Origin: a virus
Lineage: Duplodnaviria; Heunggongvirae; Uroviricota; Caudoviricetes
DNA: 64,000 nt
IMG/VR virus record: IMGVR_UViG_3300011008_000003
Direction: 5' to 3' (one strand)
Part shown: piece by piece, positions 1 to 64,000 of the stretch
Numbering within the stretch: position 1 is the first letter of the stretch
How the letters are laid out: each line of letters starts with the position of its first letter
The notes under the pieces: model-generated
Database searches by the model: none
What the model was told of the DNA's origin: nothing
The model's input: only the letters and a program-made list of their open reading frames with translations
Made by a program: the position numbers and the translations under genes

Positions 1-409
1 CTGAACGACAATGGATATACCAGTATTTTGCCGTTTCGAAATTGTCCTTAATGAACTTTACGAGCTTGCTTGCCTGTTCATCGGTAATTCCATAAGCAAT
101 ACCGTATTTTGTTTCCATATATTCCATAACAATGTCGTCAAAATCAAGATTAATGACATTATGGCTATCCTGCTTGAACCAGTGTTCGTCATATTCATGC
201 TTATGGTTACGAAGATAGTTTTCTTGAATATCATGTGTACAGCCTATAGAAATACAGGCTACGTTATCAGGAACATTCTGCGTATCAGAATGCCAACCGT
301 AACTGTACATGTAGTTATTGAACGACTTATGCGGATATACATGTATCAGAATACGGTCTGCCGGGGCAAGAGGCTTATCATACGGAATATTCTGCGGTAT
401 CATACTCAT
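1..409 (-). CDS. Protein tyrosine/dual-specificity phosphatase-like protein (3' end runs off window)
   Basis: Manual translation (not in ORF track): MSMIPQNIP...NVINLDFDD...ITDEQASKLVKFIKDN...YIHCRS(G); HCxxG start of the CX5R loop at window edge. Confidence 0.6.
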   Translation of the reverse strand, partial: MSMIPQNIPYDKPLAPADRILIHVYPHKSFNNYMYSYGWHSDTQNVPDNVACISIGCTHDIQENYLRNHKHEYDEHWFKQDSHNVINLDFDDIVMEYMETKYGIAYGITDEQASKLVKFIKDNFETAKYWYIHCRS

Positions 410-499
410 TCCTTATAGTTTCGAATTCTACGGCAGTTTCCTGTACCGTATCGTGTTCAAATGGCACGCCTTCACCGATTTTCTGTTCTTCTTCCATAT

Positions 500-1225
500 T
501 TAACCTATAGATTTAAGGTTATCAAATTCTTCCTGAGTAAAGCAATTAGTCACGAAGTCGGAAAAATTGTACTTCTGGTTAACAATATAGTAATATGGTT
601 CAGTTTCGTAAATAGGTCCGATTGAATCAATACCAACAAGTCTTGATTCCATGACTTTTACACAGAACCAGTCCTTACTAATAGGAACGATTTTAACTTC
701 AGTCCCGTTCGGAAGCATGGTCATTTCCGGATCCATTTTCAAATAGAACAGGAATTTCTTAACCGGTACCTTTTCCAAGGCATACTTACGGTAATGGTTA
801 TACTTCCATTTCAGGATTTCTTTCTTTCTCTTGTAAATATCGAGAGACTGAATCAGCCTGTTCTTAAATTCCTTACTGAATTCGTCAAGTGTAAGTTCAG
901 AATTACCGAAGCATAGTTCTTCGTCATGCATAAGGGTTGCTTGCTTGAAGTCAACCGTATATACCCAGAATTTGGTACGCTTGAAAATCGGAAGAATTTC
1001 AAACCTGTCATGAAGCAAGGTATCGAAGTCCTTTTTGAACTTAAAGCTTGACGCGAACATAATTTTATCAAAAATAAAACTGCCAAACTTAGCCAAAAGA
1101 ATATTCTGGTTTAATTCTAAATCAATATATGAAAAATTTACACCACCGCCAGTATACGTGACAATAATACCTTGCTTGCCAAGTTCTTCCACATTATAAC
1201 AGTCTTTAAACTGATAGTTAGGCAT
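500..1225 (-). CDS. Hypothetical protein
   Basis: 241-aa ORF in co-oriented minus-strand run. Confidence 0.7.
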   Translation of the reverse strand: MPNYQFKDCYNVEELGKQGIIVTYTGGGVNFSYIDLELNQNILLAKFGSFIFDKIMFASSFKFKKDFDTLLHDRFEILPIFKRTKFWVYTVDFKQATLMHDEELCFGNSELTLDEFSKEFKNRLIQSLDIYKRKKEILKWKYNHYRKYALEKVPVKKFLFYLKMDPEMTMLPNGTEVKIVPISKDWFCVKVMESRLVGIDSIGPIYETEPYYYIVNQKYNFSDFVTNCFTQEEFDNLKSIG

Positions 1226-1226
1226 A

Positions 1227-1418
1227 TTACCTCCGGGTAATGAAACCTAGTGCATAAAGGACAAAGTAAATCACGGCGGCGAATAGGATTACCGGCAAGA
1301 ATGCATAAATCAAGCAGATAATCAGAATAATCCAAGGCAGGTTAAAGTAATTCCTGTCAGTAATGATAAACCATACACAAAGAATGGTTGCGAGAATAAG
1401 CCATGTTGAAATAATCAT
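1227..1418 (-). CDS. Small two-TM membrane protein
   Basis: 63 aa, almost entirely hydrophobic; ATGA overlap with upstream gene. Confidence 0.65.
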   Translation of the reverse strand: MIISTWLILATILCVWFIITDRNYFNLPWIILIICLIYAFLPVILFAAVIYFVLYALGFITRR

Positions 1419-1876
1419 TTTTTATTTTCCTCTATGAGTTTAAGTTTTTGTTCTTCAAGTTCTGCATCATGCCGAGCGATGAGGTCCTTAAGAGAATCCT
1501 TACGTTCTTCGGCATATTTAAGATTTTGCCGCCAGCGTTCTATGGTATAGTCCTTTCCTCCGCCTTTTGCAATCTTCTTGGTAAGCTTTTCAATTTCCTT
1601 GTCGCATTCTACGATTGACCTATCATAATCGTTATGCCACCAGGGTTTATCACTATAGAAATGAGCGGTTGAAGTACGAACCATAGTATTAGAATCGGTA
1701 CACGATCCTTCCATTGCCGCGGATTGCCAAAGAAACGGGAACAGGTCTTCAAGGCAATTGATTTCAACCTTATTCCCCTTCAAATAGATTATATCTTTTT
1801 CTGTATCTATAGATTCCTTGAGCGTACCGTAAGCACAGCGACCAAGATCATTAAAACAATTAAGCGTAAAAACCAT
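1415..1876 (-). CDS. Hypothetical protein with C-terminal coiled coil
   Basis: GAGG SD and TTTACA..TATATT promoter at 1896-1923. Confidence 0.7.
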   Translation of the reverse strand: MVFTLNCFNDLGRCAYGTLKESIDTEKDIIYLKGNKVEINCLEDLFPFLWQSAAMEGSCTDSNTMVRTSTAHFYSDKPWWHNDYDRSIVECDKEIEKLTKKIAKGGGKDYTIERWRQNLKYAEERKDSLKDLIARHDAELEEQKLKLIEENKK

Positions 1877-1923
1877 ATTATAACCTCTAGCCTAAAATAT
1901 AGTAAAAATTACTATTTTGTAAA

Positions 1924-2673
1924 CTATTCACCCAAGATTTTGCGATACTTTTGATAATTCTTATTTACTGTCCCGACATACTTCATGGTTTCAGGCGGAA
2001 TAAATGCAGAATTATCGCCATTCATATAAAGCCTGTAATTAGCAGCAATCTTTGGTCCGCCGTTATATCCAGCCGAAACGAGTTCGCTCCTGTCGTACTT
2101 CTGTTTTAGGATGTAGATATAAAGAATACCGATTTTGATATTCTTCTTCAGGTCATAGATGTCTCCTTCCTCATACGGATAACCGTATCGCCTTGCAATC
2201 GAGACAAACGTCGAAGGCATAATCTGCATAAGGCCGCGAGCACCGACATTTGAGATTGCCTTGTAGTTAAACCTGGACTCAGCCTGAATTAACGCCAGTG
2301 CATAGCTGTATTTGACGCCGATACGATCACATTCGTCGTAAATCAGGGTAGCGAGCCTAAGACATTCCAGTTCGTTGAAATCAGGACGAACATCTCTGAT
2401 GATAAGCTGGCCGTTTGTGACCTTGTACTTTCGGATAGATGATTCTTCAATTCCGAGCTTGAGCTTATCGATTTCGTTGATAAGGCTATCTTGCTTCAGG
2501 CTTGATTCTGCAAGAAGCTTGTTGACGTGCTTTACCAATTCTGCATTTTTCTCAGAATGCATCTGGTAAATATTCATCGACGCAATTGCCAGGAGCAATG
2601 CGATGCAGAAGAGATTGATGAACTGTCTGTATTTGCGATTGAATCGCTTCAGAGATACTAGAAATGTTTTCAT
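1924..2673 (-). CDS. Lytic transglycosylase (SLT domain) with N-terminal TM helix and coiled coil
   Basis: Motifs AESRF, GARGLMQIMPST, AGYNGG, PETMKYV. Confidence 0.9.
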   Translation of the reverse strand: MKTFLVSLKRFNRKYRQFINLFCIALLLAIASMNIYQMHSEKNAELVKHVNKLLAESSLKQDSLINEIDKLKLGIEESSIRKYKVTNGQLIIRDVRPDFNELECLRLATLIYDECDRIGVKYSYALALIQAESRFNYKAISNVGARGLMQIMPSTFVSIARRYGYPYEEGDIYDLKKNIKIGILYIYILKQKYDRSELVSAGYNGGPKIAANYRLYMNGDNSAFIPPETMKYVGTVNKNYQKYRKILGE

Positions 2674-2674
2674 A

Positions 2675-3088
2675 TTAGATATTGTTGTTTATGACGGCAA
2701 GCGTATCTAAATGTTCCATAACGCTTTCATATGGAACTTTTGTATTTCGTCCACCGCCGTTGTGAGCATTAATAAGAAATTCTATAACGTTTTCCGCGGT
2801 TTTCAAAAATGCATCAAACTGGGTATGAGGTTTTATCACGTTAAACGCAATCCAAGATATATTATTCCTAAAATTCTTTTCAGATGAAGATATTGTAAGA
2901 GTATTCCAACGAGTATACCTTAATTCGAGTTTAATTACCGTATATTTCTGATGAGGATGTTCTGCCATTGCAAATGATAAGAATTCCACTGTTAACTCGT
3001 TTCCAACAGGTCCGTAAACTGCAATGTGTTCCTTGCCAAGGCAACGTTCCTTGATTTTATCCATCAATATTTCGTATTCTCGTAACAT
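2675..3088 (-). CDS. Hypothetical protein (near-leaderless early gene)
   Basis: ATG 8 nt after TATATT of element 3097-3130. Confidence 0.65.
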   Translation of the reverse strand: MLREYEILMDKIKERCLGKEHIAVYGPVGNELTVEFLSFAMAEHPHQKYTVIKLELRYTRWNTLTISSSEKNFRNNISWIAFNVIKPHTQFDAFLKTAENVIEFLINAHNGGGRNTKVPYESVMEHLDTLAVINNNI

Positions 3089-3096
3089 CAAACTAT

Positions 3097-3130
3097 AATA
3101 TAGAAAAAGGGCTGACTTTCGTCAACCCTT
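3097..3130 (-). promoter_or_regulatory. Fused intrinsic terminator / sigma70-type early promoter
   Basis: Minus strand AAGGGTTGAC-GAAA-GTCAGCCCTTTTTC-TATATT; TTGACG-17 bp-TATATT. Confidence 0.85.
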
Positions 3131-3149
3131 AATAGGTAAAACAAATTGT

Positions 3150-3881
3150 TTAGAAATCAGAAAGACTGTCTCTGTCGTAGAAGTCTTCATCCGGGTTCTT
3201 TTCCGGGAATTCTTCAAGTTCAGAACCGTATTCAATATCGTCGTCATCTTCGAATTCGTTATCACCGAGCGTATCGGCAATGAGATCGTCTAATCCTTCA
3301 TCGGTAGGACCTTCAGTCGGGGTTCCAAGAAGAACATCCTGGTCAACATCCGGATAAACCTTCTGAAGAAGGTCAAGTCCGTCAGGCATGATGAACCACT
3401 TATTACGAGAGTTATCATACTTGATGAAATAGTTATCGGTCATTGCAGCAAACATGCTCTGGTCAGTTCCTTCACGAATTCCAGCGATTTCCTTAAGTTC
3501 AGCCGGTTCAAGATAACCACCGTTATCATAAAGAGCCTTAAGAACCTTAATATAGATACGGTCTGCAGACGGTTTCGAGAAGTTATAGCTATACTTGCTT
3601 TCGACAATATAGCCATTTTTCTTAAGAAGATTCAATGCGTTTTTAACTTCTGCAGATTCTGCAGTAACTGGACGATTTGCACGACGTCCAATGCTGAAAA
3701 TATCTTCGATAGCTTCGACCGCATTGTTATAATCGCATGACTTCTTATCAACTGCCTGTAAAACCTTGAGAACAAGATTCTTAATCAAAGACAGATTACC
3801 GCTCGGAACATTAGACTTAGAAGCTTTACGAATATAATTGTAAACGTCTTCAAGTCCATTAATATTAACTTCGTTAATCAT
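3150..3881 (-). CDS. Late protein with internal NALNLLKKNGYIVE tag, probable winged-helix domain and acidic tail
   Basis: TATAAATA at 3901-3908 and AGGAG SD; wHTH-like segment IKVLKALYDNGG..AELKEIAG..KWFIMPDG. Confidence 0.6.
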   Translation of the reverse strand: MINEVNINGLEDVYNYIRKASKSNVPSGNLSLIKNLVLKVLQAVDKKSCDYNNAVEAIEDIFSIGRRANRPVTAESAEVKNALNLLKKNGYIVESKYSYNFSKPSADRIYIKVLKALYDNGGYLEPAELKEIAGIREGTDQSMFAAMTDNYFIKYDNSRNKWFIMPDGLDLLQKVYPDVDQDVLLGTPTEGPTDEGLDDLIADTLGDNEFEDDDDIEYGSELEEFPEKNPDEDFYDRDSLSDF

Positions 3882-3900
3882 AATTTCTCCTGTTTTATAT

Positions 3901-3908
3901 TATTTATA
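3901..3908 (-). promoter_or_regulatory. T4-type late promoter TATAAATA
   Basis: Exact octamer upstream of SD+ATG. Other copies: 21393, 21935, 26991, 28158, 44911, 45998, 58659, 60741, 62434, 63838 (minus); 22016, 28162, 62474 (plus). Confidence 0.75.
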
Positions 3909-3909
3909 G

Positions 3910-5058
3910 TTATTCTGAATCTCTTTTAACGAAAAGCGTAAATCCAATAAAACCAATAAAATAAAGCAGGGCGAGAATAAGATATAACGTATTGGTGGTA
4001 AAGATGTTCGCAAGAACCGGACCTGCGATACCAGCCATACCCCAACCGCTAAGTGTCATTGCATGGACGGTAGAAACACAGGAATTTCCAAATCTCTTGG
4101 CGAGCAAGGACGGAAGACAGCTGAAGTTTCCACCATAAGAGAATTCACAGAATAAGATACCGATAAGCAAAAGAATCGGCTGTTGAGTATAGCAAAGGAA
4201 CGCTCCTAGAATACCCAGACTACAAACCCAGTGATATGCCGCCTTTCTTCCGATTTTATCCGATGCCGTACTCATTCCGAACCTGCCGCCGACGTTGGCA
4301 ATAGCCGTTAACGACATGAGCATTGCAATAGCCGTAAATCCGGATCCGAGTAGCAATCCCTTTTCCTGTGAAATCAAAGCGAGACCGCATGTAATGTTGA
4401 TAAAGAACATGAACCAGATAGAAATATATTCTTTCGTCAGGAATTTCGCTTTCCACAGGTTCTTATAAGGAACAGCGGTATAGATAGTCGAAATGTATGC
4501 AGGATTCGGCTTGTATAACCAGGAAGAAAGACTCATGACTCCAAGGAATATCGAACCCATCAAAAGGAAAACGACCGGTAACGAGAAACTGGTCAGGAAA
4601 TATTCAATCATAGGCGAGGCGACAAATTTACCGAGTCCGAATCCTGTAATTGCTAAACCGCTTGCGAGGCCTTTATGGTCGCTGAAGTTAGCCATAAGCT
4701 GCTTAATCGGCGACGTATAGCCTATTCCAGTTCCGCATCCCATGAAGGCACATGCGACATAATAAAGCGGAAGAAATCTGGAATAAACGGATAACGAAAG
4801 CATGAGCATGCCGACAGCGAACAGTACGGTTGATACGATAGCCATTCGTTTTGGATTCATCTCGACGAAACGGCCGAAAGCCGCAGCTCCCATGCCGAGG
4901 AAGAAGATAATGAGGGTAAACCCGATGTCAGCCTGGAATTTGCTAATATCGAAAGCCTCCATTATGTTCTTTGCATATTGTGAATAGTTATAGACGCTGC
5001 CTAATGAAATAGGCAGAATCAAACCTGGAATTAAAATATTTAAGTATCTGTTTTTCAT
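3910..5058 (-). CDS. MFS transporter, oxalate:formate antiporter (OFA/YhjX-like) family
   Basis: About 12 hydrophobic segments; G.GTGIGY.SP, DHKGLASGLAITGFGLG, ASDKIGRK, YGGNFS.LP, SGWGMAGIAGP. Confidence 0.85.
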   Translation of the reverse strand: MKNRYLNILIPGLILPISLGSVYNYSQYAKNIMEAFDISKFQADIGFTLIIFFLGMGAAAFGRFVEMNPKRMAIVSTVLFAVGMLMLSLSVYSRFLPLYYVACAFMGCGTGIGYTSPIKQLMANFSDHKGLASGLAITGFGLGKFVASPMIEYFLTSFSLPVVFLLMGSIFLGVMSLSSWLYKPNPAYISTIYTAVPYKNLWKAKFLTKEYISIWFMFFINITCGLALISQEKGLLLGSGFTAIAMLMSLTAIANVGGRFGMSTASDKIGRKAAYHWVCSLGILGAFLCYTQQPILLLIGILFCEFSYGGNFSCLPSLLAKRFGNSCVSTVHAMTLSGWGMAGIAGPVLANIFTTNTLYLILALLYFIGFIGFTLFVKRDSE

Positions 5059-5064
5059 AGTACA

Positions 5065-5595
5065 TTATTTATTACGCAAGATTTTCGCAATATTTTCAAC
5101 AACTTGGTCATATCCTGCAATGTTGCCATCGACTCTGGTATATTCGATACCGTTGTCATTGAGAAAGTCAAGAATACGCTGGTCGATATTTCTGGCTTCT
5201 TCTTCGGTCTGGTTTCTTCCGTTCGGATTATAGTCTTTCCTGCGGTCGACGAAGATATTGAACGTATTTTTATATTTCTTTGCCTCGTAAAGACATACAT
5301 CCTGATAAGGCTTTTCATCCGTGTACATTGCCCCGATGGCAATCGGGCTGTCGGTAACGATAACATCTACCTTTCCAAGAAGTCGAGCAACCTTAAGACA
5401 TTGCTTGCCAGTAACATAGAGCTGACAGTGCTGGAGAACGAACTGGTCGCCTTGCCAGACACGATCCTTCGCATATTCTGAGACATATTCAGAATCGATT
5501 CCGGCCATCTTGAGTTTTGCGAAGATATAAGCTGCACCTGTTGACTTTCCCGCGCCTGGACCGGCGTAAAGATTGACTAATAACGTATTTTTCAT
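5065..5595 (-). CDS. P-loop NTPase/kinase (AAA_28, NadR-kinase-like)
   Basis: Walker A GPGAGKST, VSEYAK, IVTDSP, GRNQTEEEA. Confidence 0.8.
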   Translation of the reverse strand: MKNTLLVNLYAGPGAGKSTGAAYIFAKLKMAGIDSEYVSEYAKDRVWQGDQFVLQHCQLYVTGKQCLKVARLLGKVDVIVTDSPIAIGAMYTDEKPYQDVCLYEAKKYKNTFNIFVDRRKDYNPNGRNQTEEEARNIDQRILDFLNDNGIEYTRVDGNIAGYDQVVENIAKILRNK

Positions 5596-5668
5596 TTTTA
5601 TTCCTCTGTAACAGTTTCAAATATAGCAAAAAATTTGTTACGTATAAGAAAACTGGAAAAAATCTGTA

Positions 5669-5697
5669 TTTACAAAATCGCTCCAGTTTGCTATATT
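5669..5697 (+). promoter_or_regulatory. Early promoter for leaderless CCA-enzyme mRNA (divergent partner -10 at 5620-5625, minus)
   Basis: TTTACA-17 bp-TATATT, ATG 7 nt downstream. Confidence 0.75.
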
Positions 5698-5704
5698 TAT
5701 TGAT

Positions 5705-6904
5705 ATGAAGATTGAATTAGATACAATACAGAATGACCTTTTGAAGACTGGCATGAAGCTCGCTTCTGCTATTTCTCGTTTCAAGACACCAGACAACAGG
5801 CTTTACCAGGCCTATCTCGTCGGTGGCTGTGTTCGAGATATTGTCAGATGGAAGCTGGGCCAGATTGAATTCCCTGAAATTCATGACATTGACATCGCGA
5901 CAAACATGCCGATTGCCGAATTGCAGAAGAACTTCAGAACTGCGAGCAACAACGGCGAAGCTCACGGTACGATTCTCGTGTTCATGGACGGAATTCCTTT
6001 CGAAGTAACTCAGTTCAGAACCGACGGTAAGTATACTGACGGGCGTCGTCCTGATAGTGTCAAGTTTACTGACGACTTCATGCAAGATTGCGCTCGCCGT
6101 GATTTCACGATTAACGCGATGGGTCTTACTGGTAACGGTATCGTATTCGACTATTTCGGCGGTATCAAGGATATTGAACGAAAGTGGATTCGTGCAGTCG
6201 GTGATCCTGTGCAAAGGTTCTCTGAGGACACTCTGAGAATTATGCGTGGTATTCGATTCATGATTAACTTCGATTACGGTATTTCTGATAAGACGTTCGA
6301 AGCCATGAAGACTGTTGTAGACAAGTACAAGTGGAAGCTTGATACCATGCTGTCATATCCCAGGATTCGTGACGAGATTTCCAAGGTTAAGACCAACCAC
6401 GCCGGTTATTTCGGTATTCTTGAAAAGACTGGTCTTCTGAACTGGCTTGTCGCTTTCAGGGATATGGACAAGAAGAACTTGATTCTTCGCCTTATGCGTG
6501 TTCCCCATGTCGACTCCAATAACGTCTTTGCGATTATCGCGTTCGGTGAAGACAAGTATACTCTGCACCGTCTGGCCGGTACTCGTGAAGATAGTCGTTT
6601 GCTCAAGTGGTATAACTACATGGCAAAGAAGCTTGACGAGACACAGGAGAACATGTCATGGGATAGCGTTGTCAAGTTCGTCGAGGGCGATTACAAGGCT
6701 GTTCTCGCAATGACCCAGAAAGTCCCTGCATGGCATAACAGGATTAAGCCTGCTTTGCAGCTTGCCAAAGACAAGCCTGACATGAAGGCGATTACCAAGG
6801 CGATTCAGGATGCGGGTACGAAGCCTGGTCCAAAGTTTGGTCTTGCGGTCGATGCTCTTGTCGAGGCTGATTACGTCGAAAAGGCAAACAAACTCAAGTT
6901 CTAA
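5705..6904 (+). CDS. cca: CCA-adding enzyme / tRNA nucleotidyltransferase (class II)
   Basis: VGGCVRD, DIDIAT, FEVTQFR, DGRRP, RRDFTINAM, RFSEDTLRIMRGIRF. Confidence 0.9.
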   Translation: MKIELDTIQNDLLKTGMKLASAISRFKTPDNRLYQAYLVGGCVRDIVRWKLGQIEFPEIHDIDIATNMPIAELQKNFRTASNNGEAHGTILVFMDGIPFEVTQFRTDGKYTDGRRPDSVKFTDDFMQDCARRDFTINAMGLTGNGIVFDYFGGIKDIERKWIRAVGDPVQRFSEDTLRIMRGIRFMINFDYGISDKTFEAMKTVVDKYKWKLDTMLSYPRIRDEISKVKTNHAGYFGILEKTGLLNWLVAFRDMDKKNLILRLMRVPHVDSNNVFAIIAFGEDKYTLHRLAGTREDSRLLKWYNYMAKKLDETQENMSWDSVVKFVEGDYKAVLAMTQKVPAWHNRIKPALQLAKDKPDMKAITKAIQDAGTKPGPKFGLAVDALVEADYVEKANKLKF

Positions 6905-6907
6905 AAA

Positions 6908-6937
6908 ATAAACCCGGTTTTGAACCGGGTTTTCTTT
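6908..6937. terminator. Bidirectional intrinsic terminator between convergent genes
   Basis: AAACCCGGTT-TTG-AACCGGGTTT flanked by A/T runs. Confidence 0.8.
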
Positions 6938-7411
6938 TTATCTCTGGAATTTTCTGTTATACAGGACTTTCTTATTTACTTCGTTGACTAACCAGCAGTT
7001 TTGATTTTCTGTCTCCCGTGCATTGTCTCGAAGTTTCTTACAGTAATACTTATTCGGTGGAAGAACATTGACCGCGGTATCATATTGTACCAAAATATCG
7101 TTGTCCATTGCATAATTAAAAAATACATCCTGTACGTATCTGGCATAAATAGACACGAATGATTCATCATACATTTTTGTCTTTTTGCCGTATTCTTTTG
7201 CACGATTAATCAGTTCATCATAATCTTGTGCTTCGATTGCAAGGTACATTTTATCAAGATCATATGTTCCGTCTGATTTGGGCTGTTGCGGAACAAAACC
7301 GATTCCTCTAATGCCTTTAACATTATTATGCGTACAGAAATTGTTTATGATTTCGTGTGCATCGCTAACATAGGCCTGTTCGTTTAATTTTCGTTCTTCT
7401 TCTGTCGTCAT
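6938..7411 (-). CDS. Hypothetical protein
   Basis: 157 aa, GAGG SD. Confidence 0.7.
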   Translation of the reverse strand: MTTEEERKLNEQAYVSDAHEIINNFCTHNNVKGIRGIGFVPQQPKSDGTYDLDKMYLAIEAQDYDELINRAKEYGKKTKMYDESFVSIYARYVQDVFFNYAMDNDILVQYDTAVNVLPPNKYYCKKLRDNARETENQNCWLVNEVNKKVLYNRKFQR

Positions 7412-7418
7412 AAGTACC

Positions 7419-7790
7419 TCAGACTAAATTTTTGTCTATAATTTTTTCAACACTGTTATTTAATATTTTCAATATTTCTTTCATTAATATCTTGATTCTG
7501 TTTTGAAGATCTTCATATGATTCTGCATAACGCTTATTAGTACCAATAAAAGACAAAAAATATTTATCACCGGCGATACATATATCATCATATACCTTAA
7601 ATGCACCGTTTTCACAATCGCAATCCCATATAACCGGATAGTCATGTCCATTATTGAGAATTTCAGACTGTAATATACCCATAGCGATACCATATCCTTT
7701 TTTATAATATGGTTCTAGCCCGAGATCCTTTAAAATCTGGACAGCTTCTTCCTGGCTTTCAGCTACGAGTTTGTCGTTTACTATCTTCAT
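7419..7790 (-). CDS. Paralog array 1 member
   Basis: Start corrected to MKIVNDKL; EEAVQILKDLGLEPYY..G..I.WD..YAESYED. Confidence 0.75.
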   Translation of the reverse strand: MKIVNDKLVAESQEEAVQILKDLGLEPYYKKGYGIAMGILQSEILNNGHDYPVIWDCDCENGAFKVYDDICIAGDKYFLSFIGTNKRYAESYEDLQNRIKILMKEILKILNNSVEKIIDKNLV

Positions 7791-7791
7791 T

Positions 7792-8202
7792 TTAGTCCAA
7801 TACCGATAATGTGCTTTCAATATCAGAATTATATTCACGTTCAATCTTATATCTAAGATTTTCTCCTAACGCCTTGATTCCGTCTGCCATATCTTCGTAA
7901 GATTCGGCAATCCATCCTTTATGACGGTCTGTTGTATATCTGATTAACTGTTTACCGTCAACAATCCCGCCAATCGATTCCTTAATTGAGGAATAGACAG
8001 TAAACTTACCGGAATTTACATCCCATTCTACTCCGATAGCATGTTCAAATATAGGAGCGTCAGGACTAAGAAAGTCAAGATAAAGCCTGGGATGCTTATA
8101 ATAGCCGCGGACTTTATCTTTAAAGAAATCCGCAGTATAAACTGTAAGGCCTAACGACTTTATTAGTTTTATTGCCTTTGTCATTGATTTCGTACAGTAC
8201 AT
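7792..8202 (-). CDS. Paralog array 1 member
   Basis: LIKSLGL..HP.L..VEWD..IAESYED; ends YNSDIESTLSVLD. Confidence 0.8.
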   Translation of the reverse strand: MYCTKSMTKAIKLIKSLGLTVYTADFFKDKVRGYYKHPRLYLDFLSPDAPIFEHAIGVEWDVNSGKFTVYSSIKESIGGIVDGKQLIRYTTDRHKGWIAESYEDMADGIKALGENLRYKIEREYNSDIESTLSVLD

Positions 8203-8204
8203 AA

Positions 8205-8588
8205 TTAATCCAACGTGCTAAGGGTATCTGTTAAATCCATATTGTGGAAAAATACCATATAGTCTTTAAGTTCGTTCTTAATCGATTCGACTATTTGTTT
8301 CATCTGGTCGATAGACTTCGCATAATTAGCAAAACCGATAGCTTTCGGAAGAAGCTGGAAATTATCTCGAGTTCCGACAAGACAATCATAGATTTCGAAC
8401 TTACAAGTCTTCTGGTCCCAGTGAAATACTGTTTCACTCTTATGCATGAACATATTATTTTCTAATTTGGCGTCAATACCGTCATAGTTGGTATCAAACA
8501 CCTGTTCGCTTAACGTCGGCGTCAAACCGAGGTCATGTTCGATTATATGATAGACTTGAAAAATATCGAGAACAACTAAATCTTCCAT
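8205..8588 (-). CDS. Paralog array 1 member
   Basis: DLGLTP..FHWD..FEIYD; ends HNMDLTDTLSTLD. Confidence 0.8.
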   Translation of the reverse strand: MEDLVVLDIFQVYHIIEHDLGLTPTLSEQVFDTNYDGIDAKLENNMFMHKSETVFHWDQKTCKFEIYDCLVGTRDNFQLLPKAIGFANYAKSIDQMKQIVESIKNELKDYMVFFHNMDLTDTLSTLD

Positions 8589-8590
8589 AA

Positions 8591-8962
8591 TTACTCCAAA
8601 CAGGATAAATCTTCATCTATCTTATTATTATGATAATTGATTACGATGGTGTTTAAATTCTCTCGAACTTCTTTGATAACGTCTTTAATCTGTTCTACGG
8701 AATCAGCATAGACATTTCCTTCAGAAGAAAAATAGAAATTATCGTAAGATCTTGTCTTTCTTGTAGCTTGGATAATATTGGGATAAATCTGAACTCTCCC
8801 GTTATCTACATCGCACCAACATACCATAATGTAATCCTGGCCCTTTACGAGAGCAGGATGTTTGATTACGCCTTGCACGAGCTTTGCTTTACCATATTCA
8901 GGTTCAATACCTAATTCCTTAAGCAATGCTTCCGCTTCTTCTACAGTATCAATTTTTAACAT
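8591..8962 (-). CDS. Paralog array 1 member
   Basis: TVEEAEALLKELGIEPEYG..HPALVKG; ends HNNKIDEDLSCLE. Confidence 0.8.
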   Translation of the reverse strand: MLKIDTVEEAEALLKELGIEPEYGKAKLVQGVIKHPALVKGQDYIMVCWCDVDNGRVQIYPNIIQATRKTRSYDNFYFSSEGNVYADSVEQIKDVIKEVRENLNTIVINYHNNKIDEDLSCLE

Positions 8963-9342
8963 CAGTCTAACGCCTCCAGCGCTTTTTCGATATTGACGTT
9001 ATATATTTCAACATAATATTTGTCAAGAGTTTTTTTCAAATTTTTAACGGCATCGCAAAACTGTTCAGTTGTTATAATCGGTTTTTGCATTTTTGGAATC
9101 CTAAAACAAAATCTAGGTACTCCGGTTCCATCGTCGGACAAACGATTAATGTCAGTATACAGGTTTAAATTCTGACATACTGGTTCCCACTTTACAACAT
9201 AGTCAGAACCGCCAACTAATGCCGGATGGTCCATATAACCGCAATAGCATTCATCCAATGAATCTACAATCACATGCAGACCAGCTTCTTTCATAAAAGC
9301 TACAGCATCATCGTTTGTCGTTATTTCTGCGATTCTACCCAT
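8962..9342 (-). CDS. Paralog array 1 member
   Basis: FMKEAGL..HPALVGG..VVKW; ends YNVNIEKALEALD. Confidence 0.8.
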   Translation of the reverse strand: MGRIAEITTNDDAVAFMKEAGLHVIVDSLDECYCGYMDHPALVGGSDYVVKWEPVCQNLNLYTDINRLSDDGTGVPRFCFRIPKMQKPIITTEQFCDAVKNLKKTLDKYYVEIYNVNIEKALEALD

Positions 9343-9806
9343 TTTGACAATAATTCCTTAAATTCTTCAGTGCTCATATTTACAAGAGATGCTACTGAAG
9401 GCTGTTTATCATCGAGAACATTTAACGTTTTTTCAATATCTTTATTATATTCTTTGATAACTTTTCCTTTTATGCGTTCAATAAGGTCATTTTTAAGATA
9501 AGTAATTTCTTCTTTGTTTATAAGATACTTATTTCCGTCTAGTCTAGGTAACAATATGAATTCTATTTTTCCGTTATATTTTCTGGCTTTATATAATGTG
9601 TTATAAATTTCGAATTTAAAACTTCTTTCTAAATGGAGTAAGTCAAAACCATGCCATTTAATAAAATAACAACATCCATCATATAAATTGTCATGATAAA
9701 GCTCGGCACACAGCTTACCATTATCATACATGGTATCTAGTCCGAACTCATCCATGATTTTCTTTGCCTGTTTAAAAGTATATGCTTTTAGATACTTAAC
9801 TGACAT
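9321..9806 (-). CDS. Paralog array 1 member with C-terminal extension
   Basis: IMDEFGL..HDNLYDG..FIKW; YNKDIEKTLNVLD followed by extra residues. Confidence 0.75.
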   Translation of the reverse strand: MSVKYLKAYTFKQAKKIMDEFGLDTMYDNGKLCAELYHDNLYDGCCYFIKWHGFDLLHLERSFKFEIYNTLYKARKYNGKIEFILLPRLDGNKYLINKEEITYLKNDLIERIKGKVIKEYNKDIEKTLNVLDDKQPSVASLVNMSTEEFKELLSKWVESQK

Positions 9807-10216
9807 TATAATGCCTCTATTGCTTCGTCAAGTTCTTCAATTTTATCGTTTTTCATTCGTTCATATAGTTTACGGACGACATTATCGATTGCAGTACGAA
9901 GTTCTTTAATATTATCGATCTCGACATATTTAGCGCCTTCAGATTCAAATACATTAAATGAATAACCGCCATAAAGTCTTTCTATTTCTGTCGCGACACG
10001 GAACTTAAAATCACCGTTTATTAATATAAGTTGAATAATTGGAGTAGCGCCTTTACCAATTATTTCTGGTCCAAAATCTTTAGAACCTAAAACACAATTA
10101 TATTCGTCAAAAAACGGTCTAGCACGTTGGTCATCCATTTTAACATATACAAGACCAACTGCTTCGATTGACTTTTTTGCGGCATCGTAAACTTCGTCTA
10201 ATGATTTATAGTTCAC
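9806..10216 (-). CDS. Paralog array 1 (divergent) member
   Basis: SIEAVGL; ends KIEELDEAIEAL. Confidence 0.7.
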   Translation of the reverse strand: MNYKSLDEVYDAAKKSIEAVGLVYVKMDDQRARPFFDEYNCVLGSKDFGPEIIGKGATPIIQLILINGDFKFRVATEIERLYGGYSFNVFESEGAKYVEIDNIKELRTAIDNVVRKLYERMKNDKIEELDEAIEAL

Positions 10217-10652
10217 TTAAAACCTCTTCAACTTTTTCGTTATGGATTTCTACTGCAAGGTCAAAGACACGTTTCTTCGTATCGTTAAACCATTTCACCA
10301 ACTGTTCATGCCAGTCTGAACCGTTTATCGGCAGAATCTGTCTGGAATTCTTCTCGTCAGCACAGAATATGATACATGGAACATGCCTAATTTTATCATC
10401 AGCCGTCAATATCGTATCGGAAGTTTTTACAGGTTCATAAAGCAAAAATCCAGAAAATGGAGACCAACGCAATACAACGGTACGTTTCCTTCTTATAGCG
10501 TCGCTATGCCAATAACCGTATATGAATACCGTCTGCGGATTATCTTTGGCTTCTAGGCCAAGTTCTTCCATGACCTCTATGGCTTTGTCTGCCGTAAATA
10601 TATGACGTACGGTTGTCGTATTATTCGTAGGTTTATAAAAAGTATCACTCAT
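10206..10652 (-). CDS. Paralog array 1 member
   Basis: VMEELGL..YGYWH..VLRW; ends HNEKVEEVLSEL. Confidence 0.8.
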   Translation of the reverse strand: MSDTFYKPTNNTTTVRHIFTADKAIEVMEELGLEAKDNPQTVFIYGYWHSDAIRRKRTVVLRWSPFSGFLLYEPVKTSDTILTADDKIRHVPCIIFCADEKNSRQILPINGSDWHEQLVKWFNDTKKRVFDLAVEIHNEKVEEVLSEL

Positions 10653-10654
10653 AA

Positions 10655-11068
10655 TTAACCTTCAAGTGCGTCAAGTGCAGAATTAATTTCAAGATTATAA
10701 TAATGTACTCGATAGTCGTTCAGTTCTTTCGTGATTTTTGCCGCAATATCCCTAGGGTCTTCATTTTTCTTTAAATATCTGATTTTCCTCAATGAACGTA
10801 AAACGAATTTCTGCGGTTCAAGCTGGAAAATATCGCTATGGTCGGCGACTACATCGAATATCGTAAATTTGAAACTACTTTTCAACCCGTCTACCATAAA
10901 GCTGTTCCATACGATGAAAAATCCGGTTCCGCCCTGTAACATGTCGTTTTCTATCAAGGCGCCGATCTGTTTGTCACTGCAAATGAACGTAGGCCTATAT
11001 CCGAAGGACTTAAGAAATTCGTATGCCTGGTTTTTCGTAAAGCAAATTTTATCATCAAACATAATCAA
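10655..11068 (-). CDS. Paralog array 1 member
   Basis: FLKSFGY.P..LQGG..FIVW; ends YNLEINSALDALEG. Confidence 0.8.
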   Translation of the reverse strand: MIMFDDKICFTKNQAYEFLKSFGYRPTFICSDKQIGALIENDMLQGGTGFFIVWNSFMVDGLKSSFKFTIFDVVADHSDIFQLEPQKFVLRSLRKIRYLKKNEDPRDIAAKITKELNDYRVHYYNLEINSALDALEG

Positions 11069-11433
11069 CCCAAATCGTTAAGTGCGTCCATTGTTTCGCG
11101 GTTACAGATTGTCAAGTAATACTTATTGATTTTCTTTTTCATGTCTTTAAATTTCTTATCAAACTTTTCTTCCCAGTCGAATGTATCGGTCGAAATATAT
11201 TTCCTGAATTCGTCGCGTGGAAACGTAAATTCGATAATACGACCAGCCCTGTCATTACGTTTCGTAAAGAAACAAAATCCTTTATCACGGTCCCACATGA
11301 TAACTCGCCGAGAAGCCCAGCCGTGGAGTTTTTCAAAAATCGGGTGTTCGTAAATACCGTAAAGTATTCCCATACCATACTCTACTTCCAGTCCACGTTC
11401 TTTTAAAAAATCTGCTGCTTGGTTCATAAACAT
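11065..11433 (-). CDS. Paralog array 1 first gene (leaderless)
   Basis: Start corrected to ATG 6 nt after TATATT; FLKERGLEVEYGMG..HP..VIMWD; ends NRETMDALNDLG. Confidence 0.8.
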   Translation of the reverse strand: MFMNQAADFLKERGLEVEYGMGILYGIYEHPIFEKLHGWASRRVIMWDRDKGFCFFTKRNDRAGRIIEFTFPRDEFRKYISTDTFDWEEKFDKKFKDMKKKINKYYLTICNRETMDALNDLG

Positions 11434-11439
11434 GTGTAT

Positions 11440-11474
11440 AATATAATAAAAAGGGTGACTTTCGTCAACCCTTT
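11440..11474 (-). promoter_or_regulatory. Fused terminator / early promoter heading array 1
   Basis: GGGTTGAC-GAAA-GTCACCCTTTTTAT-TATATT; 17-bp spacer. Confidence 0.85.
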
Positions 11475-11497
11475 CCTTATCTCCATTATACCCAAAT

Positions 11498-11797
11498 TTA
11501 CTTCCAGCTATTACAGTCTTCAGGGAAATGCTTTGCACATTGAAGCATCTTGCCGATACCGTAAGAGCAATGCTGACAATGCTTGCACTGTTCAGGTACA
11601 TTCAGAACGAATTTCTCAAGGAAATGCTTTGCGTCTTCCATAGTCATACAGCTGATTGTATGAGACATAGTACGGTCGGCGTAATGCCAAACCGAAGCGA
11701 AGTTTTTCCAGAAGAACCAGCCCTTCCATTGCGGAAGATAACAGCTGTCGTTAACCTTCTTGATTCGATACTTGTTGCCGATTTTCAGAATTTCCAT
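11498..11797 (-). CDS. Hypothetical protein with C-terminal Cys cluster
   Basis: YLPQWKGWFFW; CKHCQHC..C..C. Confidence 0.6.
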   Translation of the reverse strand: MEILKIGNKYRIKKVNDSCYLPQWKGWFFWKNFASVWHYADRTMSHTISCMTMEDAKHFLEKFVLNVPEQCKHCQHCSYGIGKMLQCAKHFPEDCNSWK

Positions 11798-12173
11798 TTT
11801 TATTTCCCCGTTCTAAGTTTGCAATTTTTTGTTCAAGCATTTCGATTTTTTCTCGATTCCATTTATCGAGCCATGGTCCGTTTACCGCCCAGAAACGTTC
11901 GTCGATACTACATGCGGCCAATTGTCCGTATTTATCAGTCAAACGATTTCGTTTAAACTCGGCTAGCTGTTCTGGTCTCATCCGCCTTTTGTCTTCAGTA
12001 GTAATTTCAAAAATACTCGGTTCAGAATCAACCTTATGACCGTCGTGAGCATATAAGGGCGTAACGCTTATGACCGGATATGAGATCTTACCCCAGGATT
12101 CGTTAATCCCGATTGAAATTACCGGATTGCCATTAATTTTTTGTAATTCTGCGATAAGATCTTCTTTTCTCAT
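11751..12173 (-). CDS. Hypothetical protein
   Basis: 140 aa in operon. Confidence 0.65.
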   Translation of the reverse strand: MRKEDLIAELQKINGNPVISIGINESWGKISYPVISVTPLYAHDGHKVDSEPSIFEITTEDKRRMRPEQLAEFKRNRLTDKYGQLAACSIDERFWAVNGPWLDKWNREKIEMLEQKIANLERGNKNGNSENRQQVSNQEG

Positions 12174-12174
12174 G

Positions 12175-12495
12175 TTAAATCATTCCCCAGTGCTGTACGA
12201 GACCGATAATCAAAAGGACAAACATCGGAATGAATGCCAAGAACTTAAAAAGTCCGACAATCTTTCCTGTAATCATTTGCAAAAAGCCGCCGCCGATTAT
12301 CAGCAGGAATAAAGTTGCGACAATGATACCGATAACGAAAGCCAAGATTCCGCCGTATGAAATTGCAAAGGCACACATGCCAATTTCAAGTACGTCAAAG
12401 ATAACAACAGGAATGCTTCCCTTTTCACCGAAAAGCTGCTTAACCAGGTCGATACCTTCGTAAATTGCGAAAATGGTTAGAATTGTTGCAAGCAT
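12175..12495 (-). CDS. Membrane protein (3-4 TM)
   Basis: Hydrophobic; AAGGAG SD. Confidence 0.7.
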   Translation of the reverse strand: MLATILTIFAIYEGIDLVKQLFGEKGSIPVVIFDVLEIGMCAFAISYGGILAFVIGIIVATLFLLIIGGGFLQMITGKIVGLFKFLAFIPMFVLLIIGLVQHWGMI

Positions 12496-12509
12496 TGTTT
12501 ATCTCCTTA

Positions 12510-12944
12510 TTAGAAAAATGAATGACCGTAAAAATTGATGCAAGCCTGACGGAGTTCTTCCCTGGTCGGCGTATGATAGCTGTCCTTTCCGGTAAGCTTC
12601 TGGACAACCGAGCGAGCGACCTCATGCTGGAGCCTATCGCGACGTTCGTCGTCATAGAAAAGTTCAGGACCGCAATCAGGAACTTCGTTGAGTTTCTTGC
12701 AAATCTGGTTAAAACGCTTGCCAATGTCCTTGATAATTTCCGCATCGGCCTTATCCTTGAACGCTCCCATTTCCTGGAACGTGAAGTAGGACTTACCGTC
12801 CTTATTTTCAAAACCTTTCATATGCGGCCAGTATTTTGCGCACCAGGAACAGTTTTCACCGGCGCCGTCTGACATCTGACCGCTGAGGCCGTCAAGCATG
12901 TCAATTTCATCTTTAGTCATTGTAGGAATTTCAATAGTCTTCAT
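12510..12944 (-). CDS. Hypothetical protein
   Basis: Start corrected to MKTIEIP downstream of promoter element 12972-13010. Confidence 0.7.
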   Translation of the reverse strand: MKTIEIPTMTKDEIDMLDGLSGQMSDGAGENCSWCAKYWPHMKGFENKDGKSYFTFQEMGAFKDKADAEIIKDIGKRFNQICKKLNEVPDCGPELFYDDERRDRLQHEVARSVVQKLTGKDSYHTPTREELRQACINFYGHSFF

Positions 12945-12971
12945 TTTATACCTTTTTGGTTCGATATATTT

Positions 12972-13010
12972 AATATAGCAAAAGAGTTGACTAGTGTCAA
13001 CCCCCTTTTT
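12972..13010 (-). promoter_or_regulatory. Fused terminator / early promoter
   Basis: GGGGTTGAC-ACTA-GTCAACTCTTTTGC-TATATT; TTGACA-17-TATATT. Confidence 0.85.
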
Positions 13011-13419
13011 AATCAAGAACATTTAACAATTGTTCCATTTCCTTATTCTTGTCGTTCGTAATGAGCTTAACGATTTTCTTTTTTACGACGTTTATCGCAT
13101 AATTTAAATCTTCCGGTTCATTTGCATAAAGCATATGCTTGTGTGAACACATGAGAATCATTCCGTTTTCATGTTTTCTATTGTTAAGCCAACATACCGA
13201 CGGGAATATACCGATACGTTTATTTCTGATGTCCCAGGAAAATATAGCGCTTTTACCGTGAGATAGATATTCATTTTTCAAATGTCCATGAATAGATAAC
13301 GGCGAAACAAGAATCGGATCGTCTTCTTCAATTATAAGGTCATACGATTTGAATAACTCCTTTACTTCTTCAGGAGTTTCTATCTTCAAATTTCCGTTTT
13401 CTTTATATTTCGAGTACAT
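13009..13419 (-). CDS. Paralog array 1 family, dispersed member
   Basis: TPEEVKELFKSYDL..HG.L..IFSWD..YANEPED; ends NKEMEQLLNVLD. Confidence 0.75.
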   Translation of the reverse strand: MYSKYKENGNLKIETPEEVKELFKSYDLIIEEDDPILVSPLSIHGHLKNEYLSHGKSAIFSWDIRNKRIGIFPSVCWLNNRKHENGMILMCSHKHMLYANEPEDLNYAINVVKKKIVKLITNDKNKEMEQLLNVLD

Positions 13420-13420
13420 A

Positions 13421-13735
13421 TCAATCCAAAACTTTAATAATTTTATTTACATTTCTGTTATGGATAAATTCAATATCGATTTTCCAGCCGTTACGCAGAA
13501 GATCCTGTATCAGACAGAACGGAGAATAGTTTTCGAAAAGATGTTCATTTGTATCTACGTCATAAAGTACATATTGGTCTTCCCAATGATCGACTTCATG
13601 GGAATGAATATATACTTTACGTTTATTCCGGTCACGGTCGATTACTATAAAGTGTTCATCTATAGTAAAATCTACCAGTAATTTCCAGAGGTCGTCGATT
13701 TCTCGCTGTGACGGTTCATATACCCAGTTTTCCAT
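13421..13735 (-). CDS. Hypothetical protein with family-type C-terminus
   Basis: Ends HNRNVNKIIKVLD. Confidence 0.65.
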   Translation of the reverse strand: MENWVYEPSQREIDDLWKLLVDFTIDEHFIVIDRDRNKRKVYIHSHEVDHWEDQYVLYDVDTNEHLFENYSPFCLIQDLLRNGWKIDIEFIHNRNVNKIIKVLD

Positions 13736-13736
13736 A

Positions 13737-14297
13737 TTATTTCCTGATACTGTCAAAGTCCTTGATGAGCTTTTTAACTATATGCTCATTTTCTTCTTTT
13801 CGCTGCTGAGCTTCTTCTGCCTTCTTCTGCTTGCGTTCATCAACGGAAACAAAATAAATCGGGAGCTTATAGAAGAAGAAATACAGAGTAGCGAGAATAC
13901 TCTTGAACAACATCGCAATTGCCCAGACGATTGTAAGAGTCGTCCAGTTGAATACAGGACCCAATACCATCATGCAACTGACATTGACATAGAAATAACC
14001 AAGCTTCTGGTTTTTCTCCTTGTTTTCACCACGAGATTCTGTCAGGACTGCGCCGTAAAGGAATATCGCAAACGCTAAGATAATGTAGAGCACGCAGAAA
14101 AATGCTAGCAAAACCGGATGTTCAGCCCAGACCATATCAGGCCAGCCGAAAACAAACGGAGTATTGGGATGAGTACAGGCACCGATTGCCTGCAGGACGA
14201 ACATAATCGCTGTATATGTAAGCAAAACTGCAAACCATGCACAGTTTACGAGTTCACTGTTCCAGTTAATGGCTTTCTTGAATTTAAACAAAGACAT
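13737..14297 (-). CDS. Multi-pass membrane protein
   Basis: Four hydrophobic segments; TAATG coupling with upstream gene. Confidence 0.7.
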   Translation of the reverse strand: MSLFKFKKAINWNSELVNCAWFAVLLTYTAIMFVLQAIGACTHPNTPFVFGWPDMVWAEHPVLLAFFCVLYIILAFAIFLYGAVLTESRGENKEKNQKLGYFYVNVSCMMVLGPVFNWTTLTIVWAIAMLFKSILATLYFFFYKLPIYFVSVDERKQKKAEEAQQRKEENEHIVKKLIKDFDSIRK

Positions 14298-14542
14298 TAT
14301 CTTACCTCGATGCACTTGTAGGAGAAATAGGTTTTATAGTCGATTACGACACCGACCGTATCGTTTGCGAAAAAATCCGGATTCTTGCTCTGAGCATGGA
14401 AATAACGCTTGGAATATTCCTGTTCGAAATCGGAACCGGCGAGTTCACATGCCGTACGGGAAGTAAATCCCGGAACAGAAGTCATGGCTGTCTGCGGATT
14501 AGTCATTCCGGTGACCATCATCATCAAAACCAAAGTAAACAT
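14297..14542 (-). CDS. Small exported protein
   Basis: Hydrophobic N-terminus; GF.SR.AC..AG and C-terminal C. Confidence 0.6.
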   Translation of the reverse strand: MFTLVLMMMVTGMTNPQTAMTSVPGFTSRTACELAGSDFEQEYSKRYFHAQSKNPDFFANDTVGVVIDYKTYFSYKCIEVR

Positions 14543-14544
14543 TA

Positions 14545-14757
14545 CTAGACTCCCTTATAAGCGTTATAAATTCGACGTGCTACTGATTTTGGAGATTTTT
14601 TCTGAATAAACGCGACATTAATACACGGCATGTTTTCCGCGATAATCTGGTCGTAATCCAAATCGGGTTGGCAGGCAAACTCGTTATAAAGTTCATGTAA
14701 AACGTCTTCGACGAAATATTCTTTCTTATATTCCGTTTTAACTGTTACTTTTTTCAT
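14545..14757 (-). CDS. Hypothetical protein
   Basis: AAGGAG SD in leader TAACCAAGGAGTAA. Confidence 0.7.
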   Translation of the reverse strand: MKKVTVKTEYKKEYFVEDVLHELYNEFACQPDLDYDQIIAENMPCINVAFIQKKSPKSVARRIYNAYKGV

Positions 14758-14780
14758 AGTTACTCCTTGGTTATATTCAC

Positions 14781-14818
14781 AATATAGAAAAAGGGTTGAC
14801 TTGCGTCAACCCCTTTTT
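14781..14818 (-). promoter_or_regulatory. Fused terminator / early promoter
   Basis: GGGTTGAC-GCAA-GTCAACCCTTTTTC-TATATT. Confidence 0.85.
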
Positions 14819-14835
14819 GTACCAAGGAAATGCTT

Positions 14836-15288
14836 TTATTCTTCTTTAAGCCATCGGTCAATCGGTTTCAGGATATACATGTCGATGCCATAGAAGAAAC
14901 CCACAATTAATACAATAAGCAGAATGCCGGTTTCGAAACAGAAAATCATTCCGCCGATTACCGTGATTCCCAACATGTAACCATTGCGAGGAATATACTT
15001 GTCGTGTTCTTCCCAGTATTCGGAACAGGTAATGTCCTTATAGACCTTATATGACAGTTTTGCACCTGTATTATCGATTAATGCATAATTAGACGTGTCA
15101 TATTCATTTAGGCCAAGCTGTTGGTCGATACATGTCGGCGACTTGTTCATGAATCCGTCAAAACCGGAGAACCACATCCAACGAACAGACAGGAAATTAC
15201 ACACAAGCAAGAACAGAACAGCGATTACGATTCCGGTCCACTTGATTGTACCCTTCAGGGCGTTTTTAGTCTTACGCTTCATCGTCAC
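14836..15288 (-). CDS. Two-TM membrane protein with Cys-pair loop
   Basis: TM - KSPTC...TCSEY - TM. Confidence 0.7.
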   Translation of the reverse strand: MTMKRKTKNALKGTIKWTGIVIAVLFLLVCNFLSVRWMWFSGFDGFMNKSPTCIDQQLGLNEYDTSNYALIDNTGAKLSYKVYKDITCSEYWEEHDKYIPRNGYMLGITVIGGMIFCFETGILLIVLIVGFFYGIDMYILKPIDRWLKEE

Positions 15289-15686
15289 CCTCCGTCTGCC
15301 ACCAGTCTACAATCTTATCCTTTAGCCACTTTGCGATATTGTAGAGCAAAATGCCGATTAATATAACATCAATGCCGAGAATTAACAGCGCGATAAGCTG
15401 GAATATGACACCGACATTGTGGGACATTTTCGGGTGAGTGTAATATTCATAGCAAGTCGAATATTCGTCAATTTTTTCAAGAGACGTTCCGTCCTTGCTG
15501 ACCTCGTATGCGTACACGGCCTTCTCACTCGCACATTCGGGCGCTTTAGAGAGCTCAACGCACTGTAGGTGGTCAACTTGATACCATCGGCGCAAAAAAG
15601 GCCTTATAGGGCATAATCTGTGCAAATAACAGCGCCAGGATGCCGATTACTGACGCCCATTTCTGTCTACGGGTTAGATACTTCAT
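15272..15686 (-). pseudogene. Frameshifted paralog of the 14836 two-TM protein
   Basis: MKYLTRRQKW-TM-YKAF at 15686 joins the 15272 frame after removing one base from the T6 run (plus A6 at 15594-15599), giving FLRRW..KAPEC...TCYEY-TM. Confidence 0.55.
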
Positions 15687-15693
15687 CTTTCCT

Positions 15694-16041
15694 CTAAGTA
15701 TAATCTTCGTTATATTCTGTTTCTTCTACCGATGCAGGAGGTTCCTTGACTTCGGGCTTGCTGTCAGTACCGACTGCGGCGATATAGGCGTTTATGCCCT
15801 TATATGTATCAAGGTTAAGCTTCATTTCGACGTTCTTGTTACGGAAAACAATACCGTCATTGAAACCGTAACAAAGAGTACAGTCAAGACAGTTGATATG
15901 GAAACGCTTTCCATAATACTCGTCGTTTTCAATAGTAATATTGATAACGTCGACATCCCAGAAACAAGAAAAATTACAATCCCGTTCTGAGACGTCAAAA
16001 TGAATGAATTTTCCTTCGCGAACCTTCATTAATCCTGGCAC
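15694..16041 (-). CDS. Hypothetical protein
   Basis: ORF in operon. Confidence 0.6.
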   Translation of the reverse strand: MPGLMKVREGKFIHFDVSERDCNFSCFWDVDVINITIENDEYYGKRFHINCLDCTLCYGFNDGIVFRNKNVEMKLNLDTYKGINAYIAAVGTDSKPEVKEPPASVEETEYNEDYT

Positions 16042-16238
16042 TCCAAGTTCGGAATATATTTTTCTTTGATCTCATCCGGAGCGTCGATAAGGTCGACCGT
16101 AATTTCATCCGGCTTGATCGGTTCCTTCGTAAGGCCCATCAGGGTGATGGCCTTCATTTCGTCGTACTGTTCGTCAGTCGCGTTATCAGGGACTTCGAAT
16201 TCACGAATAGCGGTGTAGGTAATCTTAAACTTCTTCAT
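16029..16238 (-). CDS. Hypothetical protein
   Basis: AAGGAG SD; promoter TTTACA-17-TATATT at 16277-16305. Confidence 0.7.
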   Translation of the reverse strand: MKKFKITYTAIREFEVPDNATDEQYDEMKAITLMGLTKEPIKPDEITVDLIDAPDEIKEKYIPNLECQD

Positions 16239-16308
16239 TTTTAACTCCTTGGTTTAATGTTCTTGAAGATGTTATCAATATAGCAAATAAAAACGTTCTT
16301 GTAAACCC

Positions 16309-17163
16309 TTACATCAGCGACTTTATGTCGACGCCGGCCTTTTCGGCGAGCTTTTTGGCGATTTCTTCCCAGTTGACTTCCTTTTGGGGATTTTTCTTCT
16401 TCGCCGTGGAATTCTTCTTCGGGGGTTTCTTGGCTTTCACCATTTCGGTCACTCGTTCGAGAATTCCCATATGTTTCAAAATCTGTATGGCCTTACGCAT
16501 ATAATCGCCGTCTTTCAGGAATTCCTGTTTTTCATAGCTGGACCTACGAAGTTTGGAAACATACAGGTTAATAAACTTGTCGGAAACATTCTTGAATACG
16601 TATTTAATCGGTTTATACCTATCGAAATCGCCTGCGAGACGATCATCCGGGCCGATCGGTCTTGTTATGACTTGGGTATGTATACCGCCGATTTTAAGCG
16701 GCTGGTTAATGAGTTTTGTACAATATGCCTGTTTAAATTCAAGACCGACCACAGTTGAATATTCGCCAAATGACATATTCGCATCTGCCGTATATCCGTC
16801 ATTTTCTTCATCGCATGAACTGAATAAAATACCGTCGTAGATAGTATCGTCGATACAAATCTTATGTCCGTTATAATCGGTTTCGTCTACTTCGACTTCA
16901 TGCGGGTGCGGTTCTTTACATTCAAGATGAATATCGTGAACCTTGAAATGATAATATTTAGTAGACCTGTACGGTTTTTCAATCTGGTCTTCCGGGATAT
17001 ATTCGTGATAATCCAACGCGTCGTCAAGATATGCATGGAAACAGTACGAGATAACAAGCCCGTCAGCACGCTTGACAGCCTTCCACGAATCAACGGTATA
17101 TTCTTTACCGTCAGATTTCCTGATGAACTTGTCGCCGAGATAATACTTAAGCTTGATTTTCAT
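16309..17163 (-). CDS. Hypothetical protein, Lys-rich C-terminus
   Basis: 284-aa ORF. Confidence 0.7.
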   Translation of the reverse strand: MKIKLKYYLGDKFIRKSDGKEYTVDSWKAVKRADGLVISYCFHAYLDDALDYHEYIPEDQIEKPYRSTKYYHFKVHDIHLECKEPHPHEVEVDETDYNGHKICIDDTIYDGILFSSCDEENDGYTADANMSFGEYSTVVGLEFKQAYCTKLINQPLKIGGIHTQVITRPIGPDDRLAGDFDRYKPIKYVFKNVSDKFINLYVSKLRRSSYEKQEFLKDGDYMRKAIQILKHMGILERVTEMVKAKKPPKKNSTAKKKNPQKEVNWEEIAKKLAEKAGVDIKSLM

Positions 17164-17168
17164 TCTAA

Positions 17169-17393
17169 TTACCCAAACGTTACGGTAGTGGTGAAAGTTA
17201 CTTTCAGAACGGTAAGGTTCTGTGCGTTGAAATTCTTCTTCAGATAATCAAGGGTACGATTTGCAGAATCTTCAGATTCATGCTTCATAGCCCATTCGGG
17301 ACTGGTACAATAGACGATGTGCTTCTTGTCCGCGAAAGACCAGTTCTGAACAGCCTTGCCCGTTGCCGGATTGACAATGATATATTTAGACAT
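17169..17393 (-). CDS. Hypothetical protein
   Basis: AAGGAG SD after promoter element 17418-17451. Confidence 0.7.
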   Translation of the reverse strand: MSKYIIVNPATGKAVQNWSFADKKHIVYCTSPEWAMKHESEDSANRTLDYLKKNFNAQNLTVLKVTFTTTVTFG

Positions 17394-17417
17394 GTTTACT
17401 CCTTGGTTACATGACTA

Positions 17418-17451
17418 AATATAGAAAAAGGGCTGACTTTCGTCAACCCTT
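17418..17451 (-). promoter_or_regulatory. Fused terminator / early promoter
   Basis: AGGGTTGAC-GAAA-GTCAGCCCTTTTTC-TATATT. Confidence 0.85.
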
Positions 17452-17821
17452 ACTTATTAAAAGGAATAAGCTTTTTCGTCAGATTCATCAATAAAACCAT
17501 ATCTATATCCGGGTCACGTAATGATTTTATCAATTCCGGCGTTCGAAATTCTTGCTTTATTAATCGCAGAAGATTAGCTTGCAAAGAATCTACAGGAAAC
17601 CAGACACGGTTATGAGTCGCTATTTTTATACAGACATGATTTTCTCTATATTTGTCTATACATTTTCGGACAACCTTTTTGCCATGTTCTGTCTTTTTAT
17701 ATTTTTTAGCATATTCGGCCATTACACGTTTTCCGTTTGCTGACTCACGGTATTTCTTACCCTGTATACGGTGCATAGCCAGTCTATGCTGTCTTGCTTC
17801 TTCACTTTCGTTTTTCGGCAT
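17450..17821 (-). CDS. Basic helical-repeat protein, possible nucleic-acid binder
   Basis: Repeats KKYRESANGKRV / KKYKKTEHGKKV / DKYREN. Confidence 0.55.
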   Translation of the reverse strand: MPKNESEEARQHRLAMHRIQGKKYRESANGKRVMAEYAKKYKKTEHGKKVVRKCIDKYRENHVCIKIATHNRVWFPVDSLQANLLRLIKQEFRTPELIKSLRDPDIDMVLLMNLTKKLIPFNK

Positions 17822-17822
17822 A

Positions 17823-18326
17823 TTAAACCTCCCATGTATCGATAATGTCGTTAAAATCGTCCTTGGCCAGTTTGATTAACTTCTTTATTTCAGTATTGTC
17901 GTCATAAACTTCATCAATATCGCTTTCATGAATATCAAACTGTTCGTCTTCGGAATAGGAAATATAGGACGAACCCCAGTCGCTTGTCAAATGAGCAACC
18001 CGTTTCCATTCGTCATTAAATGTGATATGGACAATCTTGGCATGACAACGGAAAAACCCGTGACCCTTGAAATCGATACCGAGAACATGGACAATCTTGA
18101 TGTCGTTCTTATTCGGTACACTCGACATCATCGTTACATGTCTTCCGTATATTACGAGATACTTGTCCTTATATTTAGCCTCGAGTTCAGACTTGCTAGC
18201 CTGAGCTTTCTTTTCCTTGGCTTCTTGCAGACATCTATCTGAAAATTCACGAAGACTACGAAGTGAATTCTCGTCCGTTATCGTCTTTATCTTATTCTTG
18301 AGTTCTTGTAATTCCGTTTCTGCCAT
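17823..18326 (-). CDS. Hypothetical protein (coiled-coil + beta domain family)
   Basis: Promoter TTTACG-17-TATATT at 18346-18374. Confidence 0.7.
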   Translation of the reverse strand: MAETELQELKNKIKTITDENSLRSLREFSDRCLQEAKEKKAQASKSELEAKYKDKYLVIYGRHVTMMSSVPNKNDIKIVHVLGIDFKGHGFFRCHAKIVHITFNDEWKRVAHLTSDWGSSYISYSEDEQFDIHESDIDEVYDDNTEIKKLIKLAKDDFNDIIDTWEV

Positions 18327-18374
18327 ATAGAATCCTTTTTTACCAAATATAGTAAAAAATTACTCAGCCGTAAA

Positions 18375-18842
18375 CTATTTTTCAGTTTCGTCTAAAACTT
18401 CCCTAAATAATCCCTCGACCTTAAGGCCTTCGTTACTAGAAGTATCAAGATTGAGCGGCTTCATGTAGCCACAGACATAATAGCCCTTGCTGTCAACGTA
18501 TATTTCCTTTTCAAGCTTGGAATCGTAATAATGAAGTTCGATATATATCTTTGTCTGGCTGTTAATATAACGGTTCAGAATCTTATGGACTTTGAAATCC
18601 TGAAATTCGTCAAACGTAATATACATCGTGCCGGCATTATTGAATTCGACCTTTCTTGCACGAATCATAAGTTCGTCATTGTTGGCCAGTTCATATTCTT
18701 TAGTCTGACGATTCTTTACCAATGTAGCGAAAGTTACCTGGAAAAGATATGACTTTGCCAAATCCGGCAGTTTGACAAGTTTCTTTGAAAAAACGTTAGC
18801 CGTGGTAGATTTTACTTGTTTATTTTCATTTTTCATATTCAT
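18375..18842 (-). CDS. Tail-tube (T4 gp19)-like protein, internally shortened
   Basis: By-eye similarity: DLAKSYLFQVTF ~ DFARPNLFQVEI; PLNLDTSSNE ~ ELQLDWDSNNE. Confidence 0.5.
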   Translation of the reverse strand: MNMKNENKQVKSTTANVFSKKLVKLPDLAKSYLFQVTFATLVKNRQTKEYELANNDELMIRARKVEFNNAGTMYITFDEFQDFKVHKILNRYINSQTKIYIELHYYDSKLEKEIYVDSKGYYVCGYMKPLNLDTSSNEGLKVEGLFREVLDETEK

Positions 18843-18963
18843 CTCTCTGTTGTTCGATAAAATCCGGAAGTTGCGGATATTCTCTTCTTATTAATTCTAA
18901 TGGTTTTTCTTTTTGTTCAGATCTGTCGATTTGAACCTGTATAAAATCCGGTAATTGTTCCAT
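18826..18963 (-). CDS. 45-aa leaderless peptide with duplicated QLPDFI
   Basis: MEQLPDFIQVQIDRSEQKEKPLELIRREYPQLPDFIEQQRDEYEK; ATG 7 nt after TATATT. Confidence 0.55.
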   Translation of the reverse strand: MEQLPDFIQVQIDRSEQKEKPLELIRREYPQLPDFIEQQRDEYEK

Positions 18964-19028
18964 GAGAGTAAATATAGAAAAAGACCGGCTTAATAGTCGG
19001 TCTTTTATTTTTATTTGAAAAATTTTAT

Positions 19029-19352
19029 TTACTTAACTTCAGGTTCGTCCAGAATACGCTGAACCCAATTCTGAGCCGAAGCTACGCCCTGAATCAACGT
19101 GATATTATCGGTTCCGAGAAGCTCTGGCCCTACGGCATTGAACACGTCCTTGCAGTTCTTCAGGCATTCAGTCATTCGCTTGACCTTATCCTGATACTTT
19201 AAGTTAAGCATGTTGGCGTCAACGACATCGCAATACATGCTTGCCTGGCTATTTTCAAGTTTCTTCTCGAGTTCGGCCACCTTGCGTTCGGCTTCTTGCC
19301 ATTTCGCAAAATAGTCGTTTGTCGGATTCGGATTTTGCTTTGCTTCTTCCAT
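19029..19352 (-). CDS. Hypothetical coiled-coil protein
   Basis: GAGGA SD. Confidence 0.65.
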   Translation of the reverse strand: MEEAKQNPNPTNDYFAKWQEAERKVAELEKKLENSQASMYCDVVDANMLNLKYQDKVKRMTECLKNCKDVFNAVGPELLGTDNITLIQGVASAQNWVQRILDEPEVK

Positions 19353-19354
19353 AA

Positions 19355-19834
19355 TTAATCCTCGTCCTCGTTTTCTTCATCCTCGTCGTCACCATTATAC
19401 GGATCATCTTGACGTGCGTCAAAATCCTTCTTGGTTTCAATCCAGTAAACGTTATCGACGTACAAATCCGGAACCATCTTGAAAATATACTTTCCTTCCT
19501 CGATATGTTCACCTTCGATTTCACCTTCATATCTTGAAAGAAGTTTTTCTGCTGCGTCGTCAAGATCTTCTACATATGTCGGGTATTCGACTGCCGGAAT
19601 ATCCTTGTCGTGGTCATTAAATACATAATTTCCGACGATATAGCCAGGAGCGCCAGTATTTTCAATCAACAGGGCAACACATTCGCCATTATCCATATAA
19701 GGATCGGCAAGTCCGAATTCAATTGCTGAATTATCCTTTTCCTGTTTCTTCAGGAAATTAATAATCTTTACAAGAACTTCTGCTCTGGTAAGATATTGAG
19801 TTTTAGTCTTGGTTTTTGTTTGCTTTTTTGACAT
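19355..19834 (-). CDS. Hypothetical protein with acidic tail
   Basis: Start corrected to MSKKQ (GGAG SD). Confidence 0.65.
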   Translation of the reverse strand: MSKKQTKTKTKTQYLTRAEVLVKIINFLKKQEKDNSAIEFGLADPYMDNGECVALLIENTGAPGYIVGNYVFNDHDKDIPAVEYPTYVEDLDDAAEKLLSRYEGEIEGEHIEEGKYIFKMVPDLYVDNVYWIETKKDFDARQDDPYNGDDEDEENEDED

Positions 19835-20369
19835 GGTAATTCTCCAGTTCGTCAGATTTGATAACTTTTGCAAAATTCTTGAACATCAATGTACTGATTT
19901 TTGTAAGTTCGCGCTCGGCCTGTTCCTTTGTAAGGACCTTCAGGTGATTAATATCGTCAATTCGATATTCGTTAAGATTATCGCCACCGAACTTGACTGT
20001 AATTTCTTTATCCGGCTTAGACTGGGTAAACGTGACAAGATTGGAAATCTTGAGATAAACGCAGTCACCGCCCATCCAGCTATTAAAACCTTCGACATAG
20101 AAAATACGGTATTGCGGCCGTTCCTTTTCGTTTTCGTATTCGTCCATGCACATCGTACCAGGAATCTTAACCCATTTATGGATATACGGGTTCATTTTTT
20201 CAGAAACACCCTTTTCATACAGTTTAGTACGAACAGCGTTAAGCTGACGTTCAACTTCATCCTTCAACGAGGTAAGTTTCTTAAACTGTGCTTGCAAATC
20301 AGTTTCTGAATGTTTTTCGTGGAATTCGTTATACTTATTCACGTCGACTTTATTGATTTTCTTTGCCAT
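19803..20369 (-). CDS. Hypothetical protein (coiled-coil + beta domain family)
   Basis: GGAG SD; similar layout to 17823 and 47900. Confidence 0.7.
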   Translation of the reverse strand: MAKKINKVDVNKYNEFHEKHSETDLQAQFKKLTSLKDEVERQLNAVRTKLYEKGVSEKMNPYIHKWVKIPGTMCMDEYENEKERPQYRIFYVEGFNSWMGGDCVYLKISNLVTFTQSKPDKEITVKFGGDNLNEYRIDDINHLKVLTKEQAERELTKISTLMFKNFAKVIKSDELENYHVKKANKNQD

Positions 20370-20742
20370 AATAATTCTCCAAAGAATGAATTTTCTTGAC
20401 TACATAGTTCGTCATTCGCCTTAACCATCTTTCCGTAAGTTCGTCGAGGTTCTTATCCTGCCAGTTCATGAAATGATAGGTCGGCATAAAATAATCAAGA
20501 TTAAAATGCGACTTTTCGATGTAATAGTAAAATCGCAGATGTGCTTCGGTTTCTTTTAACGGCATGACACATACACCGTCACTGGTATATTCTTCGCAAC
20601 CCTCGACGACGACAAGAATACCTGTTCCGTTCTTGAATATTTTACTATCGAATACATAATCATAATGGTATTCGGGATAATTCGAGTCTTTGCGGTACAG
20701 ACCGAATTCTTTCAGGATTTTATCTACTTCGGTAAGAGTCAT
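20350..20742 (-). CDS. Hypothetical protein
   Basis: EVDKILKEFGL N-terminus reminiscent of array 1. Confidence 0.65.
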   Translation of the reverse strand: MTLTEVDKILKEFGLYRKDSNYPEYHYDYVFDSKIFKNGTGILVVVEGCEEYTSDGVCVMPLKETEAHLRFYYYIEKSHFNLDYFMPTYHFMNWQDKNLDELTERWLRRMTNYVVKKIHSLENYYGKENQ

Positions 20743-20743
20743 T

Positions 20744-21025
20744 TTAATCCCAGTGTACAGTTATAGAATCGAGATAGCCATAACCGTCTCGAGTATCTAC
20801 TATCTTGTAGCCTTTCTTTTCAAGTACAACAGAAATATGTGGAAGCGTAAGATTATATTTGTCCATCATATATTTGCGATAGAACGTTGTTTCAGTTCTA
20901 CCGCCCCGGTTCATCATAATCAGTTCATTCTTGATTTTCTTCCAACCAGCTTCTTGCTTCTGTTTAATTTCAGCACTTTGCCGAGCTTTTCGGAGTTCTT
21001 CTACAGATGGTATTTCGTCTTCCAT
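20744..21025 (-). CDS. Hypothetical protein
   Basis: Downstream of promoter element 21049-21083. Confidence 0.7.
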   Translation of the reverse strand: MEDEIPSVEELRKARQSAEIKQKQEAGWKKIKNELIMMNRGGRTETTFYRKYMMDKYNLTLPHISVVLEKKGYKIVDTRDGYGYLDSITVHWD

Positions 21026-21048
21026 AAATATTTCCCTTAATCATTAAC

Positions 21049-21083
21049 AATATAGAAAAAGGGCTGACTCTCGTCAACCCTTT
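21049..21083 (-). promoter_or_regulatory. Fused terminator / early promoter
   Basis: AAGGGTTGAC-GAGA-GTCAGCCCTTTTTC-TATATT. Confidence 0.85.
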
Positions 21084-21106
21084 AAAAGCATAATTATTAT
21101 TTAGAC

Positions 21107-21370
21107 TTATCGCAGCTCGTTTAAATATTTATCGAGAATCGAATAAGAAAATGCCTTAGGCGGTTCACCCATAAGAAAACCACGCTGGATTTCGTTCTTA
21201 TGGTCTTCCAAGAACTGTTCAAACTGATCGTCGAGTTCCAGGCTTACAAAACCGTCCAAAAGCTTATCATGGAAAATTCCGTACCATTCCTTATATTGCG
21301 GTTCGTCGAAAACAGATTCAACAATATATCCGTTTTTCTTTAAAAGCTGAGTGGCTTCGATTAAATTCAT
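21107..21370 (-). CDS. Late protein with N-terminal tag MNLIEATQLLKKNGYIVE (putative internal head protein)
   Basis: TATAAATA 21393-21400, AAGGAG SD. Confidence 0.7.
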   Translation of the reverse strand: MNLIEATQLLKKNGYIVESVFDEPQYKEWYGIFHDKLLDGFVSLELDDQFEQFLEDHKNEIQRGFLMGEPPKAFSYSILDKYLNELR

Positions 21371-21408
21371 TTAAAAACTCCTTACTTTTTATTATTTATA
21401 AGAAATTC

Positions 21409-21915
21409 TTAAATACGATTTACATCATCAGTAAATTCAGCCTTGAGCTTGGCCAGTATTTCAGGATTATTTAAGACATCTTCTTCGGTTTGGCCTTCCT
21501 CATCAGAAATTTCAGGGTCATCGCAGATTTCCAGAATATTATTTGCTTCATAACCGATATAGTCACCGTAAAAGCCATTTATCAATTCGTTAAAAACTTC
21601 AGCAGCATCTGTATTTCCTGCCAAATTACCTTCGCCGGCGAACTGACGACAAGCCATAGCGGCATCGTTATCTACAGCTTCGACCATGACTGCATAATTG
21701 TCAGAGAATCCATATTTTTTAACCGTGGTCAAAAGATAGTTTACGACTTCTTCCTTATCCGATGTTACAATATCGATTTGAAAAGAATCCGGTTTATCAT
21801 TTCTGGTATACATATCGCCGGTAACGGTAAAACAGACATAATTATTTCCGGTAGATTCTTTAATAAGGCGATAGCCGTTATTCTTCAGCAATTGTTTTGC
21901 TTCGTTTAAATTCAT
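21409..21915 (-). CDS. Late protein with N-terminal tag MNLNEAKQLLKNNGYRLIKE (putative internal head protein)
   Basis: TATAAATA 21935-21942, AGGAG SD. Confidence 0.7.
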   Translation of the reverse strand: MNLNEAKQLLKNNGYRLIKESTGNNYVCFTVTGDMYTRNDKPDSFQIDIVTSDKEEVVNYLLTTVKKYGFSDNYAVMVEAVDNDAAMACRQFAGEGNLAGNTDAAEVFNELINGFYGDYIGYEANNILEICDDPEISDEEGQTEEDVLNNPEILAKLKAEFTDDVNRI

Positions 21916-22048
21916 TTGAAACTCCTGTTTTTATTATTTATAAGAATCCTGATTATTAGCGGGAATCTTGATAAAAAACTTGTAAAATAAAACGGCCAAT
22001 TTGGCAAAATTGGCGTATAAATAAAGTATAAGTATAAGGAAAATTGAT

Positions 22049-22678
22049 ATGAATTTAAATGAATGGGTAATGAATGCGGCCGCCGGCCTTTTGACAGAAG
22101 ATACGCAAGTCGGAGAACAGCTCAGTAAGATTCCTAGGCCTGCCGAATATTCCTGGATGTCAGAAGAACGCTGGAACGAAATGGACGCTGAACAGCAGCA
22201 TACCTGGGTTCGTCAAGTACCGCTGGATGATCCTAACTGGAATGACCAACGCTATACGAAAGATAAAGTCCACATAGCTTTCTGCGACGCATTTGAAAAT
22301 GCACAGAAAGAGAACCCGGTTCCGTTGACTTGGTGTAGAGAAATGTATACAAAAGGATTCGATACATTTACTTTCGGATGTAAGGACCATAAGTACGCAT
22401 TCGATGTCTATGACGTACAGAAGAACGACCCGAATTACGGCCATGCGAATATCTGCGTCTATGTAAAGGATCCGAATATTAAATATCCGGCAAATAACCT
22501 GGTTAGCGCATTCTATGTCAAGAAGGACACTCTTCCGAATGAAGCCAAGTCGATTTTCAGGATAACCAACAGGCTATTTAACGACGGGTTGGAAAAGTTC
22601 AACAAGGATAACGGTTTCATGCTTAAGAACAAGAATGAATCCTATCGACCAATGTCCAAACGTTTGCTTAACGGCTAA
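22049..22678 (+). CDS. Late protein with MNLNE...LLTE N-terminus
   Basis: TATAAATA 22016-22023, AAGGA SD. Confidence 0.7.
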   Translation: MNLNEWVMNAAAGLLTEDTQVGEQLSKIPRPAEYSWMSEERWNEMDAEQQHTWVRQVPLDDPNWNDQRYTKDKVHIAFCDAFENAQKENPVPLTWCREMYTKGFDTFTFGCKDHKYAFDVYDVQKNDPNYGHANICVYVKDPNIKYPANNLVSAFYVKKDTLPNEAKSIFRITNRLFNDGLEKFNKDNGFMLKNKNESYRPMSKRLLNG

Positions 22679-22692
22679 AATAAAAGAGGGAA

Positions 22693-22932
22693 TTAATTTC
22701 CCTCGTTTTTTATATAATCGGTATCTTGATTTAATGCGATATAGTTAAACGGTATCGACGTCAAGTTGTCTTTGTACTGTTTTTTCGTAAATCGCCTTAA
22801 TTCCCTGGTAAAATCATCGAAAAGTCTTTGCCTGCCAAGCGGAGACAAATTCTGTTTCGCACCCCTTAGTTCTTTTTCATACTTCAAAATTACCTGGGCG
22901 GCTTCGTAATCATCATAGTAAGAATTTTTCAT
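22693..22932 (-). CDS. Hypothetical protein
   Basis: ATGA coupling. Confidence 0.6.
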   Translation of the reverse strand: MKNSYYDDYEAAQVILKYEKELRGAKQNLSPLGRQRLFDDFTRELRRFTKKQYKDNLTSIPFNYIALNQDTDYIKNEGN

Positions 22933-23303
22933 AATTCCTCTAACATGGACTCTATTTCATACTGCTTCAGCCTCAATGCGAACGTAAGTGGATCTCCGTA
23001 CAGCAGTCGAAACATGTCGCCGGTCGAAATCCGTAAAACCGCCATCCATGTCCTATAAGGAACTGAATCTGAAACCGCTATCATCTGGCGCCCATATCCG
23101 GTTTTCCCTTTGTTATATATCCTAATAAAATACTTGCCTGAATTGACCTGTATCAACGAAATATCGAACCCGCCGCCGCTGAAACAGTATTCGAGTGTCA
23201 TTCCTTCCAGCGTACCAGCCTGCTGCACGGTCATCAGTGTCCATCCGTAACGCATCAGCTCGTCATAAACGGAATTTACGCTATAAGTAAGCAGTGGAAT
23301 CAT
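22929..23303 (-). CDS. Hypothetical protein with family-type C-terminus
   Basis: Start corrected to MIPLL (ATGA overlap); ends YEIESMLEEL. Confidence 0.6.
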   Translation of the reverse strand: MIPLLTYSVNSVYDELMRYGWTLMTVQQAGTLEGMTLEYCFSGGGFDISLIQVNSGKYFIRIYNKGKTGYGRQMIAVSDSVPYRTWMAVLRISTGDMFRLLYGDPLTFALRLKQYEIESMLEEL

Positions 23304-23644
23304 TGGAGCACTTTGTCCATATACATTATGTCGTACAGAGCACGCAATCCGGTAATGCCGCCTGTAGCGATAGCCTTGCAAATATCGTCCATATATACAA
23401 TCAGAGATTTGCTCGGGTCAAGATCCGTCGAATCGAGCTTACCCGTCACCTTATATAATCTGGAATAAGGAGCCTTATAAACAAAACTCCAATGCGAATT
23501 ACAGGTGGCTCCGATATACATATTATTATCGTTGGAATTCCACATGACGGTCGTATCGCCAATAAAATATTTCTTCAAGAAACCGTTCTCGAATTCTTGC
23601 TTGCCGTCAAAATATTTAGTTATTATTCCAAAATAATCCGTCAT
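23300..23644 (-). CDS. Hypothetical protein
   Basis: ORF in operon. Confidence 0.6.
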   Translation of the reverse strand: MTDYFGIITKYFDGKQEFENGFLKKYFIGDTTVMWNSNDNNMYIGATCNSHWSFVYKAPYSRLYKVTGKLDSTDLDPSKSLIVYMDDICKAIATGGITGLRALYDIMYMDKVLQ

Positions 23645-23646
23645 AT

Positions 23647-24189
23647 TTACTCAACCCATACATAATTGACATCATGGCAGTTTACGCTAAGCAGCTCACC
23701 CTTTCGTTTTTCAAGTTCGTTTAACATTTCAGCTGTATAATTTTTAGAACCGCTCTGACATTCTTCAGTTTCACATGGAGAAACTCCGACATATAAGTAA
23801 TCCATAGCAGTCGGTTTTAAATTATTTTCGAGATGTTCATTCAATTCTTCTTCGGTCCAGAGTACGTTTTCATAAACCGTTGTATCGTCAACAATCGTCC
23901 TGTTATATAAGTCGACATAAGACCATGGTTCAGACGGCTGAATATCTGACTTATAAAATTCCGGTGCGGAAGCATACAGCTGGATTACTTCATCGACATT
24001 CGGGTGATAATACCTGATAGTATAGTCGCAACGCTTAGTCGACAAATCTTCAGAAGATACGCCGTTATCGGAACATCCGAAAAGCATTGCTACAGTGGTC
24101 GCGATGATAAAAACCATTAACAGGTAGAACGGCATTTCGCGAAGGGTAATACCTTTCTTTTCTTTCTTTGTATATTCTGATAATGTCAT
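23647..24189 (-). CDS. Putative lipoprotein
   Basis: Hydrophobic stretch ending in lipobox-like LFG-C-SDNGVSS. Confidence 0.65.
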   Translation of the reverse strand: MTLSEYTKKEKKGITLREMPFYLLMVFIIATTVAMLFGCSDNGVSSEDLSTKRCDYTIRYYHPNVDEVIQLYASAPEFYKSDIQPSEPWSYVDLYNRTIVDDTTVYENVLWTEEELNEHLENNLKPTAMDYLYVGVSPCETEECQSGSKNYTAEMLNELEKRKGELLSVNCHDVNYVWVE

Positions 24190-24198
24190 TTTTTCCTC

Positions 24199-24585
24199 TT
24201 ATTTTTTGTACTGGTTGATTACGTTTTTGAGTGAGTCGATTATTGCCTTATCGTCTTCTTTCTTTAAAGGTTCAACCTTATATTCTACAGAATCCTTATA
24301 CCATTTCGCCTTCTTGCTAAGACACTTTATGGTTTCTTCCTGGCATGTCGGTTTCGTCTCGTAGAACATCTTAAGCTGAGTATTTTTATCCGGAGCTACA
24401 AAGTATAATGCTATACCGCCAGCAACGCATACTATTCCCAGAATAAGCATTGCAATATCGTCACCTTCTATGGATTTACGGCGGATTCGATTACGAATAA
24501 ACAGGAACAAGACAACGTTGCCGAAATTCAAGATAAGCAGGGCAACGATAAAAACAAGCCAGAAAATAAAAATAATAGATGCCAT
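24199..24585 (-). CDS. Two-TM membrane protein
   Basis: Two hydrophobic helices then a C..C-containing domain. Confidence 0.65.
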   Translation of the reverse strand: MASIIFIFWLVFIVALLILNFGNVVLFLFIRNRIRRKSIEGDDIAMLILGIVCVAGGIALYFVAPDKNTQLKMFYETKPTCQEETIKCLSKKAKWYKDSVEYKVEPLKKEDDKAIIDSLKNVINQYKK

Positions 24586-24587
24586 AT

Positions 24588-25064
24588 TTACTCCGATTTA
24601 ACCCACTTGGGCACGAGCGAGCCTTCATATTCAGCGATTTGGTCAAGAATCTTCTTTACTGCCTTGATAACCTTTTTACCATTTAACGCTACATAATGGC
24701 AGTCAGGGTTACTTCCGGCACGTTCCTTGTATTCGTTGTTACGTTTGAAAAAATCGTCCCAGTATGTCACATGCGGCAAATGCCCGCCTTCGATACAGGT
24801 ACAGTCGTATGTAAACGCCAACTGATCCTTGTAATAATAGCCAATCATGCACTTATACTGTGGTTTAAAGTTACGGGCAGTAAATTCAAATCCTGAATCT
24901 GCGACGAGCTTATCAATTTCATTCTTGGTATCAATATATTGTTGGCTCGGAGGCGTATTCATAAAATACGGGTCTTTCTTCTTGATTTCCTGGAATTCTT
25001 CAAGAATTTCTGGATGTACAAGGCCGATCCAGCCGGCGAGTTTTTTGCATTCATCTGTATTCAT
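24588..25064 (-). CDS. Hypothetical protein (leaderless)
   Basis: ATG 7 nt after TATATT. Confidence 0.7.
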   Translation of the reverse strand: MNTDECKKLAGWIGLVHPEILEEFQEIKKKDPYFMNTPPSQQYIDTKNEIDKLVADSGFEFTARNFKPQYKCMIGYYYKDQLAFTYDCTCIEGGHLPHVTYWDDFFKRNNEYKERAGSNPDCHYVALNGKKVIKAVKKILDQIAEYEGSLVPKWVKSE

Positions 25065-25071
25065 GTATCAG

Positions 25072-25104
25072 AATATAGAAAAAGGGCTGACTTACGTCAA
25101 CCCT
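25072..25104 (-). promoter_or_regulatory. Fused terminator / early promoter
   Basis: AGGGTTGAC-GTAA-GTCAGCCCTTTTTC-TATATT. Confidence 0.85.
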
Positions 25105-25108
25105 GTTT

Positions 25109-25648
25109 TTAAAGGTTATTGTCAATCGTATATAGCATATCGCCGTGATTAATACATGATTCTATACATGACTTGGTAGTTACCAGGTCAAGCATATTAC
25201 AGGGCGTAGTTCGACCCTGATAGATAAGATCTGCCGATGTATAGTAATGTCTTTTCTTCGGATGCCTTGCCATGGCTTTAGACGACATCAAATCGAATTC
25301 GCTGTTATATGTACCGTGTTTTCTCGCGTATTGGCCGTTAGGTAATGGTATAACTTGGACTCCTTGGACGGTAAGAATACTCGGTACAATATCGCCTGCC
25401 TCGATAACGAGCCACTGATTAGTTACGGCGATATATATTTCTTCGCTTCCGTGTAATTTTAAAACCGGCATGCAGTCTGAAACAATTCTGCATTTATGTC
25501 CGTCTATTTTCACAGAACCGTTATATGCGATAAATAGTTCATCGGCATAATCATTAATATGGTTATTTAAATAATTGGCTATATTATAGCCTTGTGCATT
25601 AATGACCGGACCGTTAATCTTTATCGGTTTTTTCTGTCTTATAGGCAT
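25109..25648 (-). CDS. Hypothetical protein (leaderless)
   Basis: Start corrected to MPIRQKK, 7 nt after TATATT. Confidence 0.7.
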   Translation of the reverse strand: MPIRQKKPIKINGPVINAQGYNIANYLNNHINDYADELFIAYNGSVKIDGHKCRIVSDCMPVLKLHGSEEIYIAVTNQWLVIEAGDIVPSILTVQGVQVIPLPNGQYARKHGTYNSEFDLMSSKAMARHPKKRHYYTSADLIYQGRTTPCNMLDLVTTKSCIESCINHGDMLYTIDNNL

Positions 25649-25655
25649 ATTTGTA

Positions 25656-25688
25656 AATATAATAAAAAGGTTGACTCTCGTCAACCCA
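25656..25688 (-). promoter_or_regulatory. Fused terminator / early promoter
   Basis: GGTTGAC-GAGA-GTCAACCTTTTTAT-TATATT. Confidence 0.85.
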
Positions 25689-25712
25689 TTATTCATTAAA
25701 AATTTCTTTTAA

Positions 25713-26033
25713 TTAAGCGAAAAGATTTATAATATCATCATAGCTCAAGTCACCCTTGACGTCTTCTTCTGCTTCCGGTTCGTTTGTGTCATCAACGATT
25801 GCGACCCATCTTTGCTGGTCGTCACTTTGCGCCTTTAATGTTAAAAAACGACCATCTGCATGTGTGAATACAAGTTTTGCCGGTACAGTGACTGTGTATT
25901 TGCTGAGTGATTTCACAAGTTCCCAGCCATTACTTGTAAGTGCTTGGATAATCTCAGAAGATATTCCGGTATCTTCTTTAATAAGCTTATGGCCGGTTCT
26001 ATTCAGTAATTGTTTTGCTTCGTTTAAATTCAT
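25713..26033 (-). CDS. Late-operon protein with N-terminal tag MNLNEAKQLLNRTGHKLIKE
   Basis: First 26 nt identical to the 21915 gene; AGGAGG SD. Confidence 0.7.
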   Translation of the reverse strand: MNLNEAKQLLNRTGHKLIKEDTGISSEIIQALTSNGWELVKSLSKYTVTVPAKLVFTHADGRFLTLKAQSDDQQRWVAIVDDTNEPEAEEDVKGDLSYDDIINLFA

Positions 26034-26045
26034 TGGTACCTCCTA

Positions 26046-26971
26046 TTAGCCCTTGCCGTATTCCTTAGCCAGTTCCTTACATTCAGCAGAAGGAACGTCA
26101 GAATCAAATACCTTGGAATTAATGTTAATTCGCGAGTCATACTGTTCAAGTTCTTCCATAATCCTGTAGAATGATGTAGAAAGCAAAGTCTGCAACTGGA
26201 ATGTTCCGCTTACCATATTATCGTCGGATTTTGCGGCGCTACGGAACTGTCTAGCCAGTTTATTGCACTTCTGGATAAGATCATTTACAAAATACTTGTC
26301 GTTTTTCAATTTTGCAGCCGCACGGGACATTTGTAAAGAAAGAAGTCCGACAAAATGGTTCGCCAGCTTATCGTCCATCCTGTTCATTTCCTGTCCGAGA
26401 AACGTTTCGCCTTTGAAAGTCCTTGCAGCCTAGTCGCCGAAACCTTCTTTAACGATATATCCGTGTTTCTCCAATAACTGTTTTGCTTCATTGATAGTCA
26501 TATTTTTATTCTTTATTTTTGTTGATTCATTTTCGTGTGCGCCGGAAATCCATTCGTCTTGATCTTCATCATAGTCACTAACAGATTTCTTCTGTTTTCG
26601 GGCATTATTACGTTTCTTTAAATATTCTTCAAATTCATCAATAGAATTATATGTAGCATAACACTTATTGCCTAAAAATACTCTTATAATAATATTTTGT
26701 TTTGTATCAACAACAATCGAAAATTGTGTTCCATAACGAGTTCTTATATAATAATGTGAAGTGCCGTCTCTGCCGTCCCAATAACCTAAAGGTTCATCTT
26801 TACTGGTCTTACCATCCGAAGTACCATCCCACCAATAAAAATCATCGCCAAGATATGTATCTTTGAGTTTTTAAGTTCATCTAGTATAGCATAGTCATTA
26901 GACGTATCTCTTGTTAAGTCATCATACTCGCAAAGCATACCTGCATGTTTAAGCATATTTTTATAATTCAT
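26046..26971 (-). pseudogene. Tagged late gene interrupted by a -1 frameshift (A5 run, 26868-26872) and an in-frame TAG (26430-26432)
   Basis: Corrected frame reads continuously ...ELK/KLKDTYLGDD...ENESTKIKNKNMTINEAKQLLEKHGYIVKEGFGD*AARTF...MNRMDD; late promoter 26991-26998. Confidence 0.65.
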
Positions 26972-27032
26972 TTGAAACTCCTATTTTTATTATTTATAAG
27001 AAAACCGGCAATCATTGATTACCGGTCTCGTA

Positions 27033-28127
27033 TTAAAGGGTTTCAATCAGTTTGAACGCAGCTTCTATCGTGTCGTCCATGTCGAAATACTTGTAATTTC
27101 CAAGTCTTCCAACAAATCTGGTCTTCTCGTTCGGGATAGCCTTATATTTTTCATATAATGTGTTGTTCTTCTCGTTATTGACCGGATAATAAGGAACGTC
27201 TCCCTTCTTCCATTCAGAACTGTATTCCTTACTGATAATAGTCTTATCAGAACCCATATTATTAAACCACTTATGTTCAATGATTCTTGTATATGGTTCC
27301 TCGTCAGAAGTATAGTTGACGACCGCATTTCCCTGATAGTTCTCCTTGTCAAGAACTTCGGTCTCGAACCTCACGGAACGGTATTCCAACGGACCGTAGC
27401 AATAGTCATAATACTCGTCGATACAGCCGGAATAGAACACATGGTCAGCCATCGATTCCCACTTTTCCTTGTCCTTCAGGAAATCAGTATTCAAAAGAAT
27501 ATCAGCGCCTTCAAACATTCTCTTAATGAGTTTTGTATAACCTTCTACAGGAATACCTTGATATGTATCATTAAAATAATTATTGTCATATGTAAATCTT
27601 AAAGGAAGTCTTTTGATGATTTCAGGCGGAAGATCCTTAGGATCTCTCTGCCACTGCTTCAACGTATAGCCCTTGATTAAGGTCTCGTACATGGTCTTTC
27701 CGACCATGTTGATAGCCTGTTCCTCGAGGTTCTTCGGATTATCCACATGATACTGTTCCGATTCTTCCCTAATCTTATTCTGCGCCTCTTCCGGGGTCAC
27801 GACACCGTAAAGCTGATGGAACGTGTTCATGTTGAACGGAAGATTGTAGATTTTACCTTTGTAATTAGCTATCGTATTCAACTGGAACGTGTTGAACTCG
27901 CCGAATTGATTTACAAAATTCCAGATTTTTTTATTGGATGTATGAAAAATGTGCGGGCCTCTGCAGTGAATATCAATATTTTCTCTTCTTTCAGTATAGC
28001 AATTACCTGCAATATGGGGGCGTTTTTCGATAACTAATACTGACTTACCTGCTTTGATAAAATGATACGCCAACGTAGCGTTAAATAAGCCAGCACCAAC
28101 CAAAAGTATATTGTAATGTTCTTTCAT
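27033..28127 (-). CDS. glf: UDP-galactopyranose mutase
   Basis: VGAGL FAD motif, IAGNCY, GPHIFHT, LPFNMNTF, YQGIP, RIIEHK, PYYP, GRLGNYKYFDMD. Confidence 0.95.
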   Translation of the reverse strand: MKEHYNILLVGAGLFNATLAYHFIKAGKSVLVIEKRPHIAGNCYTERRENIDIHCRGPHIFHTSNKKIWNFVNQFGEFNTFQLNTIANYKGKIYNLPFNMNTFHQLYGVVTPEEAQNKIREESEQYHVDNPKNLEEQAINMVGKTMYETLIKGYTLKQWQRDPKDLPPEIIKRLPLRFTYDNNYFNDTYQGIPVEGYTKLIKRMFEGADILLNTDFLKDKEKWESMADHVFYSGCIDEYYDYCYGPLEYRSVRFETEVLDKENYQGNAVVNYTSDEEPYTRIIEHKWFNNMGSDKTIISKEYSSEWKKGDVPYYPVNNEKNNTLYEKYKAIPNEKTRFVGRLGNYKYFDMDDTIEAAFKLIETL

Positions 28128-28157
28128 TTATTCACCTTTGTAATAAAAACTTTACAT

Positions 28158-28203
28158 TATTTATAAATAATATATGGTGTTAGTAACGGTAATTACTAAC
28201 ACC
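28158..28203. promoter_or_regulatory. Overlapping divergent late promoters plus hairpin
   Basis: Palindromic TTATTTATAAATAA, then GGTGTTAGTAA-CGGTAA-TTACTAACACC. Confidence 0.65.
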
Positions 28204-28227
28204 TACCAAACACAATGAGGTAGCATT

Positions 28228-29259
28228 ATGTCTGATACATTATATATAAAACCAGATAAAGAAAAAACGTATTCTGTTAATTCCGAAGAAGAATTAAATT
28301 ATTATAAATCCCTAAGACCTATTAGACTTTGGTCACGAACACATTTTAAATGTAAATGTAGTAAGTGCCATGAAGATAAAGACATTTTATTATTAAATTT
28401 GAAATTTCCATTTATTTGCTTTAAATGTAAAGCAAAAATAGTTGGCAATAAAGAATCTACAAAAGAACGCCGTAAAGCTACATGTTTAGCTAAATATGGT
28501 GTTGAAAATACATTTCAATCAGAAGAAAAGAAAGCTAAAATACATCAAACTTGTATGGAACGCTATGGCTATGAATGTGCATCACAAGTTCCAGAATTTA
28601 TAGAAAAACAAAAGAAAACTAATATAGAACGTTATGGTGTTCCTTGTACATTAAATACTAAAGAAAATCTTATTAAACGCAAAGAAACTTGGATAGAACA
28701 TTATGGTGTTGATAACCCTAATAAATCTGATATAATAAAAGCAAAAACAATAAAAACTAATTTAGAAAAATATGGTGTTACAAACCATATGAAAACTGAA
28801 GAATCTAAATTAAAATCAATGCAAACTAAACTAGAAAAATATGGAGATGCATTCTATTCTGGATTTGTAATTTATTATTATAACAATATCTTTTTTAGAT
28901 CTAAACCTGAATTATGTTTCTACATTTATAATAAGGATCAGGGAAAAGATATAATTTATGAACCACAACCATATTTTAAATATCAATGCGAAGATAAAGA
29001 ATATTATTATAAACCCGATTTCTTATTAGAAAATAAATTATATGAAATTAAAGGCGATTATTTCTTTGACGATGCTGATAATCTCATAAATCCATATGAT
29101 AGGTCATTAGACAATGTTGCTAAAGCTAAACAATTATGCATGGAAGAACATAATGTTACTGTTTTAAAAAGCAATAAATATATGTTCTATGTCGACTATG
29201 TTAAAGAAAAATATGGAACTGATTATATAGAAACTTTTAGATATAAAAAAGAGGATTAA
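28228..29259 (+). mobile_element. Putative free-standing homing endonuclease (KYGV repeats + PD-(D/E)xK nuclease)
   Basis: N-terminal CxxC pairs, about 6 T.LEKYGV.N-type repeats, C-terminal FRSK.E...Y.PDF....YEIKG; opposite strand, very AT-rich. Confidence 0.7.
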
Positions 29260-29272
29260 TATCCTCTTTTTA
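29245..29272. terminator. Bidirectional terminator
   Basis: AAAAAGAGGAT-TAAT-ATCCTCTTTTT between convergent genes. Confidence 0.7.
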
Positions 29273-29827
29273 ATTATTTGGTAAACCACTCCATATTATA
29301 CCATCATTGTTATTTGCAATAATTGTTTGACATACTGTTGTTTCATTCATATCATTTGATATATTATTAAGCATTTGTTCAATTTCATTTAAAAATGGTT
29401 CTGCAATAATCATCAATTTATTATCAATTATAGTTAAATGATTATTTATATTTTGGCCATCTTTTAAATGAGAAATTAATAATTCTTTACCTACAATATT
29501 ACGATGAATAAAATTACATCGTAATGTGGCATATAAAAATTCACCGATTGTATTTATTTGATTTGGCTCCGGTCGTATATGTAAATTTCTATTATATATT
29601 GAAATTATATTTGATTCAATATTTTGATATTTAATATTTTGCGGTTTTAAATAAACATTAATTAAATTTTTAAATTTTTCATTATCATGTCCAGTTTGAT
29701 ATAAATCTGCTGACATTGAACCTAATAATGCAGAAATTATTGTGAATGTTTGTGGAGAACCAATAATAGCAATTTTTCGACAATCATTAATTATTGATAT
29801 GTATTTATTATAATACTGGTGATTCAT
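29270..29827 (-). CDS. Helical protein with HEPN-like Rx4H motif (leaderless)
   Basis: FLYATLRCNFIH; ATG 7 nt after TATATT of element 29835-29868. Confidence 0.45.
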   Translation of the reverse strand: MNHQYYNKYISIINDCRKIAIIGSPQTFTIISALLGSMSADLYQTGHDNEKFKNLINVYLKPQNIKYQNIESNIISIYNRNLHIRPEPNQINTIGEFLYATLRCNFIHRNIVGKELLISHLKDGQNINNHLTIIDNKLMIIAEPFLNEIEQMLNNISNDMNETTVCQTIIANNNDGIIWSGLPNN

Positions 29828-29834
29828 AATATTT

Positions 29835-29868
29835 AATATAGTAAAAAGACTGACATTTGTCAGCCTTT
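29835..29868 (-). promoter_or_regulatory. Fused terminator / early promoter (variant)
   Basis: AAAGGCTGAC-AAAT-GTCAGTCTTTTTAC-TATATT; CTGACA-17-TATATT. Confidence 0.75.
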
Positions 29869-29876
29869 ATTTTAAG

Positions 29877-30725
29877 TTATATTATCATTTCACATATATC
29901 ACTACAATAAACCGGTTTTTTTGTAATTTCATTTATTATTCTTGCTTCATTATAATTAGATTCTATAAAAATTAATGCATCACTTTGCTTATAAAAATTA
30001 GCTTTATATTTTGCAGGATTTATTTTTCTACGTTCTTCATGATTTTTTGCAGGACACATAATTAATTTTTCATATTCTATATTATGTTCTTTTAACCAAT
30101 TTTCAGTAATTTTTCTATATTTTTCTAGTCGACCTGTTACTATATATTTTAACTTTTTATCTGGTACAAATTTTTGCTTAGATTGTTTTATAAAATTAAT
30201 ATATTTTTCGCCATCATCATCTATGCCTTTTGGAACATCTTCGCATAAAAATCCATCCATATCTATACAACCTCTATTTATACCACGTTTTAAAATATTC
30301 CATGGTAAAAATTGGTCTTTAAAAATTTGAAAATAAATATCAACTTTATTAACAGAATATGGTTCTACAAAAATTACACAAGTTGTAATTTTAACTTCTT
30401 TGTTATTTTCTATAATTTTTTGTTTTGCTGTATTCATTGTTTCACCTAAACCCATTGCATCATCAAACAATAAAATATGTTTTACATTTATAGGGTAATC
30501 TGGTGATAATGATGCTTTTCTTAATTTAATAGATTCAGTATTATTTAAAAAATCAAATAATGAAACTACAGGTTTTCTAAGATATTCGCCAAGAATTGTT
30601 CCAAATATATAACCACTTCTTGGAATACATACAATTAAATCTATATCTGATGGTATTTTAATTAATGAATTAAAACATAATGCATTTATATAATTTAAAT
30701 CTTTATAATTTCTAAAATCTAACAT
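29877..30725 (-). CDS. Phosphoribosyltransferase-HAD phosphatase fusion
   Basis: CIPRSG, LLFDDAMGLGET (PRPP loop); DMDG, VTGR, K, FIES. Confidence 0.75.
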   Translation of the reverse strand: MLDFRNYKDLNYINALCFNSLIKIPSDIDLIVCIPRSGYIFGTILGEYLRKPVVSLFDFLNNTESIKLRKASLSPDYPINVKHILLFDDAMGLGETMNTAKQKIIENNKEVKITTCVIFVEPYSVNKVDIYFQIFKDQFLPWNILKRGINRGCIDMDGFLCEDVPKGIDDDGEKYINFIKQSKQKFVPDKKLKYIVTGRLEKYRKITENWLKEHNIEYEKLIMCPAKNHEERRKINPAKYKANFYKQSDALIFIESNYNEARIINEITKKPVYCSDICEMII

Positions 30726-30727
30726 TA

Positions 30728-31558
30728 TTAACCTAACATTTTTTTAATTTCATCGATTGATAATTTATCCCATTCATCTGTTTTATATTCTGGAAATATT
30801 TTTTTCCATTTTTCCATTAAATGTGGAAATAATCGTAATACAATATAAAATTGTAAATTTTTCCACCATACACCATTGATATTTTTACCAGCAGCATTTA
30901 ATCCTGTACTATTCATACTATCATCACATGCATATTTATCAAGGTGTAAACAGCCCGATTCAATATCATTATATCTATACCATGGTTGTAACCAACTTTC
31001 ATCACATTTTGGGCAGTATTTTAAACGTAGTTCTAAATATTTTGGATTTAATGCTTCTAATGGAAATGTATCTGGCGGTATTACACTATTTCCGGAAATT
31101 TTCATACGAATAGAATGATCAGGTAATTTTAATTGTTTATAATGACGATATTTAAAATTTATACCTTTATCTGGAACTAAATAATTTACTAAAGACTCAA
31201 AAACAGCATATATCCTTTTTGACGTAGTTACTGTTTTCATTCGTTCTACTAATTTTATGTCATAAAAATTATCTTCATCTATTGCTACTACATAATCATG
31301 ATAATGTTTTGGATAAACATTCCAACGTTTTGTACAACCATCGTCATAATCTACCCATGAAATAATTACATTATTTGCTTTACATACTAATAACAAATCT
31401 TCAGGTAAATCTTTTTCTTTATTCGGAAAATTTACAGTTGATAACCAAAGATAAAAATAATCCGGCTTAACTGTTTGTGTTTTAAAAAATTTATATAAAA
31501 ATTTACCGACTTCTTTTATTCTTTTTGGGTATGATGTCATAGTAACTACGGTTTTCAT
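30728..31558 (-). CDS. GT-A-fold glycosyltransferase-like protein
   Basis: VTMTSYPKRI, QTVKPD..YLWLS, AIDEDNFY (DxD), CDESW. Confidence 0.7.
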   Translation of the reverse strand: MKTVVTMTSYPKRIKEVGKFLYKFFKTQTVKPDYFYLWLSTVNFPNKEKDLPEDLLLVCKANNVIISWVDYDDGCTKRWNVYPKHYHDYVVAIDEDNFYDIKLVERMKTVTTSKRIYAVFESLVNYLVPDKGINFKYRHYKQLKLPDHSIRMKISGNSVIPPDTFPLEALNPKYLELRLKYCPKCDESWLQPWYRYNDIESGCLHLDKYACDDSMNSTGLNAAGKNINGVWWKNLQFYIVLRLFPHLMEKWKKIFPEYKTDEWDKLSIDEIKKMLG

Positions 31559-32523
31559 ATTTCAAACTCCGATTTATTTGAAAATTTTATATTAAAAAAT
31601 TCATTTAAATATTTTTTAATAAAATCAAAATTGTCTTGTTTATATAAACAATCATTAATACAAACAAGTTTTTTATTCATTATTAATAACATTATATCTT
31701 TATAGTTATTATTATGCGATTCTATATAAGCAAAATCTTGCAAGTTGGATTCTGTATATGTTCCCAAATTTAATCTAATATATCTATATAACCAATCACT
31801 ATTAACATTATATGATTGCCTAAATTTATCATTAGGCTTATTTAATTTAATTAAATCTGTTTTTAAATCAGTAAAAATTTTTTCCACTTCCGACTTTTTT
31901 GCAGTTATCCCAACATGTACATTTTTATAAATATTAAATTTTTTTGTATACTTTTCGGCTAATTTTAAATCATTATATACAATATTCTGGAAAAAATCTA
32001 ATCGTTGTCGTCCATTTAAAAATTTTATTCCTAATTTATTTAAAAACGCTTCATGTGTTGGATTAGAATTTATTTGGTTAGATTTTATACTAGTATCGAC
32101 CGGTTTATCATTTATAAAAAAATCAGACATTTCTGTTTTATTAGTAATAAACATATCATCGTTTAAATAAATAAAATTTTCTGTTAAATCTTCTAATTTA
32201 TAACAATATGCAAAAAATATATTTGAATTAAATGTTGGTAAATAATTTTCATCAATAAATTCATTATGATAATGAATTTTTATTTTTGGATGATTTATAT
32301 TTAACCAATTAGGTATTTGTGATTTATTATCTAATAATAAATGTATTTTTCTAACCCATTTAGCATTTTCTGCAATACAACGCCACCAATATTTAAATAA
32401 ACCAAAATCTCTAATACGTTCTGGATTTTTATCACCTTTATATAATGAACATGCGGTTTTATATTTTTCAAACCATACATTATCTTCGGGATTTACCCAT
32501 GGTATAACTATATCTATTTCCAT
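31555..32523 (-). CDS. Stealth-family hexose-1-phosphate transferase
   Basis: CR1 IDIVIPWVN; CR2 R..AKWVRKIH..PNWLN..LPTFNS..FIYLNDDMF; CR4 CIND..KSEFE. Confidence 0.85.
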   Translation of the reverse strand: MEIDIVIPWVNPEDNVWFEKYKTACSLYKGDKNPERIRDFGLFKYWWRCIAENAKWVRKIHLLLDNKSQIPNWLNINHPKIKIHYHNEFIDENYLPTFNSNIFFAYCYKLEDLTENFIYLNDDMFITNKTEMSDFFINDKPVDTSIKSNQINSNPTHEAFLNKLGIKFLNGRQRLDFFQNIVYNDLKLAEKYTKKFNIYKNVHVGITAKKSEVEKIFTDLKTDLIKLNKPNDKFRQSYNVNSDWLYRYIRLNLGTYTESNLQDFAYIESHNNNYKDIMLLIMNKKLVCINDCLYKQDNFDFIKKYLNEFFNIKFSNKSEFEI

Positions 32524-32525
32524 AT

Positions 32526-33176
32526 TTACTTACAAAATTTTAATTTTTGAAATTTATATTTTTTATTATGTATTTTAAGCCAAGCTTCAAATAAAAATTC
32601 GGTAAAATAACCTAATATTCTTTTTGGTAATTTACGATTATAATATTTTTCAGCTTCCATATAATTTGTAGTTAAGTCAAATATAAATTCACAATATTCA
32701 TCAATTAATTCTTTTTTACAAATAAACATATTACACATTGCATGATGATCACTATTTAATATTTTCCAGCATTCATTATAATAATTTTCATTAACATATG
32801 CTTTTGCAAATATTAAAAATTTTTTTATATCTGCAAGTTTATTATTTTTAATAAACCAATTTATAACAGGAAAACGTTTACTATATCCAGGAGATTTAAT
32901 ACATAATATATCATATACTTCTAATTCTTTTTTTATTTCATTTTCTGATAATAATCTACCACGATTATTTACAAAATATCTTCTATAATGCTCCAATCCA
33001 ACGATTTCATCGTCAACATGCTTCCATAAGTAATATAAGCCAGTCAATTCACAATACCAAGGATTAAGAAAATCAATATTATCCCCTTCATGTGGCTGAT
33101 CTATAAGGAATTTTTCACGGATATCATCCAAAGGTAAAAATTTATTTTTACTACTTCCAACTACGTATATTTTCAT
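32526..33176 (-). CDS. DUF4422 (GT111-like galactofuranosyltransferase)
   Basis: GDNI..LNPWYCELTGLYYLWK, VGLEHYRRYF, NMFI, RILGYFTE; start corrected to MKIYVVG. Confidence 0.85.
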   Translation of the reverse strand: MKIYVVGSSKNKFLPLDDIREKFLIDQPHEGDNIDFLNPWYCELTGLYYLWKHVDDEIVGLEHYRRYFVNNRGRLLSENEIKKELEVYDILCIKSPGYSKRFPVINWFIKNNKLADIKKFLIFAKAYVNENYYNECWKILNSDHHAMCNMFICKKELIDEYCEFIFDLTTNYMEAEKYYNRKLPKRILGYFTEFLFEAWLKIHNKKYKFQKLKFCK

Positions 33177-33260
33177 TTCACCATCTTCACTAAAATTATT
33201 ATTTTTTATATTTATAATATAGAAAAATCCTTGATTGTTGGTCAAGAATTTATATAATTT

Positions 33261-34100
33261 TTATACATAATTCATTATATCAGTACAGAACACAGGTCGT
33301 TTGGAAATATTTTTAATTATTTGCGCCTCATAAAAATTAGACTCTATAAAACATGTACAATCCGTCTGCATATAGATATACGCCTTGTGCGTGGCAGGAT
33401 TCATCTGCAACCTTTCTGCGTTATTCTTGGCGGGACACATAAACAAATGACTATAAGAAATATTATGCAATTTTAACCAATGTTCAGTCTGCAGACGATA
33501 TTTTTCCAGCCGGCCAGTAACCAGGGCGAATATAGGCGACTGCGGAACATATATCGGTCGTTGATTCATGATAAAGTCGATATATTTGGGACCGTCATCG
33601 TCTATTTCGGCGGGGACTTCTTCCGTAAAAATTCCGTCTATATCGAAACACGAATTATTATGACTCATCTTAAGGATAGAATAAGGAAACAACGGCCATA
33701 CATTTTCCATCAAGAAAATATCTACAATTTTCATGCCGGCACCTTCTGCGAACGGAGCAAATGTCGTAATGAATGCCCTCTCGGTCTTTTGCCTGATTTT
33801 TTCTTTCGCATTTATCAAAGTCTTGCCACTCGAACAAGTATCGTCTACCAGCAAAATATGGTTATAATTTATCGTATGGTTAAATTGCTTGGCCAATGAC
33901 AAATCTGTACCGGGTTCTGTATCGATGTCATTCAAATATTCAAATATAGTACATAGAGGTATATTTCTATATTCTGATATTATCGTACCAATTATCATAC
34001 CGCTTCTGGGTATACAGACAATAAGGTCTATATCTTGTGGAAGCCTATATAAATTTTTAAAAATTAAGTTATTTAAATTATTATAATCACAATATGCCAT
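33261..34100 (-). CDS. Phosphoribosyltransferase-HAD phosphatase fusion (paralog of 29877)
   Basis: DIDLIVCIPRSG, LLVDDTCSSGKT, DIDG, IDDDGPKY, VTGRLEKYR, MCPAKN, FIESN. Confidence 0.75.
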   Translation of the reverse strand: MAYCDYNNLNNLIFKNLYRLPQDIDLIVCIPRSGMIIGTIISEYRNIPLCTIFEYLNDIDTEPGTDLSLAKQFNHTINYNHILLVDDTCSSGKTLINAKEKIRQKTERAFITTFAPFAEGAGMKIVDIFLMENVWPLFPYSILKMSHNNSCFDIDGIFTEEVPAEIDDDGPKYIDFIMNQRPIYVPQSPIFALVTGRLEKYRLQTEHWLKLHNISYSHLFMCPAKNNAERLQMNPATHKAYIYMQTDCTCFIESNFYEAQIIKNISKRPVFCTDIMNYV

Positions 34101-34175
34101 ATATAAAATTTAGCAATTTTTTATTAACACAAAATTAAAAAGATATTTTCTAATTATTTATATTAAAAATAAAAT

Positions 34176-34358
34176 TTACGAATAACCATAGATTTTTACA
34201 GCTCTATTCCCTTGCCAGTCAACAGTTTCTTCAAAACAGTCTAGGTTAAGGTCGTCGGTAAATCTATAATCTGGACTAAGTGTAGGGCTTAGAACTTCAA
34301 TATCGCCATATTTTTCTTGATATTCATTTAATAATTTAATAACATATGAAATTTTCAT
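34176..34358 (-). CDS. Hypothetical protein
   Basis: GAGG SD. Confidence 0.55.
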   Translation of the reverse strand: MKISYVIKLLNEYQEKYGDIEVLSPTLSPDYRFTDDLNLDCFEETVDWQGNRAVKIYGYS

Positions 34359-34367
34359 TTTGAACCT

Positions 34368-34610
34368 CTATGGAATATTTGGTATAGCTGTCCAATATTC
34401 AATATTGCTGATATCCCATGTAGTATCATAATCGACAACACTATAAACTAATTTTTTGCCATCATTATATTTGTCTAATTCTGGATAATATGTTACAATA
34501 TCCCAATTTCCACTAGTCATCTTGATTAAAACCTCTTTATGGTCCATAAACTCAAGATGTTCTGGAATGAACTTAAAAAATGTCATTTCTTTATTGATTA
34601 TATCACTCAT
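34368..34610 (-). CDS. Hypothetical protein
   Basis: Start corrected to MSDII (ATGA overlap); ends IEYWTAIP. Confidence 0.55.
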   Translation of the reverse strand: MSDIINKEMTFFKFIPEHLEFMDHKEVLIKMTSGNWDIVTYYPELDKYNDGKKLVYSVVDYDTTWDISNIEYWTAIPNIP

Positions 34611-34705
34611 GATTTTATAATTATAAGCCAAAAAATTACGATTATTAGGGTAGGAACACCAATAACTATTCCCATTCCTAGTGCAAATTGATTAGGGTCC
34701 AACAT
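34607..34705 (-). CDS. 32-aa single-TM peptide
   Basis: MLDPNQFALGMGIVIGVPTLIIVIFWLIIIKS fills the gap with coupled ends. Confidence 0.55.
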   Translation of the reverse strand: MLDPNQFALGMGIVIGVPTLIIVIFWLIIIKS

Positions 34706-34706
34706 A

Positions 34707-35222
34707 TTAATTTTTCATCTTGATGAGTCTATATTTCTGCTTTACATCTGGATATTTCTCATGGTCAACTTCAGAAAGGAACATTTCTAACGGTCTAGCA
34801 TAAATTCCATCTTCATGATTAGTTTTACCCTTGTTTCCAGAACACTTATAGACAACCAAATCTTCACTTGTTTCAGAATGCTTACAAAGAGTAATGACTT
34901 CTGCTGTCGTGCCTTTAAAGTGCTTCCATTTGCTTCCTGGAGTGACTTTACGGTCCGGTGTTAATACAGATAATAAATCCTCAATCATCTCTGTAAGGTT
35001 ATCAAAAATTAATTTAGGATTACACGGTTGAGATGGAGAACCAACTACAAATTTTTCATTTTTAAAATAAAACAAAATTTCTTTATAAACAGCTAAGCCC
35101 GTATTTAAAACAACACATAAATTACAGACTGCATCTTTCGGAACTGGCTGTGGTGGATTTTTAATTGTATAATAAAAACCTAAGCTATCGAGTGTATCAG
35201 TTAAATATTCTAAATCTGTCAT
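34707..35222 (-). CDS. DUF1653-domain protein
   Basis: WKHFKG..KHSETSEDLVVY..YARPLEMFLSEVDHEKYPDVKQKYR. Confidence 0.8.
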   Translation of the reverse strand: MTDLEYLTDTLDSLGFYYTIKNPPQPVPKDAVCNLCVVLNTGLAVYKEILFYFKNEKFVVGSPSQPCNPKLIFDNLTEMIEDLLSVLTPDRKVTPGSKWKHFKGTTAEVITLCKHSETSEDLVVYKCSGNKGKTNHEDGIYARPLEMFLSEVDHEKYPDVKQKYRLIKMKN

Positions 35223-35223
35223 A

Positions 35224-38200
35224 TTATTTCTTTACTAATTCCTTTGGATCTTTACATAATATTTTACGTTCATTGTAATAATCAACCATTGCATTGATAT
35301 ATTTGAAAAAAGTTTCTTTATCACCTAATGTGCTTTCTTCGATTAAATCATCAGTTCCTATTAAATTATTATGATTGATACCATTTGTTAATTCCATAGT
35401 ATAAACTACGGCATGAATTGGACCTTGATTTTTTGCACTCCATGTAAAAGTATCAAAAAGACCAGCAATAACTCTTTCATCAAATTCGACAAGTATAGAA
35501 AATTTATAGCCAACTGCTTCAAAACCATTATATTTGCAAGCTACATAGTAAACTGGTGTATTGTCAGGTAATGCTTTTTTAGCTCGCCTTTCTATATCAG
35601 CTCTAATCTTTTTATAATCTGCTTCGTTACTTTCTTGTAACAATGCTTTAATTTCTTCTATTGACATATTTTACCCTTCTTTTTCTTTTCACCCTGTCTC
35701 ATAGCCATTCTTACCGAACGGAGTACAGATTCGTCGTTTACGAGTTCCTTGAGGTATTCGTGCAGTTCTTTCTGGTTGCTAATCATCTTTTCAGCCCTAT
35801 TGACCTTAAGAGGCTTAATCAGCACCGGATAGGTTTCGGCATAAGAAAGAGCGGCAAACTTGTTACGGACCGGAGAATTCGTTTTTTCGTTCGTATAGCA
35901 AAATACGAGATAATAATTCTCGTCCATGACTTGCAAGTTATTTCTGAAAAGTACCCTTGCTTCATCATCGATAAGCGGCATAAGGCTTATATGTCCGACA
36001 CCGTTGGTAATTCCGCAAACTTCGTTATTCAAATTATCAAGTTCATCGTCAACCTTATCGGAAGACTCATCCATGAGTTTTTCCAAGTCAAAATAATCGT
36101 CTTTCATTTTTATACCAAATTATTAAATTTTTCTATATTAGAATCTATTTGTTTAAGTTTTTTATTTAAGTCTTCTACAATTTTAATAGCCTTTTTGGCG
36201 GCAGAAACTATAGAAGCAAGATTATCCTGTTCAAAATTTATATGTAAAGGCATTTCTGTATCATAATTAAAATACATACTAATATGGCTATGTGTATCAA
36301 TAATCATTTGTGCTGCACAATATTGATTATCAGGATGAAATCTTATATGCAGACTAAATTCTTGTTTTGTATCGTAATCATAATATTTCCCACCAAGATG
36401 ACATTTCTTTTCTTTAAAACCTAATGCTTTAAGGTCATTTTTAATCTGTTTTAATTCCTGTTTATCATTCATTTTTATACCTTGTTATCCGGAATGAAAT
36501 CAATCTTAATCTGTTTAATCTGTCCGTCAATCTGTCTATCGACCTGAATATCCTTTACAGCGACCAGGTTGATTCCAAGCTGGTTGACAATAAAGCACGA
36601 AATTATATCTTCAGCCTTGTCCTTTTGTTTCGGCGGGTCTAGTTTCTTAACTTCGTCTTCGGTAATATCATCAATATCCATACAAAAATCGTCAGGGTGG
36701 TCTTCGTCAACATAACTTATATAACCGCTGAACTTATAAGTATGTCCGTCAATGAACTTTTCGCAAAGATCGGTTTCAAGAGAACGCATGATAGTATAAT
36801 AATCATAATCGCCGGCCATATTGGTAGAAGCAACATCCCAACGATTATTAATAATAATACTGAGGTCCGTAGCAAATTCGTTAACTTGACCTTCCTTATA
36901 GACTAAAGTAAATTCGTCTTCATAGGAATCAGTAAACTTGAAATCGAACCGTTTTTTGGCGTCGATTACGGCTTGTTCGAGTTCATAGTCTTTGCAGTCT
37001 CTGGCATTATTGAATTCTTTTCCGTCGTCTGCGATATAGACATTTGCTGTTACCAAAACTTGTTTTTTATCTACTCTCATTTTTAACCTTCCTTTACTTT
37101 CGGCCAACTGACCGTGTTTTCTGGATATTTCCAAATATTAGCTGTTTCAGACCTTGACATTACATCGTCAAGACTGTTATGAAATTCTGGGCAATGCTTA
37201 TCATAAGCCGGCGTCCAGTCTATATGCCAGTCGAATCCCATGACATCGCAAACCATAGTACCTGCTTCACGGTTCAACTGCCTACAATAATCACAGTTTT
37301 CACAATTGTCAGCCGGAATGTTATAATCTGGCGCCCGTGTTAAAAGATCAGCAGATTCAACGTCTTTCATCTTTGTCAATCCAAAGGTTTTCAGTTGTTT
37401 CACTTGGAACTGCATGGCAATGCGGCTCTTCTTTCATCTTTTCAGACATATACTTGCCCATATTTCTGATAATATCGGCCATGTCTTGTGCGTTTGGTGT
37501 TTTAGATTCCATTATCTATGTCCCGGATATAAAAAGTCCTGTACCTGCATCCACATTTCCCACATCTTCTCATATTCATAAGAACTACTCAAAATCATCG
37601 GGTTAAACGGTGACATGCAGGAAAATATAGATGTTTCCAAATCTTTCTCGATTTGTTCTAGTTCTAAAAAAGCTTCTTCTCTAGTCATAATTATTAAAAT
37701 AACCCCCATGCCTGGCGTTCTTCTTGTTCTCTTATATTTTGACATTTAGGACATAATTCACCGTCCCAGCCTTCCATAATCTTGTCGACGTTTTTCAAAT
37801 GTTGCTTTTCTTCGTCATTAAGATTATGATACCAATCAGTTGCGGTAATCGGTTCATGGATAACAGAAACAACCTGTTGTCCGCAATAGGTTTTATATTC
37901 TCTGCTATCTACCAAACCGCCGCCTGCACATTGACTAGTCCAGTGAATTTTGCCATCGGCTGTTCTACATAATAATGGTTCTGTCATATTATAAATCCGG
38001 TAATCCTACAAAGTGAATAGCTTTTTGCCTTAATTCATGCGTTTCAGATTCTTTTCTCAAGTCATAAGTTTTGCCGTCATATGTCAACTTGATAACACCG
38101 TCACGATACATTCCCGGATAACGATTCATAATTTCAGCAATCCGTCTATAATCACGAATCATGTTGCTGAAACTATTTGTCGATTCCATATCCGTCTTAT

Positions 38201-41200
38201 TACCGCCTGATGGCTCATAGTATTCAGGTTCCTTTCCTTCGATTACAAGGGTACAATGAAATTCTCTGGTAACTTCCTTATCCCTAATATCGTCAAGCTC
38301 AGAAAAGGCTGGATGGTCAAAAACTGCTGACATATTAACCCAGCGGATCAGATTTCAAAACGTTAGAAACCTTAGCCTTATTCATTTCGATAAGCTTCTT
38401 GAAGATAGAACCGTCGCAGATTCCCTTATAGATAGCTTCTTCTTTTTCATAAACGGTTTCTCCGTTATAAACAAATGAACAAAGTTCCTTACCGAACCGC
38501 GGATATACATCCATATCATAATTCGGTGCATCTTCTTTAAGCTTGCCGGTTTCCTTATCGAAAACCTTGTCCTTCCAAGCTTCAACTTTTTCGTCATAGT
38601 CATGAAGGTCTACGCCGTCATAGTAACGAATCTGAATATTGTCGAAACTTGCCATTCCGGGCCCGATAGTGCTGGTAGCAACTGCAGTCGGGACAATCTT
38701 AATTCTCATAACCGGCATATGCTTCATCTTTTCATGCCACTTGTCATGAATATCAGGATCGTTTTTGTCGACCAGTACAATAACAGCTTCATATACAATA
38801 GGTTCGAGCTGCATCCAGCCGCAATAGCTGTTCAGCCAGTAGAATAGACGATAATGGTCTTCCATTTCGATAACTGCTTTCATTCCCATTGCCAAACTGC
38901 TTTTGAAAGCTTCGAAGCAGCGGAACATATTCTTGCTAAAATATTTAAAATTTGAGGATTCTATATTATTCTCCAAAATATTCCTTTTCTTTTGTAAAAG
39001 ATTCTTCCAATTTCTTTTTCCAATATTCCTTGACCTTGTTCCAGAACTGAATTCGCTTATATGCATCGCAATCTTTGGTACTATGATCCCAGTACATATC
39101 GTCCTGTTCTATATACCATTCTGCATATTCGATTCTCATCCTGCACAGTGACCGAAATGCCTGAAAATATGCCTTGCCGTTAATCGACCATTCGAGATAT
39201 ACATTATGTTGCATTTTTAACCTCTGCCTTGAAAGATTCGACATAACCGTAGCGATTATAATCTTCAGTCTTTGCCTTCTTATATTCTTCGACTTCGAAA
39301 TCCCTTATAAAACGGAGTTCTTTTTCGTCCGTAAATACAAATTCTTTCTTTTCTTTATCAAACATACCACACGGATAAGTATATGCTGGATCAAGCTTAG
39401 GTTTCTGTACAACAACGAGATTATCCAAGTCCATTTCATAACCTAACTCTTCATCAAGAAACATCTTGATGTCGCAATTATCATATTCCTTAGGTATAGA
39501 CTTTATAAACTTCGTAAGTTCTTTTAATGTCATCTTCCCATTCCCATTTTAAAGTTTTCTTGCCGGTCGCATATTCCAGTTTTTCTTCTGGCGTAAGCGT
39601 TTCGTCATAGAACCATTCGACCTTACCGATTTCACCGTATTGGTAAAGTCTTTTCATACGATGGTCATTCGTAAATACCAATTCTACACTGTCTTTAGCA
39701 ATATAATTATCTGTATATGGTCCACGATACAATTTGACAAAAATATTACCTGCGTATTTCTTACAAAAAGCTTCGCCGTGCATAGTCTTAAAATAATTAC
39801 TTTCCGGGTCTACTATACTCCAGTTAAAAAAGTAATTATACTGCGACTTGTTGCCGAATTTCAAAGTAAGATATTCGTCTATAAAATGCTCATCCGGCTT
39901 AATCTGCATTATAAGTTCATCAAGTTCATATTTCATACTTACTCCAGCATTATAACGGTTTTCCACTCGCCGCAATCGCAGTGGTTTTGTTCATAGACTT
40001 CATCGATAGGCTGGTCTGCAATCTTGCTCCATACATCCATATCGTCAGGAAGCTTTTCGAGTTTTTCACGCAGTTCTTTATTCGTCATAATCGATTTCTT
40101 CCAGTAAATATTGGTCAACAACACTGCAGCATCCGAATACATTATAACAAACAGTAGCTATTTTACCGTTACATAAAATTTCTTTCTTTGTTACTTCATA
40201 TCCGCCGCATTCAAAATAACCTGTCTTTGGCCAAGAATTATACCAATCTTTAATTATTTTTTTAGCCCTGTCAATATCTTTAAATACTTTAATATTTTCT
40301 ATATTTTTTGTAGATACGTCGCTTCCGCCATTCGGATTTCTCTTTGTGGCAGAGGTATGATTCTTAACTAAATATAATTTTTCCATTATTCCCATTCTTC
40401 CGGTTTAATTTCCAGTAATCGCTTGGTAATATTGTCAGCAAGAGCAAGCAATGATACCTACTCTTCGGCGTCACCCATCTTCGTAATCCAGGACATCATT
40501 GCAGCCTTGGCCATATACGGATTGTTACCGAGGACTACTACCATATCGGTAGCAAGCTTCTTCCAGAACTTTAAATCGTGTTCCATTAGTTTTCCTTATC
40601 TTTAGTCTTATTTTTCTTGAAAATTCCAGCAATAGAATCAATAATCAGGTATACGAAAATCATACCGATAATTGTTAATCCCGGATTATTCTGGCAGAAA
40701 TTAAAAAATGCTTCCATTATTTAGTCTCCCGTGGATCTTTCCACTTTTCTGTTTTTATAGTTTTCTTATACAAGTCCAATGCCTTGTCTTTTTCACCTTC
40801 CATCCAGTAGTCGAAAACCTTTGCGGGAACATCATAAATGTCCCAGTCGCAACAGTCATAGTTATGGACACAAATAGAGAATTCCTGTTCATAACCGTGC
40901 CAGTTACATTGTTCAATATCGTCGATATTTACATTCGGTTCCAAATACCTGAAACATTCATAAAAGATGTCAAGCTGCATATCTTCGATATAGACCTGAG
41001 CTTCACCATATTTTTCGAATTTTTCAATATTCTTGATGTCTCGAATATCATGTTCCATTAATTTTCCTCTTTTACCATTTTAAAATGAAAATATTCAGGT
41101 TCATATTCAGTAGGAACTACAGATTCCATATTTTTAATCATATTATCATGAAATTCAGCAAATCTATCCCAATCTTCTTTAGTTTTAGGACGATACTTTT

Positions 41201-41691
41201 CGATTTGTTTTCTTAAATATGGATAAAATTCAGGAAATAATTCTGTAAGTTCAGCAATTTCTGCTTCTGTCGGTTCACTATTCATAACCCCTCGTAAATG
41301 ATTTAAGTACACGTTCTCCCTTATAGGCAGAAACCATGTCGTTTTGCTTATCGTCCATGAACTTATCCATTTCAGACAAAGCTTCTTTCTCGGAATAACA
41401 ATACTTACAGCCGTGATAACGCTTACCTTCATGATTAAGACCAGAATACTTGACATAGAAATCAATTCCTGCATTCTTTCTGAACTTTTCTTCGTCGAAT
41501 TTCGGCGTAGCCAGCATTTCATCCATGACTTCCTTAGGAAGTGCCCATTGATTCATGGCTTTCTGTTTCTGTTCACGGTAATACTTCAGCTCTTTCAGCC
41601 ATTCGGCAAGCTGTGCATGTTCCTTAGAGCATTCACCGTCTTTACATTCTGCCTTTTCTTCACAATGCTTAATAGCCTGGTCTAGCGTCAT
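35224..41691 (-). other. Run of about 20 small translationally coupled hypothetical genes (e.g. 35224-35667, 35658-36107, 36110-36472, 36475-37080, 37694-37987, 37989-38333, 39204-39533, 40717-41058, 41278-41691)
   Basis: Contiguous minus-strand ORFs with TAATG/ATGA overlaps; no recognisable motifs. Confidence 0.65.
40386..40586 (-). pseudogene. Small gene with in-frame TAG (40458-40460)
   Basis: MEHDLKFW...GDAEE*VSLLALADNITKRLLEIKPEEWE; TAATG-coupled at both ends only if TAG is read through. Confidence 0.55.
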
Positions 41692-41701
41692 ATTAACCCC
41701 A

Positions 41702-42235
41702 TTAATACTTAATCTCCGCCTTGTAACCGTCAAGCAACATCTGACGAACCTGGTCAAGAACCTTGCCAAGTCGATTTTCGCCCTGCCAGTTAGCCTCGTC
41801 GTCAGCGAGAGGATCACCTTCGCCGAGCTTGATTCCCCAGATTCCGTCTACAGGGCTCGCCTCGACGAATTTCTTACCGGTCAGGGCAGGATCCGTAATC
41901 TTATCGAAGAGAACCTTATTCTGTGCATACTTCTGAAGACAGCCGCGAAGCATAATGTCATAGGAAACAGCGTTCCATGCATCCTGGTCGAAATTCTTTA
42001 CCTGACGGCCAAGTTTCTTGGCCTTATACGACATCTCATCAGTGAACGGCAAATGAAGAATCTCGTCTGCCTTTTCCTGGTCGTCGAAATAGATTGCCTT
42101 CTCATACATGTAATACTGTTCCGTACTGAAGAACATACGGGTAACGTCGTCCATGCATTTCAACTTAATCGGTGCCCAGGCGAAATTACTCGGCCAGTCG
42201 CTCCAGAAAAGAATGTGCTTATCTGTAATAGTCAT
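41702..42235 (-). CDS. NADAR family protein (YbiA-like)
   Basis: SNF, STEQYYMYEKA, AKKLGRQVKNFD..W, KYAQN, VEASPVDGIWGI, GENRLGKVL. Confidence 0.9.
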   Translation of the reverse strand: MTITDKHILFWSDWPSNFAWAPIKLKCMDDVTRMFFSTEQYYMYEKAIYFDDQEKADEILHLPFTDEMSYKAKKLGRQVKNFDQDAWNAVSYDIMLRGCLQKYAQNKVLFDKITDPALTGKKFVEASPVDGIWGIKLGEGDPLADDEANWQGENRLGKVLDQVRQMLLDGYKAEIKY

Positions 42236-42709
42236 TTTAACCTCTAAATTCTGTTAAATCTATATCGAATTGAATATAGCCGTTTCCGACCGTTTTATAA
42301 ATCGGCAGAATAATCCATTTCGCGTCACCGCAATTAACGAAATCTTCGGTAAATGCATAAATTTCAGATTTACCTACATAAAATTCATTTACCGTATAAG
42401 TATAACAACGTTTACCATCTTCTGAAAAGAACATAACTATTCCTCGTCTTCAATTCGACTGCTTATAACGTTAAACTTCTCGTCATATTCATAATAAACA
42501 TGACGGGCCTTTTCATACTTGTGGTCGAAATAGTTTACATAGCCTGCCGGAAAATACATATGGGTAATATGTACATCCTTGATTCTGCCGTTCGGCTTAT
42601 ATTCGTTAATTCCCCAATATTCGTCACCGTCTCGTTCTCTCCAATGGATTGCGAGATTGTGCTCATCTACTTCGAGTTCTTCATACTTATGCTTAGCCAC
42701 AATAGACTC

Positions 42710-43147
42710 CTAGTAAAAAATTCCAAGATTTGGAAGTTCAACAGATTTAGTATCAAATTCTTCAATATAACCCAGCCAACCGTCTCGAGTATCTTCACGA
42801 TATGCTCTCAGCCAGTCAGCGACAAGATGCCTATGGCAGAAATCGTCCGGTTTTTCGTAACAGAGAAGAATAATCTTATGCGACTTTACTCCGGCCAATT
42901 CTGAAAGCTCATGGATTACGTCTTCAGGTTTCAACGGTGCCAATACTTCGTCTTTGAAATGCTGGATATAGTAATCGTTGTCTCCCTTATGGGATCCGTT
43001 TTTCCATTCATTAAAAAATTCCCATTTAGGAGCAAGCTTCTTATATTCCAGTCCCTTATACCAGGACGGAGCCTTTCCAGCAATCGAAACCGGAACAAAA
43101 CCATTTTCGATATAAGTTTTCAGCTTAGCAAAATAACCTGTCAACAT
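42710..43147 (-). CDS. DUF488-family protein
   Basis: TGYFA, YKKLAP, LLCYEKPDDFCHRHLVADWL. Confidence 0.8.
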   Translation of the reverse strand: MLTGYFAKLKTYIENGFVPVSIAGKAPSWYKGLEYKKLAPKWEFFNEWKNGSHKGDNDYYIQHFKDEVLAPLKPEDVIHELSELAGVKSHKIILLCYEKPDDFCHRHLVADWLRAYREDTRDGWLGYIEEFDTKSVELPNLGIFY

Positions 43148-44315
43148 CTAGCAATATTCCTCATCAGGCAGTTCGCGGTGGTTAGCGAAATACTTCAAAG
43201 CCTCGACAATTTCATCAATTGTCTTGACGTTAATATAACCCTGAAGGTAGTTATTATCGTCATAGTGATTCATCGCTATATAATCATCGTTTTCATCGAC
43301 ATCGACAATTACGTGATGTTCGTTTTCCTTGATGAACGCACACTGGTAATCACGGTCGTAAACTGCCTCGTCGATTCCGAATTTCTTTGCAAGTCGTTTC
43401 TTAGCCTTTACAGCCTCGACGATTTCTTTGGTTGTTGGTTTTTCCATTATTCTAATCCTTCCAGACAATATTCGTTATACTTGTTAGCAAGTATCATGTT
43501 ATAATAGTCAGTTTTATCTTTCAACATTTCCATATCGTATTCTTCACCGTCAATAGAAAGAATATATTTCGAATATTTATCTTCGCCCTTAACCTTATCT
43601 TTGTCGAGGTCTCTGAAACTTGCAATATTAATATACCGACCAAATCCGCTAGAGTCATTCGGCCATATAGATTTTTCCATTTCCACCGCTACGATATTTG
43701 CAATATAGGAAAAATGCATAATACCATCCTGAGACTTCAGAAAATTCTTGCTGAACGGGTTGAAAAAACCTTTTTCTCGAATCTTACTTGGTTTAGTTCC
43801 GCTACATACGACATTTTCCGCATATTTCAAAGTAATCGTACCAGGAAAAAAGGCACGTTCGTACTTATATTTCTTTTCCGACTTGGAATATTCAAACACT
43901 TTAATGAAATACGGGACATTCATCATTTTTACCTATGTGACTTCTTATGCTTATTGCATACGTTAGTGCTTGTTACGGGATGCATAGGCGAGCCGTGGAC
44001 GTACTTTGGCTCTCGCCTTTCTAGTTCTATGCCCTGACCGAAACGGTAAGTCCTGAGGGCCTCTATTTCGCCGTTAAGCTTGTCCCCTATGAGTTCATTT
44101 GCATATTTCTTTGTAATATAGTCTTCGCCAGATACCTGAACGAGATATTCAATATCAGGGTGACGACAACATGTACATTCGTACAAACAATCGTAATAAT
44201 TTTCATCCTTATTACGGTTCAAATAATGTTTCCGGTCTTTACAAAGCTTATAGCCCAGGTACTTCTCGACATCAGCTAACTTATAAAAATCTTCTCTATC
44301 GTAATACTGTGGCAT
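43148..44315 (-). other. Three hypothetical genes (43148-43468, 43447-43926, 43929-44315) behind early promoter 44338-44366
   Basis: CTTACA-17-TATATT; coupled ORFs. Confidence 0.6.
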
Positions 44316-44424
44316 GTTTTACCTTCTATTCCTATCAAATATAGCAAAACACCGCCGTTTTGTAAGCAAAAAATAAAAAGCCGAACAATTTTTGTCCGAC
44401 TTTTTGGAGATTATTAGAAATTTA

Positions 44425-44892
44425 TTATCGAGCTACAATAAACGTGGCCATTTCTGGATGTTTGCTGTCATACTTATCAGTTTCGAGCTTCACGTTACCT
44501 TCGGCAAGAACCATATACAGGTAATATGCACTTCCGCCGAAAGCTTCCTTCAGGTCGAGCCTGAATTCCTTGGCACCGACCTTATTTAGGAGTTCGAAGA
44601 ATTTCGGTCCTAGGTACTCAGTATTCCTGTCAACGAATTCAGTCATATCGACCGGCTTTCCAGCCTTGATATTTTCATAGTCATTGGAAACGAGGTCTAT
44701 CAATTCCCAACCGTAAGTGTCAGTCATTTCGTCCCACAAATCATCGCCTTCCGGTGTATTTCTAAGTTCCTGCCACCTGTCATACTGAGCCTTAACGGTA
44801 TCGACGAGGTTTTCATCGGTTTCGTTAAGCTTCTTGATAGAATATCCGGCATTTTCAAGTAAATTCAATGCATTTCTAACTTTTGGTTCCAT
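44425..44892 (-). CDS. Late protein with N-terminal tag VRNALNLLENAGYSIKKLNE
   Basis: TATAAATA 44911-44918, AAGGA SD. Confidence 0.7.
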   Translation of the reverse strand: MEPKVRNALNLLENAGYSIKKLNETDENLVDTVKAQYDRWQELRNTPEGDDLWDEMTDTYGWELIDLVSNDYENIKAGKPVDMTEFVDRNTEYLGPKFFELLNKVGAKEFRLDLKEAFGGSAYYLYMVLAEGNVKLETDKYDSKHPEMATFIVAR

Positions 44893-45097
44893 AGCAAATT
44901 CCTTTTTTATTATTTATAGTTCCGCATTGTCAATAATCCACTGCTTATTGAAATCGTCGGCTATATTATCAATCCAGTATTTCAGGGCGTTTGCAAATTC
45001 CTGGGATTCATGATCAGGATTTACGGAATCTGCATACGCTACCATGGCCGACACCGAATCGAGTGCGTGCTTATGTTGCTTTTCCCAAGGGCTCATT

Positions 45098-45973
45098 TTA
45101 TCTGTTCTTTATGAAATCGAGAACGTCCTTTTTGACTGTCTCGTAGTATTCTTCCCAAATCTGGATAACGAGCTTGATATTATCGCTAGATACGTTGTCC
45201 ATCTTCAGTTTCTTATTGTATTTCGGGCAGGCGCTAAATACATACTGGTCGCCGAGAATAGCCTTTGCCTCGTAAATCGGAGACTTGCTGGCTCTTGCTG
45301 CCCAGTCGGAAATGATGTATTCTGCCCATCCCAATAAAGTCTTGTTTCCTTTTTCAGTATTCGGCGTATCGAGTCCGGTTCCGAAATCGAGAATCTTAAT
45401 ATCCCTATGACCCTGCTTGAACTGGCCCGCGAGGAGAACATCGGTACAACTGTTAGCCCACATGCCGCCGTCACAATAGGAATGACCTTCCTTGTCGACG
45501 ATTACATCGAAATACGTCGGGGCGGAACAGCTCGTAAGTATTGCGAACCACTTATCGACATCCTTATCTCCAAGGTCCCAAACCTTTTCTACAGAATCGC
45601 CGTTCATAAACGTTACAGGAATGAAAATCGGCTTTTTCCAGTCTGAAATCGTACCGTTGAACTTCGACTTAAGAATAGACTTCAAATTCGAGTTGTCATA
45701 GGTCGGGCAAGTCGGCTTGAGCCTCTTGTACCAGGAATACTTCGTGAAAATCTTCTTAAGGTTGCTATTGTAAAGTTCGAACAAGTCATGTGCGGAATAT
45801 CCTTCAGCCATACCGCCAGCGATAATAGAACCAGTGCTAGTACCAGCGAAAGCCGAAGTCAAATCACAAAGTTTCTTTCCGAGATCCTGTTCAAGTCGGC
45901 ACATAAATGCGAGCGGTCCAATTCCGAGACATCCACCACCGGTTACACTAATACAAAGCTGTTTCTTTCCCAT
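45098..45973 (-). CDS. Patatin-like phospholipase (late)
   Basis: GGGCLG, GTSTG nucleophile, SCSAPTYF, DGG; TATAAATA 45998-46005. Confidence 0.9.
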   Translation of the reverse strand: MGKKQLCISVTGGGCLGIGPLAFMCRLEQDLGKKLCDLTSAFAGTSTGSIIAGGMAEGYSAHDLFELYNSNLKKIFTKYSWYKRLKPTCPTYDNSNLKSILKSKFNGTISDWKKPIFIPVTFMNGDSVEKVWDLGDKDVDKWFAILTSCSAPTYFDVIVDKEGHSYCDGGMWANSCTDVLLAGQFKQGHRDIKILDFGTGLDTPNTEKGNKTLLGWAEYIISDWAARASKSPIYEAKAILGDQYVFSACPKYNKKLKMDNVSSDNIKLVIQIWEEYYETVKKDVLDFIKNR

Positions 45974-46038
45974 AATTTCTCCTAAAATACTTTACATTAT
46001 TTATAAGTATTTCAGAAGATGAGAAATTACAATGCCTG

Positions 46039-46608
46039 TTATAACTGGGATAACTTTATACTCTTCAGACCGTAGTCCCTCTTAAGGTTTGGATCAATGT
46101 AATCGCTAAGATAAGTACAAATAGAATAAATTATATCTACTTGGCGTTCAGTAAACATAAACTTATCATTGATTACCTTATCACACCACCACAATAACTG
46201 ATTTCCATTTTCTTCAGAAGTAGCAGCCCAATCTGTACACATTTCATAAAGGAATGTATCGTTCATTTCCGTACAATTTATTCCAGTAGACTTATAATCA
46301 CCCGCACCCCAGTATTCGCAATGATGCGGATTAGATTTAATGTGTTCCATAACTACATTATTAATTTGCTGTTTTTCTTCTTGAGTAAGCTGTCTATCTC
46401 CGCAATATCTCAGGGATTGCCTTACAAGATTATCGTATTTAAGCTTATCCAAATCATGTTTCATTACCCGCTCAATATCAACATCTTCCAATGGAATTTT
46501 TTTATTTTCGACCAGGATATTGTAAAAATATTTCACTCTATCAATATGATCTTGTATTCGTTTCCTGCAAGTAACCAACAAATTGTCATTGACACTTTCT
46601 ATAGTCAT
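46039..46608 (-). CDS. HD-like / DUF5662-type protein
   Basis: H...V, KHDLDK, H..NPHH.EYW, EMCTDWAA. Confidence 0.65.
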   Translation of the reverse strand: MTIESVNDNLLVTCRKRIQDHIDRVKYFYNILVENKKIPLEDVDIERVMKHDLDKLKYDNLVRQSLRYCGDRQLTQEEKQQINNVVMEHIKSNPHHCEYWGAGDYKSTGINCTEMNDTFLYEMCTDWAATSEENGNQLLWWCDKVINDKFMFTERQVDIIYSICTYLSDYIDPNLKRDYGLKSIKLSQL

Positions 46609-47066
46609 AACATGCCCATCAATGCACCTTCGTTTTCGATGTCTTTGACACGCTTTACCATGTCGTATGTCAAAGTATTTAATTTCTTTTCTTTATAATC
46701 TAAAATCGCCGAATAATTATCTTTGAAAAACCGTATATGGTCATTGATAAACCAATATAATTTACTCAAATGCTCCATACAAAACCAGTCGTAAAATTCA
46801 TCTTTAGTTACGCTGAACTGGAACATAAGAAAGGCTGTATTAAAATAATCGTCTGGAACATCTGTCATGAAAACTTCGGCAGTTAAATACTCTCGTTCTA
46901 CTGTCCATAAGATTCTAAAATCATTGAATTTAAATAATATACAGTTATTTACGTCATTGTTATGACTATATGAATAATCAATCCAATGTCGGTCAGCATA
47001 TTCCGGTAAGATTCTATGTAAAATACGAGACTGCCAATCGCTTAGCATTTTAATTTCATGACTCAT
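46605..47066 (-). CDS. Hypothetical protein, paralog of 50022
   Basis: LMFQF....EFYDW shared with 50022. Confidence 0.65.
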   Translation of the reverse strand: MSHEIKMLSDWQSRILHRILPEYADRHWIDYSYSHNNDVNNCILFKFNDFRILWTVEREYLTAEVFMTDVPDDYFNTAFLMFQFSVTKDEFYDWFCMEHLSKLYWFINDHIRFFKDNYSAILDYKEKKLNTLTYDMVKRVKDIENEGALMGML

Positions 47067-47443
47067 AGATTATCAATCTCCATTTCCGTTCTGATATTTT
47101 CCAGGTAATAATTTACTTTATCAACGAATAATTCAATACTTCCGCAATCGCTAAATTTGACTTCCTTATCTTTATAATGAAAAATCGGATTATTCGACGC
47201 AAAAATATACGAATTCGCAAATTTGCTATTCGGATTTCTATAAGCTCGTTCCGGTAAATTTTTATACTTACGTCTAATATCGGTAAGTAATTTTCCTAAG
47301 AAAACAATATCTTTCGAATAAGGCGAACCGATAAAGAGTAGACGTTCCGGACTTACTTCGAGACAATTGTAACGTACTTTAGAAAATAACCGGGATTCAT
47401 ACCGGATATACGGAATATCTACTAACGGGACAAATTTTTTCAC
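47063..47443 (-). CDS. Hypothetical protein with family-type C-terminus
   Basis: Ends NIRTEMEIDNL. Confidence 0.65.
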   Translation of the reverse strand: MKKFVPLVDIPYIRYESRLFSKVRYNCLEVSPERLLFIGSPYSKDIVFLGKLLTDIRRKYKNLPERAYRNPNSKFANSYIFASNNPIFHYKDKEVKFSDCGSIELFVDKVNYYLENIRTEMEIDNL

Positions 47444-48935
47444 TTTGTCTTTTCCTGCGAAGCCGATTTAAGGCTACGTTCTGTCTTATCCTTAAGTTCT
47501 TCTACATATTTCGGATAACGCCTTTCAAAATCGTCGTCCGGTTCCCAAAGGTCATTCATATTACCGAAATCGTCACGGATGAACATGGCTATTGTATTAC
47601 GATGGTCTTCTTCCATAGACGGGCTGTCCTCTACGTTACAGCACGGAAAAGCTTCGACTTCGCCATGTACATTATTGATAAGATCCTTGAACTTGAATTC
47701 GATATTACCGTGCACATAGTTAATCTTGAAACCTGTAACCTTGAACTGCTTCTTGTTCTCCAGCATATCCTCGTACAGGTTCTTAAAACCCAAAAGACAA
47801 GTCTGGGCATATTTCATATATCTCTTACGAACCTCGGTGGCGTGCTTTTCGCAGACCATTCGCATGTCCTTTAAAATCGCTTTCTGCTTATCCGACATCT
47901 TAGCCATTCTTCTTTTTCCTTTTCTGTACGATTAACGGTTTAAATTCTTCAGGCAATATATTTTTACTGCTGAGTATTTTAAACATACCATTAAAATTTT
48001 TCAAAACACTGCTCTTGATTTCATCTAGTTTTACAGGAATAAGATGATCCAATTCACTAGGTTCAAATAATTGCGATATTTCTTGATAAACCATAATAGA
48101 ATCGCAGAGAGATTTGCATTCCCATAAATCCATAGAAAGATTAAACATCGTTAACTTTCTATAAACTGTACCGTCTGAATATGCTTTATATCCATTGTCC
48201 TTTATTACGTAATAATAATTAGTACAATTTTTATCCACCGATGTTCCATCTACGGTTTTATACCATTTGCCTGCAAAAGACTTGGTATCGTCAGGTAGAT
48301 CTGCGGACTTTTCCAGCTGTTTAAGCCGAGCTTTTAGATTGCTTACTTCTGTAGTTTTTTCAGCAAGAGATTTCTGGGCATCTGCTAATATTTTCTTAGT
48401 CTCAGCAATCTGCTTGGAAACATCGTCTATCAAAATCGATTCTTTTTTCTTCTTAGCCATATTACTTCTTCTTTGTCAACAGTTTATCCAAGTCTTCTCT
48501 AATATTCGAGTTTTTCTGTGTTTCAATACCTTCAAATTCAGAATAGACGACAGTATTCCCAGGATTTACATCTCCGCCCTGAGCTTCGTTATGTTCAAAC
48601 TCTTTTTTAAATTCTTTAAGAATTTTCTTCGCTGCTTCCAGCCTAGGAATATAGACGCCAACTTCATACCAGCCGTCATAAGTACAGACTCGTGGCTTAT
48701 TATTATCTGACATCCAACTTTTATTCCAGCTATCGTAACCCAAACGTAAATGACGCTCCATGTTATAGGTAACACGACGCCATTTCGGATGCCACAAATT
48801 CCAAATCGACGGCTTGTCAACACGGTATTCAACTACATAGAAATCCTCTTTTAAGAATTCCGTCTGAATATTTCCATCGTATGTACTAGAATTAACAGGA
48901 CATTTTCCGATTTTTACAATTCTATAGTCTGGCAT
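47440..48935 (-). other. Three hypothetical genes (47440-47907, 47900-48460, 48462-48935)
   Basis: Coupled ORFs. Confidence 0.65.
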
Positions 48936-49607
48936 TTAGAAACCGTATTCCTTTTTGTCACCTACAGGATATTTCTGACCGGTGAAATCTTCATATTCTT
49001 TCCTGACAGCTTCGAACTGCTTGATAGACTGTTTCAGGTACTTCCTGAATCGCTCTACGGAGCCAGTAGAATGAAATCTTCCACCTGGCTCGATATAGTT
49101 GCTATCTTTACCGTCGGAGGTCTTCTCGTGCACAAAATAAGGGTTTTCGTTGAGTATAATCATAGTACGACCCTTATCGGACTTGTAGATAGAAACGACA
49201 GGCCAGTAGTTAGCCGAAGCCTGGTCGATACCGTAATCCTTATAATCCCAGAAAACCTCGTCGTCTCCGATATTACCGAAAGCGCCGCGATAGTCGCGTT
49301 CCTTCTCGTTGTTATAATCGAACAGATTATCGCGAACAAGGCCGAAACCTTCGCAAATATCTTCTACCCATGCAATATTAATCGGTGTAAATGTATTCTT
49401 CATTTTCCTAAAACTCTCGTCTTCAATCCAATAATCCGGTTCAAATCCGCCGCCGCAGTCTCTTTCCTGCTTGGCTTTGTAAATTGCCTGATCCAGGCAA
49501 GGACCAGAGCAAAATGTGAAATCGTCATCTTCTCTATGATAGCCACGACTCTTGTGAAACCATTTACCGCAGCAGTTACAAATGTAATAATTCCTGATAT
49601 GACCCAT
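48936..49607 (-). CDS. Protein with N-terminal Zn-finger (TRASH-like)
   Basis: CNCCGKWF...FCSGPC. Confidence 0.55.
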   Translation of the reverse strand: MGHIRNYYICNCCGKWFHKSRGYHREDDDFTFCSGPCLDQAIYKAKQERDCGGGFEPDYWIEDESFRKMKNTFTPINIAWVEDICEGFGLVRDNLFDYNNEKERDYRGAFGNIGDDEVFWDYKDYGIDQASANYWPVVSIYKSDKGRTMIILNENPYFVHEKTSDGKDSNYIEPGGRFHSTGSVERFRKYLKQSIKQFEAVRKEYEDFTGQKYPVGDKKEYGF

Positions 49608-49610
49608 ATC

Positions 49611-49970
49611 TTATCCGTGTCTGATATTTCCGCACATAGTGGAAACGTTACCTTCAACGTCGCCACCGATTTCGATGTTTCCAGCCATCGCCTTGACATT
49701 ACCCTCGACGTCACCATGAATTTCAATATCGCCCGCGGAAGAAGTAACGTCGCCTTCGACATCGCCTTCAATTCTTACGTTATTGACATTCTTGACCGTA
49801 CCGCAGTCACCCTGGACAACGATAGTAATAGTCTTGCCAGTACAGTTAAAAGTCTTACTTCCTGCAGTAATCGTGTTTCCGTCATAACGAATATCGGAAG
49901 CATTCACTTCTTCACCGTCGATTGTTACATGGGCGTCGCCGTTAAGTCCACTAAGAATATTATCTGACAT
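49611..49970 (-). CDS. Beta-helix repeat protein (bactofilin-like)
   Basis: Tandem 17-aa repeats I.GDVEG.V....GNI; start corrected to MSDNIL (GAGG SD). Confidence 0.55.
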   Translation of the reverse strand: MSDNILSGLNGDAHVTIDGEEVNASDIRYDGNTITAGSKTFNCTGKTITIVVQGDCGTVKNVNNVRIEGDVEGDVTSSAGDIEIHGDVEGNVKAMAGNIEIGGDVEGNVSTMCGNIRHG

Positions 49971-49989
49971 AGTTTCCTCTTTTTTATAC

Positions 49990-50023
49990 AATATAGAAAA
50001 GGATTGACTCTTCGTCAACCCTT
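49990..50023 (-). promoter_or_regulatory. Fused terminator / early promoter
   Basis: AAGGGTTGAC-GAAGA-GTCAATCCTTTTC-TATATT. Confidence 0.85.
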
Positions 50024-50522
50024 AAATAGCAAGTAATTCTACTTCTGTTTGTAAATCTCTTCGCCATTGATGATATTCATACGGTATGGTGTCCATTTCG
50101 TGGTTCGGTATTCCCATTGAATTATGGATTGCATCCTTCGTAATGTACGGTTCCCACTTTTGAAAATATGGAATAAATTTCAACGTCAAGTCGATAGTTT
50201 CTTTCAGCTTGTCATTTGTGAGCCAGGCAAAAAACTCCGTATCTTTATATTCAAACTGATACATTAAAACAGAATTTCTGAAAGTCTTATGTTTGACTGC
50301 ATAATCAGGCTCAACATAGTATGCACGAATATCGATTGCGTTTCTGTCTACTCTCCACTTGAAATTAATCTCGAAACATGGTCCAAGGATTTCGACAGTA
50401 TCGCTTGCTGCAGACGGATAAACACGCATATGGCTCATATAGTAAGTATTACCATAAACAGCCATAAACGTATCTTTTATACGATGTGCAAATTCTGAAA
50501 AATCAAAATAAGACATAGACAT
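50022..50522 (-). CDS. Hypothetical protein, paralog of 46605
   Basis: LMYQF....EFFAW; ends LQTEVELLAI. Confidence 0.65.
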   Translation of the reverse strand: MSMSYFDFSEFAHRIKDTFMAVYGNTYYMSHMRVYPSAASDTVEILGPCFEINFKWRVDRNAIDIRAYYVEPDYAVKHKTFRNSVLMYQFEYKDTEFFAWLTNDKLKETIDLTLKFIPYFQKWEPYITKDAIHNSMGIPNHEMDTIPYEYHQWRRDLQTEVELLAI

Positions 50523-51631
50523 TAACAGACATAGCCTTCTGCGAATTTTCCAGTAACATTATCCTTAAGGATTTTCGGAATAATGCAACCGGCCTTGGTT
50601 ATAATAACTTCATGTCCGATTTCAAGACCGAGAGCCTCGATACATGCGACATTGGCGAGGCTTGCACGCTTAACGGTAGTTCCGCAAAGTTCGCAAGGTT
50701 CGCAGATTGCGACCGGAGTAAGAGTTCCATTCCTGAGAGACCATTCAATATTGATAACTTTAGTCGTGGCAAGTTCATACTTCGGCTTCAAAGCAATGGA
50801 ATACTCAGGAAGATAATTAGTTTCCAAGTCTTCATAATCGATGTCAGAAGTCTTCCATACGATACCGTCAATATCGTAATCTCGATCCTGCTTCCAGACC
50901 TGCTCCATAAGGTCGATAGCCTTCTGACCGTTCATGGACTTAAGGTCATAAATCGTGTACTCGACAACATCGAAACCCTGTGACTTCATCCAGTCGAGCA
51001 TATCGACCTGAGTGGCGAAACGGGCATAACGATTACGGGCTTCATAAACCTTGACATTGAGCTTATCGCAGTCGGCGCCGTCGAGATGCTTCATAATACC
51101 AGAAGCTGCATTTCGACAATTCTTATACTGAGGGAAATACTGTTCACGGACAGAACGGTAAAGAAGGATTTCACCGCGAATAGTTCCAGTATACTCATCC
51201 TTGAGCTTCTTCGGAACATTTCGCATACGCTTGACGTTTTCGGTAATATCGTCACCGGTTTCACCGTCACCGCGAGTAATTGCCTGAACGAACTTACCAT
51301 TTTCATATTCAAGGGCGATAGAACAACCATCGAGCTTCAACGGGGCGACAACGTATTCATGACCAGCCATTCGACACTTGTTGAACCATGTGTCCATTTC
51401 AGGAGCCGTATTGGCCTTATTCTGAGAACCCATGATAATCGAGTGCTTTGCCTTGGCAAAACCGTCGGTATGATCCGAACCGACAACCTTGAGAAGTTCG
51501 GAATCCGGATATTTGGTTTTCAGTTCGTCCCAGAGTGCATCGAATTCGATGTCGCTCATGATAGGAGAGTCAGAGTTATAATAGGCATCCTGTGCCTGAC
51601 GGAGTTTTGCTTCAAGTTCGTTCTTATTCAT
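50522..51631 (-). CDS. ligA: NAD-dependent DNA ligase, C-terminally truncated (Ia + adenylation + OB only)
   Basis: YY..P..SD.EFD, KLDG, TRGDGETGDDIT, RGE, RNAASG, DGIVWK, GTLTPVA, RASLAN, KAGCIIP; no Zn/HhH/BRCT. Confidence 0.85.
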   Translation of the reverse strand: MNKNELEAKLRQAQDAYYNSDSPIMSDIEFDALWDELKTKYPDSELLKVVGSDHTDGFAKAKHSIIMGSQNKANTAPEMDTWFNKCRMAGHEYVVAPLKLDGCSIALEYENGKFVQAITRGDGETGDDITENVKRMRNVPKKLKDEYTGTIRGEILLYRSVREQYFPQYKNCRNAASGIMKHLDGADCDKLNVKVYEARNRYARFATQVDMLDWMKSQGFDVVEYTIYDLKSMNGQKAIDLMEQVWKQDRDYDIDGIVWKTSDIDYEDLETNYLPEYSIALKPKYELATTKVINIEWSLRNGTLTPVAICEPCELCGTTVKRASLANVACIEALGLEIGHEVIITKAGCIIPKILKDNVTGKFAEGYVC

Positions 51632-51637
51632 GTCATT

Positions 51638-51673
51638 AATATAGCAAAAACTAGAGGACTTGTCAACCCTCTA
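51638..51673 (-). promoter_or_regulatory. Fused terminator / early promoter (variant stem)
   Basis: TAGAGG-GTTGACAAGT-CCTCTAGTTTTTGC-TATATT; ATG 6 nt downstream. Confidence 0.8.
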
Positions 51674-54097
51674 AATCAGAAATAGCCCCAACAGATTCGC
51701 AATAATTCAGAGTAGCGGCGTCAAAAGCTCGCATCTTAGTTCCGTTGATTTCTATTTCCGCATTTTCATCAATAAAAAATTTCCTGCCTTGCGAATCCAG
51801 TGCTGCATACAATCCCAAGTTGTAAAGAATATCAGTTATTGTAGCTTCTCTACCATAAATCGTAATTTTAACATTTGTCTTTGTAGTCATATCTTTATCC
51901 ATCAAGTGCATCCAGTATATTCAATGTTCTACAGGACTGAATAAAAGCGTTCACATCGCCTTTGTTATCCATCCTGTAATCTATACCTTCCAATTCGATA
52001 ACCATATCCAGTGTAGGCAATATAATCGTATCGTCACACTCGATATAAGTAATGACTTCCAAATCTTCGTAATTATTACTGCTCGTAGAAATCTTAACTA
52101 CGTTATATTCTTCACCGTCTATCTTTATCCTAGCCATTTAAATTATCCAATGCAAGTTCTGTCATAATATTATTATAAAATAAATCTAATTCGCCGGATT
52201 TCTTAAAATCATACATTTTACCGTTATATTTGACATACCGAATATACATCGGGCTAAGCGAATAACGATTTAATGTCGTTGTTCCAGACTTCGATGCCCA
52301 TAAATATACACCATATATCCTATATTCGTTTTTCCAGGGCTCACAAGAACGTACATAGTAAGTATGGTTTTTTCCGTCTATTTTAAACCTTACCGATGTA
52401 CTCATAATTTTTCCAGTGCAAGCTCTGTCTCAATCGCGTTATAGAACATCTCGGCGTCATGTTCTTTCTTAAAATCATATGTTCTTCCGTTATACTTAAC
52501 TTCAGTAATGTCGCCGTAATCATTTATCCATGCTTGTCTAATTCCTGGAGGATCCGACTTTCCATCCCATATTGGTTTCGGATAAATACGTTTAACATTC
52601 AAACACACACCAAAAATTCTTTCAGGTCTGCCTCCGCCACCTTCGACAGAAGATGAACAGTCGAATACCTGATACAGTTTCGGAATCTTTTCGTATTTTG
52701 TTCTGAACATTACCTTAATCATAAACACTCCAAAGCCAAATCAGTCGAAAGTTTCTGATACAGGACTTCAACTTCTGTCTCATTGCACATATTGTATTGC
52801 TTGCCCTGATAGATAAGCTTATTTGCCGGCATTCCTACGCAGACCCAAATATCTTCAATCAACGGCTGAATTATTGTATTACATGTTCCCCAGACTTTTT
52901 CTGATTTTTTATGAGATGGCGGCGGAGTAAATTTTGTCTTAACCAATGCTCTAACCTTTAAGTTAACTCCTTCCAAAACATCTCTTTGTGCAGTAAATGA
53001 AAAACGTCTAATCGTATTACAGCGTAAAACTTGATAATCAGCATGATTTATTGTTACTCGTATCATTTCAAATCCTCCAATGCGACTAATGTATTGAATG
53101 TCTGAATAAACGCATCAACGTCATAGGCAGAATCCATATGGTAAACCTTTCCGTTCATTTCTATCTTTTGACTCGGGGTAATTACAATAAAACCAAATGT
53201 CCCACGTTTGGTAGCATAAACTATAGAATTAATTTTGTTTGACGGACAATTTTCAATATCAGAGAAAAAACTTTCATCCGACATATTAATACTTTTAGCA
53301 TTATATACTATATCATAAATTTTAATCGGTATCATATCTGGTCCAACAAGTACAAAAGTTTACAATGTTCTTCAAATTTAATATTATCCCATTCATCGGC
53401 TATATTATATTCGACATTATCCATTTTTATAACGGATTTTTCAATGCCAAGCAAATGAGTAGAGTCAGCTGTTTCGCTCACTTTATAAACTATGCCTGTT
53501 ACATGCTTTCCGTTAAACGACTTAAGCAATTTCGTAACATAGACAGTTCTCCAGAAGTTATCCTTATTCCGTTTCAGTTCCATTTTAATCATAGACTATC
53601 CAGTGCCTGTACTGTCAAAAACGTGTTTTCAAACATCTCATTTTCTGCGATATTAGCGACTCTGAACTTATAACCGTTAAATTCTACACAAGAATACTCA
53701 TTGAAACAATAAATAGAATCATCATACAGCAATACTCCGTCAACAGACTTACTGTTGAACCCTTTCAGTATCATCTTTACAAACATAAAGACTCCATCGA
53801 TTTTCATAGAGTAGAACTTATTCATCCCGCCAACTCCTCAATCGACTGAATTGTATCAAATGCCTGTTGAAGTTCTTCCTCGTCGGCAGGCATTTCAACA
53901 CCGTTAATCTTTACTTTATAAACGCCCCGTAAAGAAATCTTTGTTTCTTGTCCTTTATGATTCAATACGCAAATACTCGTAACCATATCATAGATACTGG
54001 TGCGAATATACCCAGTCGCCTTGACATTAAGCTCGTATGTATGCTTTTCATCATTAGACCGATAAATTATTGTCATCGGAATCGGATTAGAAATCAT
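51663..54097 (-). repeat. Paralog array 2: nine tandem small genes (51663-51890, 51895-52137, 52130-52405, 52402-52728, 52719-53066, 53063-53335, 53332-53592, 53589-53825, 53822-54097)
   Basis: Shared I.IDG..Y.V ... (Y/M/I)NG..Y.(M/F) ... F...T..AL(E/D).L. Confidence 0.8.
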
Positions 54098-54483
54098 ATC
54101 AATGCCCTTTCTATTTCAATTTCATTAATTTGCGAATCTAGCCAAAGTCGAGACTTCATATAATCATTGCCGAATTTCTTGTACAGGTCATATGCAAGGA
54201 TTGCCATCTCAGAATGTATAGGCGCTTTAAAATACGGATCCGAAAATGTTTTCGGCATTATGCCAGTATTCCATATTTCTTCCAATACATGTGCATAAAA
54301 TTCATTACAGCGATAATCGCTAATACAAAACTGTGCGGCAGTATTTGAAAGTACGTTCATACTAGGATCGTTATACTTATACTCGTGTCCCTGTTTCTTT
54401 TCTATTTCCAGAATATGAGCATAATAAGTATATCTTGCAAGTTGAACGACATAACGGCGAAGATCTTCTGATATTGGGTCCAT
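54094..54483 (-). CDS. Hypothetical protein (leaderless, heads array 2)
   Basis: ATG 6 nt after TATATT; ends INEIEIERALI. Confidence 0.65.
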   Translation of the reverse strand: MDPISEDLRRYVVQLARYTYYAHILEIEKKQGHEYKYNDPSMNVLSNTAAQFCISDYRCNEFYAHVLEEIWNTGIMPKTFSDPYFKAPIHSEMAILAYDLYKKFGNDYMKSRLWLDSQINEIEIERALI

Positions 54484-54489
54484 ATTCAC

Positions 54490-54523
54490 AATATAGAAAA
54501 AGGGATGACTTTCGTCAACCCTT
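54490..54523 (-). promoter_or_regulatory. Fused terminator / early promoter
   Basis: AAGGGTTGAC-GAAA-GTCATCCCTTTTTC-TATATT. Confidence 0.85.
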
Positions 54524-54875
54524 ATTTAAGTCTGTCTATTTCCTTAAGTTCATTAAACAACTGACCAAATGCGACTTGTTCATCATGGTTCCACAATCTG
54601 AACGTATGCCCGCCAAGTTCGACGACTTCTGTACGAGTTAACGGAACAAATGTCATCTGCAGTTTAGATTTACGGTTTGCACCGTATACCTTATCCTTCC
54701 GGTTTCTACTTTGAGGCGCCGGAGTATATGTAAATGGTCTTAGGAAATAAATTCCGCCAATCTGATTATAAACCCGCTGAGTAGGCCATTCAAATATTAT
54801 TTGCTTTGACCAATAGACTTTTTCAACATTATTATAAACTAGATTGTTGATTTTTACACTTACCATGGACGTCAC
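54522..54875 (-). CDS. Paralog array 2 family member
   Basis: VKINNLVY..V...VELGGHTF.L...FNELKEIDRLK. Confidence 0.65.
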   Translation of the reverse strand: MTSMVSVKINNLVYNNVEKVYWSKQIIFEWPTQRVYNQIGGIYFLRPFTYTPAPQSRNRKDKVYGANRKSKLQMTFVPLTRTEVVELGGHTFRLWNHDEQVAFGQLFNELKEIDRLK

Positions 54876-56082
54876 CCTTGTAGAGTTTCTTCAGTTCACG
54901 ATTTGTCTTCATCCAGAGATCCGGACGAACACGGTCGATAGAACCGAACTTGATAGCGTTAATAGCGATACCGACATACTGCTTGCACTTATATTCCGTC
55001 GCGACTGCTACGGCTGTCTCATAACGAGTACGAGCGTCTTCGATACCGGAAATTCGAGTTACGATACCCTTGACCTTTTCCAAGGCTTCAGCATAGTAAC
55101 GCTCAACAATTCCGACGTAATTACGCATACCAGCGAGCTCTTCCGGAATGAACTTCACATAGTCAATATCGACTACGCCAGTCATACAGTCGAAATGGTC
55201 GCGGATAGACTTGTACGTAATGCAGTTAATACGTTTAAACATCTCGATATATTCATCACCCTTGACCTTCAAACGGAACTTGACCGGATAACCGTTGATA
55301 GTATGTGCAGAATTGAAAGCCAACACATAACCTTCATAGTTAAGGTCAAGCTTCTTGGCCTGGTCCACACAGTCCTTCAGATTCTGATAACCAGTAATGA
55401 CTTCCGTTACAGGTACGCCGATTTCCTTAGCCAACTTTTCAAGGTCAGCTCGCGGATATTCAAGATGGGTCGCATAGAAAGCGCTAAGCAAAGTCAATCC
55501 TTCGTAATCGTAATGAACTACGTGAACATCGTCCTTGCTCGTAGATTCGAAACAGTATGTTTCTCCGTCAATAAGCTTGCTTGCATCTACATGGTCGTCA
55601 AACCACTTCTTAGCCCAGATTGCCTGTTCAGAATAGAAGCTGCCCGGAGTCTTCAAAATCCAGTCATCCTTATACTTGAAACAGATAATCAGAGAACCGT
55701 CAATCTTGTTAGTCGCCAAAAACGAACCGGCAATGCTCGGCTCGAATTCCTTAAAACGGCTGATAATCTTACCGGTCTCGGCATAGGTTCCGTCTTCTGC
55801 AAAGATTTCAGAATAGTTAAAGAACTTGTCGAACGGATGTGCGACAATCTTACCAGTCTTCTTTTCGAAAACGATACCGCGGCACTGCATAGTCACCTTG
55901 TCCCAGTGACCTGCATAAGTCGTAGCAAGGCTATACTTGAAACCGACCAAATCTTCAGTTTCATGCTTGGTAAGCCAGCCCTTGCGGACATAGCGATAAC
56001 ACTTCTTCATGAAAAGCCAAGACTTAAACGCCTTCCACTTTTCGCCTAAATCAAATTTGATTCTGTAGTATAAGTTAATCAT
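54832..56082 (-). CDS. RNA ligase 1 (T4 Rnl1/RnlA-like)
   Basis: QCRGIVF, PFDKFFN, motif I KIDGS, TYCFE, YEGYV, KVKGDEY. Confidence 0.85.
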   Translation of the reverse strand: MINLYYRIKFDLGEKWKAFKSWLFMKKCYRYVRKGWLTKHETEDLVGFKYSLATTYAGHWDKVTMQCRGIVFEKKTGKIVAHPFDKFFNYSEIFAEDGTYAETGKIISRFKEFEPSIAGSFLATNKIDGSLIICFKYKDDWILKTPGSFYSEQAIWAKKWFDDHVDASKLIDGETYCFESTSKDDVHVVHYDYEGLTLLSAFYATHLEYPRADLEKLAKEIGVPVTEVITGYQNLKDCVDQAKKLDLNYEGYVLAFNSAHTINGYPVKFRLKVKGDEYIEMFKRINCITYKSIRDHFDCMTGVVDIDYVKFIPEELAGMRNYVGIVERYYAEALEKVKGIVTRISGIEDARTRYETAVAVATEYKCKQYVGIAINAIKFGSIDRVRPDLWMKTNRELKKLYKGDVHGKCKNQQSSL

Positions 56083-56387
56083 AGCTCCTCTATTGCAAAT
56101 GCTTCTTCTAAAGCGTCTGCCAACATTTTTCGTTCTTCGTCTTTACTGACATTAAAAGTTAAACCGTTATAGTCTACATAATGATTCTGCATCCAACCAT
56201 GAATATTGCTTGTTCCCCAAAGGTCAATCAATTCCGGTAAATCATATTTGTTTTCTTCTGGCAACCATCGTTCGACCGATAATACTGGATGAGCCATGAA
56301 ACTATCCTTCGGAGTGAAGTCAAATCTACCGTTATGGTAAAATCCCCGAACTTTATACTTTTCATCGCTAACCTTTATCTCAATCAT
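56079..56387 (-). CDS. Paralog array 2 family member (leaderless)
   Basis: VDYNGLTFNV; ends ALEEAFAIEEL. Confidence 0.7.
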   Translation of the reverse strand: MIEIKVSDEKYKVRGFYHNGRFDFTPKDSFMAHPVLSVERWLPEENKYDLPELIDLWGTSNIHGWMQNHYVDYNGLTFNVSKDEERKMLADALEEAFAIEEL

Positions 56388-56417
56388 ACGTAAAATATAG
56401 TTAATATTCTACGGAGG

Positions 56418-56738
56418 TTAACCCTCTAAATTTTCTATCGACAATTCTGTCTTTAATGCGTCATACAGCATGGCTCGTTCCGGAGGCAAATCCATATCAT
56501 AAATTCTGCCTGCATATTCAATCGACTGCAAATCACTGTTAATAAGCTGTAACTCTTCCATACCGTAATAAGTAGTCGTTACCTGAACACCGTTTACCGT
56601 AATTACGCCGTCGACTCGCTTTGCGATAATTTCAGGAATCCATACGAAGTCATCTTTTTCTGACATGGACTCATATTGGTGCAAAAAATCCAGGACTTCA
56701 TATGTTCTTCCAGTCTTTAAAAACTTGATTACTGCCAT
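56418..56738 (-). CDS. Paralog array 2 family member
   Basis: IEYAGRIYDM; ends ALKTELSIENLEG. Confidence 0.75.
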   Translation of the reverse strand: MAVIKFLKTGRTYEVLDFLHQYESMSEKDDFVWIPEIIAKRVDGVITVNGVQVTTTYYGMEELQLINSDLQSIEYAGRIYDMDLPPERAMLYDALKTELSIENLEG

Positions 56739-56740
56739 TT

Positions 56741-57145
56741 TTACTCCAACTGGTTAATTGCCGTTACAGTATTAAAGTTATGCTCAATTATCGACATGAT
56801 ATGCCTGACATACTTATAGAAATCAGACATTTTCGGACAACGCATATCAAATTCAGGTTCCTTAATTTCAAATCTCTCATCGCCAAAGATAAGTGTATCG
56901 TTTATGAAAATATCCATACACTCATTTACTTCCTCAGCGGTACCGGTATCTTCAGAAACCATGATACACGTATACCAGATTTCGAATAACGGAACACGGT
57001 CAATAAGGCACGGATTATAACACCAATCCGAAATATCCTCATTATCTTCGCAATCGTCGACTACGCACTTGAACTTGATATTGTACGAATTGTCGATATA
57101 TTCGTACTTATTGTCTTCGCCACGTATAACCTTAATATTCCTCAT
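56741..57145 (-). CDS. Hypothetical protein (leaderless), family-type C-terminus
   Basis: Ends FNTVTAINQLE. Confidence 0.65.
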   Translation of the reverse strand: MRNIKVIRGEDNKYEYIDNSYNIKFKCVVDDCEDNEDISDWCYNPCLIDRVPLFEIWYTCIMVSEDTGTAEEVNECMDIFINDTLIFGDERFEIKEPEFDMRCPKMSDFYKYVRHIMSIIEHNFNTVTAINQLE

Positions 57146-57151
57146 ATTAAT

Positions 57152-57192
57152 AATATAGGAAAAAGACTGACTTTTGTCAAGCCAGTCTTTTC
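57152..57192 (-). promoter_or_regulatory. Fused terminator / early promoter (variant stem)
   Basis: AAAAGACTGGCTT-GACA-AAAGTCAGTCTTTTTCC-TATATT; TTGACA-17-TATATT. Confidence 0.8.
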
Positions 57193-57213
57193 AACAAATA
57201 GGTAAATTATTTT

Positions 57214-58632
57214 TTACAGAGCGCCGAGCTTCTTAAGTTCAGCAATCGTAGATTCCATAAGAGAGTCCTTGACAGGAGCAGATTTCTTAATGGTTTCAGG
57301 TTTCTTAATTGCAGATTCCTTAACAATCTTGTAACCAGCTTTTCTAGCGACACGAACTGCTTCGTTGAAATCGTCAGAATCACTAAGAGTAATATCTTCC
57401 TTGTTCTTCCAGTAATTTGCAGTTTCCTGGTCAAGCTGGTCAACAAGGAATGTCGTAACTTCGTCGAAAATCTTCTTCAAAGTACCGAGAGTATAACCGC
57501 GAGGGAATACAATCTTGAACTTGTCGTAGAATTCCTGGAGAGTACCGTCAAATGCACCCTTCTGACCGACGTGGAACTTACGGTTAAGCTGGTTCATGCA
57601 ATACTGGTAGCACTGACGGACCTGAGCCTTGTCAACCTTACCAACCTTATTCTTGTCGACAGCACCATCTTCAGCGGCAATCGCAACAATACGACGAAGA
57701 GCTGCCGCTGGAATTGCATCGAAACCGATAGAACCTCCACCGAAACTAGAACCAGAACCGCCGTTTCCACCGCCAGAAGCAACACGACGCTTTTCTTCAG
57801 CTTCAATCTGGTCGATAACCTTCGGATTATCAAGAGCTGCCATGATACGCTTCAGTTCCTTGTTGAGAGGCGGTTCTTCACCCGGAGCAAGAAGCTTACG
57901 TCCGAGCATCTTACCAACTTCCTTAGCGACATAGAAATAGAAATTATCGAAATAATACATCGCATTATCGGATTCGAGAATATCAGCAAGACGTTCGAGA
58001 GTTTCCTTAGAAAGAGTATATTCCTTTCCAGCCTTCTTAGCACGGTGCCAGTCCCAGAATTCTTCAATAGCCTGTTCCGGAGAACCTTCCCAGTTATCCA
58101 TCAAGAACGGCTTAAGAATACGAAGAACCGTTTCATAATGACGACCGAAAGCCTGTTCCGCAGTTTCACCTTTAATTGTCGAATCTTTATCCTTTACCCA
58201 ATTAACAAGCGTTTCAAAAGCAGGTTTTGATTCAATCGCAGACACTTTTTCGCGGTTGGCTTCATGTTTTGCCCTGTAATAATCCCAGAACAAATCAATA
58301 TTATTATCCACTTCATCCTTTAAACGGTCAACCTGGTCAATAACTTGATACAGGTCAATGTCATTCTTGTTAGCGACGTTGATAATAAGATATTCAAGCT
58401 GAGCCTTCTTTTTAGAATTCTTCAAGCTCGGATCGATATTGAGCTGCTTTGCAACTGTGTCCCAGTCCAAACCGTATTCTTCAATAAACTTGCTAAGCCT
58501 ATTATATGTCGGGTCTCCGTCCTTTTTAAGAAAATCGCCAAGGATAAATAAAAGATTTTCAAGAGAATTTTTACCGTGAACACGGTCAGAGGCACGAGAC
58601 ATTTCTGTCAAAACGTAGTCTTTAAATTTCAT
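57214..58632 (-). CDS. Large late protein with T4-CTS-like N-terminus and C-terminal tag (putative internal head protein)
   Basis: TATAAATA 58659-58666; MKFKDYVLTE; FNEAVRVARKAGYKIVKES; Gly-rich linker. Confidence 0.65.
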   Translation of the reverse strand: MKFKDYVLTEMSRASDRVHGKNSLENLLFILGDFLKKDGDPTYNRLSKFIEEYGLDWDTVAKQLNIDPSLKNSKKKAQLEYLIINVANKNDIDLYQVIDQVDRLKDEVDNNIDLFWDYYRAKHEANREKVSAIESKPAFETLVNWVKDKDSTIKGETAEQAFGRHYETVLRILKPFLMDNWEGSPEQAIEEFWDWHRAKKAGKEYTLSKETLERLADILESDNAMYYFDNFYFYVAKEVGKMLGRKLLAPGEEPPLNKELKRIMAALDNPKVIDQIEAEEKRRVASGGGNGGSGSSFGGGSIGFDAIPAAALRRIVAIAAEDGAVDKNKVGKVDKAQVRQCYQYCMNQLNRKFHVGQKGAFDGTLQEFYDKFKIVFPRGYTLGTLKKIFDEVTTFLVDQLDQETANYWKNKEDITLSDSDDFNEAVRVARKAGYKIVKESAIKKPETIKKSAPVKDSLMESTIAELKKLGAL

Positions 58633-58718
58633 TATTAAACTCCTTAATTATTTTATATTATTTATAAGAAAAGCTGACCTTATTCAGACCAGCTTTAAGG
58701 AATAATAATATGAAAGAT

Positions 58719-59837
58719 CTAGCAAACAACTACATGGACATTGTAAAGATACTTTTCAACGATTCCGACTAGTTTTTCAAACTTAATCTTATCGAGAGTA
58801 GTAATAATTCTCGGATTTTCATTCTCAGTATACTTAATTGGATGCTTCCAGAGATTACACTTCTGAATTTCTCTCTTAGTCTTGATGAAATTGATAACCG
58901 TGTCGAAACGTTCCTTAGTCAAATACTTTCGGACATTCTTACACATATATTCAAGCGTATCTGCGAGTTCCTTAGACTTGTCCTTACTCGTCATAGCAAA
59001 GAACCAGAAAATCGCATGGTCCTGAATCGGCTGGAAATCACAGCTGATGTCATAAGTAAGCCCACGCTTCTCACGGAGTTCGTTCGTCATAGGGCTGGAA
59101 CGACCGAACGTAAGCATGTGAGACGCAATAAGAAGATACTGAAAATCTGAACGCTTGAGCACCTTCTTTCCATAAGCATAAACCTGAGCCTTATCGCCCT
59201 TGGCAACCGGCATAATTTCCTTCTTAGTCGCCTTGAACTTCGGAGAGACCTGCTTAGGAAGTTCAGTACAATATTCAATACCCTTGAATTCTGTCCATTC
59301 CTTACCGACTTCGACAATTCGTAACGGATGCATGAAAACATCGTTATACATCTTCTTCGCGTCTTCGTAAGTGAAATTCTTAATGTCTTCTACAAATCCA
59401 CCTGGTTCGACAAGGTTATAATACTTATAGAAGTTATTCAAAATGTTTCCGTCAACAGGATCATCGTAACAGTCAGTAATTTCCTGAATGACGATATTCT
59501 TTTCGGTTTCGAACTCTTCCTTAGTAATAGAATCAAACCCTGACAACAAATCGCTTACGAGCTGCTGTTTAAATTCTCTTGGAAGTTTTGATTCCAATCC
59601 CCTGAAGAAAAATTCTACATAATTAAAACAGGTTTCGGCGTTAAACTCGATACAGTCATTAAGGAAGCGTTCTTCGTACTTATCAACCAATTTACAGATA
59701 AGATGTTCCATCAAATGCGATACGCCGTGCTTTCCTTCCGGTTCATAAATTGAACCTGCCGGATATACCAATGTAAGAGAAGTAAATTCAGATTTCTGTT
59801 GTGCCCTGTGAATATAGCCAGAAAGTATTTTAGTCAT
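58719..59837 (-). CDS. M16 (insulinase-family) zinc peptidase
   Basis: HGVSHLMEH (HxxEH), FNAET, EKNIVIQE, ELREKRGLTY. Confidence 0.85.
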   Translation of the reverse strand: MTKILSGYIHRAQQKSEFTSLTLVYPAGSIYEPEGKHGVSHLMEHLICKLVDKYEERFLNDCIEFNAETCFNYVEFFFRGLESKLPREFKQQLVSDLLSGFDSITKEEFETEKNIVIQEITDCYDDPVDGNILNNFYKYYNLVEPGGFVEDIKNFTYEDAKKMYNDVFMHPLRIVEVGKEWTEFKGIEYCTELPKQVSPKFKATKKEIMPVAKGDKAQVYAYGKKVLKRSDFQYLLIASHMLTFGRSSPMTNELREKRGLTYDISCDFQPIQDHAIFWFFAMTSKDKSKELADTLEYMCKNVRKYLTKERFDTVINFIKTKREIQKCNLWKHPIKYTENENPRIITTLDKIKFEKLVGIVEKYLYNVHVVVC

Positions 59838-60193
59838 TATAAACCCAATTTTTCCTTTAATTCATTATCGTGTTCTTCGTCGTAATCTTCCTTCATAAGA
59901 TGCTTGCGGATTTCATCGACTGTCATGTTTGTAATATCTATATCGTCGACGAACTGGGCAAGGAAATCTTTATCAAAACTGAATGAAGTCTCGTAATAAG
60001 CAAAATTCTTTACTGACTCGGATCTATCGGTATCTTTATATTTAAATCCGGCGTCAACCCACTTATAATTGTCCTTTTCAACGGTGGCAAAGGATTCCGG
60101 GTTTTTAAATGAACGATGCAGGAACAAATCGAAATTCTCGATGTCTTCCTTATGTTGCGGATAGTCCTGCAACAATTTTTCAATGATATACAT
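59837..60193 (-). CDS. Hypothetical protein
   Basis: TAATG-coupled both sides. Confidence 0.65.
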   Translation of the reverse strand: MYIIEKLLQDYPQHKEDIENFDLFLHRSFKNPESFATVEKDNYKWVDAGFKYKDTDRSESVKNFAYYETSFSFDKDFLAQFVDDIDITNMTVDEIRKHLMKEDYDEEHDNELKEKLGL

Positions 60194-60567
60194 TAGATTT
60201 CTACTCCTATTGACTTCTTGAATTCGTCAGAACAATCAGCCTTGGGCAGGAAAATCGTCTTGACGATTTCTTCTGGCTTCTGGGTCGTATGCGAAATCTT
60301 CGTACTGTCGCATTCGAACGGGTTATTGTCACCCTCTACGAACAAGTACGAGAACATAGAACTGAACACCAAATCGAAGTTGTGATAACCATCATTATCC
60401 TTTAGATAAAATTTATAAGAGAATACGCCGTCCATAGTAGTAACGCACAGCTCAGTCATCTGCGGTTCCAACGTCTTCATGAAGTCGTCGTATAACGACT
60501 TGCACAAATCATCATCTGCCAGGCAGATACCACAAGAAAACAGGATAATGAACAATATTTTCTTCAT
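60193..60567 (-). CDS. Secreted protein (signal peptide), leaderless
   Basis: MKKILFIILFSCGICLA-DD; TTTACG-17-TATATT at 60574-60602. Confidence 0.7.
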   Translation of the reverse strand: MKKILFIILFSCGICLADDDLCKSLYDDFMKTLEPQMTELCVTTMDGVFSYKFYLKDNDGYHNFDLVFSSMFSYLFVEGDNNPFECDSTKISHTTQKPEEIVKTIFLPKADCSDEFKKSIGVEI

Positions 60568-60617
60568 ATACTAAATATAACAATAATCTACGATAACGTA
60601 AACCCTTATTAAATAAA

Positions 60618-60640
60618 AGAACCGGGAATTTCCCGGTTCT
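60618..60640 (-). terminator. Intrinsic terminator
   Basis: AGAACCGGGA-AAT-TCCCGGTTCT followed by T run on minus. Confidence 0.8.
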
Positions 60641-60663
60641 CCGAATGCATTCAGAAGATCTTA

Positions 60664-60723
60664 TTAGACCTTTCCGCCCTTGGCCCAAGGTGGTACATTC
60701 TTCGGATTTGTTTTTTCTGCCAT
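60664..60723 (-). CDS. 19-aa late micropeptide MAEKTNPKNVPPWAKGGKV
   Basis: Own TATAAATA (60741-60748), GGAGG SD, double TAA stop and terminator. Confidence 0.6.
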   Translation of the reverse strand: MAEKTNPKNVPPWAKGGKV

Positions 60724-60821
60724 ATTATCCTCCAATATAATATTTATAAAAAAACATAAATAATATGTGAAAGACGATAAAAAACATTACAGATATTCAG
60801 AATTTGAGCTGTTTATAGCCC

Positions 60822-61634
60822 TTATTTTGATTCTTTGCTGTCTTTTTTCGCTTCTCCACTTTGTATAATCCTATTATAAGTGGCCTCTGTTATAGTAACG
60901 TCGTTTTCTACTACAGATTCCATGCCGTTGTCATGACGGTATTTCATAATATAAGCCGACATTAACCTTTCAGACAAGAACCCGTACAGTCGAGCCTGAT
61001 ACTGGTAAGTATCATTCGGCATATCGTCCTTTACAGGCTTTTCAATATACAATTCACGATAATCGCCGATATGCATCAACATATTCTCGTAATTGTTATT
61101 TACCTTGAGTTTCTTATCGTAAGTAATAAGAACGCTGAACAAAAGCTCACACATCTCGTTGAACATAGCCTTAGGCAAAATGAACATGTTATATGGATAA
61201 TACCTATGGCTATCGCACATTCTGACCATCGCTTCGGCATATTCCGGATGCAATTTCTTCAGAACTACGAGTGTCTGCATCAGGTCGAGAGCGTTATGGT
61301 TAACGAAATACGACATGAAGTTATTAAGCGGGTTGATCAAGGCGGTTGCGACTATCGGTTTCGTAATTTCAGGAATATCGTTCTTGAAATCAAAATACCT
61401 ACGGTAATGGCAGAAACCAATCCAATCATCCTGTAATTCCGGATGTTTCCATACATAATAGATATGTGAAAGTTCAGACCAAAGCCTGTTGTCAAGAAAT
61501 CCGTCCGACTTGACCAATTCCAGCGACGACTCGTTTTTAATATCCTTATCGGAAATCAAACGATAACAAGGATTCGTGATACCGACATCCTTGTAGTCCT
61601 TATGACAGCATACATAAATTTTAAGATTTTGCAT
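60822..61634 (-). CDS. DUF4422 (GT111-like galactofuranosyltransferase), second copy
   Basis: IYVCCHK, WSELSHIYYVWK, IGFCHYRRYF, YNMFI, RLYGFLSERL. Confidence 0.85.
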   Translation of the reverse strand: MQNLKIYVCCHKDYKDVGITNPCYRLISDKDIKNESSLELVKSDGFLDNRLWSELSHIYYVWKHPELQDDWIGFCHYRRYFDFKNDIPEITKPIVATALINPLNNFMSYFVNHNALDLMQTLVVLKKLHPEYAEAMVRMCDSHRYYPYNMFILPKAMFNEMCELLFSVLITYDKKLKVNNNYENMLMHIGDYRELYIEKPVKDDMPNDTYQYQARLYGFLSERLMSAYIMKYRHDNGMESVVENDVTITEATYNRIIQSGEAKKDSKESK

Positions 61635-62388
61635 TTGCACCTAACAAGTTAAGATATTTTTCATTAAACTGAAGCTTATCGTAAAGCATTCGAACCCAGT
61701 TATCCTGTGCCGCAACGGTTTCTTCCCACTGCTTAAAGTTACGCCTCCAAGAAGCACCTTCGACATGGATATACGGCTTAATATCTCCAATATCGACACA
61801 GATACCTCCAGCCTTGATAACGTCCTCATACATAGTCGAGCCGGCGTCATAATAGAAACCCTTAGGGTCACGCTTATCGGCAAGCATGTTAGTATTAACG
61901 AACGATTCGCTGTTCGAAGCCTTGATACGTTCGAAATCGACGAACGGTATATTGTTCTTCTTCAGGAATTCGACATCAATGTAACAGTACCATGGATGTA
62001 CTCGCTTATGGATATGGAATCCGCCTCTGTCACCACAAATATCGCCGTAAAGCTGGATATTCCTGGACTTGACCAAATTGATAAACTTTACCGGGTCAGA
62101 AACACAGAAACAGTCAGAATCAAGCAGAAGCGCATATTTGGTTTTGACCATGCCGATTGCCCGATTCATGGCCTCAGCATGAGAACCGCCCGGATTGTTT
62201 GTATAGGCGATTTTATATTCGTTGAGCATTTCCCTATTAGACTTGTATTCCATCGGGCTATTTTCGAAAATTAACAGATTTTCCTTTGAAAACCCGTATC
62301 GAGCGAGCTGATGTAAGCAGAGCCTAAATTCCTTGTTAGCTTTGTAAGAACAAATAACGACTGTTAAATCTTCAAATTCTTTTCTCAT
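61621..62388 (-). CDS. GT2-family glycosyltransferase
   Basis: TVVICSY, FENS, NPGGSHAEAMN, LLLDSD (DxD), YDAG, HVEGAS. Confidence 0.8.
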   Translation of the reverse strand: MRKEFEDLTVVICSYKANKEFRLCLHQLARYGFSKENLLIFENSPMEYKSNREMLNEYKIAYTNNPGGSHAEAMNRAIGMVKTKYALLLDSDCFCVSDPVKFINLVKSRNIQLYGDICGDRGGFHIHKRVHPWYCYIDVEFLKKNNIPFVDFERIKASNSESFVNTNMLADKRDPKGFYYDAGSTMYEDVIKAGGICVDIGDIKPYIHVEGASWRRNFKQWEETVAAQDNWVRMLYDKLQFNEKYLNLLGANAKS

Positions 62389-62518
62389 ATATTTCCTTCA
62401 CGAAATCACGATTAAATATAGCAAATTTTGATTTATTTATAAAACCGCAAATTTTTTCTAGTTTTCTCATTCTTATAAATAAAATAAGGGAATTCCGACA
62501 TTTTTGAGGCTTTCATAC

Positions 62519-63256
62519 ATGGCATATACACTAAAATACTGTTACGAAATTTATGATTTCTTCAATAAAGATTTCTTCGAGGAAGAACTCGGTAAAAAGT
62601 TAAGTTCTTGCCAAATCGTAACTGATATGGTCGAAGGCGACAAGATTTTCGGAAAACACAACTATGATGGCCTGTCTGGCCTTTCATTGACCCGTAAGGG
62701 CAAAAACTTCATCTGGCTCAACAAGTACCTGTTTGAAAACAAAAAGCTCCTCCTGAATACGATTCTGCACGAAATGATACACCTGTTCGATAATCTCGTC
62801 AACCCGGACGTCAGGTCCTATCGTGCAGGTCACGGAGCATACTGGACAAAGATTGCTAAATTCGCTACTTCCCTTTACGGTCAGCAAATCGGACCTATCG
62901 AACGCTATGCCGACGCTCACGAATCCGAAAGACTGAGCCATTACAAGATGATGAGACATACGAAAACATTGTCGAATGTCTATCTTGTCAAACTGTCCAC
63001 ATGGGATCTCGTTCCTATCAAGGACCTTACAGACGAACAGATTGAAATCCTTAAGGGAACAGACATTATCGGAATCTATAAGGTAAAACCAGGAATCGCC
63101 CAGACGGAAAAGACTCGTGTTCAGCATTATGCAACATTCCAGTCATTATTGGAAGATATTGAGGGCGGATTAACAGAAGAGGAGGAAGAATTGTTCTCCC
63201 ACCTCAGAATCGATGTCACTCAGGACACTACAGTAGTCTGGCTTCGCCGTAAATAA
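62519..63256 (+). CDS. SprT-like zinc metalloprotease (late)
   Basis: FN..FF, TILHEMIH, GHG..W; TATAAATA 62474-62481, GAGG SD. Confidence 0.8.
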   Translation: MAYTLKYCYEIYDFFNKDFFEEELGKKLSSCQIVTDMVEGDKIFGKHNYDGLSGLSLTRKGKNFIWLNKYLFENKKLLLNTILHEMIHLFDNLVNPDVRSYRAGHGAYWTKIAKFATSLYGQQIGPIERYADAHESERLSHYKMMRHTKTLSNVYLVKLSTWDLVPIKDLTDEQIEILKGTDIIGIYKVKPGIAQTEKTRVQHYATFQSLLEDIEGGLTEEEEELFSHLRIDVTQDTTVVWLRRK

Positions 63257-63553
63257 TTACTTACATGGACACGGGTTTCGATACTTAATAAATCGATACC
63301 TATTGTCAGTCACTGCATCCATGGCTTCTTCCGTATAGGAAATGAAGCCTTTTTTCTTCATAGCGACTACGTTAGCGACGATTTCGGCAATAGCCTGCTT
63401 CTGCTCTTCGTCAGTCGGAAGAATAACGCCAGGAGGCGGAACCGGGTCGTCAATATATTCCGTATGTTCCTTAGCCTGTTCGTCGAGATAGATAATCGCT
63501 GGAATTTGGTCACTATAGCAACCGAAGATTTTTCTTAATGTTTCAAGTATCAT
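63257..63553 (-). CDS. Hypothetical protein
   Basis: GAGG SD. Confidence 0.6.
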   Translation of the reverse strand: MILETLRKIFGCYSDQIPAIIYLDEQAKEHTEYIDDPVPPPGVILPTDEEQKQAIAEIVANVVAMKKKGFISYTEEAMDAVTDNRYRFIKYRNPCPCK

Positions 63554-63564
63554 TTTTACCTCAC

Positions 63565-63831
63565 TTATAATTCAATATCACTTAATATCATTCTTTCCAG
63601 TTGTTCCGGAATAGAGGACAACGGCGTAAGGTTATCCTCATTGATATATCTATAAACTTGTGTATTTCCCTTTATATAAAAATATTCAAGTAATGCACTC
63701 TTGTGCATTACTTTAAGACACATGGTCGATGTTTCAGGGGTTTCGTTAAATGTAGCGCAAGTAACCTTGGCTGCAATATTTTCAAATACTGACTTTACTT
63801 CTGAATAACGAGCATTAAAAGAATTATTCAT
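63565..63831 (-). CDS. Hypothetical protein
   Basis: TATAAATA 6 nt upstream of ATG. Confidence 0.6.
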   Translation of the reverse strand: MNNSFNARYSEVKSVFENIAAKVTCATFNETPETSTMCLKVMHKSALLEYFYIKGNTQVYRYINEDNLTPLSSIPEQLERMILSDIEL

Positions 63832-63840
63832 ACCTTTTAT

Positions 63841-63999
63841 TTATAAGGCATGATTCTCCTTATAGCTCGACATATGACGGTTTTCAGTACGTTCCTTAAA
63901 ATATCCAAGCTTAGTGAGGGTCGCTTGGAATTCCTTAAACGGAACTTCGATAGGCAAGCCGAAAATATCGTCTTCCTTGAGTGTCGCGATTTCCTTGTC
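63841..63999 (-). CDS. 3' end of a gene entering from beyond the window
   Basis: Open frame DKEIATLKEDDIFGLP...KENHAL*. Confidence 0.55.
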   Translation of the reverse strand, partial: DKEIATLKEDDIFGLPIEVPFKEFQATLTKLGYFKERTENRHMSSYKENHAL

Positions 64000-64000
64000 A

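What the first reader, a model, noticed from the sequence alone, without database searches (positions are those of the whole stretch)
3097..57192. Fused terminator-promoter cassette repeated 13 times: the -35 box is the 5' arm of an intrinsic terminator
Seen at 3097, 11440, 12972, 14781, 17418, 21049, 25072, 25656, 29835, 49990, 51638, 54490 and 57152 (weaker at 18971, 33216). The minus-strand consensus is AGGG-TTGAC-[loop]-GTCA(A/G)CCC-TTTTT-C-TATATT. In all 13 the -35 (TTGACG/A; CTGACA at 29835) is exactly 17 bp from TATATT, and the spacer holds the loop, the 3' arm and the U-tract. Loops are mostly GNRA (GAAA, GCAA, GTAA, GAGA). Stem variants keep pairing through G-U wobble or compensatory changes, which points to selection on RNA structure. 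Inference: one ~35-bp module stops the upstream transcript and restarts transcription, insulating gene cassettes. It could also serve as a recombination joint for cassette shuffling, or as a palindromic operator or cruciform for coordinated early shut-off.
Basis: partly seen in the sequence, partly recalled or inferred. Interest (0 to 1): 0.75.

Follow-up and report, generated by a model that had tools for sequence, protein, structure and literature searches.

The report
Fused terminator-promoter cassettes in phage
Thirteen copies of a ~35-base signal that most likely stops one message and starts the next sit between small genes of an uncultured giant gut phage; this kind of cassette is already known from T4-like phages, but here it is unusually compact and often leaves no leader before the start codon.

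Summary
All 13 sites, and the two weaker ones, are on the minus strand with a -35 box, an exact 17-bp spacer and TATATT. The spacer holds a hairpin arm and a T-tract. A covariance model finds no further strong copy.

The module is a PeSL-type composite of early promoter and stem-loop, a kind described for T4-type phages (PMC2839356, PMC4122927). The window has no DNA match among deposited phages. It shares genes and the module with a 411-kb viral contig that carries a T4-type capsid gene.

New here:
- The geometry is strict, with two hairpin designs: the -35 in the arm, or partly in the loop with unrelated arms.
- A canonical T-tract follows the stem.
- In 8 of 13 sites the ORF's ATG lies 6-8 nt after the -10, which predicts leaderless mRNAs.

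No RNA ends could be read, because only contigs were available. A role as a recombination joint is weakly supported, by one exact junction. An operator reading is disfavoured.

This scan has noted similar PeSL-like leaderless cassettes on other DNA.

The parts
3097..3130 (-). Class A module: AAGGGTTGAC-GAAA-GTCAGCCCTT, T-tract, TATATT; ORF ATG 8 nt after the -10
11440..11474 (-). Class A module with a bulged stem, loop GAAA; ORF ATG 6 nt after the -10
12972..13006 (-). Class A module, -35 TTGACA, loop ACTA, G-U pairs at the stem base; SD-led ORF with ATG 27 nt after the -10
14781..14817 (-). Class A module, loop GCAA, perfect stem; SD-led ORF (AAGGAG) with ATG 23 nt after the -10
17418..17451 (-). 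Class A module with the same core as 3097; SD-led ORF with ATG 24 nt after the -10
21049..21083 (-). Class A module, loop GAGA; SD-led ORF with ATG 23 nt after the -10
   Evidence: repeat unit bounded 21049-21082 by loose ends of DNA contigs
25072..25106 (-). Class A module, loop GTAA; ORF ATG 7 nt after the -10
25656..25689 (-). Class A module, loop GAGA; ORF ATG 7 nt after the -10. The orthologous gene in G004 has a different hairpin in the same geometry.
29835..29868 (-). AT-richer class A module, -35 CTGACA (C-G replaces U-G in the stem), loop AAAT; ORF ATG 7 nt after the -10
49990..50023 (-). Class A module with a 5-nt loop GAAGA; SD-led ORF with ATG 19 nt after the -10
51638..51676 (-). 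Class B module: arms TAGAGG/CCTCTA, most of the -35 TTGACA in the loop. Drives the NAD-dependent DNA ligase gene, with ATG 6 nt after the -10.
54490..54523 (-). Class A module with one stem mismatch, loop GAAA; ORF ATG 6 nt after the -10
57152..57192 (-). Shifted-register module: stem GACTGGCTT/AAGTCAGTC, loop GACAA (3' half of the -35); ORF ATG 6 nt after the -10
18971..19005 (-). Weak copy: unrelated hairpin GACCGAC/GCCGGTC, T-tract and TATATT, no recognisable -35
   Evidence: (24.1 bits)
33216..33250 (-). Weak AT-rich copy in the low-GC island: TTGACC, 18-bp spacer, stem TTCTTGA/TCAAGGA
   Evidence: 28.8 bits
60574..60642 (-). Unfused arrangement: a strong terminator hairpin (60616-60642), then a separate promoter GGGTTTACG-17-TATATT with an ORF ATG 6 nt after the -10
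56394..56427 (-). Same promoter type (GGGTTAACC, 16-bp spacer, TATATT) with only a short weak hairpin and no T-tract; ORF ATG 6 nt after the -10
16277..16310 (-). Hairpin-less promoter AAGGGTTTACA-17-TATATT; SD-led ORF

Best explanation
Each copy is a composite gene-punctuation module of a large uncultured T4-like phage of the ruminant gut.

How it would work:
- A sigma-70-type early promoter (TTGAC[G/A], 17 bp, TATATT) has an intrinsic terminator nested inside it.
- The hairpin's 5' arm is GGG plus the first five bases of the -35. The sixth -35 base opens a mostly GNRA loop. The 3' arm and a T5 tract fill the spacer up to about -13.
- Host RNA polymerase coming from the upstream gene would form the hairpin in its transcript and release it in the T-tract.
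- A new transcript would start 6-8 nt after the -10. It would not contain the hairpin.
- In 8 of 13 copies this start falls on the ORF's ATG, so those messages would be leaderless. The other 5 have a Shine-Dalgarno leader.
- The effect is that each small accessory gene, or short gene group, is expressed and insulated on its own within a 31-81 nt intergenic space.

What is shown and what is inferred:
- Shown from sequence: the motif, its spacing, its position between ORFs, its strand asymmetry, and its conservation in relatives with varied arms.
- Inferred: use by the host sigma-70 holoenzyme, termination, transcription start sites and leaderless translation.

This is the PeSL principle of T4-type phages in a more compact and more regular form.
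For: Motif and spacing.

Independent scanner: 13 of 13 sites are promoter-like and 9 of 13 terminator-like.

Position: all 13 lie between co-directional ORFs, with stop-to-ATG distances of 31-81 nt.

Fusion of terminators to promoters:
- Window sense strand: 14 of 21 terminator candidates are followed at once by TATA[AT]T. Antisense strand: 2 of 6.
- Relative G004 sense strand: 37 of 65. Antisense strand: 1 of 26.

Hairpins at promoters: 14 of 19 strict promoters in the window and 35 of 69 in G004 carry a hairpin of -7 kcal/mol or better. About 14% of background 37-nt windows reach that value.

Sense-strand RNA: the sense fold is more stable than the antisense fold in 45 of 49 elements (Wilcoxon p = 4e-9).

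Loop base: the sixth -35 base is G in 22 of 32 class A elements against 4 of 56 others (Fisher p = 1.7e-9). The less-than-consensus G appears where it opens the tetraloop.

Varied arms: 14 class B or shifted elements have 14 different arm cores. Native folds average -14.8 kcal/mol, arm-swapped chimeras -4.8 +/- 3.5, and 1 of 182 chimeras reaches the native mean.

Orthologous sites keep the geometry with different stems:
- The ligase promoter in the window, G004 and L028, with one A-T to G-C double change between G004 and L028.
- The gene at 25656 against G004 at about 202,150.

Spread: 34 model matches in G004, 33 of them on one strand.

Published reporter data for RB49/phi1 PeSLs (PMC2839356, section 14 read): a PeSL stem-loop lowered lacZ expression about as much as rrnB T1, and a PeSL gave about 13,000 Miller units.

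Leaderless starts:
- The ligase ATG is the first start codon in its frame.
- It lies 6-7 nt after the -10 in three lineages.
- Its N-terminus aligns with the relatives.
Against: There are no expression data. The only RNA material was assembled contigs, which cannot show starts, ends or strand.

Among the 13 window copies covariation is not above shuffles. On their own they could be recent copies of one sequence.

The class B set was chosen because it folds, so its native energies are biased. Only the chimera and background controls bear weight.

Part of the sense/antisense energy gap comes from the tetraloop and A-U extension terms of the energy model.

Hairpin-less promoters also have a T-rich -17 to -13 (TTTAC/TTTGC). 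The T-tract may therefore be partly a promoter feature.

Stop codons lie 3-8 nt from the -35 at five sites, so a terminating ribosome could hinder hairpin formation.

The host, and hence its polymerase and its capacity for leaderless translation, is unknown.
Confidence: 0.78

Rival explanations
1. The repeats are mainly recombination joints (PeSL-type linker sequences). Short conserved cassettes let homologous recombination insert, delete and swap the flanked genes, and transcription signals are secondary.
For: - In L028 against L030 (about 82% identical relatives), homology runs through the upstream gene and the module to the last base of TATATT, then stops. Different genes follow (event 2).
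- Copies are bounded sharply: loose ends of DNA contigs fall at 21049/21082 and 25656/25687.
- Gene order between the window and G004 is heavily shuffled.
- Mini-circle formation between PeSLs is published for RB49/phi1 (PMC2839356, passages read).
Against: - Only 1 of about 10 junctions in the five L028/L030 events sits on a module. The others lie at gene boundaries without one, and one is a homing-endonuclease insertion.
- In natural variants laid on 11301-31300, the replacement at 20369-20743 does not touch a module. The join 21943 to 27001 lies between two copies of a different 37-nt repeat.
- Class B modules share too little sequence to recombine with each other, yet keep the geometry.
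Confidence: 0.3
2. The inverted repeat is a DNA operator or cruciform. A dimeric phage or host protein binds GTTGAC..GTCAAC over the -35 and shuts off all early promoters together.
For: - Class A copies carry a near-perfect inverted repeat centred on the -35 edge, and its sequence is highly conserved.
- Early shut-off is a known need of T4-type phages (general knowledge).
Against: - At least 14 modules in the window and G004 keep a hairpin at the same place with unrelated arms.
- The commonest pair at one stem position is U-G, and there are 18 G-U cells in the 13 copies. These are mismatches in duplex DNA and on the other strand.
- The sense fold beats the antisense fold in 45 of 49 elements.
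- A T-tract follows the stem on the sense strand only.
- Half of the palindrome is simply the -35 box.
Confidence: 0.07
3. The hairpins are not terminators. They are RNA 3'-end stabilisers or processing sites, or they only tune promoter strength through spacer DNA properties.
For: - Hairpin-less promoters share the T-rich end of the spacer.
- T4-type early transcripts are known to be processed (general knowledge; PMC3014915 seen only in a search listing).
Against: - Stem length, G-C base, 4-nt loop and an immediate T5 are the standard intrinsic-terminator form, and they are strand-specific.
- A stabiliser would still need a 3' end made there.
- Tuning through spacer DNA does not explain arms that lie upstream of the -35 in class B.
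Confidence: 0.1

Closest known systems
PeSLs (promoter-early stem-loops) of T4-type phages RB49/phi1 (Arbiol et al. 2010, PMC2839356; abstract, section 14 and passages read)
   Same: - A strong sigma-70-like early promoter is combined with a stable stem-loop between small co-directional ORFan genes of a hyperplastic region.
- The stem often uses G-runs and C-runs, with G-T pairs.
- The paper names subclasses with the stem-loop between the -35 and -10 or overlapping the -35.
- It proposes transcriptional insulation and cassette shuffling.
   Different: In the RB49 stretches I scanned (100 kb of 164 kb), the stem-loops fill the spacer (115005, 117381, 121708, 134521) or overlap the -10 (3174, 18504, 36958, 42327). 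They have no T-tract, and none uses the -35 as an arm. The -10 is TATAAT, and the paper states that a Shine-Dalgarno site and start codon follow.

Here the geometry is fixed, a T5 tract follows the stem, the -10 is TATATT, and 8 of 13 copies have the ATG 6-8 nt after the -10. There is no detectable DNA similarity to RB49-type phages.
PeSLs and PmSLs of T4/PST and KVP40/nt-1 (Comeau et al. 2014, PMC4122927; parts 1-2 of 3 read)
   Same: Composite promoter-terminator motifs in distant branches of the T4-like phages. They are clustered in variable regions and lie near indels.
   Different: In those phages the stem-loop lies just upstream of the promoter (figure legends 3-4), so the two parts are adjacent and not nested. 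The promoters deviate from consensus (TTTACW and TTGYVH). They are SD-led.
Canonical intrinsic (Rho-independent) terminators followed by a separate promoter
   Same: A G-C-rich hairpin with a 4-nt loop and a U-tract. The window also has unfused examples (60616-60642 followed by the promoter at 60574; 6908-6934 is bidirectional).
   Different: In the module the terminator lies inside the promoter, so one 35-nt stretch serves both.
PeSL-like leaderless cassettes noted earlier in this scan on other DNA (e1-5707438, e1-5689462, e1-3507994; AI notes, unchecked)
   Same: Repeated promoter cassettes set against start codons of small genes in uncultured large phages. One is a T4-like phage with goat and sheep gut relatives.
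   Different: No sequence link to this window was found. e1-5707438 is described as terminator-free, whereas here the terminator is the conspicuous part.

Membership tests
PeSL (promoter-early stem-loop) cassettes of T4-type phages | Sigma-70-like early promoter with -35 and -10 boxes at about 17-bp spacing | tested here: met
   13 of 13 have TTGAC[G/A] (one CTGACA), exactly 17 bp, then TATATT
PeSL (promoter-early stem-loop) cassettes of T4-type phages | Stable stem-loop within or next to the promoter | tested here: met
   All 13 fold at -8.6 kcal/mol or better (-8.6 to -17.7; class A mean -14.7) when the stretch from 14 nt upstream of the -35 to the -10 is folded
PeSL (promoter-early stem-loop) cassettes of T4-type phages | Lies between small co-directional, mostly ORFan genes of a variable region | tested here: met
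   All 13 lie between minus-strand ORFs. 85 of 90 small ORFs and 16 of 30 larger ones have no PHROG match at the thresholds used.
PeSL (promoter-early stem-loop) cassettes of T4-type phages | The genome is a T4-type phage | tested here: inconclusive
   The window itself holds no capsid or replication core gene. Its relative G004 shares the ligase at 75% aa, other genes at 25-89% aa, and the module. G004 has a Gp23-family capsid gene (233.8 bits) that is only about 34% identical to cultured T4-like capsids.
PeSL (promoter-early stem-loop) cassettes of T4-type phages | Shine-Dalgarno sequence and start codon at the 3' end of the cassette | tested here: not met
   Met at 5 of 13. At 8 of 13 the ORF's ATG lies 6-8 nt after the -10 with no room for an SD.
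PeSL (promoter-early stem-loop) cassettes of T4-type phages | AT-rich stretch upstream of the -35 | tested here: inconclusive
   The consensus upstream is A-rich (AAnAAAGGG), but it is short and partly belongs to the stem
PeSL (promoter-early stem-loop) cassettes of T4-type phages | Association with indels and gene swaps between close relatives; mini-circles | tested here: inconclusive
   One exact junction at a module. Other junctions lie elsewhere. Mini-circles are not testable.
PeSL (promoter-early stem-loop) cassettes of T4-type phages | Measured promoter and terminator activity | not testable with these tools
   Needs reporter assays or RNA end mapping
Intrinsic (Rho-independent) terminator | G-C-rich stem, short loop, and a U-tract directly after the stem on the transcribed strand | tested here: met
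13 of 13 by my looser rule allowing one mismatch.
Intrinsic (Rho-independent) terminator | RNA 3' ends in the U-tract | not testable with these tools
   Only assembled contigs of RNA runs were available
Leaderless mRNA | Transcription start on, or within a base or two of, the A of the start codon | not testable with these tools
   The geometry fits: ATG 6-8 nt after the -10 at 8 of 13 modules, and at 11 of 19 strict promoters in the window and 23 of 69 in G004. No start site was mapped.
Palindromic operator | Sequence-specific inverted repeat conserved as DNA, the same on both strands | tested here: not met
   Arms are unrelated in 14 elements. G-U pairs and strand asymmetry are present.

The most novel reading that the evidence does not exclude
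The module is a complete stop-restart-translate unit. Termination happens inside the next promoter, so polymerase released in the T-tract, about 10-14 bp before the next start, could be recaptured and re-initiate without leaving the DNA. The new message then begins on its own AUG. On this reading the fixed geometry itself is under selection, since it is kept by two unrelated hairpin designs and across orthologous sites. That would give a natural, minimal (31-64 nt) insulator for autonomous single-gene cassettes in a deep-branching lineage of about 400-kb T4-like phages.
Probability: 0.15. Interest if true: 0.7.

Novelty: new variant of a known kind. Interest (0 to 1): 0.42.

Why it matters
The finding shows that the PeSL principle of T4-type phages reaches a very distant, uncultured lineage of giant gut phages. 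There it has a stricter and more compact form: the terminator is nested in the promoter and the start is often leaderless.

The two hairpin designs with one geometry give comparative evidence that the RNA structure itself is selected. The original PeSL papers could not show this from two near-identical genomes.

In practice the motif marks early transcription units and true start codons in genomes where nearly every gene is an ORFan. The longest-ORF calls here overrun the module at 11440, 12972 and 25656.

It is also a candidate short natural insulator part.

The leaderless geometry is a hint about the unknown host's translation.

Tried and rejected
Searches that found nothing:
- DNA searches of deposited phages with 8 kb (megablast) and 2.6 kb (blastn) of the window gave no match.
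- No whole genome is held for the window.
- There are no tRNA genes and no Rfam family at gathering score.
- PHROG scans left most ORFs unnamed.
- Earlier scan notes by place and by sequence returned nothing.

Covariation among the 13 window copies is not above shuffles.

RNA evidence. Two metatranscriptome runs (X15, X16) were laid as contigs.
- X15 contigs stop at 14735 and resume at 14821, around the module at 14781. DNA contigs of X2 and X3 bridge that place.
- This is one study only. Contigs also break at repeated words and cannot show ends, strand or that the stretch is transcribed. I draw nothing from it.
- Parts without cover (21973-23306 in X2, X3 and X16) are likewise not used, except where DNA contigs join across them.
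- Joints with a side under 30 (21083 to 21550; 21915 to 28151; 28506 to 28744; 28890 to 29945), and the joint 17452 to 27163 (side 35, most likely another module copy), were set aside.

Synteny. With only 36 hits at 25-89% aa, the window and G004 are too diverged to map synteny breaks onto modules. G003 and G005 are near-identical to G004 over the shared part, by constant coordinate offsets, so they add no indels.

Host. Contigs with the motif are binned in Methanobrevibacter, Bacilli and Coprobacillaceae MAGs. Binning of phage contigs is unreliable, so no host is claimed.

Not read: the supplementary figures of PMC2839356 (the reporter data in figure S1). I rely on the main text.

Full report
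OBSERVATION

The 15 coordinates all carry the motif on the minus strand. The consensus of the 13 main copies is AAAGGG-TTGAC-G-AAA-GTCA(G/A)CCC-TTTTT-C-TATATT, with 14 invariant columns.

- A regex scan finds a 17-bp spacer at all 13 main sites and 18 bp at 33216.
- The 12-mer at the -10 end occurs 27 times with up to one mismatch, against 2.63 +/- 1.64 in shuffles.
- The consensus scanner independently lists 13 of 13 as promoter-like and 9 of 13 as terminator-like on the minus strand.
- A covariance model built from the 13 copies and run with filters off finds those 13.
- Loops are GNRA in 8 of 13.

- At 51638 most of the -35 lies in the loop of a hairpin with other arms (TAGAGG/CCTCTA). At 57152 the stem is shifted, with GACAA as the loop.
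- Among the 13 copies pairing is kept mostly by one-sided changes. The covariation score is not above shuffles: 0.203 against 0.193, reached by 136 of 500 shuffles. My structure string for that call held one stray pair by mistake.

CONTEXT

The window is about 110 mostly small minus-strand ORFs, and nearly all lack a family.
- 85 of 90 small ORFs have no PHROG match at E 1e-6.
- 16 of 30 larger ORFs have none at E 1e-5.

Recognisable genes:
- an NAD-dependent DNA ligase (50522-51631)
- an RnlA-like RNA ligase (54832-56082)
- a CCA-adding enzyme (5705-6904, + strand)
- a thymidylate kinase (5065-5595)
- a lysozyme-domain protein (1924-2673)
- a UDP-galactopyranose mutase (27033-28127)
- a homing endonuclease (28228-29259, + strand)

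There is no DNA match among 50,697 deposited phage records.

An exact-pattern scan of IMG/VR found the motif in 5 viral contigs. One of them, G004, is 411 kb and estimated 98% complete.
- It shares the ligase at 76% nt and 75% aa, and some 30 further genes at 25-89% aa, in heavily shuffled order.
- It has 34 model matches, 33 on one strand, between 39 and 229 kb.
- It encodes a Gp23-family major capsid protein (233.8 bits). That protein is only about 34% identical to the best cultured T4-like capsids.

The window therefore most likely comes from a deep-branching T4-like giant phage. The window itself holds no core gene, so this rests on the relative.

Word shares point to bovine and sheep gut metagenomes. 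I laid two bovine DNA runs from two studies, and both hold 90-99% alike contigs.

ANATOMY AND COMPARATIVE EVIDENCE

All 13 modules lie between co-directional ORFs. The distance from stop codon to next ATG is 31-81 nt, and the stop codon lies 3-29 nt before the -35, with one overlapping it.

Terminators are mostly fused to promoters:
- Window sense strand: 14 of 21 terminator candidates are followed at once by TATA[AT]T. Antisense strand: 2 of 6.
- G004 sense strand: 37 of 65. Antisense strand: 1 of 26.

Hairpins at strictly defined promoters (TATATT, 17 bp, at most one mismatch to TTGAC):
- 14 of 19 in the window and 35 of 69 in G004 carry a hairpin of -7 kcal/mol or better.
- About 14% of background 37-nt windows reach that value.

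Two designs share one geometry.
- Class A uses GGG plus TTGAC as the 5' arm.
- Class B puts the arm upstream and leaves GACAA or ACAA of the -35 in the loop.
- Fourteen class B or shifted elements have 14 different arm cores. Swapping arms between them destroys folding: native mean -14.8 kcal/mol, chimeras -4.8 +/- 3.5, and 1 of 182 chimeras reaches the native mean. That set was chosen because it folds, so the controls are what count.

Orthologous sites keep the geometry with different stems.
- The ligase promoter has three different stems in the window, G004 and L028, with one A-T to G-C double change between G004 and L028.
- The gene behind the module at 25656 (85% aa to G004) has a class A hairpin here and a different hairpin in G004. 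In both, the ATG lies 7 nt after the -10.

Two further points favour RNA structure on the sense strand.
- The sense fold beats the antisense fold in 45 of 49 elements.
- The sixth -35 base is G, not the consensus A, in 22 of 32 class A elements but in 4 of 56 others. It is G where it opens the tetraloop.

LEADERLESS GEOMETRY

At 8 of 13 modules an ATG that opens an ORF of 122-369 aa lies 6-8 nt after TATATT: 3097, 11440, 25072, 25656, 29835, 51638, 54490 and 57152. Five modules have an SD-led start 19-27 nt downstream. The promoters at 60574 and 56394 show the leaderless geometry too.

For the ligase, the ATG is the first start codon in its frame, the N-terminus aligns with relatives, and the spacing holds in three lineages.

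Start sites were not mapped, so leaderless messages are predicted, not shown.

MECHANISM

The best reading is a nested terminator-promoter.
- The upstream transcript folds the hairpin and ends in the T-tract at about -17 to -13 of the next promoter.
- Host sigma-70-type holoenzyme starts the next message after the -10.
- The new message lacks the hairpin and often has no leader.

Termination, initiation and leaderless translation are inferences from canonical sequence features. They also lean on published assays of RB49/phi1 PeSLs (PMC2839356, section 14).

RIVALS

Recombination joint.
- One junction between L028 and L030 lies exactly at the last base of TATATT.
- The other junctions of the five events lie at gene boundaries without a module, and one is a homing-endonuclease insertion.
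- In natural variants, the replacement at 20369-20743 does not touch a module.
- Contigs of two DNA runs join 21943 to 27001 (side 57; whether other letters lie between is not known). This join falls between two copies of another 37-nt repeat.
- Repeated regulatory sequences in general, and not these modules in particular, seem to serve as crossover sites.

Operator or cruciform. This is disfavoured by the unrelated arms, the G-U pairs and the strand asymmetry.

COMPARISON WITH KNOWN

This is the PeSL concept (PMC2839356; PMC4122927).

In RB49 I scanned two 50-kb stretches. Its stem-loops fill the spacer or overlap the -10. They have no T-tract, and none uses the -35 as an arm. According to the paper's text, PeSLs end in an SD and start codon. 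The paper does state that subclasses overlapping the -35 exist.

In T4/PST and KVP40/nt-1 the stem-loop lies upstream of the promoter.

Searches for 'PeSLs' and for leaderless, early-promoter and terminator terms listed no paper that describes this nested, leaderless form or PeSLs in ruminant-gut giant phages. I judged these from listings only.

This scan's earlier notes describe similar leaderless PeSL-like cassettes on other DNA. They are unchecked and unrelated in sequence.

VERDICT

The feature is real and is correctly read in its core. It is a new variant of a known kind, and its function still needs RNA end mapping.

Noticed in passing
window 3898-3908, 21390-21400, 21932-21942, 26988-26998, 44908-44918, 58656-58666 (minus strand); 28162-28172 (plus strand): A second repeated signal, TATAAATAATA, occurs 7 times against 0.34 expected. 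Each copy is followed by an SD and an ATG, and at 26988 and 58656 a terminator hairpin plus T-run sits directly before it. It resembles the T4 late-promoter box (the consensus TATAAATA is recalled). RB49's annotated late -10 signals read TGTAAATA and TCTAAATA. G004 has the same arrangement before the orthologue of 57214-58632. This would be a late-promoter counterpart of the early module.
   Followed up: partly
window 21910-21943 and 26968-27001: Two copies of a 37-nt direct repeat (late-type box, SD, ATG and the first codons) flank about 5 kb. Contigs of two bovine-gut DNA runs join 21943 to 27001. This points to a natural deletion or insertion between regulatory repeats that are not the 13 modules.
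   Followed up: partly
window 20369-20743: In the same two DNA runs the ORF 20350-20742 is replaced by 279 other letters, with the boundaries at the neighbouring gene's start and this ORF's start.
   Followed up: no
window 28001-36000: A low-GC island (24-30% against about 39% elsewhere). It begins at a plus-strand homing-endonuclease gene and holds AT-richer variants of the module (29835, 33216). It may have been acquired from a lower-GC relative.
   Followed up: no
window 6908-6934: A perfect bidirectional terminator (AAACCCGGTT-loop-AACCGGGTTT) lies between the convergent CCA-adding enzyme gene (+) and the minus-strand genes.
   Followed up: no
window 14758-14780, 17394-17417, 16239-16276: The SD-led modules share a conserved leader, AACCAAGGAGT(A/T)A, before the ATG.
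   Followed up: no
G004 (loci L016-L025) at 135041, 154804, 212200; also 67895, 149072: Hairpin-less promoters GGGGTTTACA-17-TATATT are followed by a conserved TAACA(A/C)CGTT. L028 has a similar TTAACCCGTTAA. What this conserved transcript start does is unknown.
   Followed up: no
L034-L040 (genome contigs): Contigs carrying the exact module are binned in goat-gut MAGs labelled Methanobrevibacter (contigs of 173 kb, 191 kb, 41 kb and 5 kb), Bacilli and Coprobacillaceae. The large ones are probably phage contigs mis-binned into archaeal MAGs. The Bacilli-type labels are at most a faint host hint.
   Followed up: no
window 27033-28127: The UDP-galactopyranose mutase gene is 53-60% identical at protein level to copies in gut phage contigs and at the ends of Streptococcus suis phage records. 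It may be a surface-sugar-related accessory gene.
   Followed up: no
window 11065-11601, 12510-13022, 25109-25696: Longest-ORF calls run through the modules. The true starts are most likely the ATGs after the -10 (about 11433, 12944, 25648).
   Followed up: partly

Follow-up and report, generated by a model that had tools for sequence, protein, structure and literature searches.

A portable peptide tag on late proteins of uncultured T4-related phages with ~400-kb genomes: a candidate head-targeting propeptide

Late proteins without any other kinship carry a common peptide of ~20 residues in an uncultured lineage of T4-related phages with genomes of ~400 kb. The consensus of this tag is M-N-L-N-E-A-K-Q-L-L-x-x-x-G-Y-x(1-5)-[IL]-x-E, that is, a helix, a Gly-Tyr and an ending of the form hydrophobic-x-Glu. 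Based on sequence comparison, we estimate at roughly 55% the probability that the tag is a modular head-targeting propeptide that is cut by the prohead protease, and we read it as a variant of the principle behind the capsid-targeting sequence (CTS) of T4. A search of 1.84 billion proteins with a profile of the tag gave 303 matches. A full-text literature search on the motif letters found no paper, neither the region nor the tagged proteins had a DNA or protein relative among the INPHARED phage records, a word-indexed protein search with the tag region returned only 4 close relatives, a cluster look-up yielded no informative names, and IMG/VR did not contain an exact 34-nt pattern taken from the window.

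The window, meaning the whole 64,000-nt stretch of DNA analysed, was translated in six frames and searched with an HMM made from the tag copies. The seven full copies listed in a preliminary description were all present, all on the minus strand, with E-values from 3e-11 to 0.025. No other match fell below E 0.5, so no copy in the window lies in a gene outside a late unit, in line with the earlier statement that early genes have no full copy. The tag forms residues 1-20 of the product of gene 21409-21915 (168 aa; tag at 21856-21915, ending L-I-K-E, E 3e-11), residues 1-18 of that of gene 21107-21370 (87 aa; 21317-21370, ending I-V-E, E 6e-10) and residues 1-20 of that of gene 25713-26033 (106 aa; 25974-26033, ending L-I-K-E, E 1.2e-8), and the first 26 nt of genes 21915 and 26033 are identical, as had been reported. 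A 19-aa copy at 26501 (26445-26501) ends V-K-E and is followed by G-F-G. In gene 44425-44892 (155 aa) the tag occupies residues 3-24 (44821-44886) and ends K-L-N-E, with an E-value of 0.025 under the broad model and 1.5e-8 under a model of the window copies. The tag can also occur inside proteins, as previously claimed: it forms residues 77-94 (3600-3653, ending I-V-E) of the product of gene 3150-3881 (243 aa), which has an acidic C-terminal tail. The last copy lies near the C-terminus of the product of gene 57214-58632 (472 aa; residues 420-439, 57316-57375, ending I-V-K-E), and in the homologues L004-L006 (53% identity) the tag is the very C-terminus.

Two looser variants that the description had added, in genes 26971 and 22049, were missed by the HMM, and their likeness to the tag is one of inspection only. 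Gene 22049 (22049-22678, plus strand, promoter motif at 22016-22023) is a late gene whose N-terminal 17 aa end L-L-T-E, followed by D-T-Q; by inspection this N-terminus is similar to the L-L-T-E, then D-F-T-Q, at which the capsid protein of relatives is predicted to be matured. By eye, there are also weaker copies at the N-terminus of 20350-20742 and inside 20744-21025; both lie further downstream than gene 21370.

The late-promoter motif TATAAATA stands at 21935-21942 (minus strand) before gene 21915, and it also precedes genes 21370 (21393-21400), 44892 (44911-44918), 3150-3881 (3901-3908) and 57214-58632 (58659-58666). It is thus found within 80 nt upstream of 5 of the 7 tagged genes in the window vs 9 of the 117 other ORFs (Fisher p = 1.6e-4). 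The two remaining tagged genes, 26501 and 26033, which has no promoter of its own, are downstream in a unit that begins with the promoter 26991-26998, and every full copy is therefore directly behind a late promoter (five) or in an operon behind one (two), as originally described. The conserved leader noted earlier, TTCTTATAAATAATAAAAA-n-AGGAG-TTTCAA-ATG, is common to genes 21915, 21370 and 26971. Scanning relatives with the HMM for the tag together with the promoter gave the same pattern. In the 411-kb genome G001, all 10 tagged genes are behind TATAAATA; the motif precedes 9/9 tagged genes in the comparison with ORFs overall (76/666, 11%), and likewise the tenth. In G003, 12 of the 20 tagged genes have TATAAATA directly in front of them, and the remainder are mostly in tandem clusters of tagged genes. 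Two complete genomes of 416 and 424 kb have 23 and 21 tag matches. These observations support the view that the tag is confined to late units, both in the window and in the two further genomes checked for promoters. TATAAATA is also found before the capsid, scaffold, portal and tail-tube genes of G001, which points to late expression of the tagged genes alongside head genes, as expected for a CTS and as judged by the promoter motif only.

The protease and capsid genes of the lineage were read in relatives, from outside the window. G001, which has homologues of 30 of the 124 window ORFs, encodes a T4-type S77 prohead protease at 272734-273417, a gp23-type capsid protein, a scaffold and a portal, and therefore has the set of protease, capsid protein and scaffold with which a CTS would work. 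The propeptide of T4 gp23 ends at residue 65 (PMC9958956). There, the sequence F-L-T-E ends 34 residues before V-R-R, and in all 17 of the 17 capsid proteins of the lineage [LI]-[TN]-E-D-F is found exactly 34 residues before V-R-R. We take this [LI]-x-E-D-F to be the predicted maturation site, at the position of the cleavage site in T4 gp23; in the capsid protein the expected cut would follow L-T-E at residue 54. The tag ends in much the same way: hydrophobic-x-E occurs within 8 residues past the Gly in 173/193 copies (~90%), with I or L as the hydrophobic residue in 152 of these 173, which is the prohead-protease-type ending expected of a T4-type CTS. The prohead proteases of T4, phiKZ, 201phi2-1 and SPN3US all cut after Glu (PMC5694885).

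One protein family, present in G003, G001 and G005, has a tag ending in L-D-E fused directly to D-F-G-I-G-V-G..., a segment that is a copy of the mature N-terminus of the capsid protein, in register. In G004 the same L-D-E / D-F junction follows another N-peptide. A search for related loci of this protein with tag and capsid N-arm found none, its patterns being dominated by a Lys run. Another family, with 1-3 tags, belongs to the head-gene module: in many of 76 related loci it sits at 1-3 kb from the capsid gene. The last of its tags has an invariant Glu at the end, with G-F-G or D-F-G next to it. The sequences thus support a match between the tag ending and the site at which the lineage's own capsid protein is predicted to mature. 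As a head-targeting propeptide, the tag would dock its protein into the assembling prohead core by means of the amphipathic helix and the Gly-Tyr turn, the T4-type (S77) prohead protease would cut after the terminal Glu, as in the capsid protein, and the cargo would stay inside the head after the tag is removed.

Among 196 copies in 152 proteins, 139 (71%) begin at residue 1, that is, at Met-1, which is the position expected of a T4-type CTS and is also that of 4 of the 7 window copies. The others are internal (53) or C-terminal (4). Between 2 and 6 tags are present in 34 of the 152 proteins, in some as tandem units of ~22 aa, and one 38-aa protein is made up of two tag units. The four C-terminal copies, some of which stop exactly at the Glu or are without it, cannot be N-terminal propeptides. 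Together with the repeats of up to 6 per protein, they are at odds with a simple cleavable signal at the N-terminus, and copies that are tandem, internal or C-terminal would also be compatible with a small docking or self-association module of helix and strand that gathers late proteins and is not cleaved. The Glu could then be a structural part of the module instead of a cleavage site, and the strand might pair, for example, with the multi-tag head-module protein or with another late structure such as the tail, the baseplate or a membrane complex. The 38-aa protein of two units and the C-terminal copies that stop at or before the Glu are what such a module would lead one to expect, as are weak PASTA-like profile matches and an AlphaFold model of the head-module protein with a helix and a strand for each of its two tags.

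In the AlphaFold model of the 21915 product, residues 3-12 form a helix, residues 16-22 have pLDDT <50 and the cargo is folded from 25 to 167. In both models the Glu segment, at pLDDT <50, connects the tag helix to a confidently predicted cargo domain, so that the Glu is predicted to be in a flexible linker. An uncleaved docking module leaves this flexibility unexplained, as it does the Met-1 start of 71% of the copies and the in-register copy of the capsid's predicted cleavage site, and we consider it possible but rather unlikely as the whole explanation. It is compatible with targeting and so only partly a rival. A complex prediction of the G001 capsid protein, the scaffold and the tag scored 0.00 without controls and speaks neither for nor against binding. 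Foldseek gave no match at E <= 0.001 for the 21915 cargo against the PDB or for the head-module protein against BFVD.

The tag is portable across cargo, as had been proposed. Between genomes that are 93-97% identical, cargo is swapped exactly at tag boundaries. The window and its relative L001 differ by three cargo replacements, each breaking at a tag: in gene 21370 the breakpoint is ~50 nt into the tag, and in gene 26033 it is at the tag end. In P0023, P0065 and P0120 the junctions of chimeras or fusions fall at tags. These breakpoints, and the near identity of leader and first codons among several genes, would also be expected if conservation were mainly at the level of DNA or RNA, with promoter, ribosome-binding site and 5'-coding sequence serving recombination or late translation and the peptide having no function. 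T4-type phages have mobile regulatory cassettes and polymorphic internal-protein loci in which hypervariable genes lie between conserved regulatory and 5' sequences that act as recombination sites. In contrast to these, the conserved block here holds a selected peptide and a late, not an early, promoter. The tag copies differ at synonymous sites while their residues are kept, the peptide is retained where homologous proteins are only ~50% identical to those of the window, and internal and C-terminal copies occur without the leader, all of which makes a functionless peptide very improbable. In the alignment of the 21915 family the tag is the most conserved part, more so than the cargo. The data support selection on the tag as a peptide, and late promoter, ribosome-binding site and tag may together form a conserved DNA block at which recombination exchanges cargo genes.

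Almost all of the tagged cargo has no recognisable family: Pfam and PHROGs searches of the tagged window proteins and of ten larger tagged proteins found none apart from an EcoRI-like methyltransferase in L080. A further possibility is that the tag is a degenerate PASTA-type ligand-binding unit (cell wall or muropeptide) on late proteins that act on the envelope. Its helix-Gly-strand core resembles positions ~12-37 of the PASTA model (PF03793), and Pfam PASTA is matched by 5 of 148 profile hits, including P0047, which is of cellular type and has full PASTA repeats, and the 6-copy P0005. However, the phage proteins examined match only positions ~9-37 of the 64 in the model, with a unit of ~20 aa vs ~65 that is without the remaining strands of the fold. 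Single-tag proteins score ~12-19 bits, below the curated cut-off of 23.2 (12.7 for the window protein; the head-module protein reaches 19.3). Multi-tag proteins reach the cut-off via positions ~12-37, and P0005, for which a related-locus search found nothing, passes it with 36.2 bits, none of its stretches being significant by itself. We therefore regard a PASTA unit as highly unlikely; the scores of the multi-copy proteins fit a structural or binding repeat. Least probable of all is a presequence for the phage's M16 (insulinase-type) metallopeptidase (58719-59837), by analogy with presequence-processing M16 enzymes: the gene has an H-x-x-E-H zinc motif and adjoins the tagged gene 58632, with homologues ~1.3 kb apart in G001, but nothing links M16 specificity to a P1 Glu and the register with the capsid maturation site favours the S77 protease.

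The closest known system to a head-targeting propeptide of this kind is the CTS of IPII and IPIII of T4 (Mullaney and Black 1996; reviewed in PMC3012670, PMC9958956, PMC5694885), a short N-terminal peptide common to diverse, hypervariable late proteins. It ends at a Glu site cut by the gp21-type prohead protease, suffices to bring foreign proteins into the prohead core, and has among its cargo an injected anti-restriction protein (same reviews). The tag is like it in position, length class (10-20 aa), [IL]-x-E ending, late expression and diversity of cargo. Unlike it, the tag has roughly double the length and includes a strand-like segment as well as a conserved Gly-Tyr turn. It is present on 10-23 genes per genome vs two or three, is also internal, tandem and C-terminal, and is known from sequence alone. 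The T4 CTS is a different, 10-residue peptide, and we know of no sequence similarity between the two. In phiKZ, 201phi2-1 and SPN3US a homologous protease likewise cuts after Glu in many of the head proteins, and paralogues of giant phages can have identical N-terminal peptides (PMC5694885, PMC10052503). Unlike the tag, their motifs are S/A/G-x-E, and their propeptides are mostly >100 aa and do not follow one portable consensus. Encapsulin cargo-loading peptides are also short and portable, and direct unrelated cargo from either terminus into an HK97-fold shell, but they are not cleaved, have another sequence and belong to a bacterial nanocompartment, so the likeness is an analogy only.

Restriction to late units, portability, selection as a peptide, a capsid-site-like ending and a protease in relatives all lend partial support to the proposed plug-in cassette for packaged cargo, in which physical targeting, cleavage, injection and an anti-defence role of the tagged proteins are what we infer. 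To our knowledge, the principle that a peptide loads cargo rests experimentally on the two or three internal proteins of T4, and a second, unrelated and far more widely used tag in uncultured megaphages would show it to be general. If the tag is a head-targeting propeptide, packaged and possibly injected proteins become recognisable from their sequences: in each genome it would single out dozens of orphan genes whose products are probable virion cargo, among them, in a relative, at least one DNA adenine methyltransferase, and tag and protease would be a testable handle on phages not yet growable. More tentatively, and with less confidence than in the propeptide itself, the tag could be a universal loading signal that defines the full set of head-packed, DNA-co-delivered proteins (10-23 per genome), with the multi-tag head-module protein and the copy of the capsid N-arm as the docking hub. 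This would provide a catalogue of new takeover and anti-defence effectors readable from sequence, and a second, orthogonal tag with which to load T4-type capsids with proteins.

Two reading frames behind the promoter at 26991-26998 are interrupted in the window. The tag at 26501 is present as described, but its ORF has only 23 codons and is closed by an in-frame TAG (26430-26432), past which the frame runs on into the cargo ORF 26046-26387. L001 has TGG at this codon, so tag and cargo are one gene there, and P0103 aligns across the stop, reading through. Systematic amber recoding appears unlikely as the cause, given ORFs that are otherwise intact (table 11) and the TGG in L001. The second frame, 26439-26870, lies upstream of 26501; it is open but has no start codon. 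In the relative P0120 it forms a single 242-aa protein with gene 26971, which has the loose N-terminal variant of the tag, so in the window this segment (26439-26971, minus strand) is frameshifted near codons 35-45.

The preliminary description had reported a peptide of about 20 residues, here called the tag, in otherwise unrelated late proteins of this virus; we confirm this observation in the window and generalise it beyond the window. Translation of the quoted genes gave the shared peptide as claimed, with the consensus M-N-L-N-E-A-K-Q-L-L-x-x-x-G-Y followed by 1-5 residues, a hydrophobic residue, any residue and Glu. Seven strong copies were found in the window by a regular expression and two HMMs (in the genes starting at 21915, 21370, 26033, 26501, 44892, 3881 and 58632), and the six-frame translation of the window held no further copies below E 0.5. 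The 26501 copy needed correcting: the peptide is present, but an in-frame TAG at 26430-26432 (-) terminates its ORF. This codon reads TGG in the 96%-identical relative L001, and the related protein P0103 is also intact. In another relative, P0120, the frame upstream of 26501 and gene 26971 are a single 242-aa protein, so compared with intact P0120, L001 and P0103 the locus at 26430-26971 (-) carries a nonsense codon and, around codons 35-45 of gene 26971, a frameshift. Either this cassette is decaying or the assembly is wrong here.

G001, a 411-kb viral contig that we searched whole, was reached through homologues of tagged gene 58632, and two complete genomes with terminal repeats have 23 (416 kb) and 21 (424 kb) tag matches. 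When a profile built from 23 copies was run against 1.84 billion proteins, 303 matched at E <= 0.001. We recorded copy positions in 152 proteins (the best 150 of these matches plus two close relatives), which contain 196 tag copies; 139 of them begin at residue 1, 53 are internal and 4 are C-terminal. Several internal copies (e.g., in P0010 and P0011) keep the initial Met, as if they derived from gene fusion. For nearly all of the cargo, the rest of the tagged protein, no Pfam family was found.

The window has 19 occurrences of the T4-type late-promoter motif TATAAATA versus 10.1 expected. Of its 124 ORFs, 14 have the motif no more than 80 nt upstream, and five of these are tagged (Fisher p = 1.6e-4). 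The claim that tagged genes stand directly or operon-wise behind this motif holds, with five direct cases and the other two in the unit of the promoter at 26991-26998. In G001 the motif is found within 90 nt upstream of all nine HMM-detected tagged genes, compared with 76 of 666 ORFs overall (chance ~3e-9 by our own arithmetic), and a tenth tagged gene, detected later, is likewise behind it. TATAAATA also stands ahead of the capsid, scaffold, portal and tail-tube genes of G001, which identifies it as the lineage's late promoter. In G003, the complete 416-kb relative, it directly precedes 12 of the 20 tagged genes examined, and the remainder are mostly in tandem clusters of tagged genes. Untagged window genes behind the motif encode a patatin-like phospholipase (45098-45973, -), a SprT-like protease domain (62504-63256, +) and a family-2 glycosyltransferase (61621-62388, -), so tagging is selective among late genes.

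Ten of the 13 invariant columns in the alignment of the 21915 family fall within the tag, while cargo identity goes down to 30-47%. Synonymous codon positions vary among the window copies, meaning that selection acts on the peptide itself. Between the window and L001, cargo has been replaced in three places while the flanking sequence is 93-97% identical. Upstream of the 26501 tag the breakpoint coincides with the tag's ATG; behind the 26033 and 21370 tags the breakpoints fall ~60 nt and ~50 nt into the respective genes. Chimeric or fused proteins joined at tags were also found in other metagenomes.

G001 encodes a T4-type prohead protease (Pfam S77, E 5.6e-34; PHROG head maturation protease, E 3.5e-58), a gp23-type capsid protein with adjacent scaffold, and a T4-type portal. 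The large terminase match beside the protease (271679-272638, -) is just 319 aa long and aligns to the C-terminal portion of the profiles, possibly because the gene is split. T4 protease removes 65 residues from gp23 (PMC9958956). In gp23 of T4, residue 65 is the Glu of an F-L-T-E that precedes V-R-R by 34 residues. All 17 lineage capsid proteins have a variable N-terminal stretch of 42-54 residues followed by an invariant [LI]-[TN]-E-D-F, exactly 34 residues ahead of V-R-R as in T4, and they are very probably cleaved here during maturation.

Tag endings match this capsid-site pattern, with a hydrophobic-x-E at most 8 residues after the Gly in 173 of 193 tags, the hydrophobic residue being I or L in 152 of these. 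Many of 76 related loci encode, at a distance of 1-3 kb from the capsid gene, a member of a head-module family with 1-3 tags. The last tag of this family is followed by an invariant Glu and then by G-F-G or D-F-G; one member lacks the last tag yet retains K-L-N-E / D-F-G. In a family from G003, G001 and the further relative G005 (L128:2420-3007:- in G003; 302835-303260 (+) in G001), the tag ending L-D-E is directly fused to D-F-G-I-G-V-G and ~15 more residues, a copy of the capsid protein's mature N-terminus, so that here the tag occupies exactly the position of the capsid propeptide. In G004, another relative, a different N-peptide stands ahead of the identical L-D-E / D-F junction. After the tag and the near-exact first ~20 mature capsid residues, this late protein continues with a Cys-rich piece, a run of Lys and a C-terminal part that varies. 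Mimicry of the capsid N-arm may let it enter the capsid lattice. In two AlphaFold models the segment that carries the tag Glu has pLDDT below 50 and connects the tag helix to a confidently modelled cargo domain (residues 16-22 in the 21915 protein, mean pLDDT of the model 82.7; residues 93-105 in the head-module protein).

A prohead-directed propeptide is the best-supported reading of the tag, and we put at roughly 55% the probability that it is such a propeptide, with an S77-protease site at its end, borne on late-gene cassettes that recombine. The tag would then, on balance, be a new and greatly extended version of the principle of the T4 capsid-targeting sequence. The main rival, a docking module that is not cleaved, appears unlikely to us. 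It draws on the 34 of 152 proteins that have 2-6 tags, on proteins that are little beyond tandem 22-aa units (one of 38 aa is two units), on multi-copy proteins that pass the Pfam PASTA cut-off via model positions 12-37 when single tags do not, and on C-terminal copies that stop at Glu, at Asp or before Glu. All of this would suit a small module for docking or self-pairing and is compatible with targeting, but it shows that the tag unit is not just a throw-away leader. As for the proposed injection and anti-defence roles of tagged proteins, otherwise unsupported, the one finding that points to them is an EcoRI-like adenine-specific DNA methyltransferase with an N-terminal tag in a relative (L080:3381-4247:+, Pfam E 1e-55), 6.6 kb upstream of the capsid gene.

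The window is gene-dense, mainly on the minus strand, and no relative of it was found among 50,697 deposited phage genomes. Homologues in G001 (25-89% identity) were found for only 30 of the 124 window ORFs, and gene order is partly kept (window 45-60 kb with G001 67-53 kb). Identifiable genes include tRNA nucleotidyltransferase, RNA ligase 1, NAD-dependent DNA ligase, UDP-galactopyranose mutase, a homing endonuclease and an M16 peptidase. G+C is 38-40% except in an island of 24-30% at 28-36 kb; the stretch 27033-34100 contains TATAAATA motifs and genes for the mutase, a Stealth-type sugar phosphotransferase, DUF4422, two phosphoribosyltransferase-like proteins and the homing endonuclease, and looks like an acquired polysaccharide-modification module with late expression. 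The phage-encoded M16 (insulinase-type) metallopeptidase (58719-59837, -; 372 aa, intact H-L-M-E-H zinc motif) matched no PHROG family, and in G001 its 35%-identical homologue and that of tagged gene 58632 are ~1.3 kb apart. A major-facilitator-superfamily transporter gene (3910-5058, -), unusual cargo for a phage genome, is 82% identical to its G001 counterpart. The internal-tag protein at 3150-3881 (-) ends in a strongly acidic tail of ~60 residues with Phe as the last residue, and similar acidic tails are found in the multi-tag proteins P0005 and P0014.

Follow-up and report, generated by a model that had tools for sequence, protein, structure and literature searches.

Two gene arrays and their promoters

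The window, that is, the whole 64,000-nucleotide stretch analysed here, from a T4-like giant phage not in culture, carries two arrays of small genes on the minus strand, and about one-fifth of its genes encode small, fast-evolving early proteins that share one selected C-terminal helix of ~14 residues. A published description of this shared tail was not found. The carriers are soluble, non-membrane ORFans of 70-200 residues with neutral bodies and acidic tails (net tail charge of -0.088 per residue, compared to 0.000 in other small proteins). Tails were scored using a 14-column model trained only on G001, a complete, distant relative of 411 kb, with a cut-off of at least 6 bits at the C-terminus. 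All of the C-termini quoted in a first-pass annotation of this DNA were recovered in minus-strand ORFs where it had placed them. Family 1 comprises:

7419..7844, minus: paralogue with a borderline tail (9.2 bits; matches family 1 over its full length by BLAST and aligns with it); Val follows the last Leu, and orthologues end in Leu-Asp
7792..8202, minus: paralogue with tail (8.0 bits; family-1 alignment)
8205..8588, minus: paralogue with tail (11.6 bits)
8591..8962, minus: paralogue with tail, modelled member (8.7 bits; AF2 pLDDT 79.6)
8962..9342, minus: paralogue with the highest-scoring tail of the window (20.5 bits)
9321..9806, minus: paralogue with an internal tail ending at residue 131 (15.3 bits internally), then a 30-residue extension also present in relatives
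9806..10216, minus: paralogue with tail (12.0 bits); A-[IL]-E-x-L end retained in ~40 orthologue clusters
10206..10652, minus: paralogue with tail (17.7 bits)
10655..11068, minus: paralogue with tail (19.1 bits)
11065..11601, minus: paralogue with tail (8.4 bits)
13009..13419, minus: paralogue with tail (11.8 bits), end of an operon, then a promoter/stem-loop
13421..13756, minus: shortened member with tail (10.9 bits; family-1 alignment); representative P0213 retrieved by the family-1 profile

Family 2 comprises:

51663..51911, minus: member with a degenerate tail (-8.3 bits; family-2 alignment); a promoter/stem-loop shares its -35 box with the final codons and the stop
51895..52137, minus: paralogue with tail (7.9 bits)
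52130..52405, minus: paralogue with tail (11.0 bits)
52402..52728, minus: paralogue with tail, modelled member (14.6 bits; AF2 pLDDT 70.2)
52719..53066, minus: paralogue with tail (16.2 bits)
53063..53335, minus: paralogue with tail (10.0 bits)
53332..53592, minus: paralogue with a degenerate tail ending in Ile, not Leu (BLAST and alignment; orthologue ends identical)
53589..53825, minus: paralogue with tail (8.5 bits)
53822..54097, minus: paralogue with tail (9.3 bits)
54522..54875, minus: member with a weak tail (3.4 bits), last gene of its operon, with a promoter/stem-loop after it; the body groups with 52719 and G001 62540
56079..56387, minus: paralogue with tail (6.2 bits)
56418..56738, minus: paralogue with tail (12.3 bits)
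56741..57145, minus: member with tail, first gene of array 2 (9.2 bits; family-2 profile, P0100 group)

Further carriers lie outside the arrays:

22929..23381, minus: carrier, possibly a remote family-1 member (16.4 bits); the true start is probably internal (orthologues have 124 residues), and the L-[ED]-x-L end is retained in 33/33 orthologue clusters
43447..43926, minus: carrier (7.4 bits) with a tailed G001 orthologue at 190533-191057
47063..47443, minus: carrier (9.6 bits) for which no link to family 1 or 2 was found

Promoters combined with stem-loops punctuate both arrays:

57152..57192, minus: sigma70-type promoter (TTGACA-17-TATATT) within a stem-loop of 14 bp, immediately preceding array 2
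14781..14817, minus: sigma70-type promoter (TTGACG-17-TATATT) in a stem-loop (13-bp hairpin) upstream of the operon entering array 1
13000-12972: promoter (TTGACA-17-TATATT) and hairpin after 13009..13419
51674-51638: promoter/stem-loop at the end of the 51663 gene (TTGACA-17-TATATT at 51666-51638)
54518-54490: promoter/stem-loop (TTGACG-17-TATATT) after 54522..54875

At all five sites TTGAC[AG]-17-TATATT lies within or beside a hairpin of 10-14 bp. When sorted by operon promoter, the tail was carried in G001 by 26/157 under early-type compared to 4/164 under late-type promoters (p 1e-5), and in the window by 23/67 and 3/32, respectively. These counts tie the tail to operons with sigma70-type (early-type) promoters, in agreement with the early-gene association first proposed. 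A phage M16-type peptidase gene adjoins array 2 and belongs to a late operon.

Enrichment of the tail and selection on its peptide

Counted from the final Leu (position 0), the tail has Ile or Leu at -12, Asn or Gln at -10, Thr, Ile or Val at -7, Ala at -4, Leu or Ile at -3, Asp, Glu, Asn or Ser at -2 and Leu at 0, with 0-2 residues after that Leu; aromatic residues are absent from tails. At ~14 residues, the conserved module is longer than the 8 first described. Using the G001-trained model with cross-validation, 24 of 124 window proteins passed at the C-terminus, compared to 0.27 expected from internal positions; only 12 of 16,744 internal windows and one N-terminal window of these proteins reached the cut-off. 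In composition-matched controls, for which the final 20 residues of every protein were permuted 1000 times, on average 0.41 proteins passed and at most 3, compared to the 24 observed. The enrichment amounts to ~60-90-fold relative to internal positions and shuffles. The simpler pattern [LI][DESN]xL plus 0-2 residues was present in 9/12 members of family 1, 12/13 of family 2 and 6/99 of the remaining window proteins (1.35 expected from internal positions). Across G001, the core motif occurs on 59/653 ORFs (8.75 expected), and the reverse model, from window to G001, found 40/653 (0.95 expected), while none of 87 phage T4 early genes has the core motif. Columns that were unused for selection (Ala -4, Thr/Ile -7 and Asn/Gln -10) match between both genomes as well as between families. 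The tail is a selected, peptide-level element that is nearly exclusively C-terminal.

Among array-1 orthologues, pN, pS and dN/dS were 0.017, 0.17 and 0.087 for the tail compared to 0.054, 0.24 and 0.19 for the body (Fisher p 0.025; three related contigs, one array). Purifying selection acts on the tail peptide; as a counterpoint, not every orthologue group shows a lower mean entropy in the tail than in the body. Alternatively, the motif might be a nucleotide by-product, in which the Shine-Dalgarno sequence, ATGA overlap or -35 box of the next gene forces Leu-Glu/Asp-x-Leu. Consistent with such an overlay, Glu -2 is encoded by GAG in 24/32 cases (~13% genome-wide), the last Leu is enriched in TTA and CTA, translational coupling is commoner in carriers than in other genes (odds ratio 2.0), and the final codons of 51663 overlap a TTGACA box. 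However, 255 coupled genes are without the tail, 102 of which have Shine-Dalgarno-like ends with unrelated peptides, and 40/86 carriers are uncoupled. Furthermore, the invariant Leu positions use all six Leu codons, the tail gathers synonymous changes while replacements are suppressed, and Ala at -4, Thr at -7 and Asn at -10, all of them conserved, fall outside any Shine-Dalgarno sequence. A nucleotide-signal origin is thus largely refuted as the main cause, and we regard it as extremely improbable; a Shine-Dalgarno overlay (GAG at -2) is present, yet it leaves the motif unexplained.

Residues after the last Leu vary among the 86 carriers: 23 end on the Leu itself, while the others add D, P, K, E, G, PG, EG etc. 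This variation bears on whether the tail is a degradation tag, as had been suggested, or a timing tag. It would deliver early proteins to a protease or unfoldase of host or phage, so that they vanish later in infection. Although its C-terminal site, its confinement to early-type operons and the M16-type peptidase gene beside array 2 would suit such a tag, anchoring on the free carboxylate is unlikely because the overhang past the last Leu varies. The ends are moreover polar or charged, in contrast to the fixed register and non-polar end of free-carboxylate degrons and ligands (ssrA/ClpX, Tsp/PDZ), and the tail is predicted to lie within a continuous helix instead of a flexible segment. We consider a degradation role quite unlikely.

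Carrier bodies and the terminal helix

The first-pass annotation had counted ~28 carriers. The recount gives 24 clear carriers, plus four degenerate or borderline family members (51663, 53332, 54522 and 7419) and one internal copy (9321); 43447..43926 is an additional carrier. Two of its six 'unrelated singletons' belong to the families (13421 to family 1 and 56741 to family 2, by alignment), and two others, 50022 (-7.3 bits) and 54094 (-7.7 bits), are tailless. Both 22929 and 47063 carry the tail, the former aligning weakly with family 1 (hhalign E 0.04 over 67 columns).

Once tails were trimmed, iterative profiles left 66 unlinked groups among the 86 carriers. Aligning family 1 to family 2 with hhalign matched only the last 10-12 columns, which are the tail, with a profile-profile probability of at most 1% outside it. 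Families 1 and 2 (12 and 14 members) lacked any match above cut-off in Pfam or PHROGs, and among 1.84 billion proteins family 1 has just 44 clusters of representatives, with the tail retained in ~40 diverged representatives. The AF2 model of 8591..8962 is alpha+beta, with an N-terminal helix, six strands and a 34-residue terminal helix (89-122) whose last 13 residues fall to pLDDT 63-70. That of 52402..52728 is all-beta, with eight strands and a 19-residue terminal helix (89-107) that is its most confident part (pLDDT 79-86), compatible with packing on its own sheet. Structure matches that would make the family-1 body a YbjN / type-III-chaperone-like alpha+beta sandwich (DUF419, best Z 5.1; chaperones and AmyR, Z 3.4-4.5; an Atlas YbjN cluster, TM 0.56) were within the noise range of the tools. 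The claim that the N-terminal domains differ thus holds for predicted folds and for alignment, but not as true unrelatedness, since carrier bodies diverge very fast and the families may have a deep common ancestry.

It is accordingly possible, albeit doubtful, that all carriers form one deep, explosively diversifying superfamily, whose terminal helix is the best-conserved structural or self-packing element of a sheet-plus-helix ancestor, with neither a common external partner nor portability. Carriers do stand in tandem paralogue arrays, two of the 'singletons' belong to the families and 22929 may do so too, and beyond chance-level matches Pfam revealed no recognisable unrelated domain in any carrier. 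Both predicted models place a sheet before the terminal helix, and the weak fold leads point to alpha-beta-alpha sandwiches of a generic kind, whose fold includes the last helix. On the other hand, the predicted topologies differ (an N-terminal helix and six strands vs eight strands without that helix), profiles fail to match beyond the tail, and a stripe with polar Asn/Gln, Thr and small Ala, turned from the packing stripe, is unusual for generic core packing.

Judged from sequence, the conserved tail positions share one helical face, as would be expected of an interface. Along the same helix, this terminal stripe is turned by ~100-120 degrees relative to the hydrophobic stripe upstream. Read as a coiled-coil oligomerisation helix, in which an a/d pattern would span several heptads, positions -10, -7, -3 and 0 fit a-d-a-d with Asn/Gln at 'a', but over ~two heptads only and in another register than the upstream stripe.

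A possible docking or assembly helix, and known systems

The best reading of the tail, to which we give about an even chance, is a shared docking or assembly helix. The tail, predicted to form the final ~14 residues of a long alpha-helix at the C-terminus, is net acidic and has 0-2 helix-capping residues after the Leu. It is the only element that stays constant across dozens of early proteins of this T4-like jumbo-phage clade, which are small and soluble and cannot otherwise be aligned. We infer that its conserved face (0, -3/-4, -7, -10) serves as an interface that would bind the same surface in every carrier, while fast-evolving 'head' domains would act as effectors with different tasks. The bound surface could belong to a common hub protein, encoded by phage or host, or be the corresponding helix of sister proteins in homo- or hetero-oligomers; self-assembly via the tail helix accounts for the data about as well as hub docking. 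A full 'constant-tail / variable-head' effector system, in which dozens of early ORFans plug different heads into a single hub, is conceivable, and we advance it tentatively.

In phage T4, gp43, gp55 and gp33 bear interchangeable C-terminal clamp-binding epitopes (PMC2988020), and the tail might likewise fasten a large set of early proteins to the clamp of the phage. Like those epitopes, it is a short hydrophobic and acidic motif (a Leu/Ile/Ala stripe with Asp/Glu) at the extreme C-terminus, common to otherwise unrelated proteins of T4-type phages. In addition, the G001 clade is T4-related (homologues of gp41, UvsX, gp43, gp44, gp46, gp47 and RegA were found), and the gp43 end ranked second among T4 proteins under the tail model, at only 2.1 bits. 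However, the T4 epitope is aromatic, occurs on three replication/late-transcription proteins and, for gp55, follows a flexible linker, whereas the present tail is Leu/Ala-based with conserved Asn/Thr upstream, appears continuous with a long helix and is found on ~10-20% of early ORFans; ~60 clients per genome would be unprecedented. The C-terminal piece of the split DNA polymerase of G001 ends Met-Phe-Glu-Phe-Phe-Ser, aromatic-acidic like RB69/T4 and unlike Ala-Leu-Asp/Glu-x-Leu, leaving a clamp-binding role unsupported (the window's own polymerase lies outside it). A clamp homologue was not detected in G001 by BLAST, phmmer or PF09116. We judge clamp binding very improbable.

In the hyperplastic regions of T4-type phages, PeSL cassettes combine an early promoter with a stem-loop between small early genes and mark the known setting of rapid turnover of small early ORFans (PMC2839356, PMC4122927). 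This composite was found around both arrays. The PeSL is an intergenic DNA element, silent on a shared peptide, whereas the tail is coded inside genes with varied codons.

The capsid-targeting sequence of T4 internal proteins is N-terminal, resides on late virion proteins and is cut by the prohead protease. Like the tail, this address label is a short peptide common to otherwise unrelated T4-family proteins; unlike it, the tails are C-terminal, have early-type promoters and show no cleavage motif.

In constant-box/variable-head adaptor families such as F-box, SOCS-box and poxvirus PRANC proteins, and in the C-terminal ClpX-binding tail of SspB, many substrate-binding heads reach one machine through a short helical or peptide box, which is often C-terminal; such families show rapid expansion and diversification. 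No sequence relationship links these to the tail, whose carriers are single-domain phage proteins of 70-200 residues, and the analogy is one of logic only. If a common hub exists, be it a host machine or a phage-encoded scaffold, the ~60 tailed ORFans of the 411-kb relative would constitute a bacterial-virus counterpart of F-box and SOCS-box logic, and the tail could be used as bait for that hub.

Genomic setting of the two carrier arrays

The window comes from an uncultured jumbo phage, and its densely packed genes lie mostly on the minus strand. Searches of GenBank phages by megablast and tblastn returned no close relative, with no match to the nucleotide sequence or to the array proteins; the best matches to its NAD-ligase are <36% identical. 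Its relatives in metagenomes reside on contigs of 411-428 kb. One of these, the IMG/VR contig UViG_3300023371_000061 (411,059 bp, 98% complete; hereafter G001), is a distant relative, with 53% identity over the 472-aa protein encoded at 57214-58632. Since G001 encodes homologues of T4 gp41, UvsX, gp43, gp44, gp46, gp47 and RegA, the clade is T4-related. Searches of G001 with BLAST, phmmer, tblastn and PF09116 turned up no homologue of T4 gp55, gp45 or gp62.

Small proteins that end in a common C-terminal tail, termed carriers, include two paralogue sets. Array 1 (7419-13756) comprises 12 paralogues that are similar over their full length. Array 2 (51663-57145) represents a second family of about 13 members, whose similarity lies mostly in the last 30-70 residues, and is broken up by ORF 54094-54489, which is not a carrier, and by an RNA ligase gene. 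Neither family has a match in Pfam or PHROGs. An exhaustive HMMER search of 1.84 billion proteins with the family-1 profile recovered only 44 representative clusters, and nearly all full-length representatives end in the tail. Proteins of 1327-2766 aa with multi-stretch matches to this profile look like repeat or low-complexity artefacts and were set aside.

Recognisable genes of the window include those for an NAD-dependent DNA ligase, an Rnl1-type RNA ligase, a CCA-adding enzyme, an MFS transporter, a patatin, an M16 peptidase and a UDP-galactopyranose mutase. The last of these lies in a low-GC island (27000-36000; 24-31% GC versus about 39%) that contains TATAAATA sites of its own and looks like an acquired glycan-modification cassette.

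Genes of the low-GC island and genes in or beside array 2
27033-28127: UDP-galactopyranose mutase, low-GC island
28228-29259, plus strand: DUF7487 protein, low-GC island
29877-30725 and 33261-34100: two paralogues, 47% identical, low-GC island
50522-51631: NAD-dependent DNA ligase, directly downstream of array 2, behind the promoter at 51666-51638
54832-56082: Rnl1-type RNA ligase, inside array 2
58719-59837: M16 (insulinase-type) peptidase, adjoining array 2, in a late operon with TATAAATA at 60741-60748

Enrichment and extent of the tail

Because paralogues are not independent, we took the training set from outside the window. In G001, 59/653 ORFs end in [LI][DESN]xL followed by 0-2 residues, compared to 8.75 expected from internal positions, and these ORFs are scattered across many arrays, such as those at 18.8-24.8 kb, 39.6-41.2 kb and 342-348 kb. 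A 14-column log-odds model built from the G001 tails was scanned at every position of every window protein, and carriers were called at >=6 bits within 0-2 residues of the C-terminal end. This threshold was reached at the C-terminus of 24/124 window proteins versus 0.27 expected; elsewhere it was reached only in 12 of 16,744 windows at internal positions and in one at an N-terminus. The reverse run, in which a window-trained model was applied to G001, gave 40/653 versus 0.95 expected. The first-pass annotation, which had proposed a shared tag on ~28 early proteins, staked that proposal in part on enrichment over composition-matched ends. The enrichment held: when the proteins' own last 20 residues were shuffled in 1000 trials, matches averaged 0.41 and never exceeded 3, against the 24 observed. 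We therefore reject chance as the origin of the tail, based on both the G001-trained model and the shuffles. Phage T4, scanned over its first 50 kb with 87 ORFs that are mostly early, yielded 0 matches.

The motif was originally drawn as 8 residues long. The conserved module spans about 14, since both genomes and both families agree in columns outside the training selection, namely Ala at -4, Thr/Ile/Val at -7, Asn/Gln at -10 and Ile/Leu at -12, counted back from the last Leu (position 0). All of the C-termini quoted initially are present in the window, and of the supposedly unrelated singletons 22929 and 47063 (carriers are named by start coordinate) pass the model, while 50022 and 54094 fail; 13421 and 56741 belong to families 1 and 2, respectively. 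The tail of 22929 is excellent and is kept by 33/33 orthologue clusters, and this protein has a weak alignment to family 1 that spans 67 columns (E 0.04). Both 47063 and 43447 pass the model and have no link to either family, and the tails of family-2 members 51663, 53332 and 54522 are degenerate. The UDP-galactopyranose mutase (27033), 21107 and 46039 fit the loose regular expression and fall below the 6-bit cut-off, the first two being rejected outright by the model. In G001, an amidase whose end is rich in Phe reaches 13.8 bits, probably by chance.

Two ORFs bear the segment internally. The family-1 member 9321-9806 is a naturally occurring example of a tail away from the terminus: its tail stops at residue 131, and the 30-residue extension beyond it is kept in relatives. 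In the 67-aa ORF 39939-40142, a strong tail-like segment (14.4 bits) ends at residue 31 and is followed by Pro-Asp-Asp and 33 further residues, which may reflect a fusion or read-through of a former stop.

Once the last 14-16 residues were removed, BLAST linked almost nothing among the carriers, and iterative profiles of the trimmed carriers from the two genomes left 66 unlinked groups among 86 carriers. Comparison of family 1 with family 2 by hhalign, shallow or deep, gave an end-to-end alignment confined to the last 10-12 columns, with a probability of <=1%. AF2 models a family-1 protein (8591; pLDDT 79.6) as a helix, six strands and a 34-residue terminal helix, whose last 13 residues drop to pLDDT 63-70, and a family-2 protein (52402; pLDDT 70.2) as eight strands and a 19-residue helix. 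Neither model had a fold match above noise by Foldseek (PDB and BFVD) or VIA wide; weak leads, within noise, were YbjN/chaperone-like sandwiches for family 1 and an ATP-synthase-epsilon-like beta-sandwich (Z 4.0) for family 2. Since hhalign aligns the tail columns alone and the predicted bodies differ, at least two different body architectures appear to carry the tail. Many carrier groups may share deep common ancestry, and the main rival to a common interaction element, which we regard as possible but doubtful, holds that the tail is a structural helix inherited inside one exploding superfamily.

Peptide selection and overlapping nucleotide signals

Sigma70-type promoters embedded in stem-loops lie upstream of array 2 (57192-57152) and of the operon running into array 1 (14817-14781). 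The T4 late motif TATAAATA precedes other genes, among them the 472-aa gene. Operons were assigned as early- or late-type by promoter type. Carriers accounted for 26/157 in early-type versus 4/164 in late-type operons of G001 (p 1e-5), and for 23/67 versus 3/32 in the window. These frequencies support classing the carriers as putatively early, a label that depends on promoter types read by analogy with T4. The composite TTGAC[AG]-17-TATATT occurs in 10-14 bp stem-loops with T-runs at 57152-57192, 51638-51674, 54490-54518, 14781-14817 and 12972-13001. These elements are similar to the PeSL promoter-terminator cassettes of T4-type hyperplastic regions (PMC2839356, PMC4122927).

Nucleotide signals overlap the tail as well. 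Among window and G001 carriers, the rare codon GAG specifies the Glu at -2 in 24/32 cases, versus about 13% of Glu codons genome-wide, and the last Leu shows an excess of TTA and CTA. This bias fits a GGAG Shine-Dalgarno sequence and ATGA overlaps serving the next gene, such that the GGAG/GAGG of that gene sits within the conserved peptide. Overlap with a promoter signal is confined to a few operon ends; in 51663, for instance, a TTGACA box covers part of the last codons and the stop. Although this DNA overlay is real, we reject the idea that the tail arises mainly from Shine-Dalgarno or promoter constraint. The overlay cannot create the motif, because 255 translationally coupled genes have no tail, 102 of these have Shine-Dalgarno-like ends with unrelated peptides, and 40/86 carriers are uncoupled. 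Moreover, all six Leu codons are in use at the invariant Leu positions, and nonsynonymous change is low while synonymous change persists. The latter was measured for array 1 only, against orthologous DNA on three metagenome contigs (78-96% identity). Across 22 gene pairs, the last 14 codons gave pS 0.17, pN 0.017 and dN/dS 0.087, whereas the bodies gave pS 0.24, pN 0.054 and dN/dS 0.19. This contrast (Fisher p 0.025) is supportive rather than decisive, since the gene pairs are phylogenetically related.

A candidate interaction helix and known docking tails

Conserved positions 0, -3/-4, -7 and -10 fall on one helix face composed of Leu/Leu/Ala plus polar Thr and Asn/Gln. In both families, an angle of about 100-120 degrees separates this face from the hydrophobic stripe that runs along the more upstream section of that helix. 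The carriers are soluble, with neutral bodies and about one net negative charge in the tail. Residues after the last Leu vary in number (none, D, P, K, E, G, PG or EG) and are typical helix caps; the variable overhang argues against recognition anchored on a free carboxylate. The reading we prefer, in which our confidence is about evenly balanced, is that the tail is a constant interaction helix: the conserved face of every carrier would bind the same surface, whether that of a hub protein or that of sister helices.

No part of large phage genomes is understood as poorly as the small early ORFans, among which host-takeover and anti-defence functions are presumed to lie. A shared handle under selection would unite about 25 uncharacterised window genes (about 60 in each related genome) in a single class open to experiment, with a single tail peptide usable as bait for the partner and a sequence rule for picking the effector set in related metagenomic phages. 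The variable heads would then constitute a library of binders on a common chassis; if the helix instead drives self-assembly, this would point to combinatorial hetero-oligomers of early proteins, which would likewise be new.

We found no description of such a tail in the searchable literature. The closest known system is that of T4, in which gp43, gp55 and gp33 dock on the clamp via shared, interchangeable hydrophobic-acidic C-termini (PMC2988020). The gp43-like DNA polymerase of G001 (85625-88910; L014 5625-8910) is split into two overlapping ORFs of 735 aa and about 360 aa. The second has an aromatic-acidic, RB69/T4-like end that is presumed to bind the clamp and is unlike the carrier tail. 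Since the polymerase ends in this aromatic tail instead, we do not class the carrier tail as a clamp epitope.
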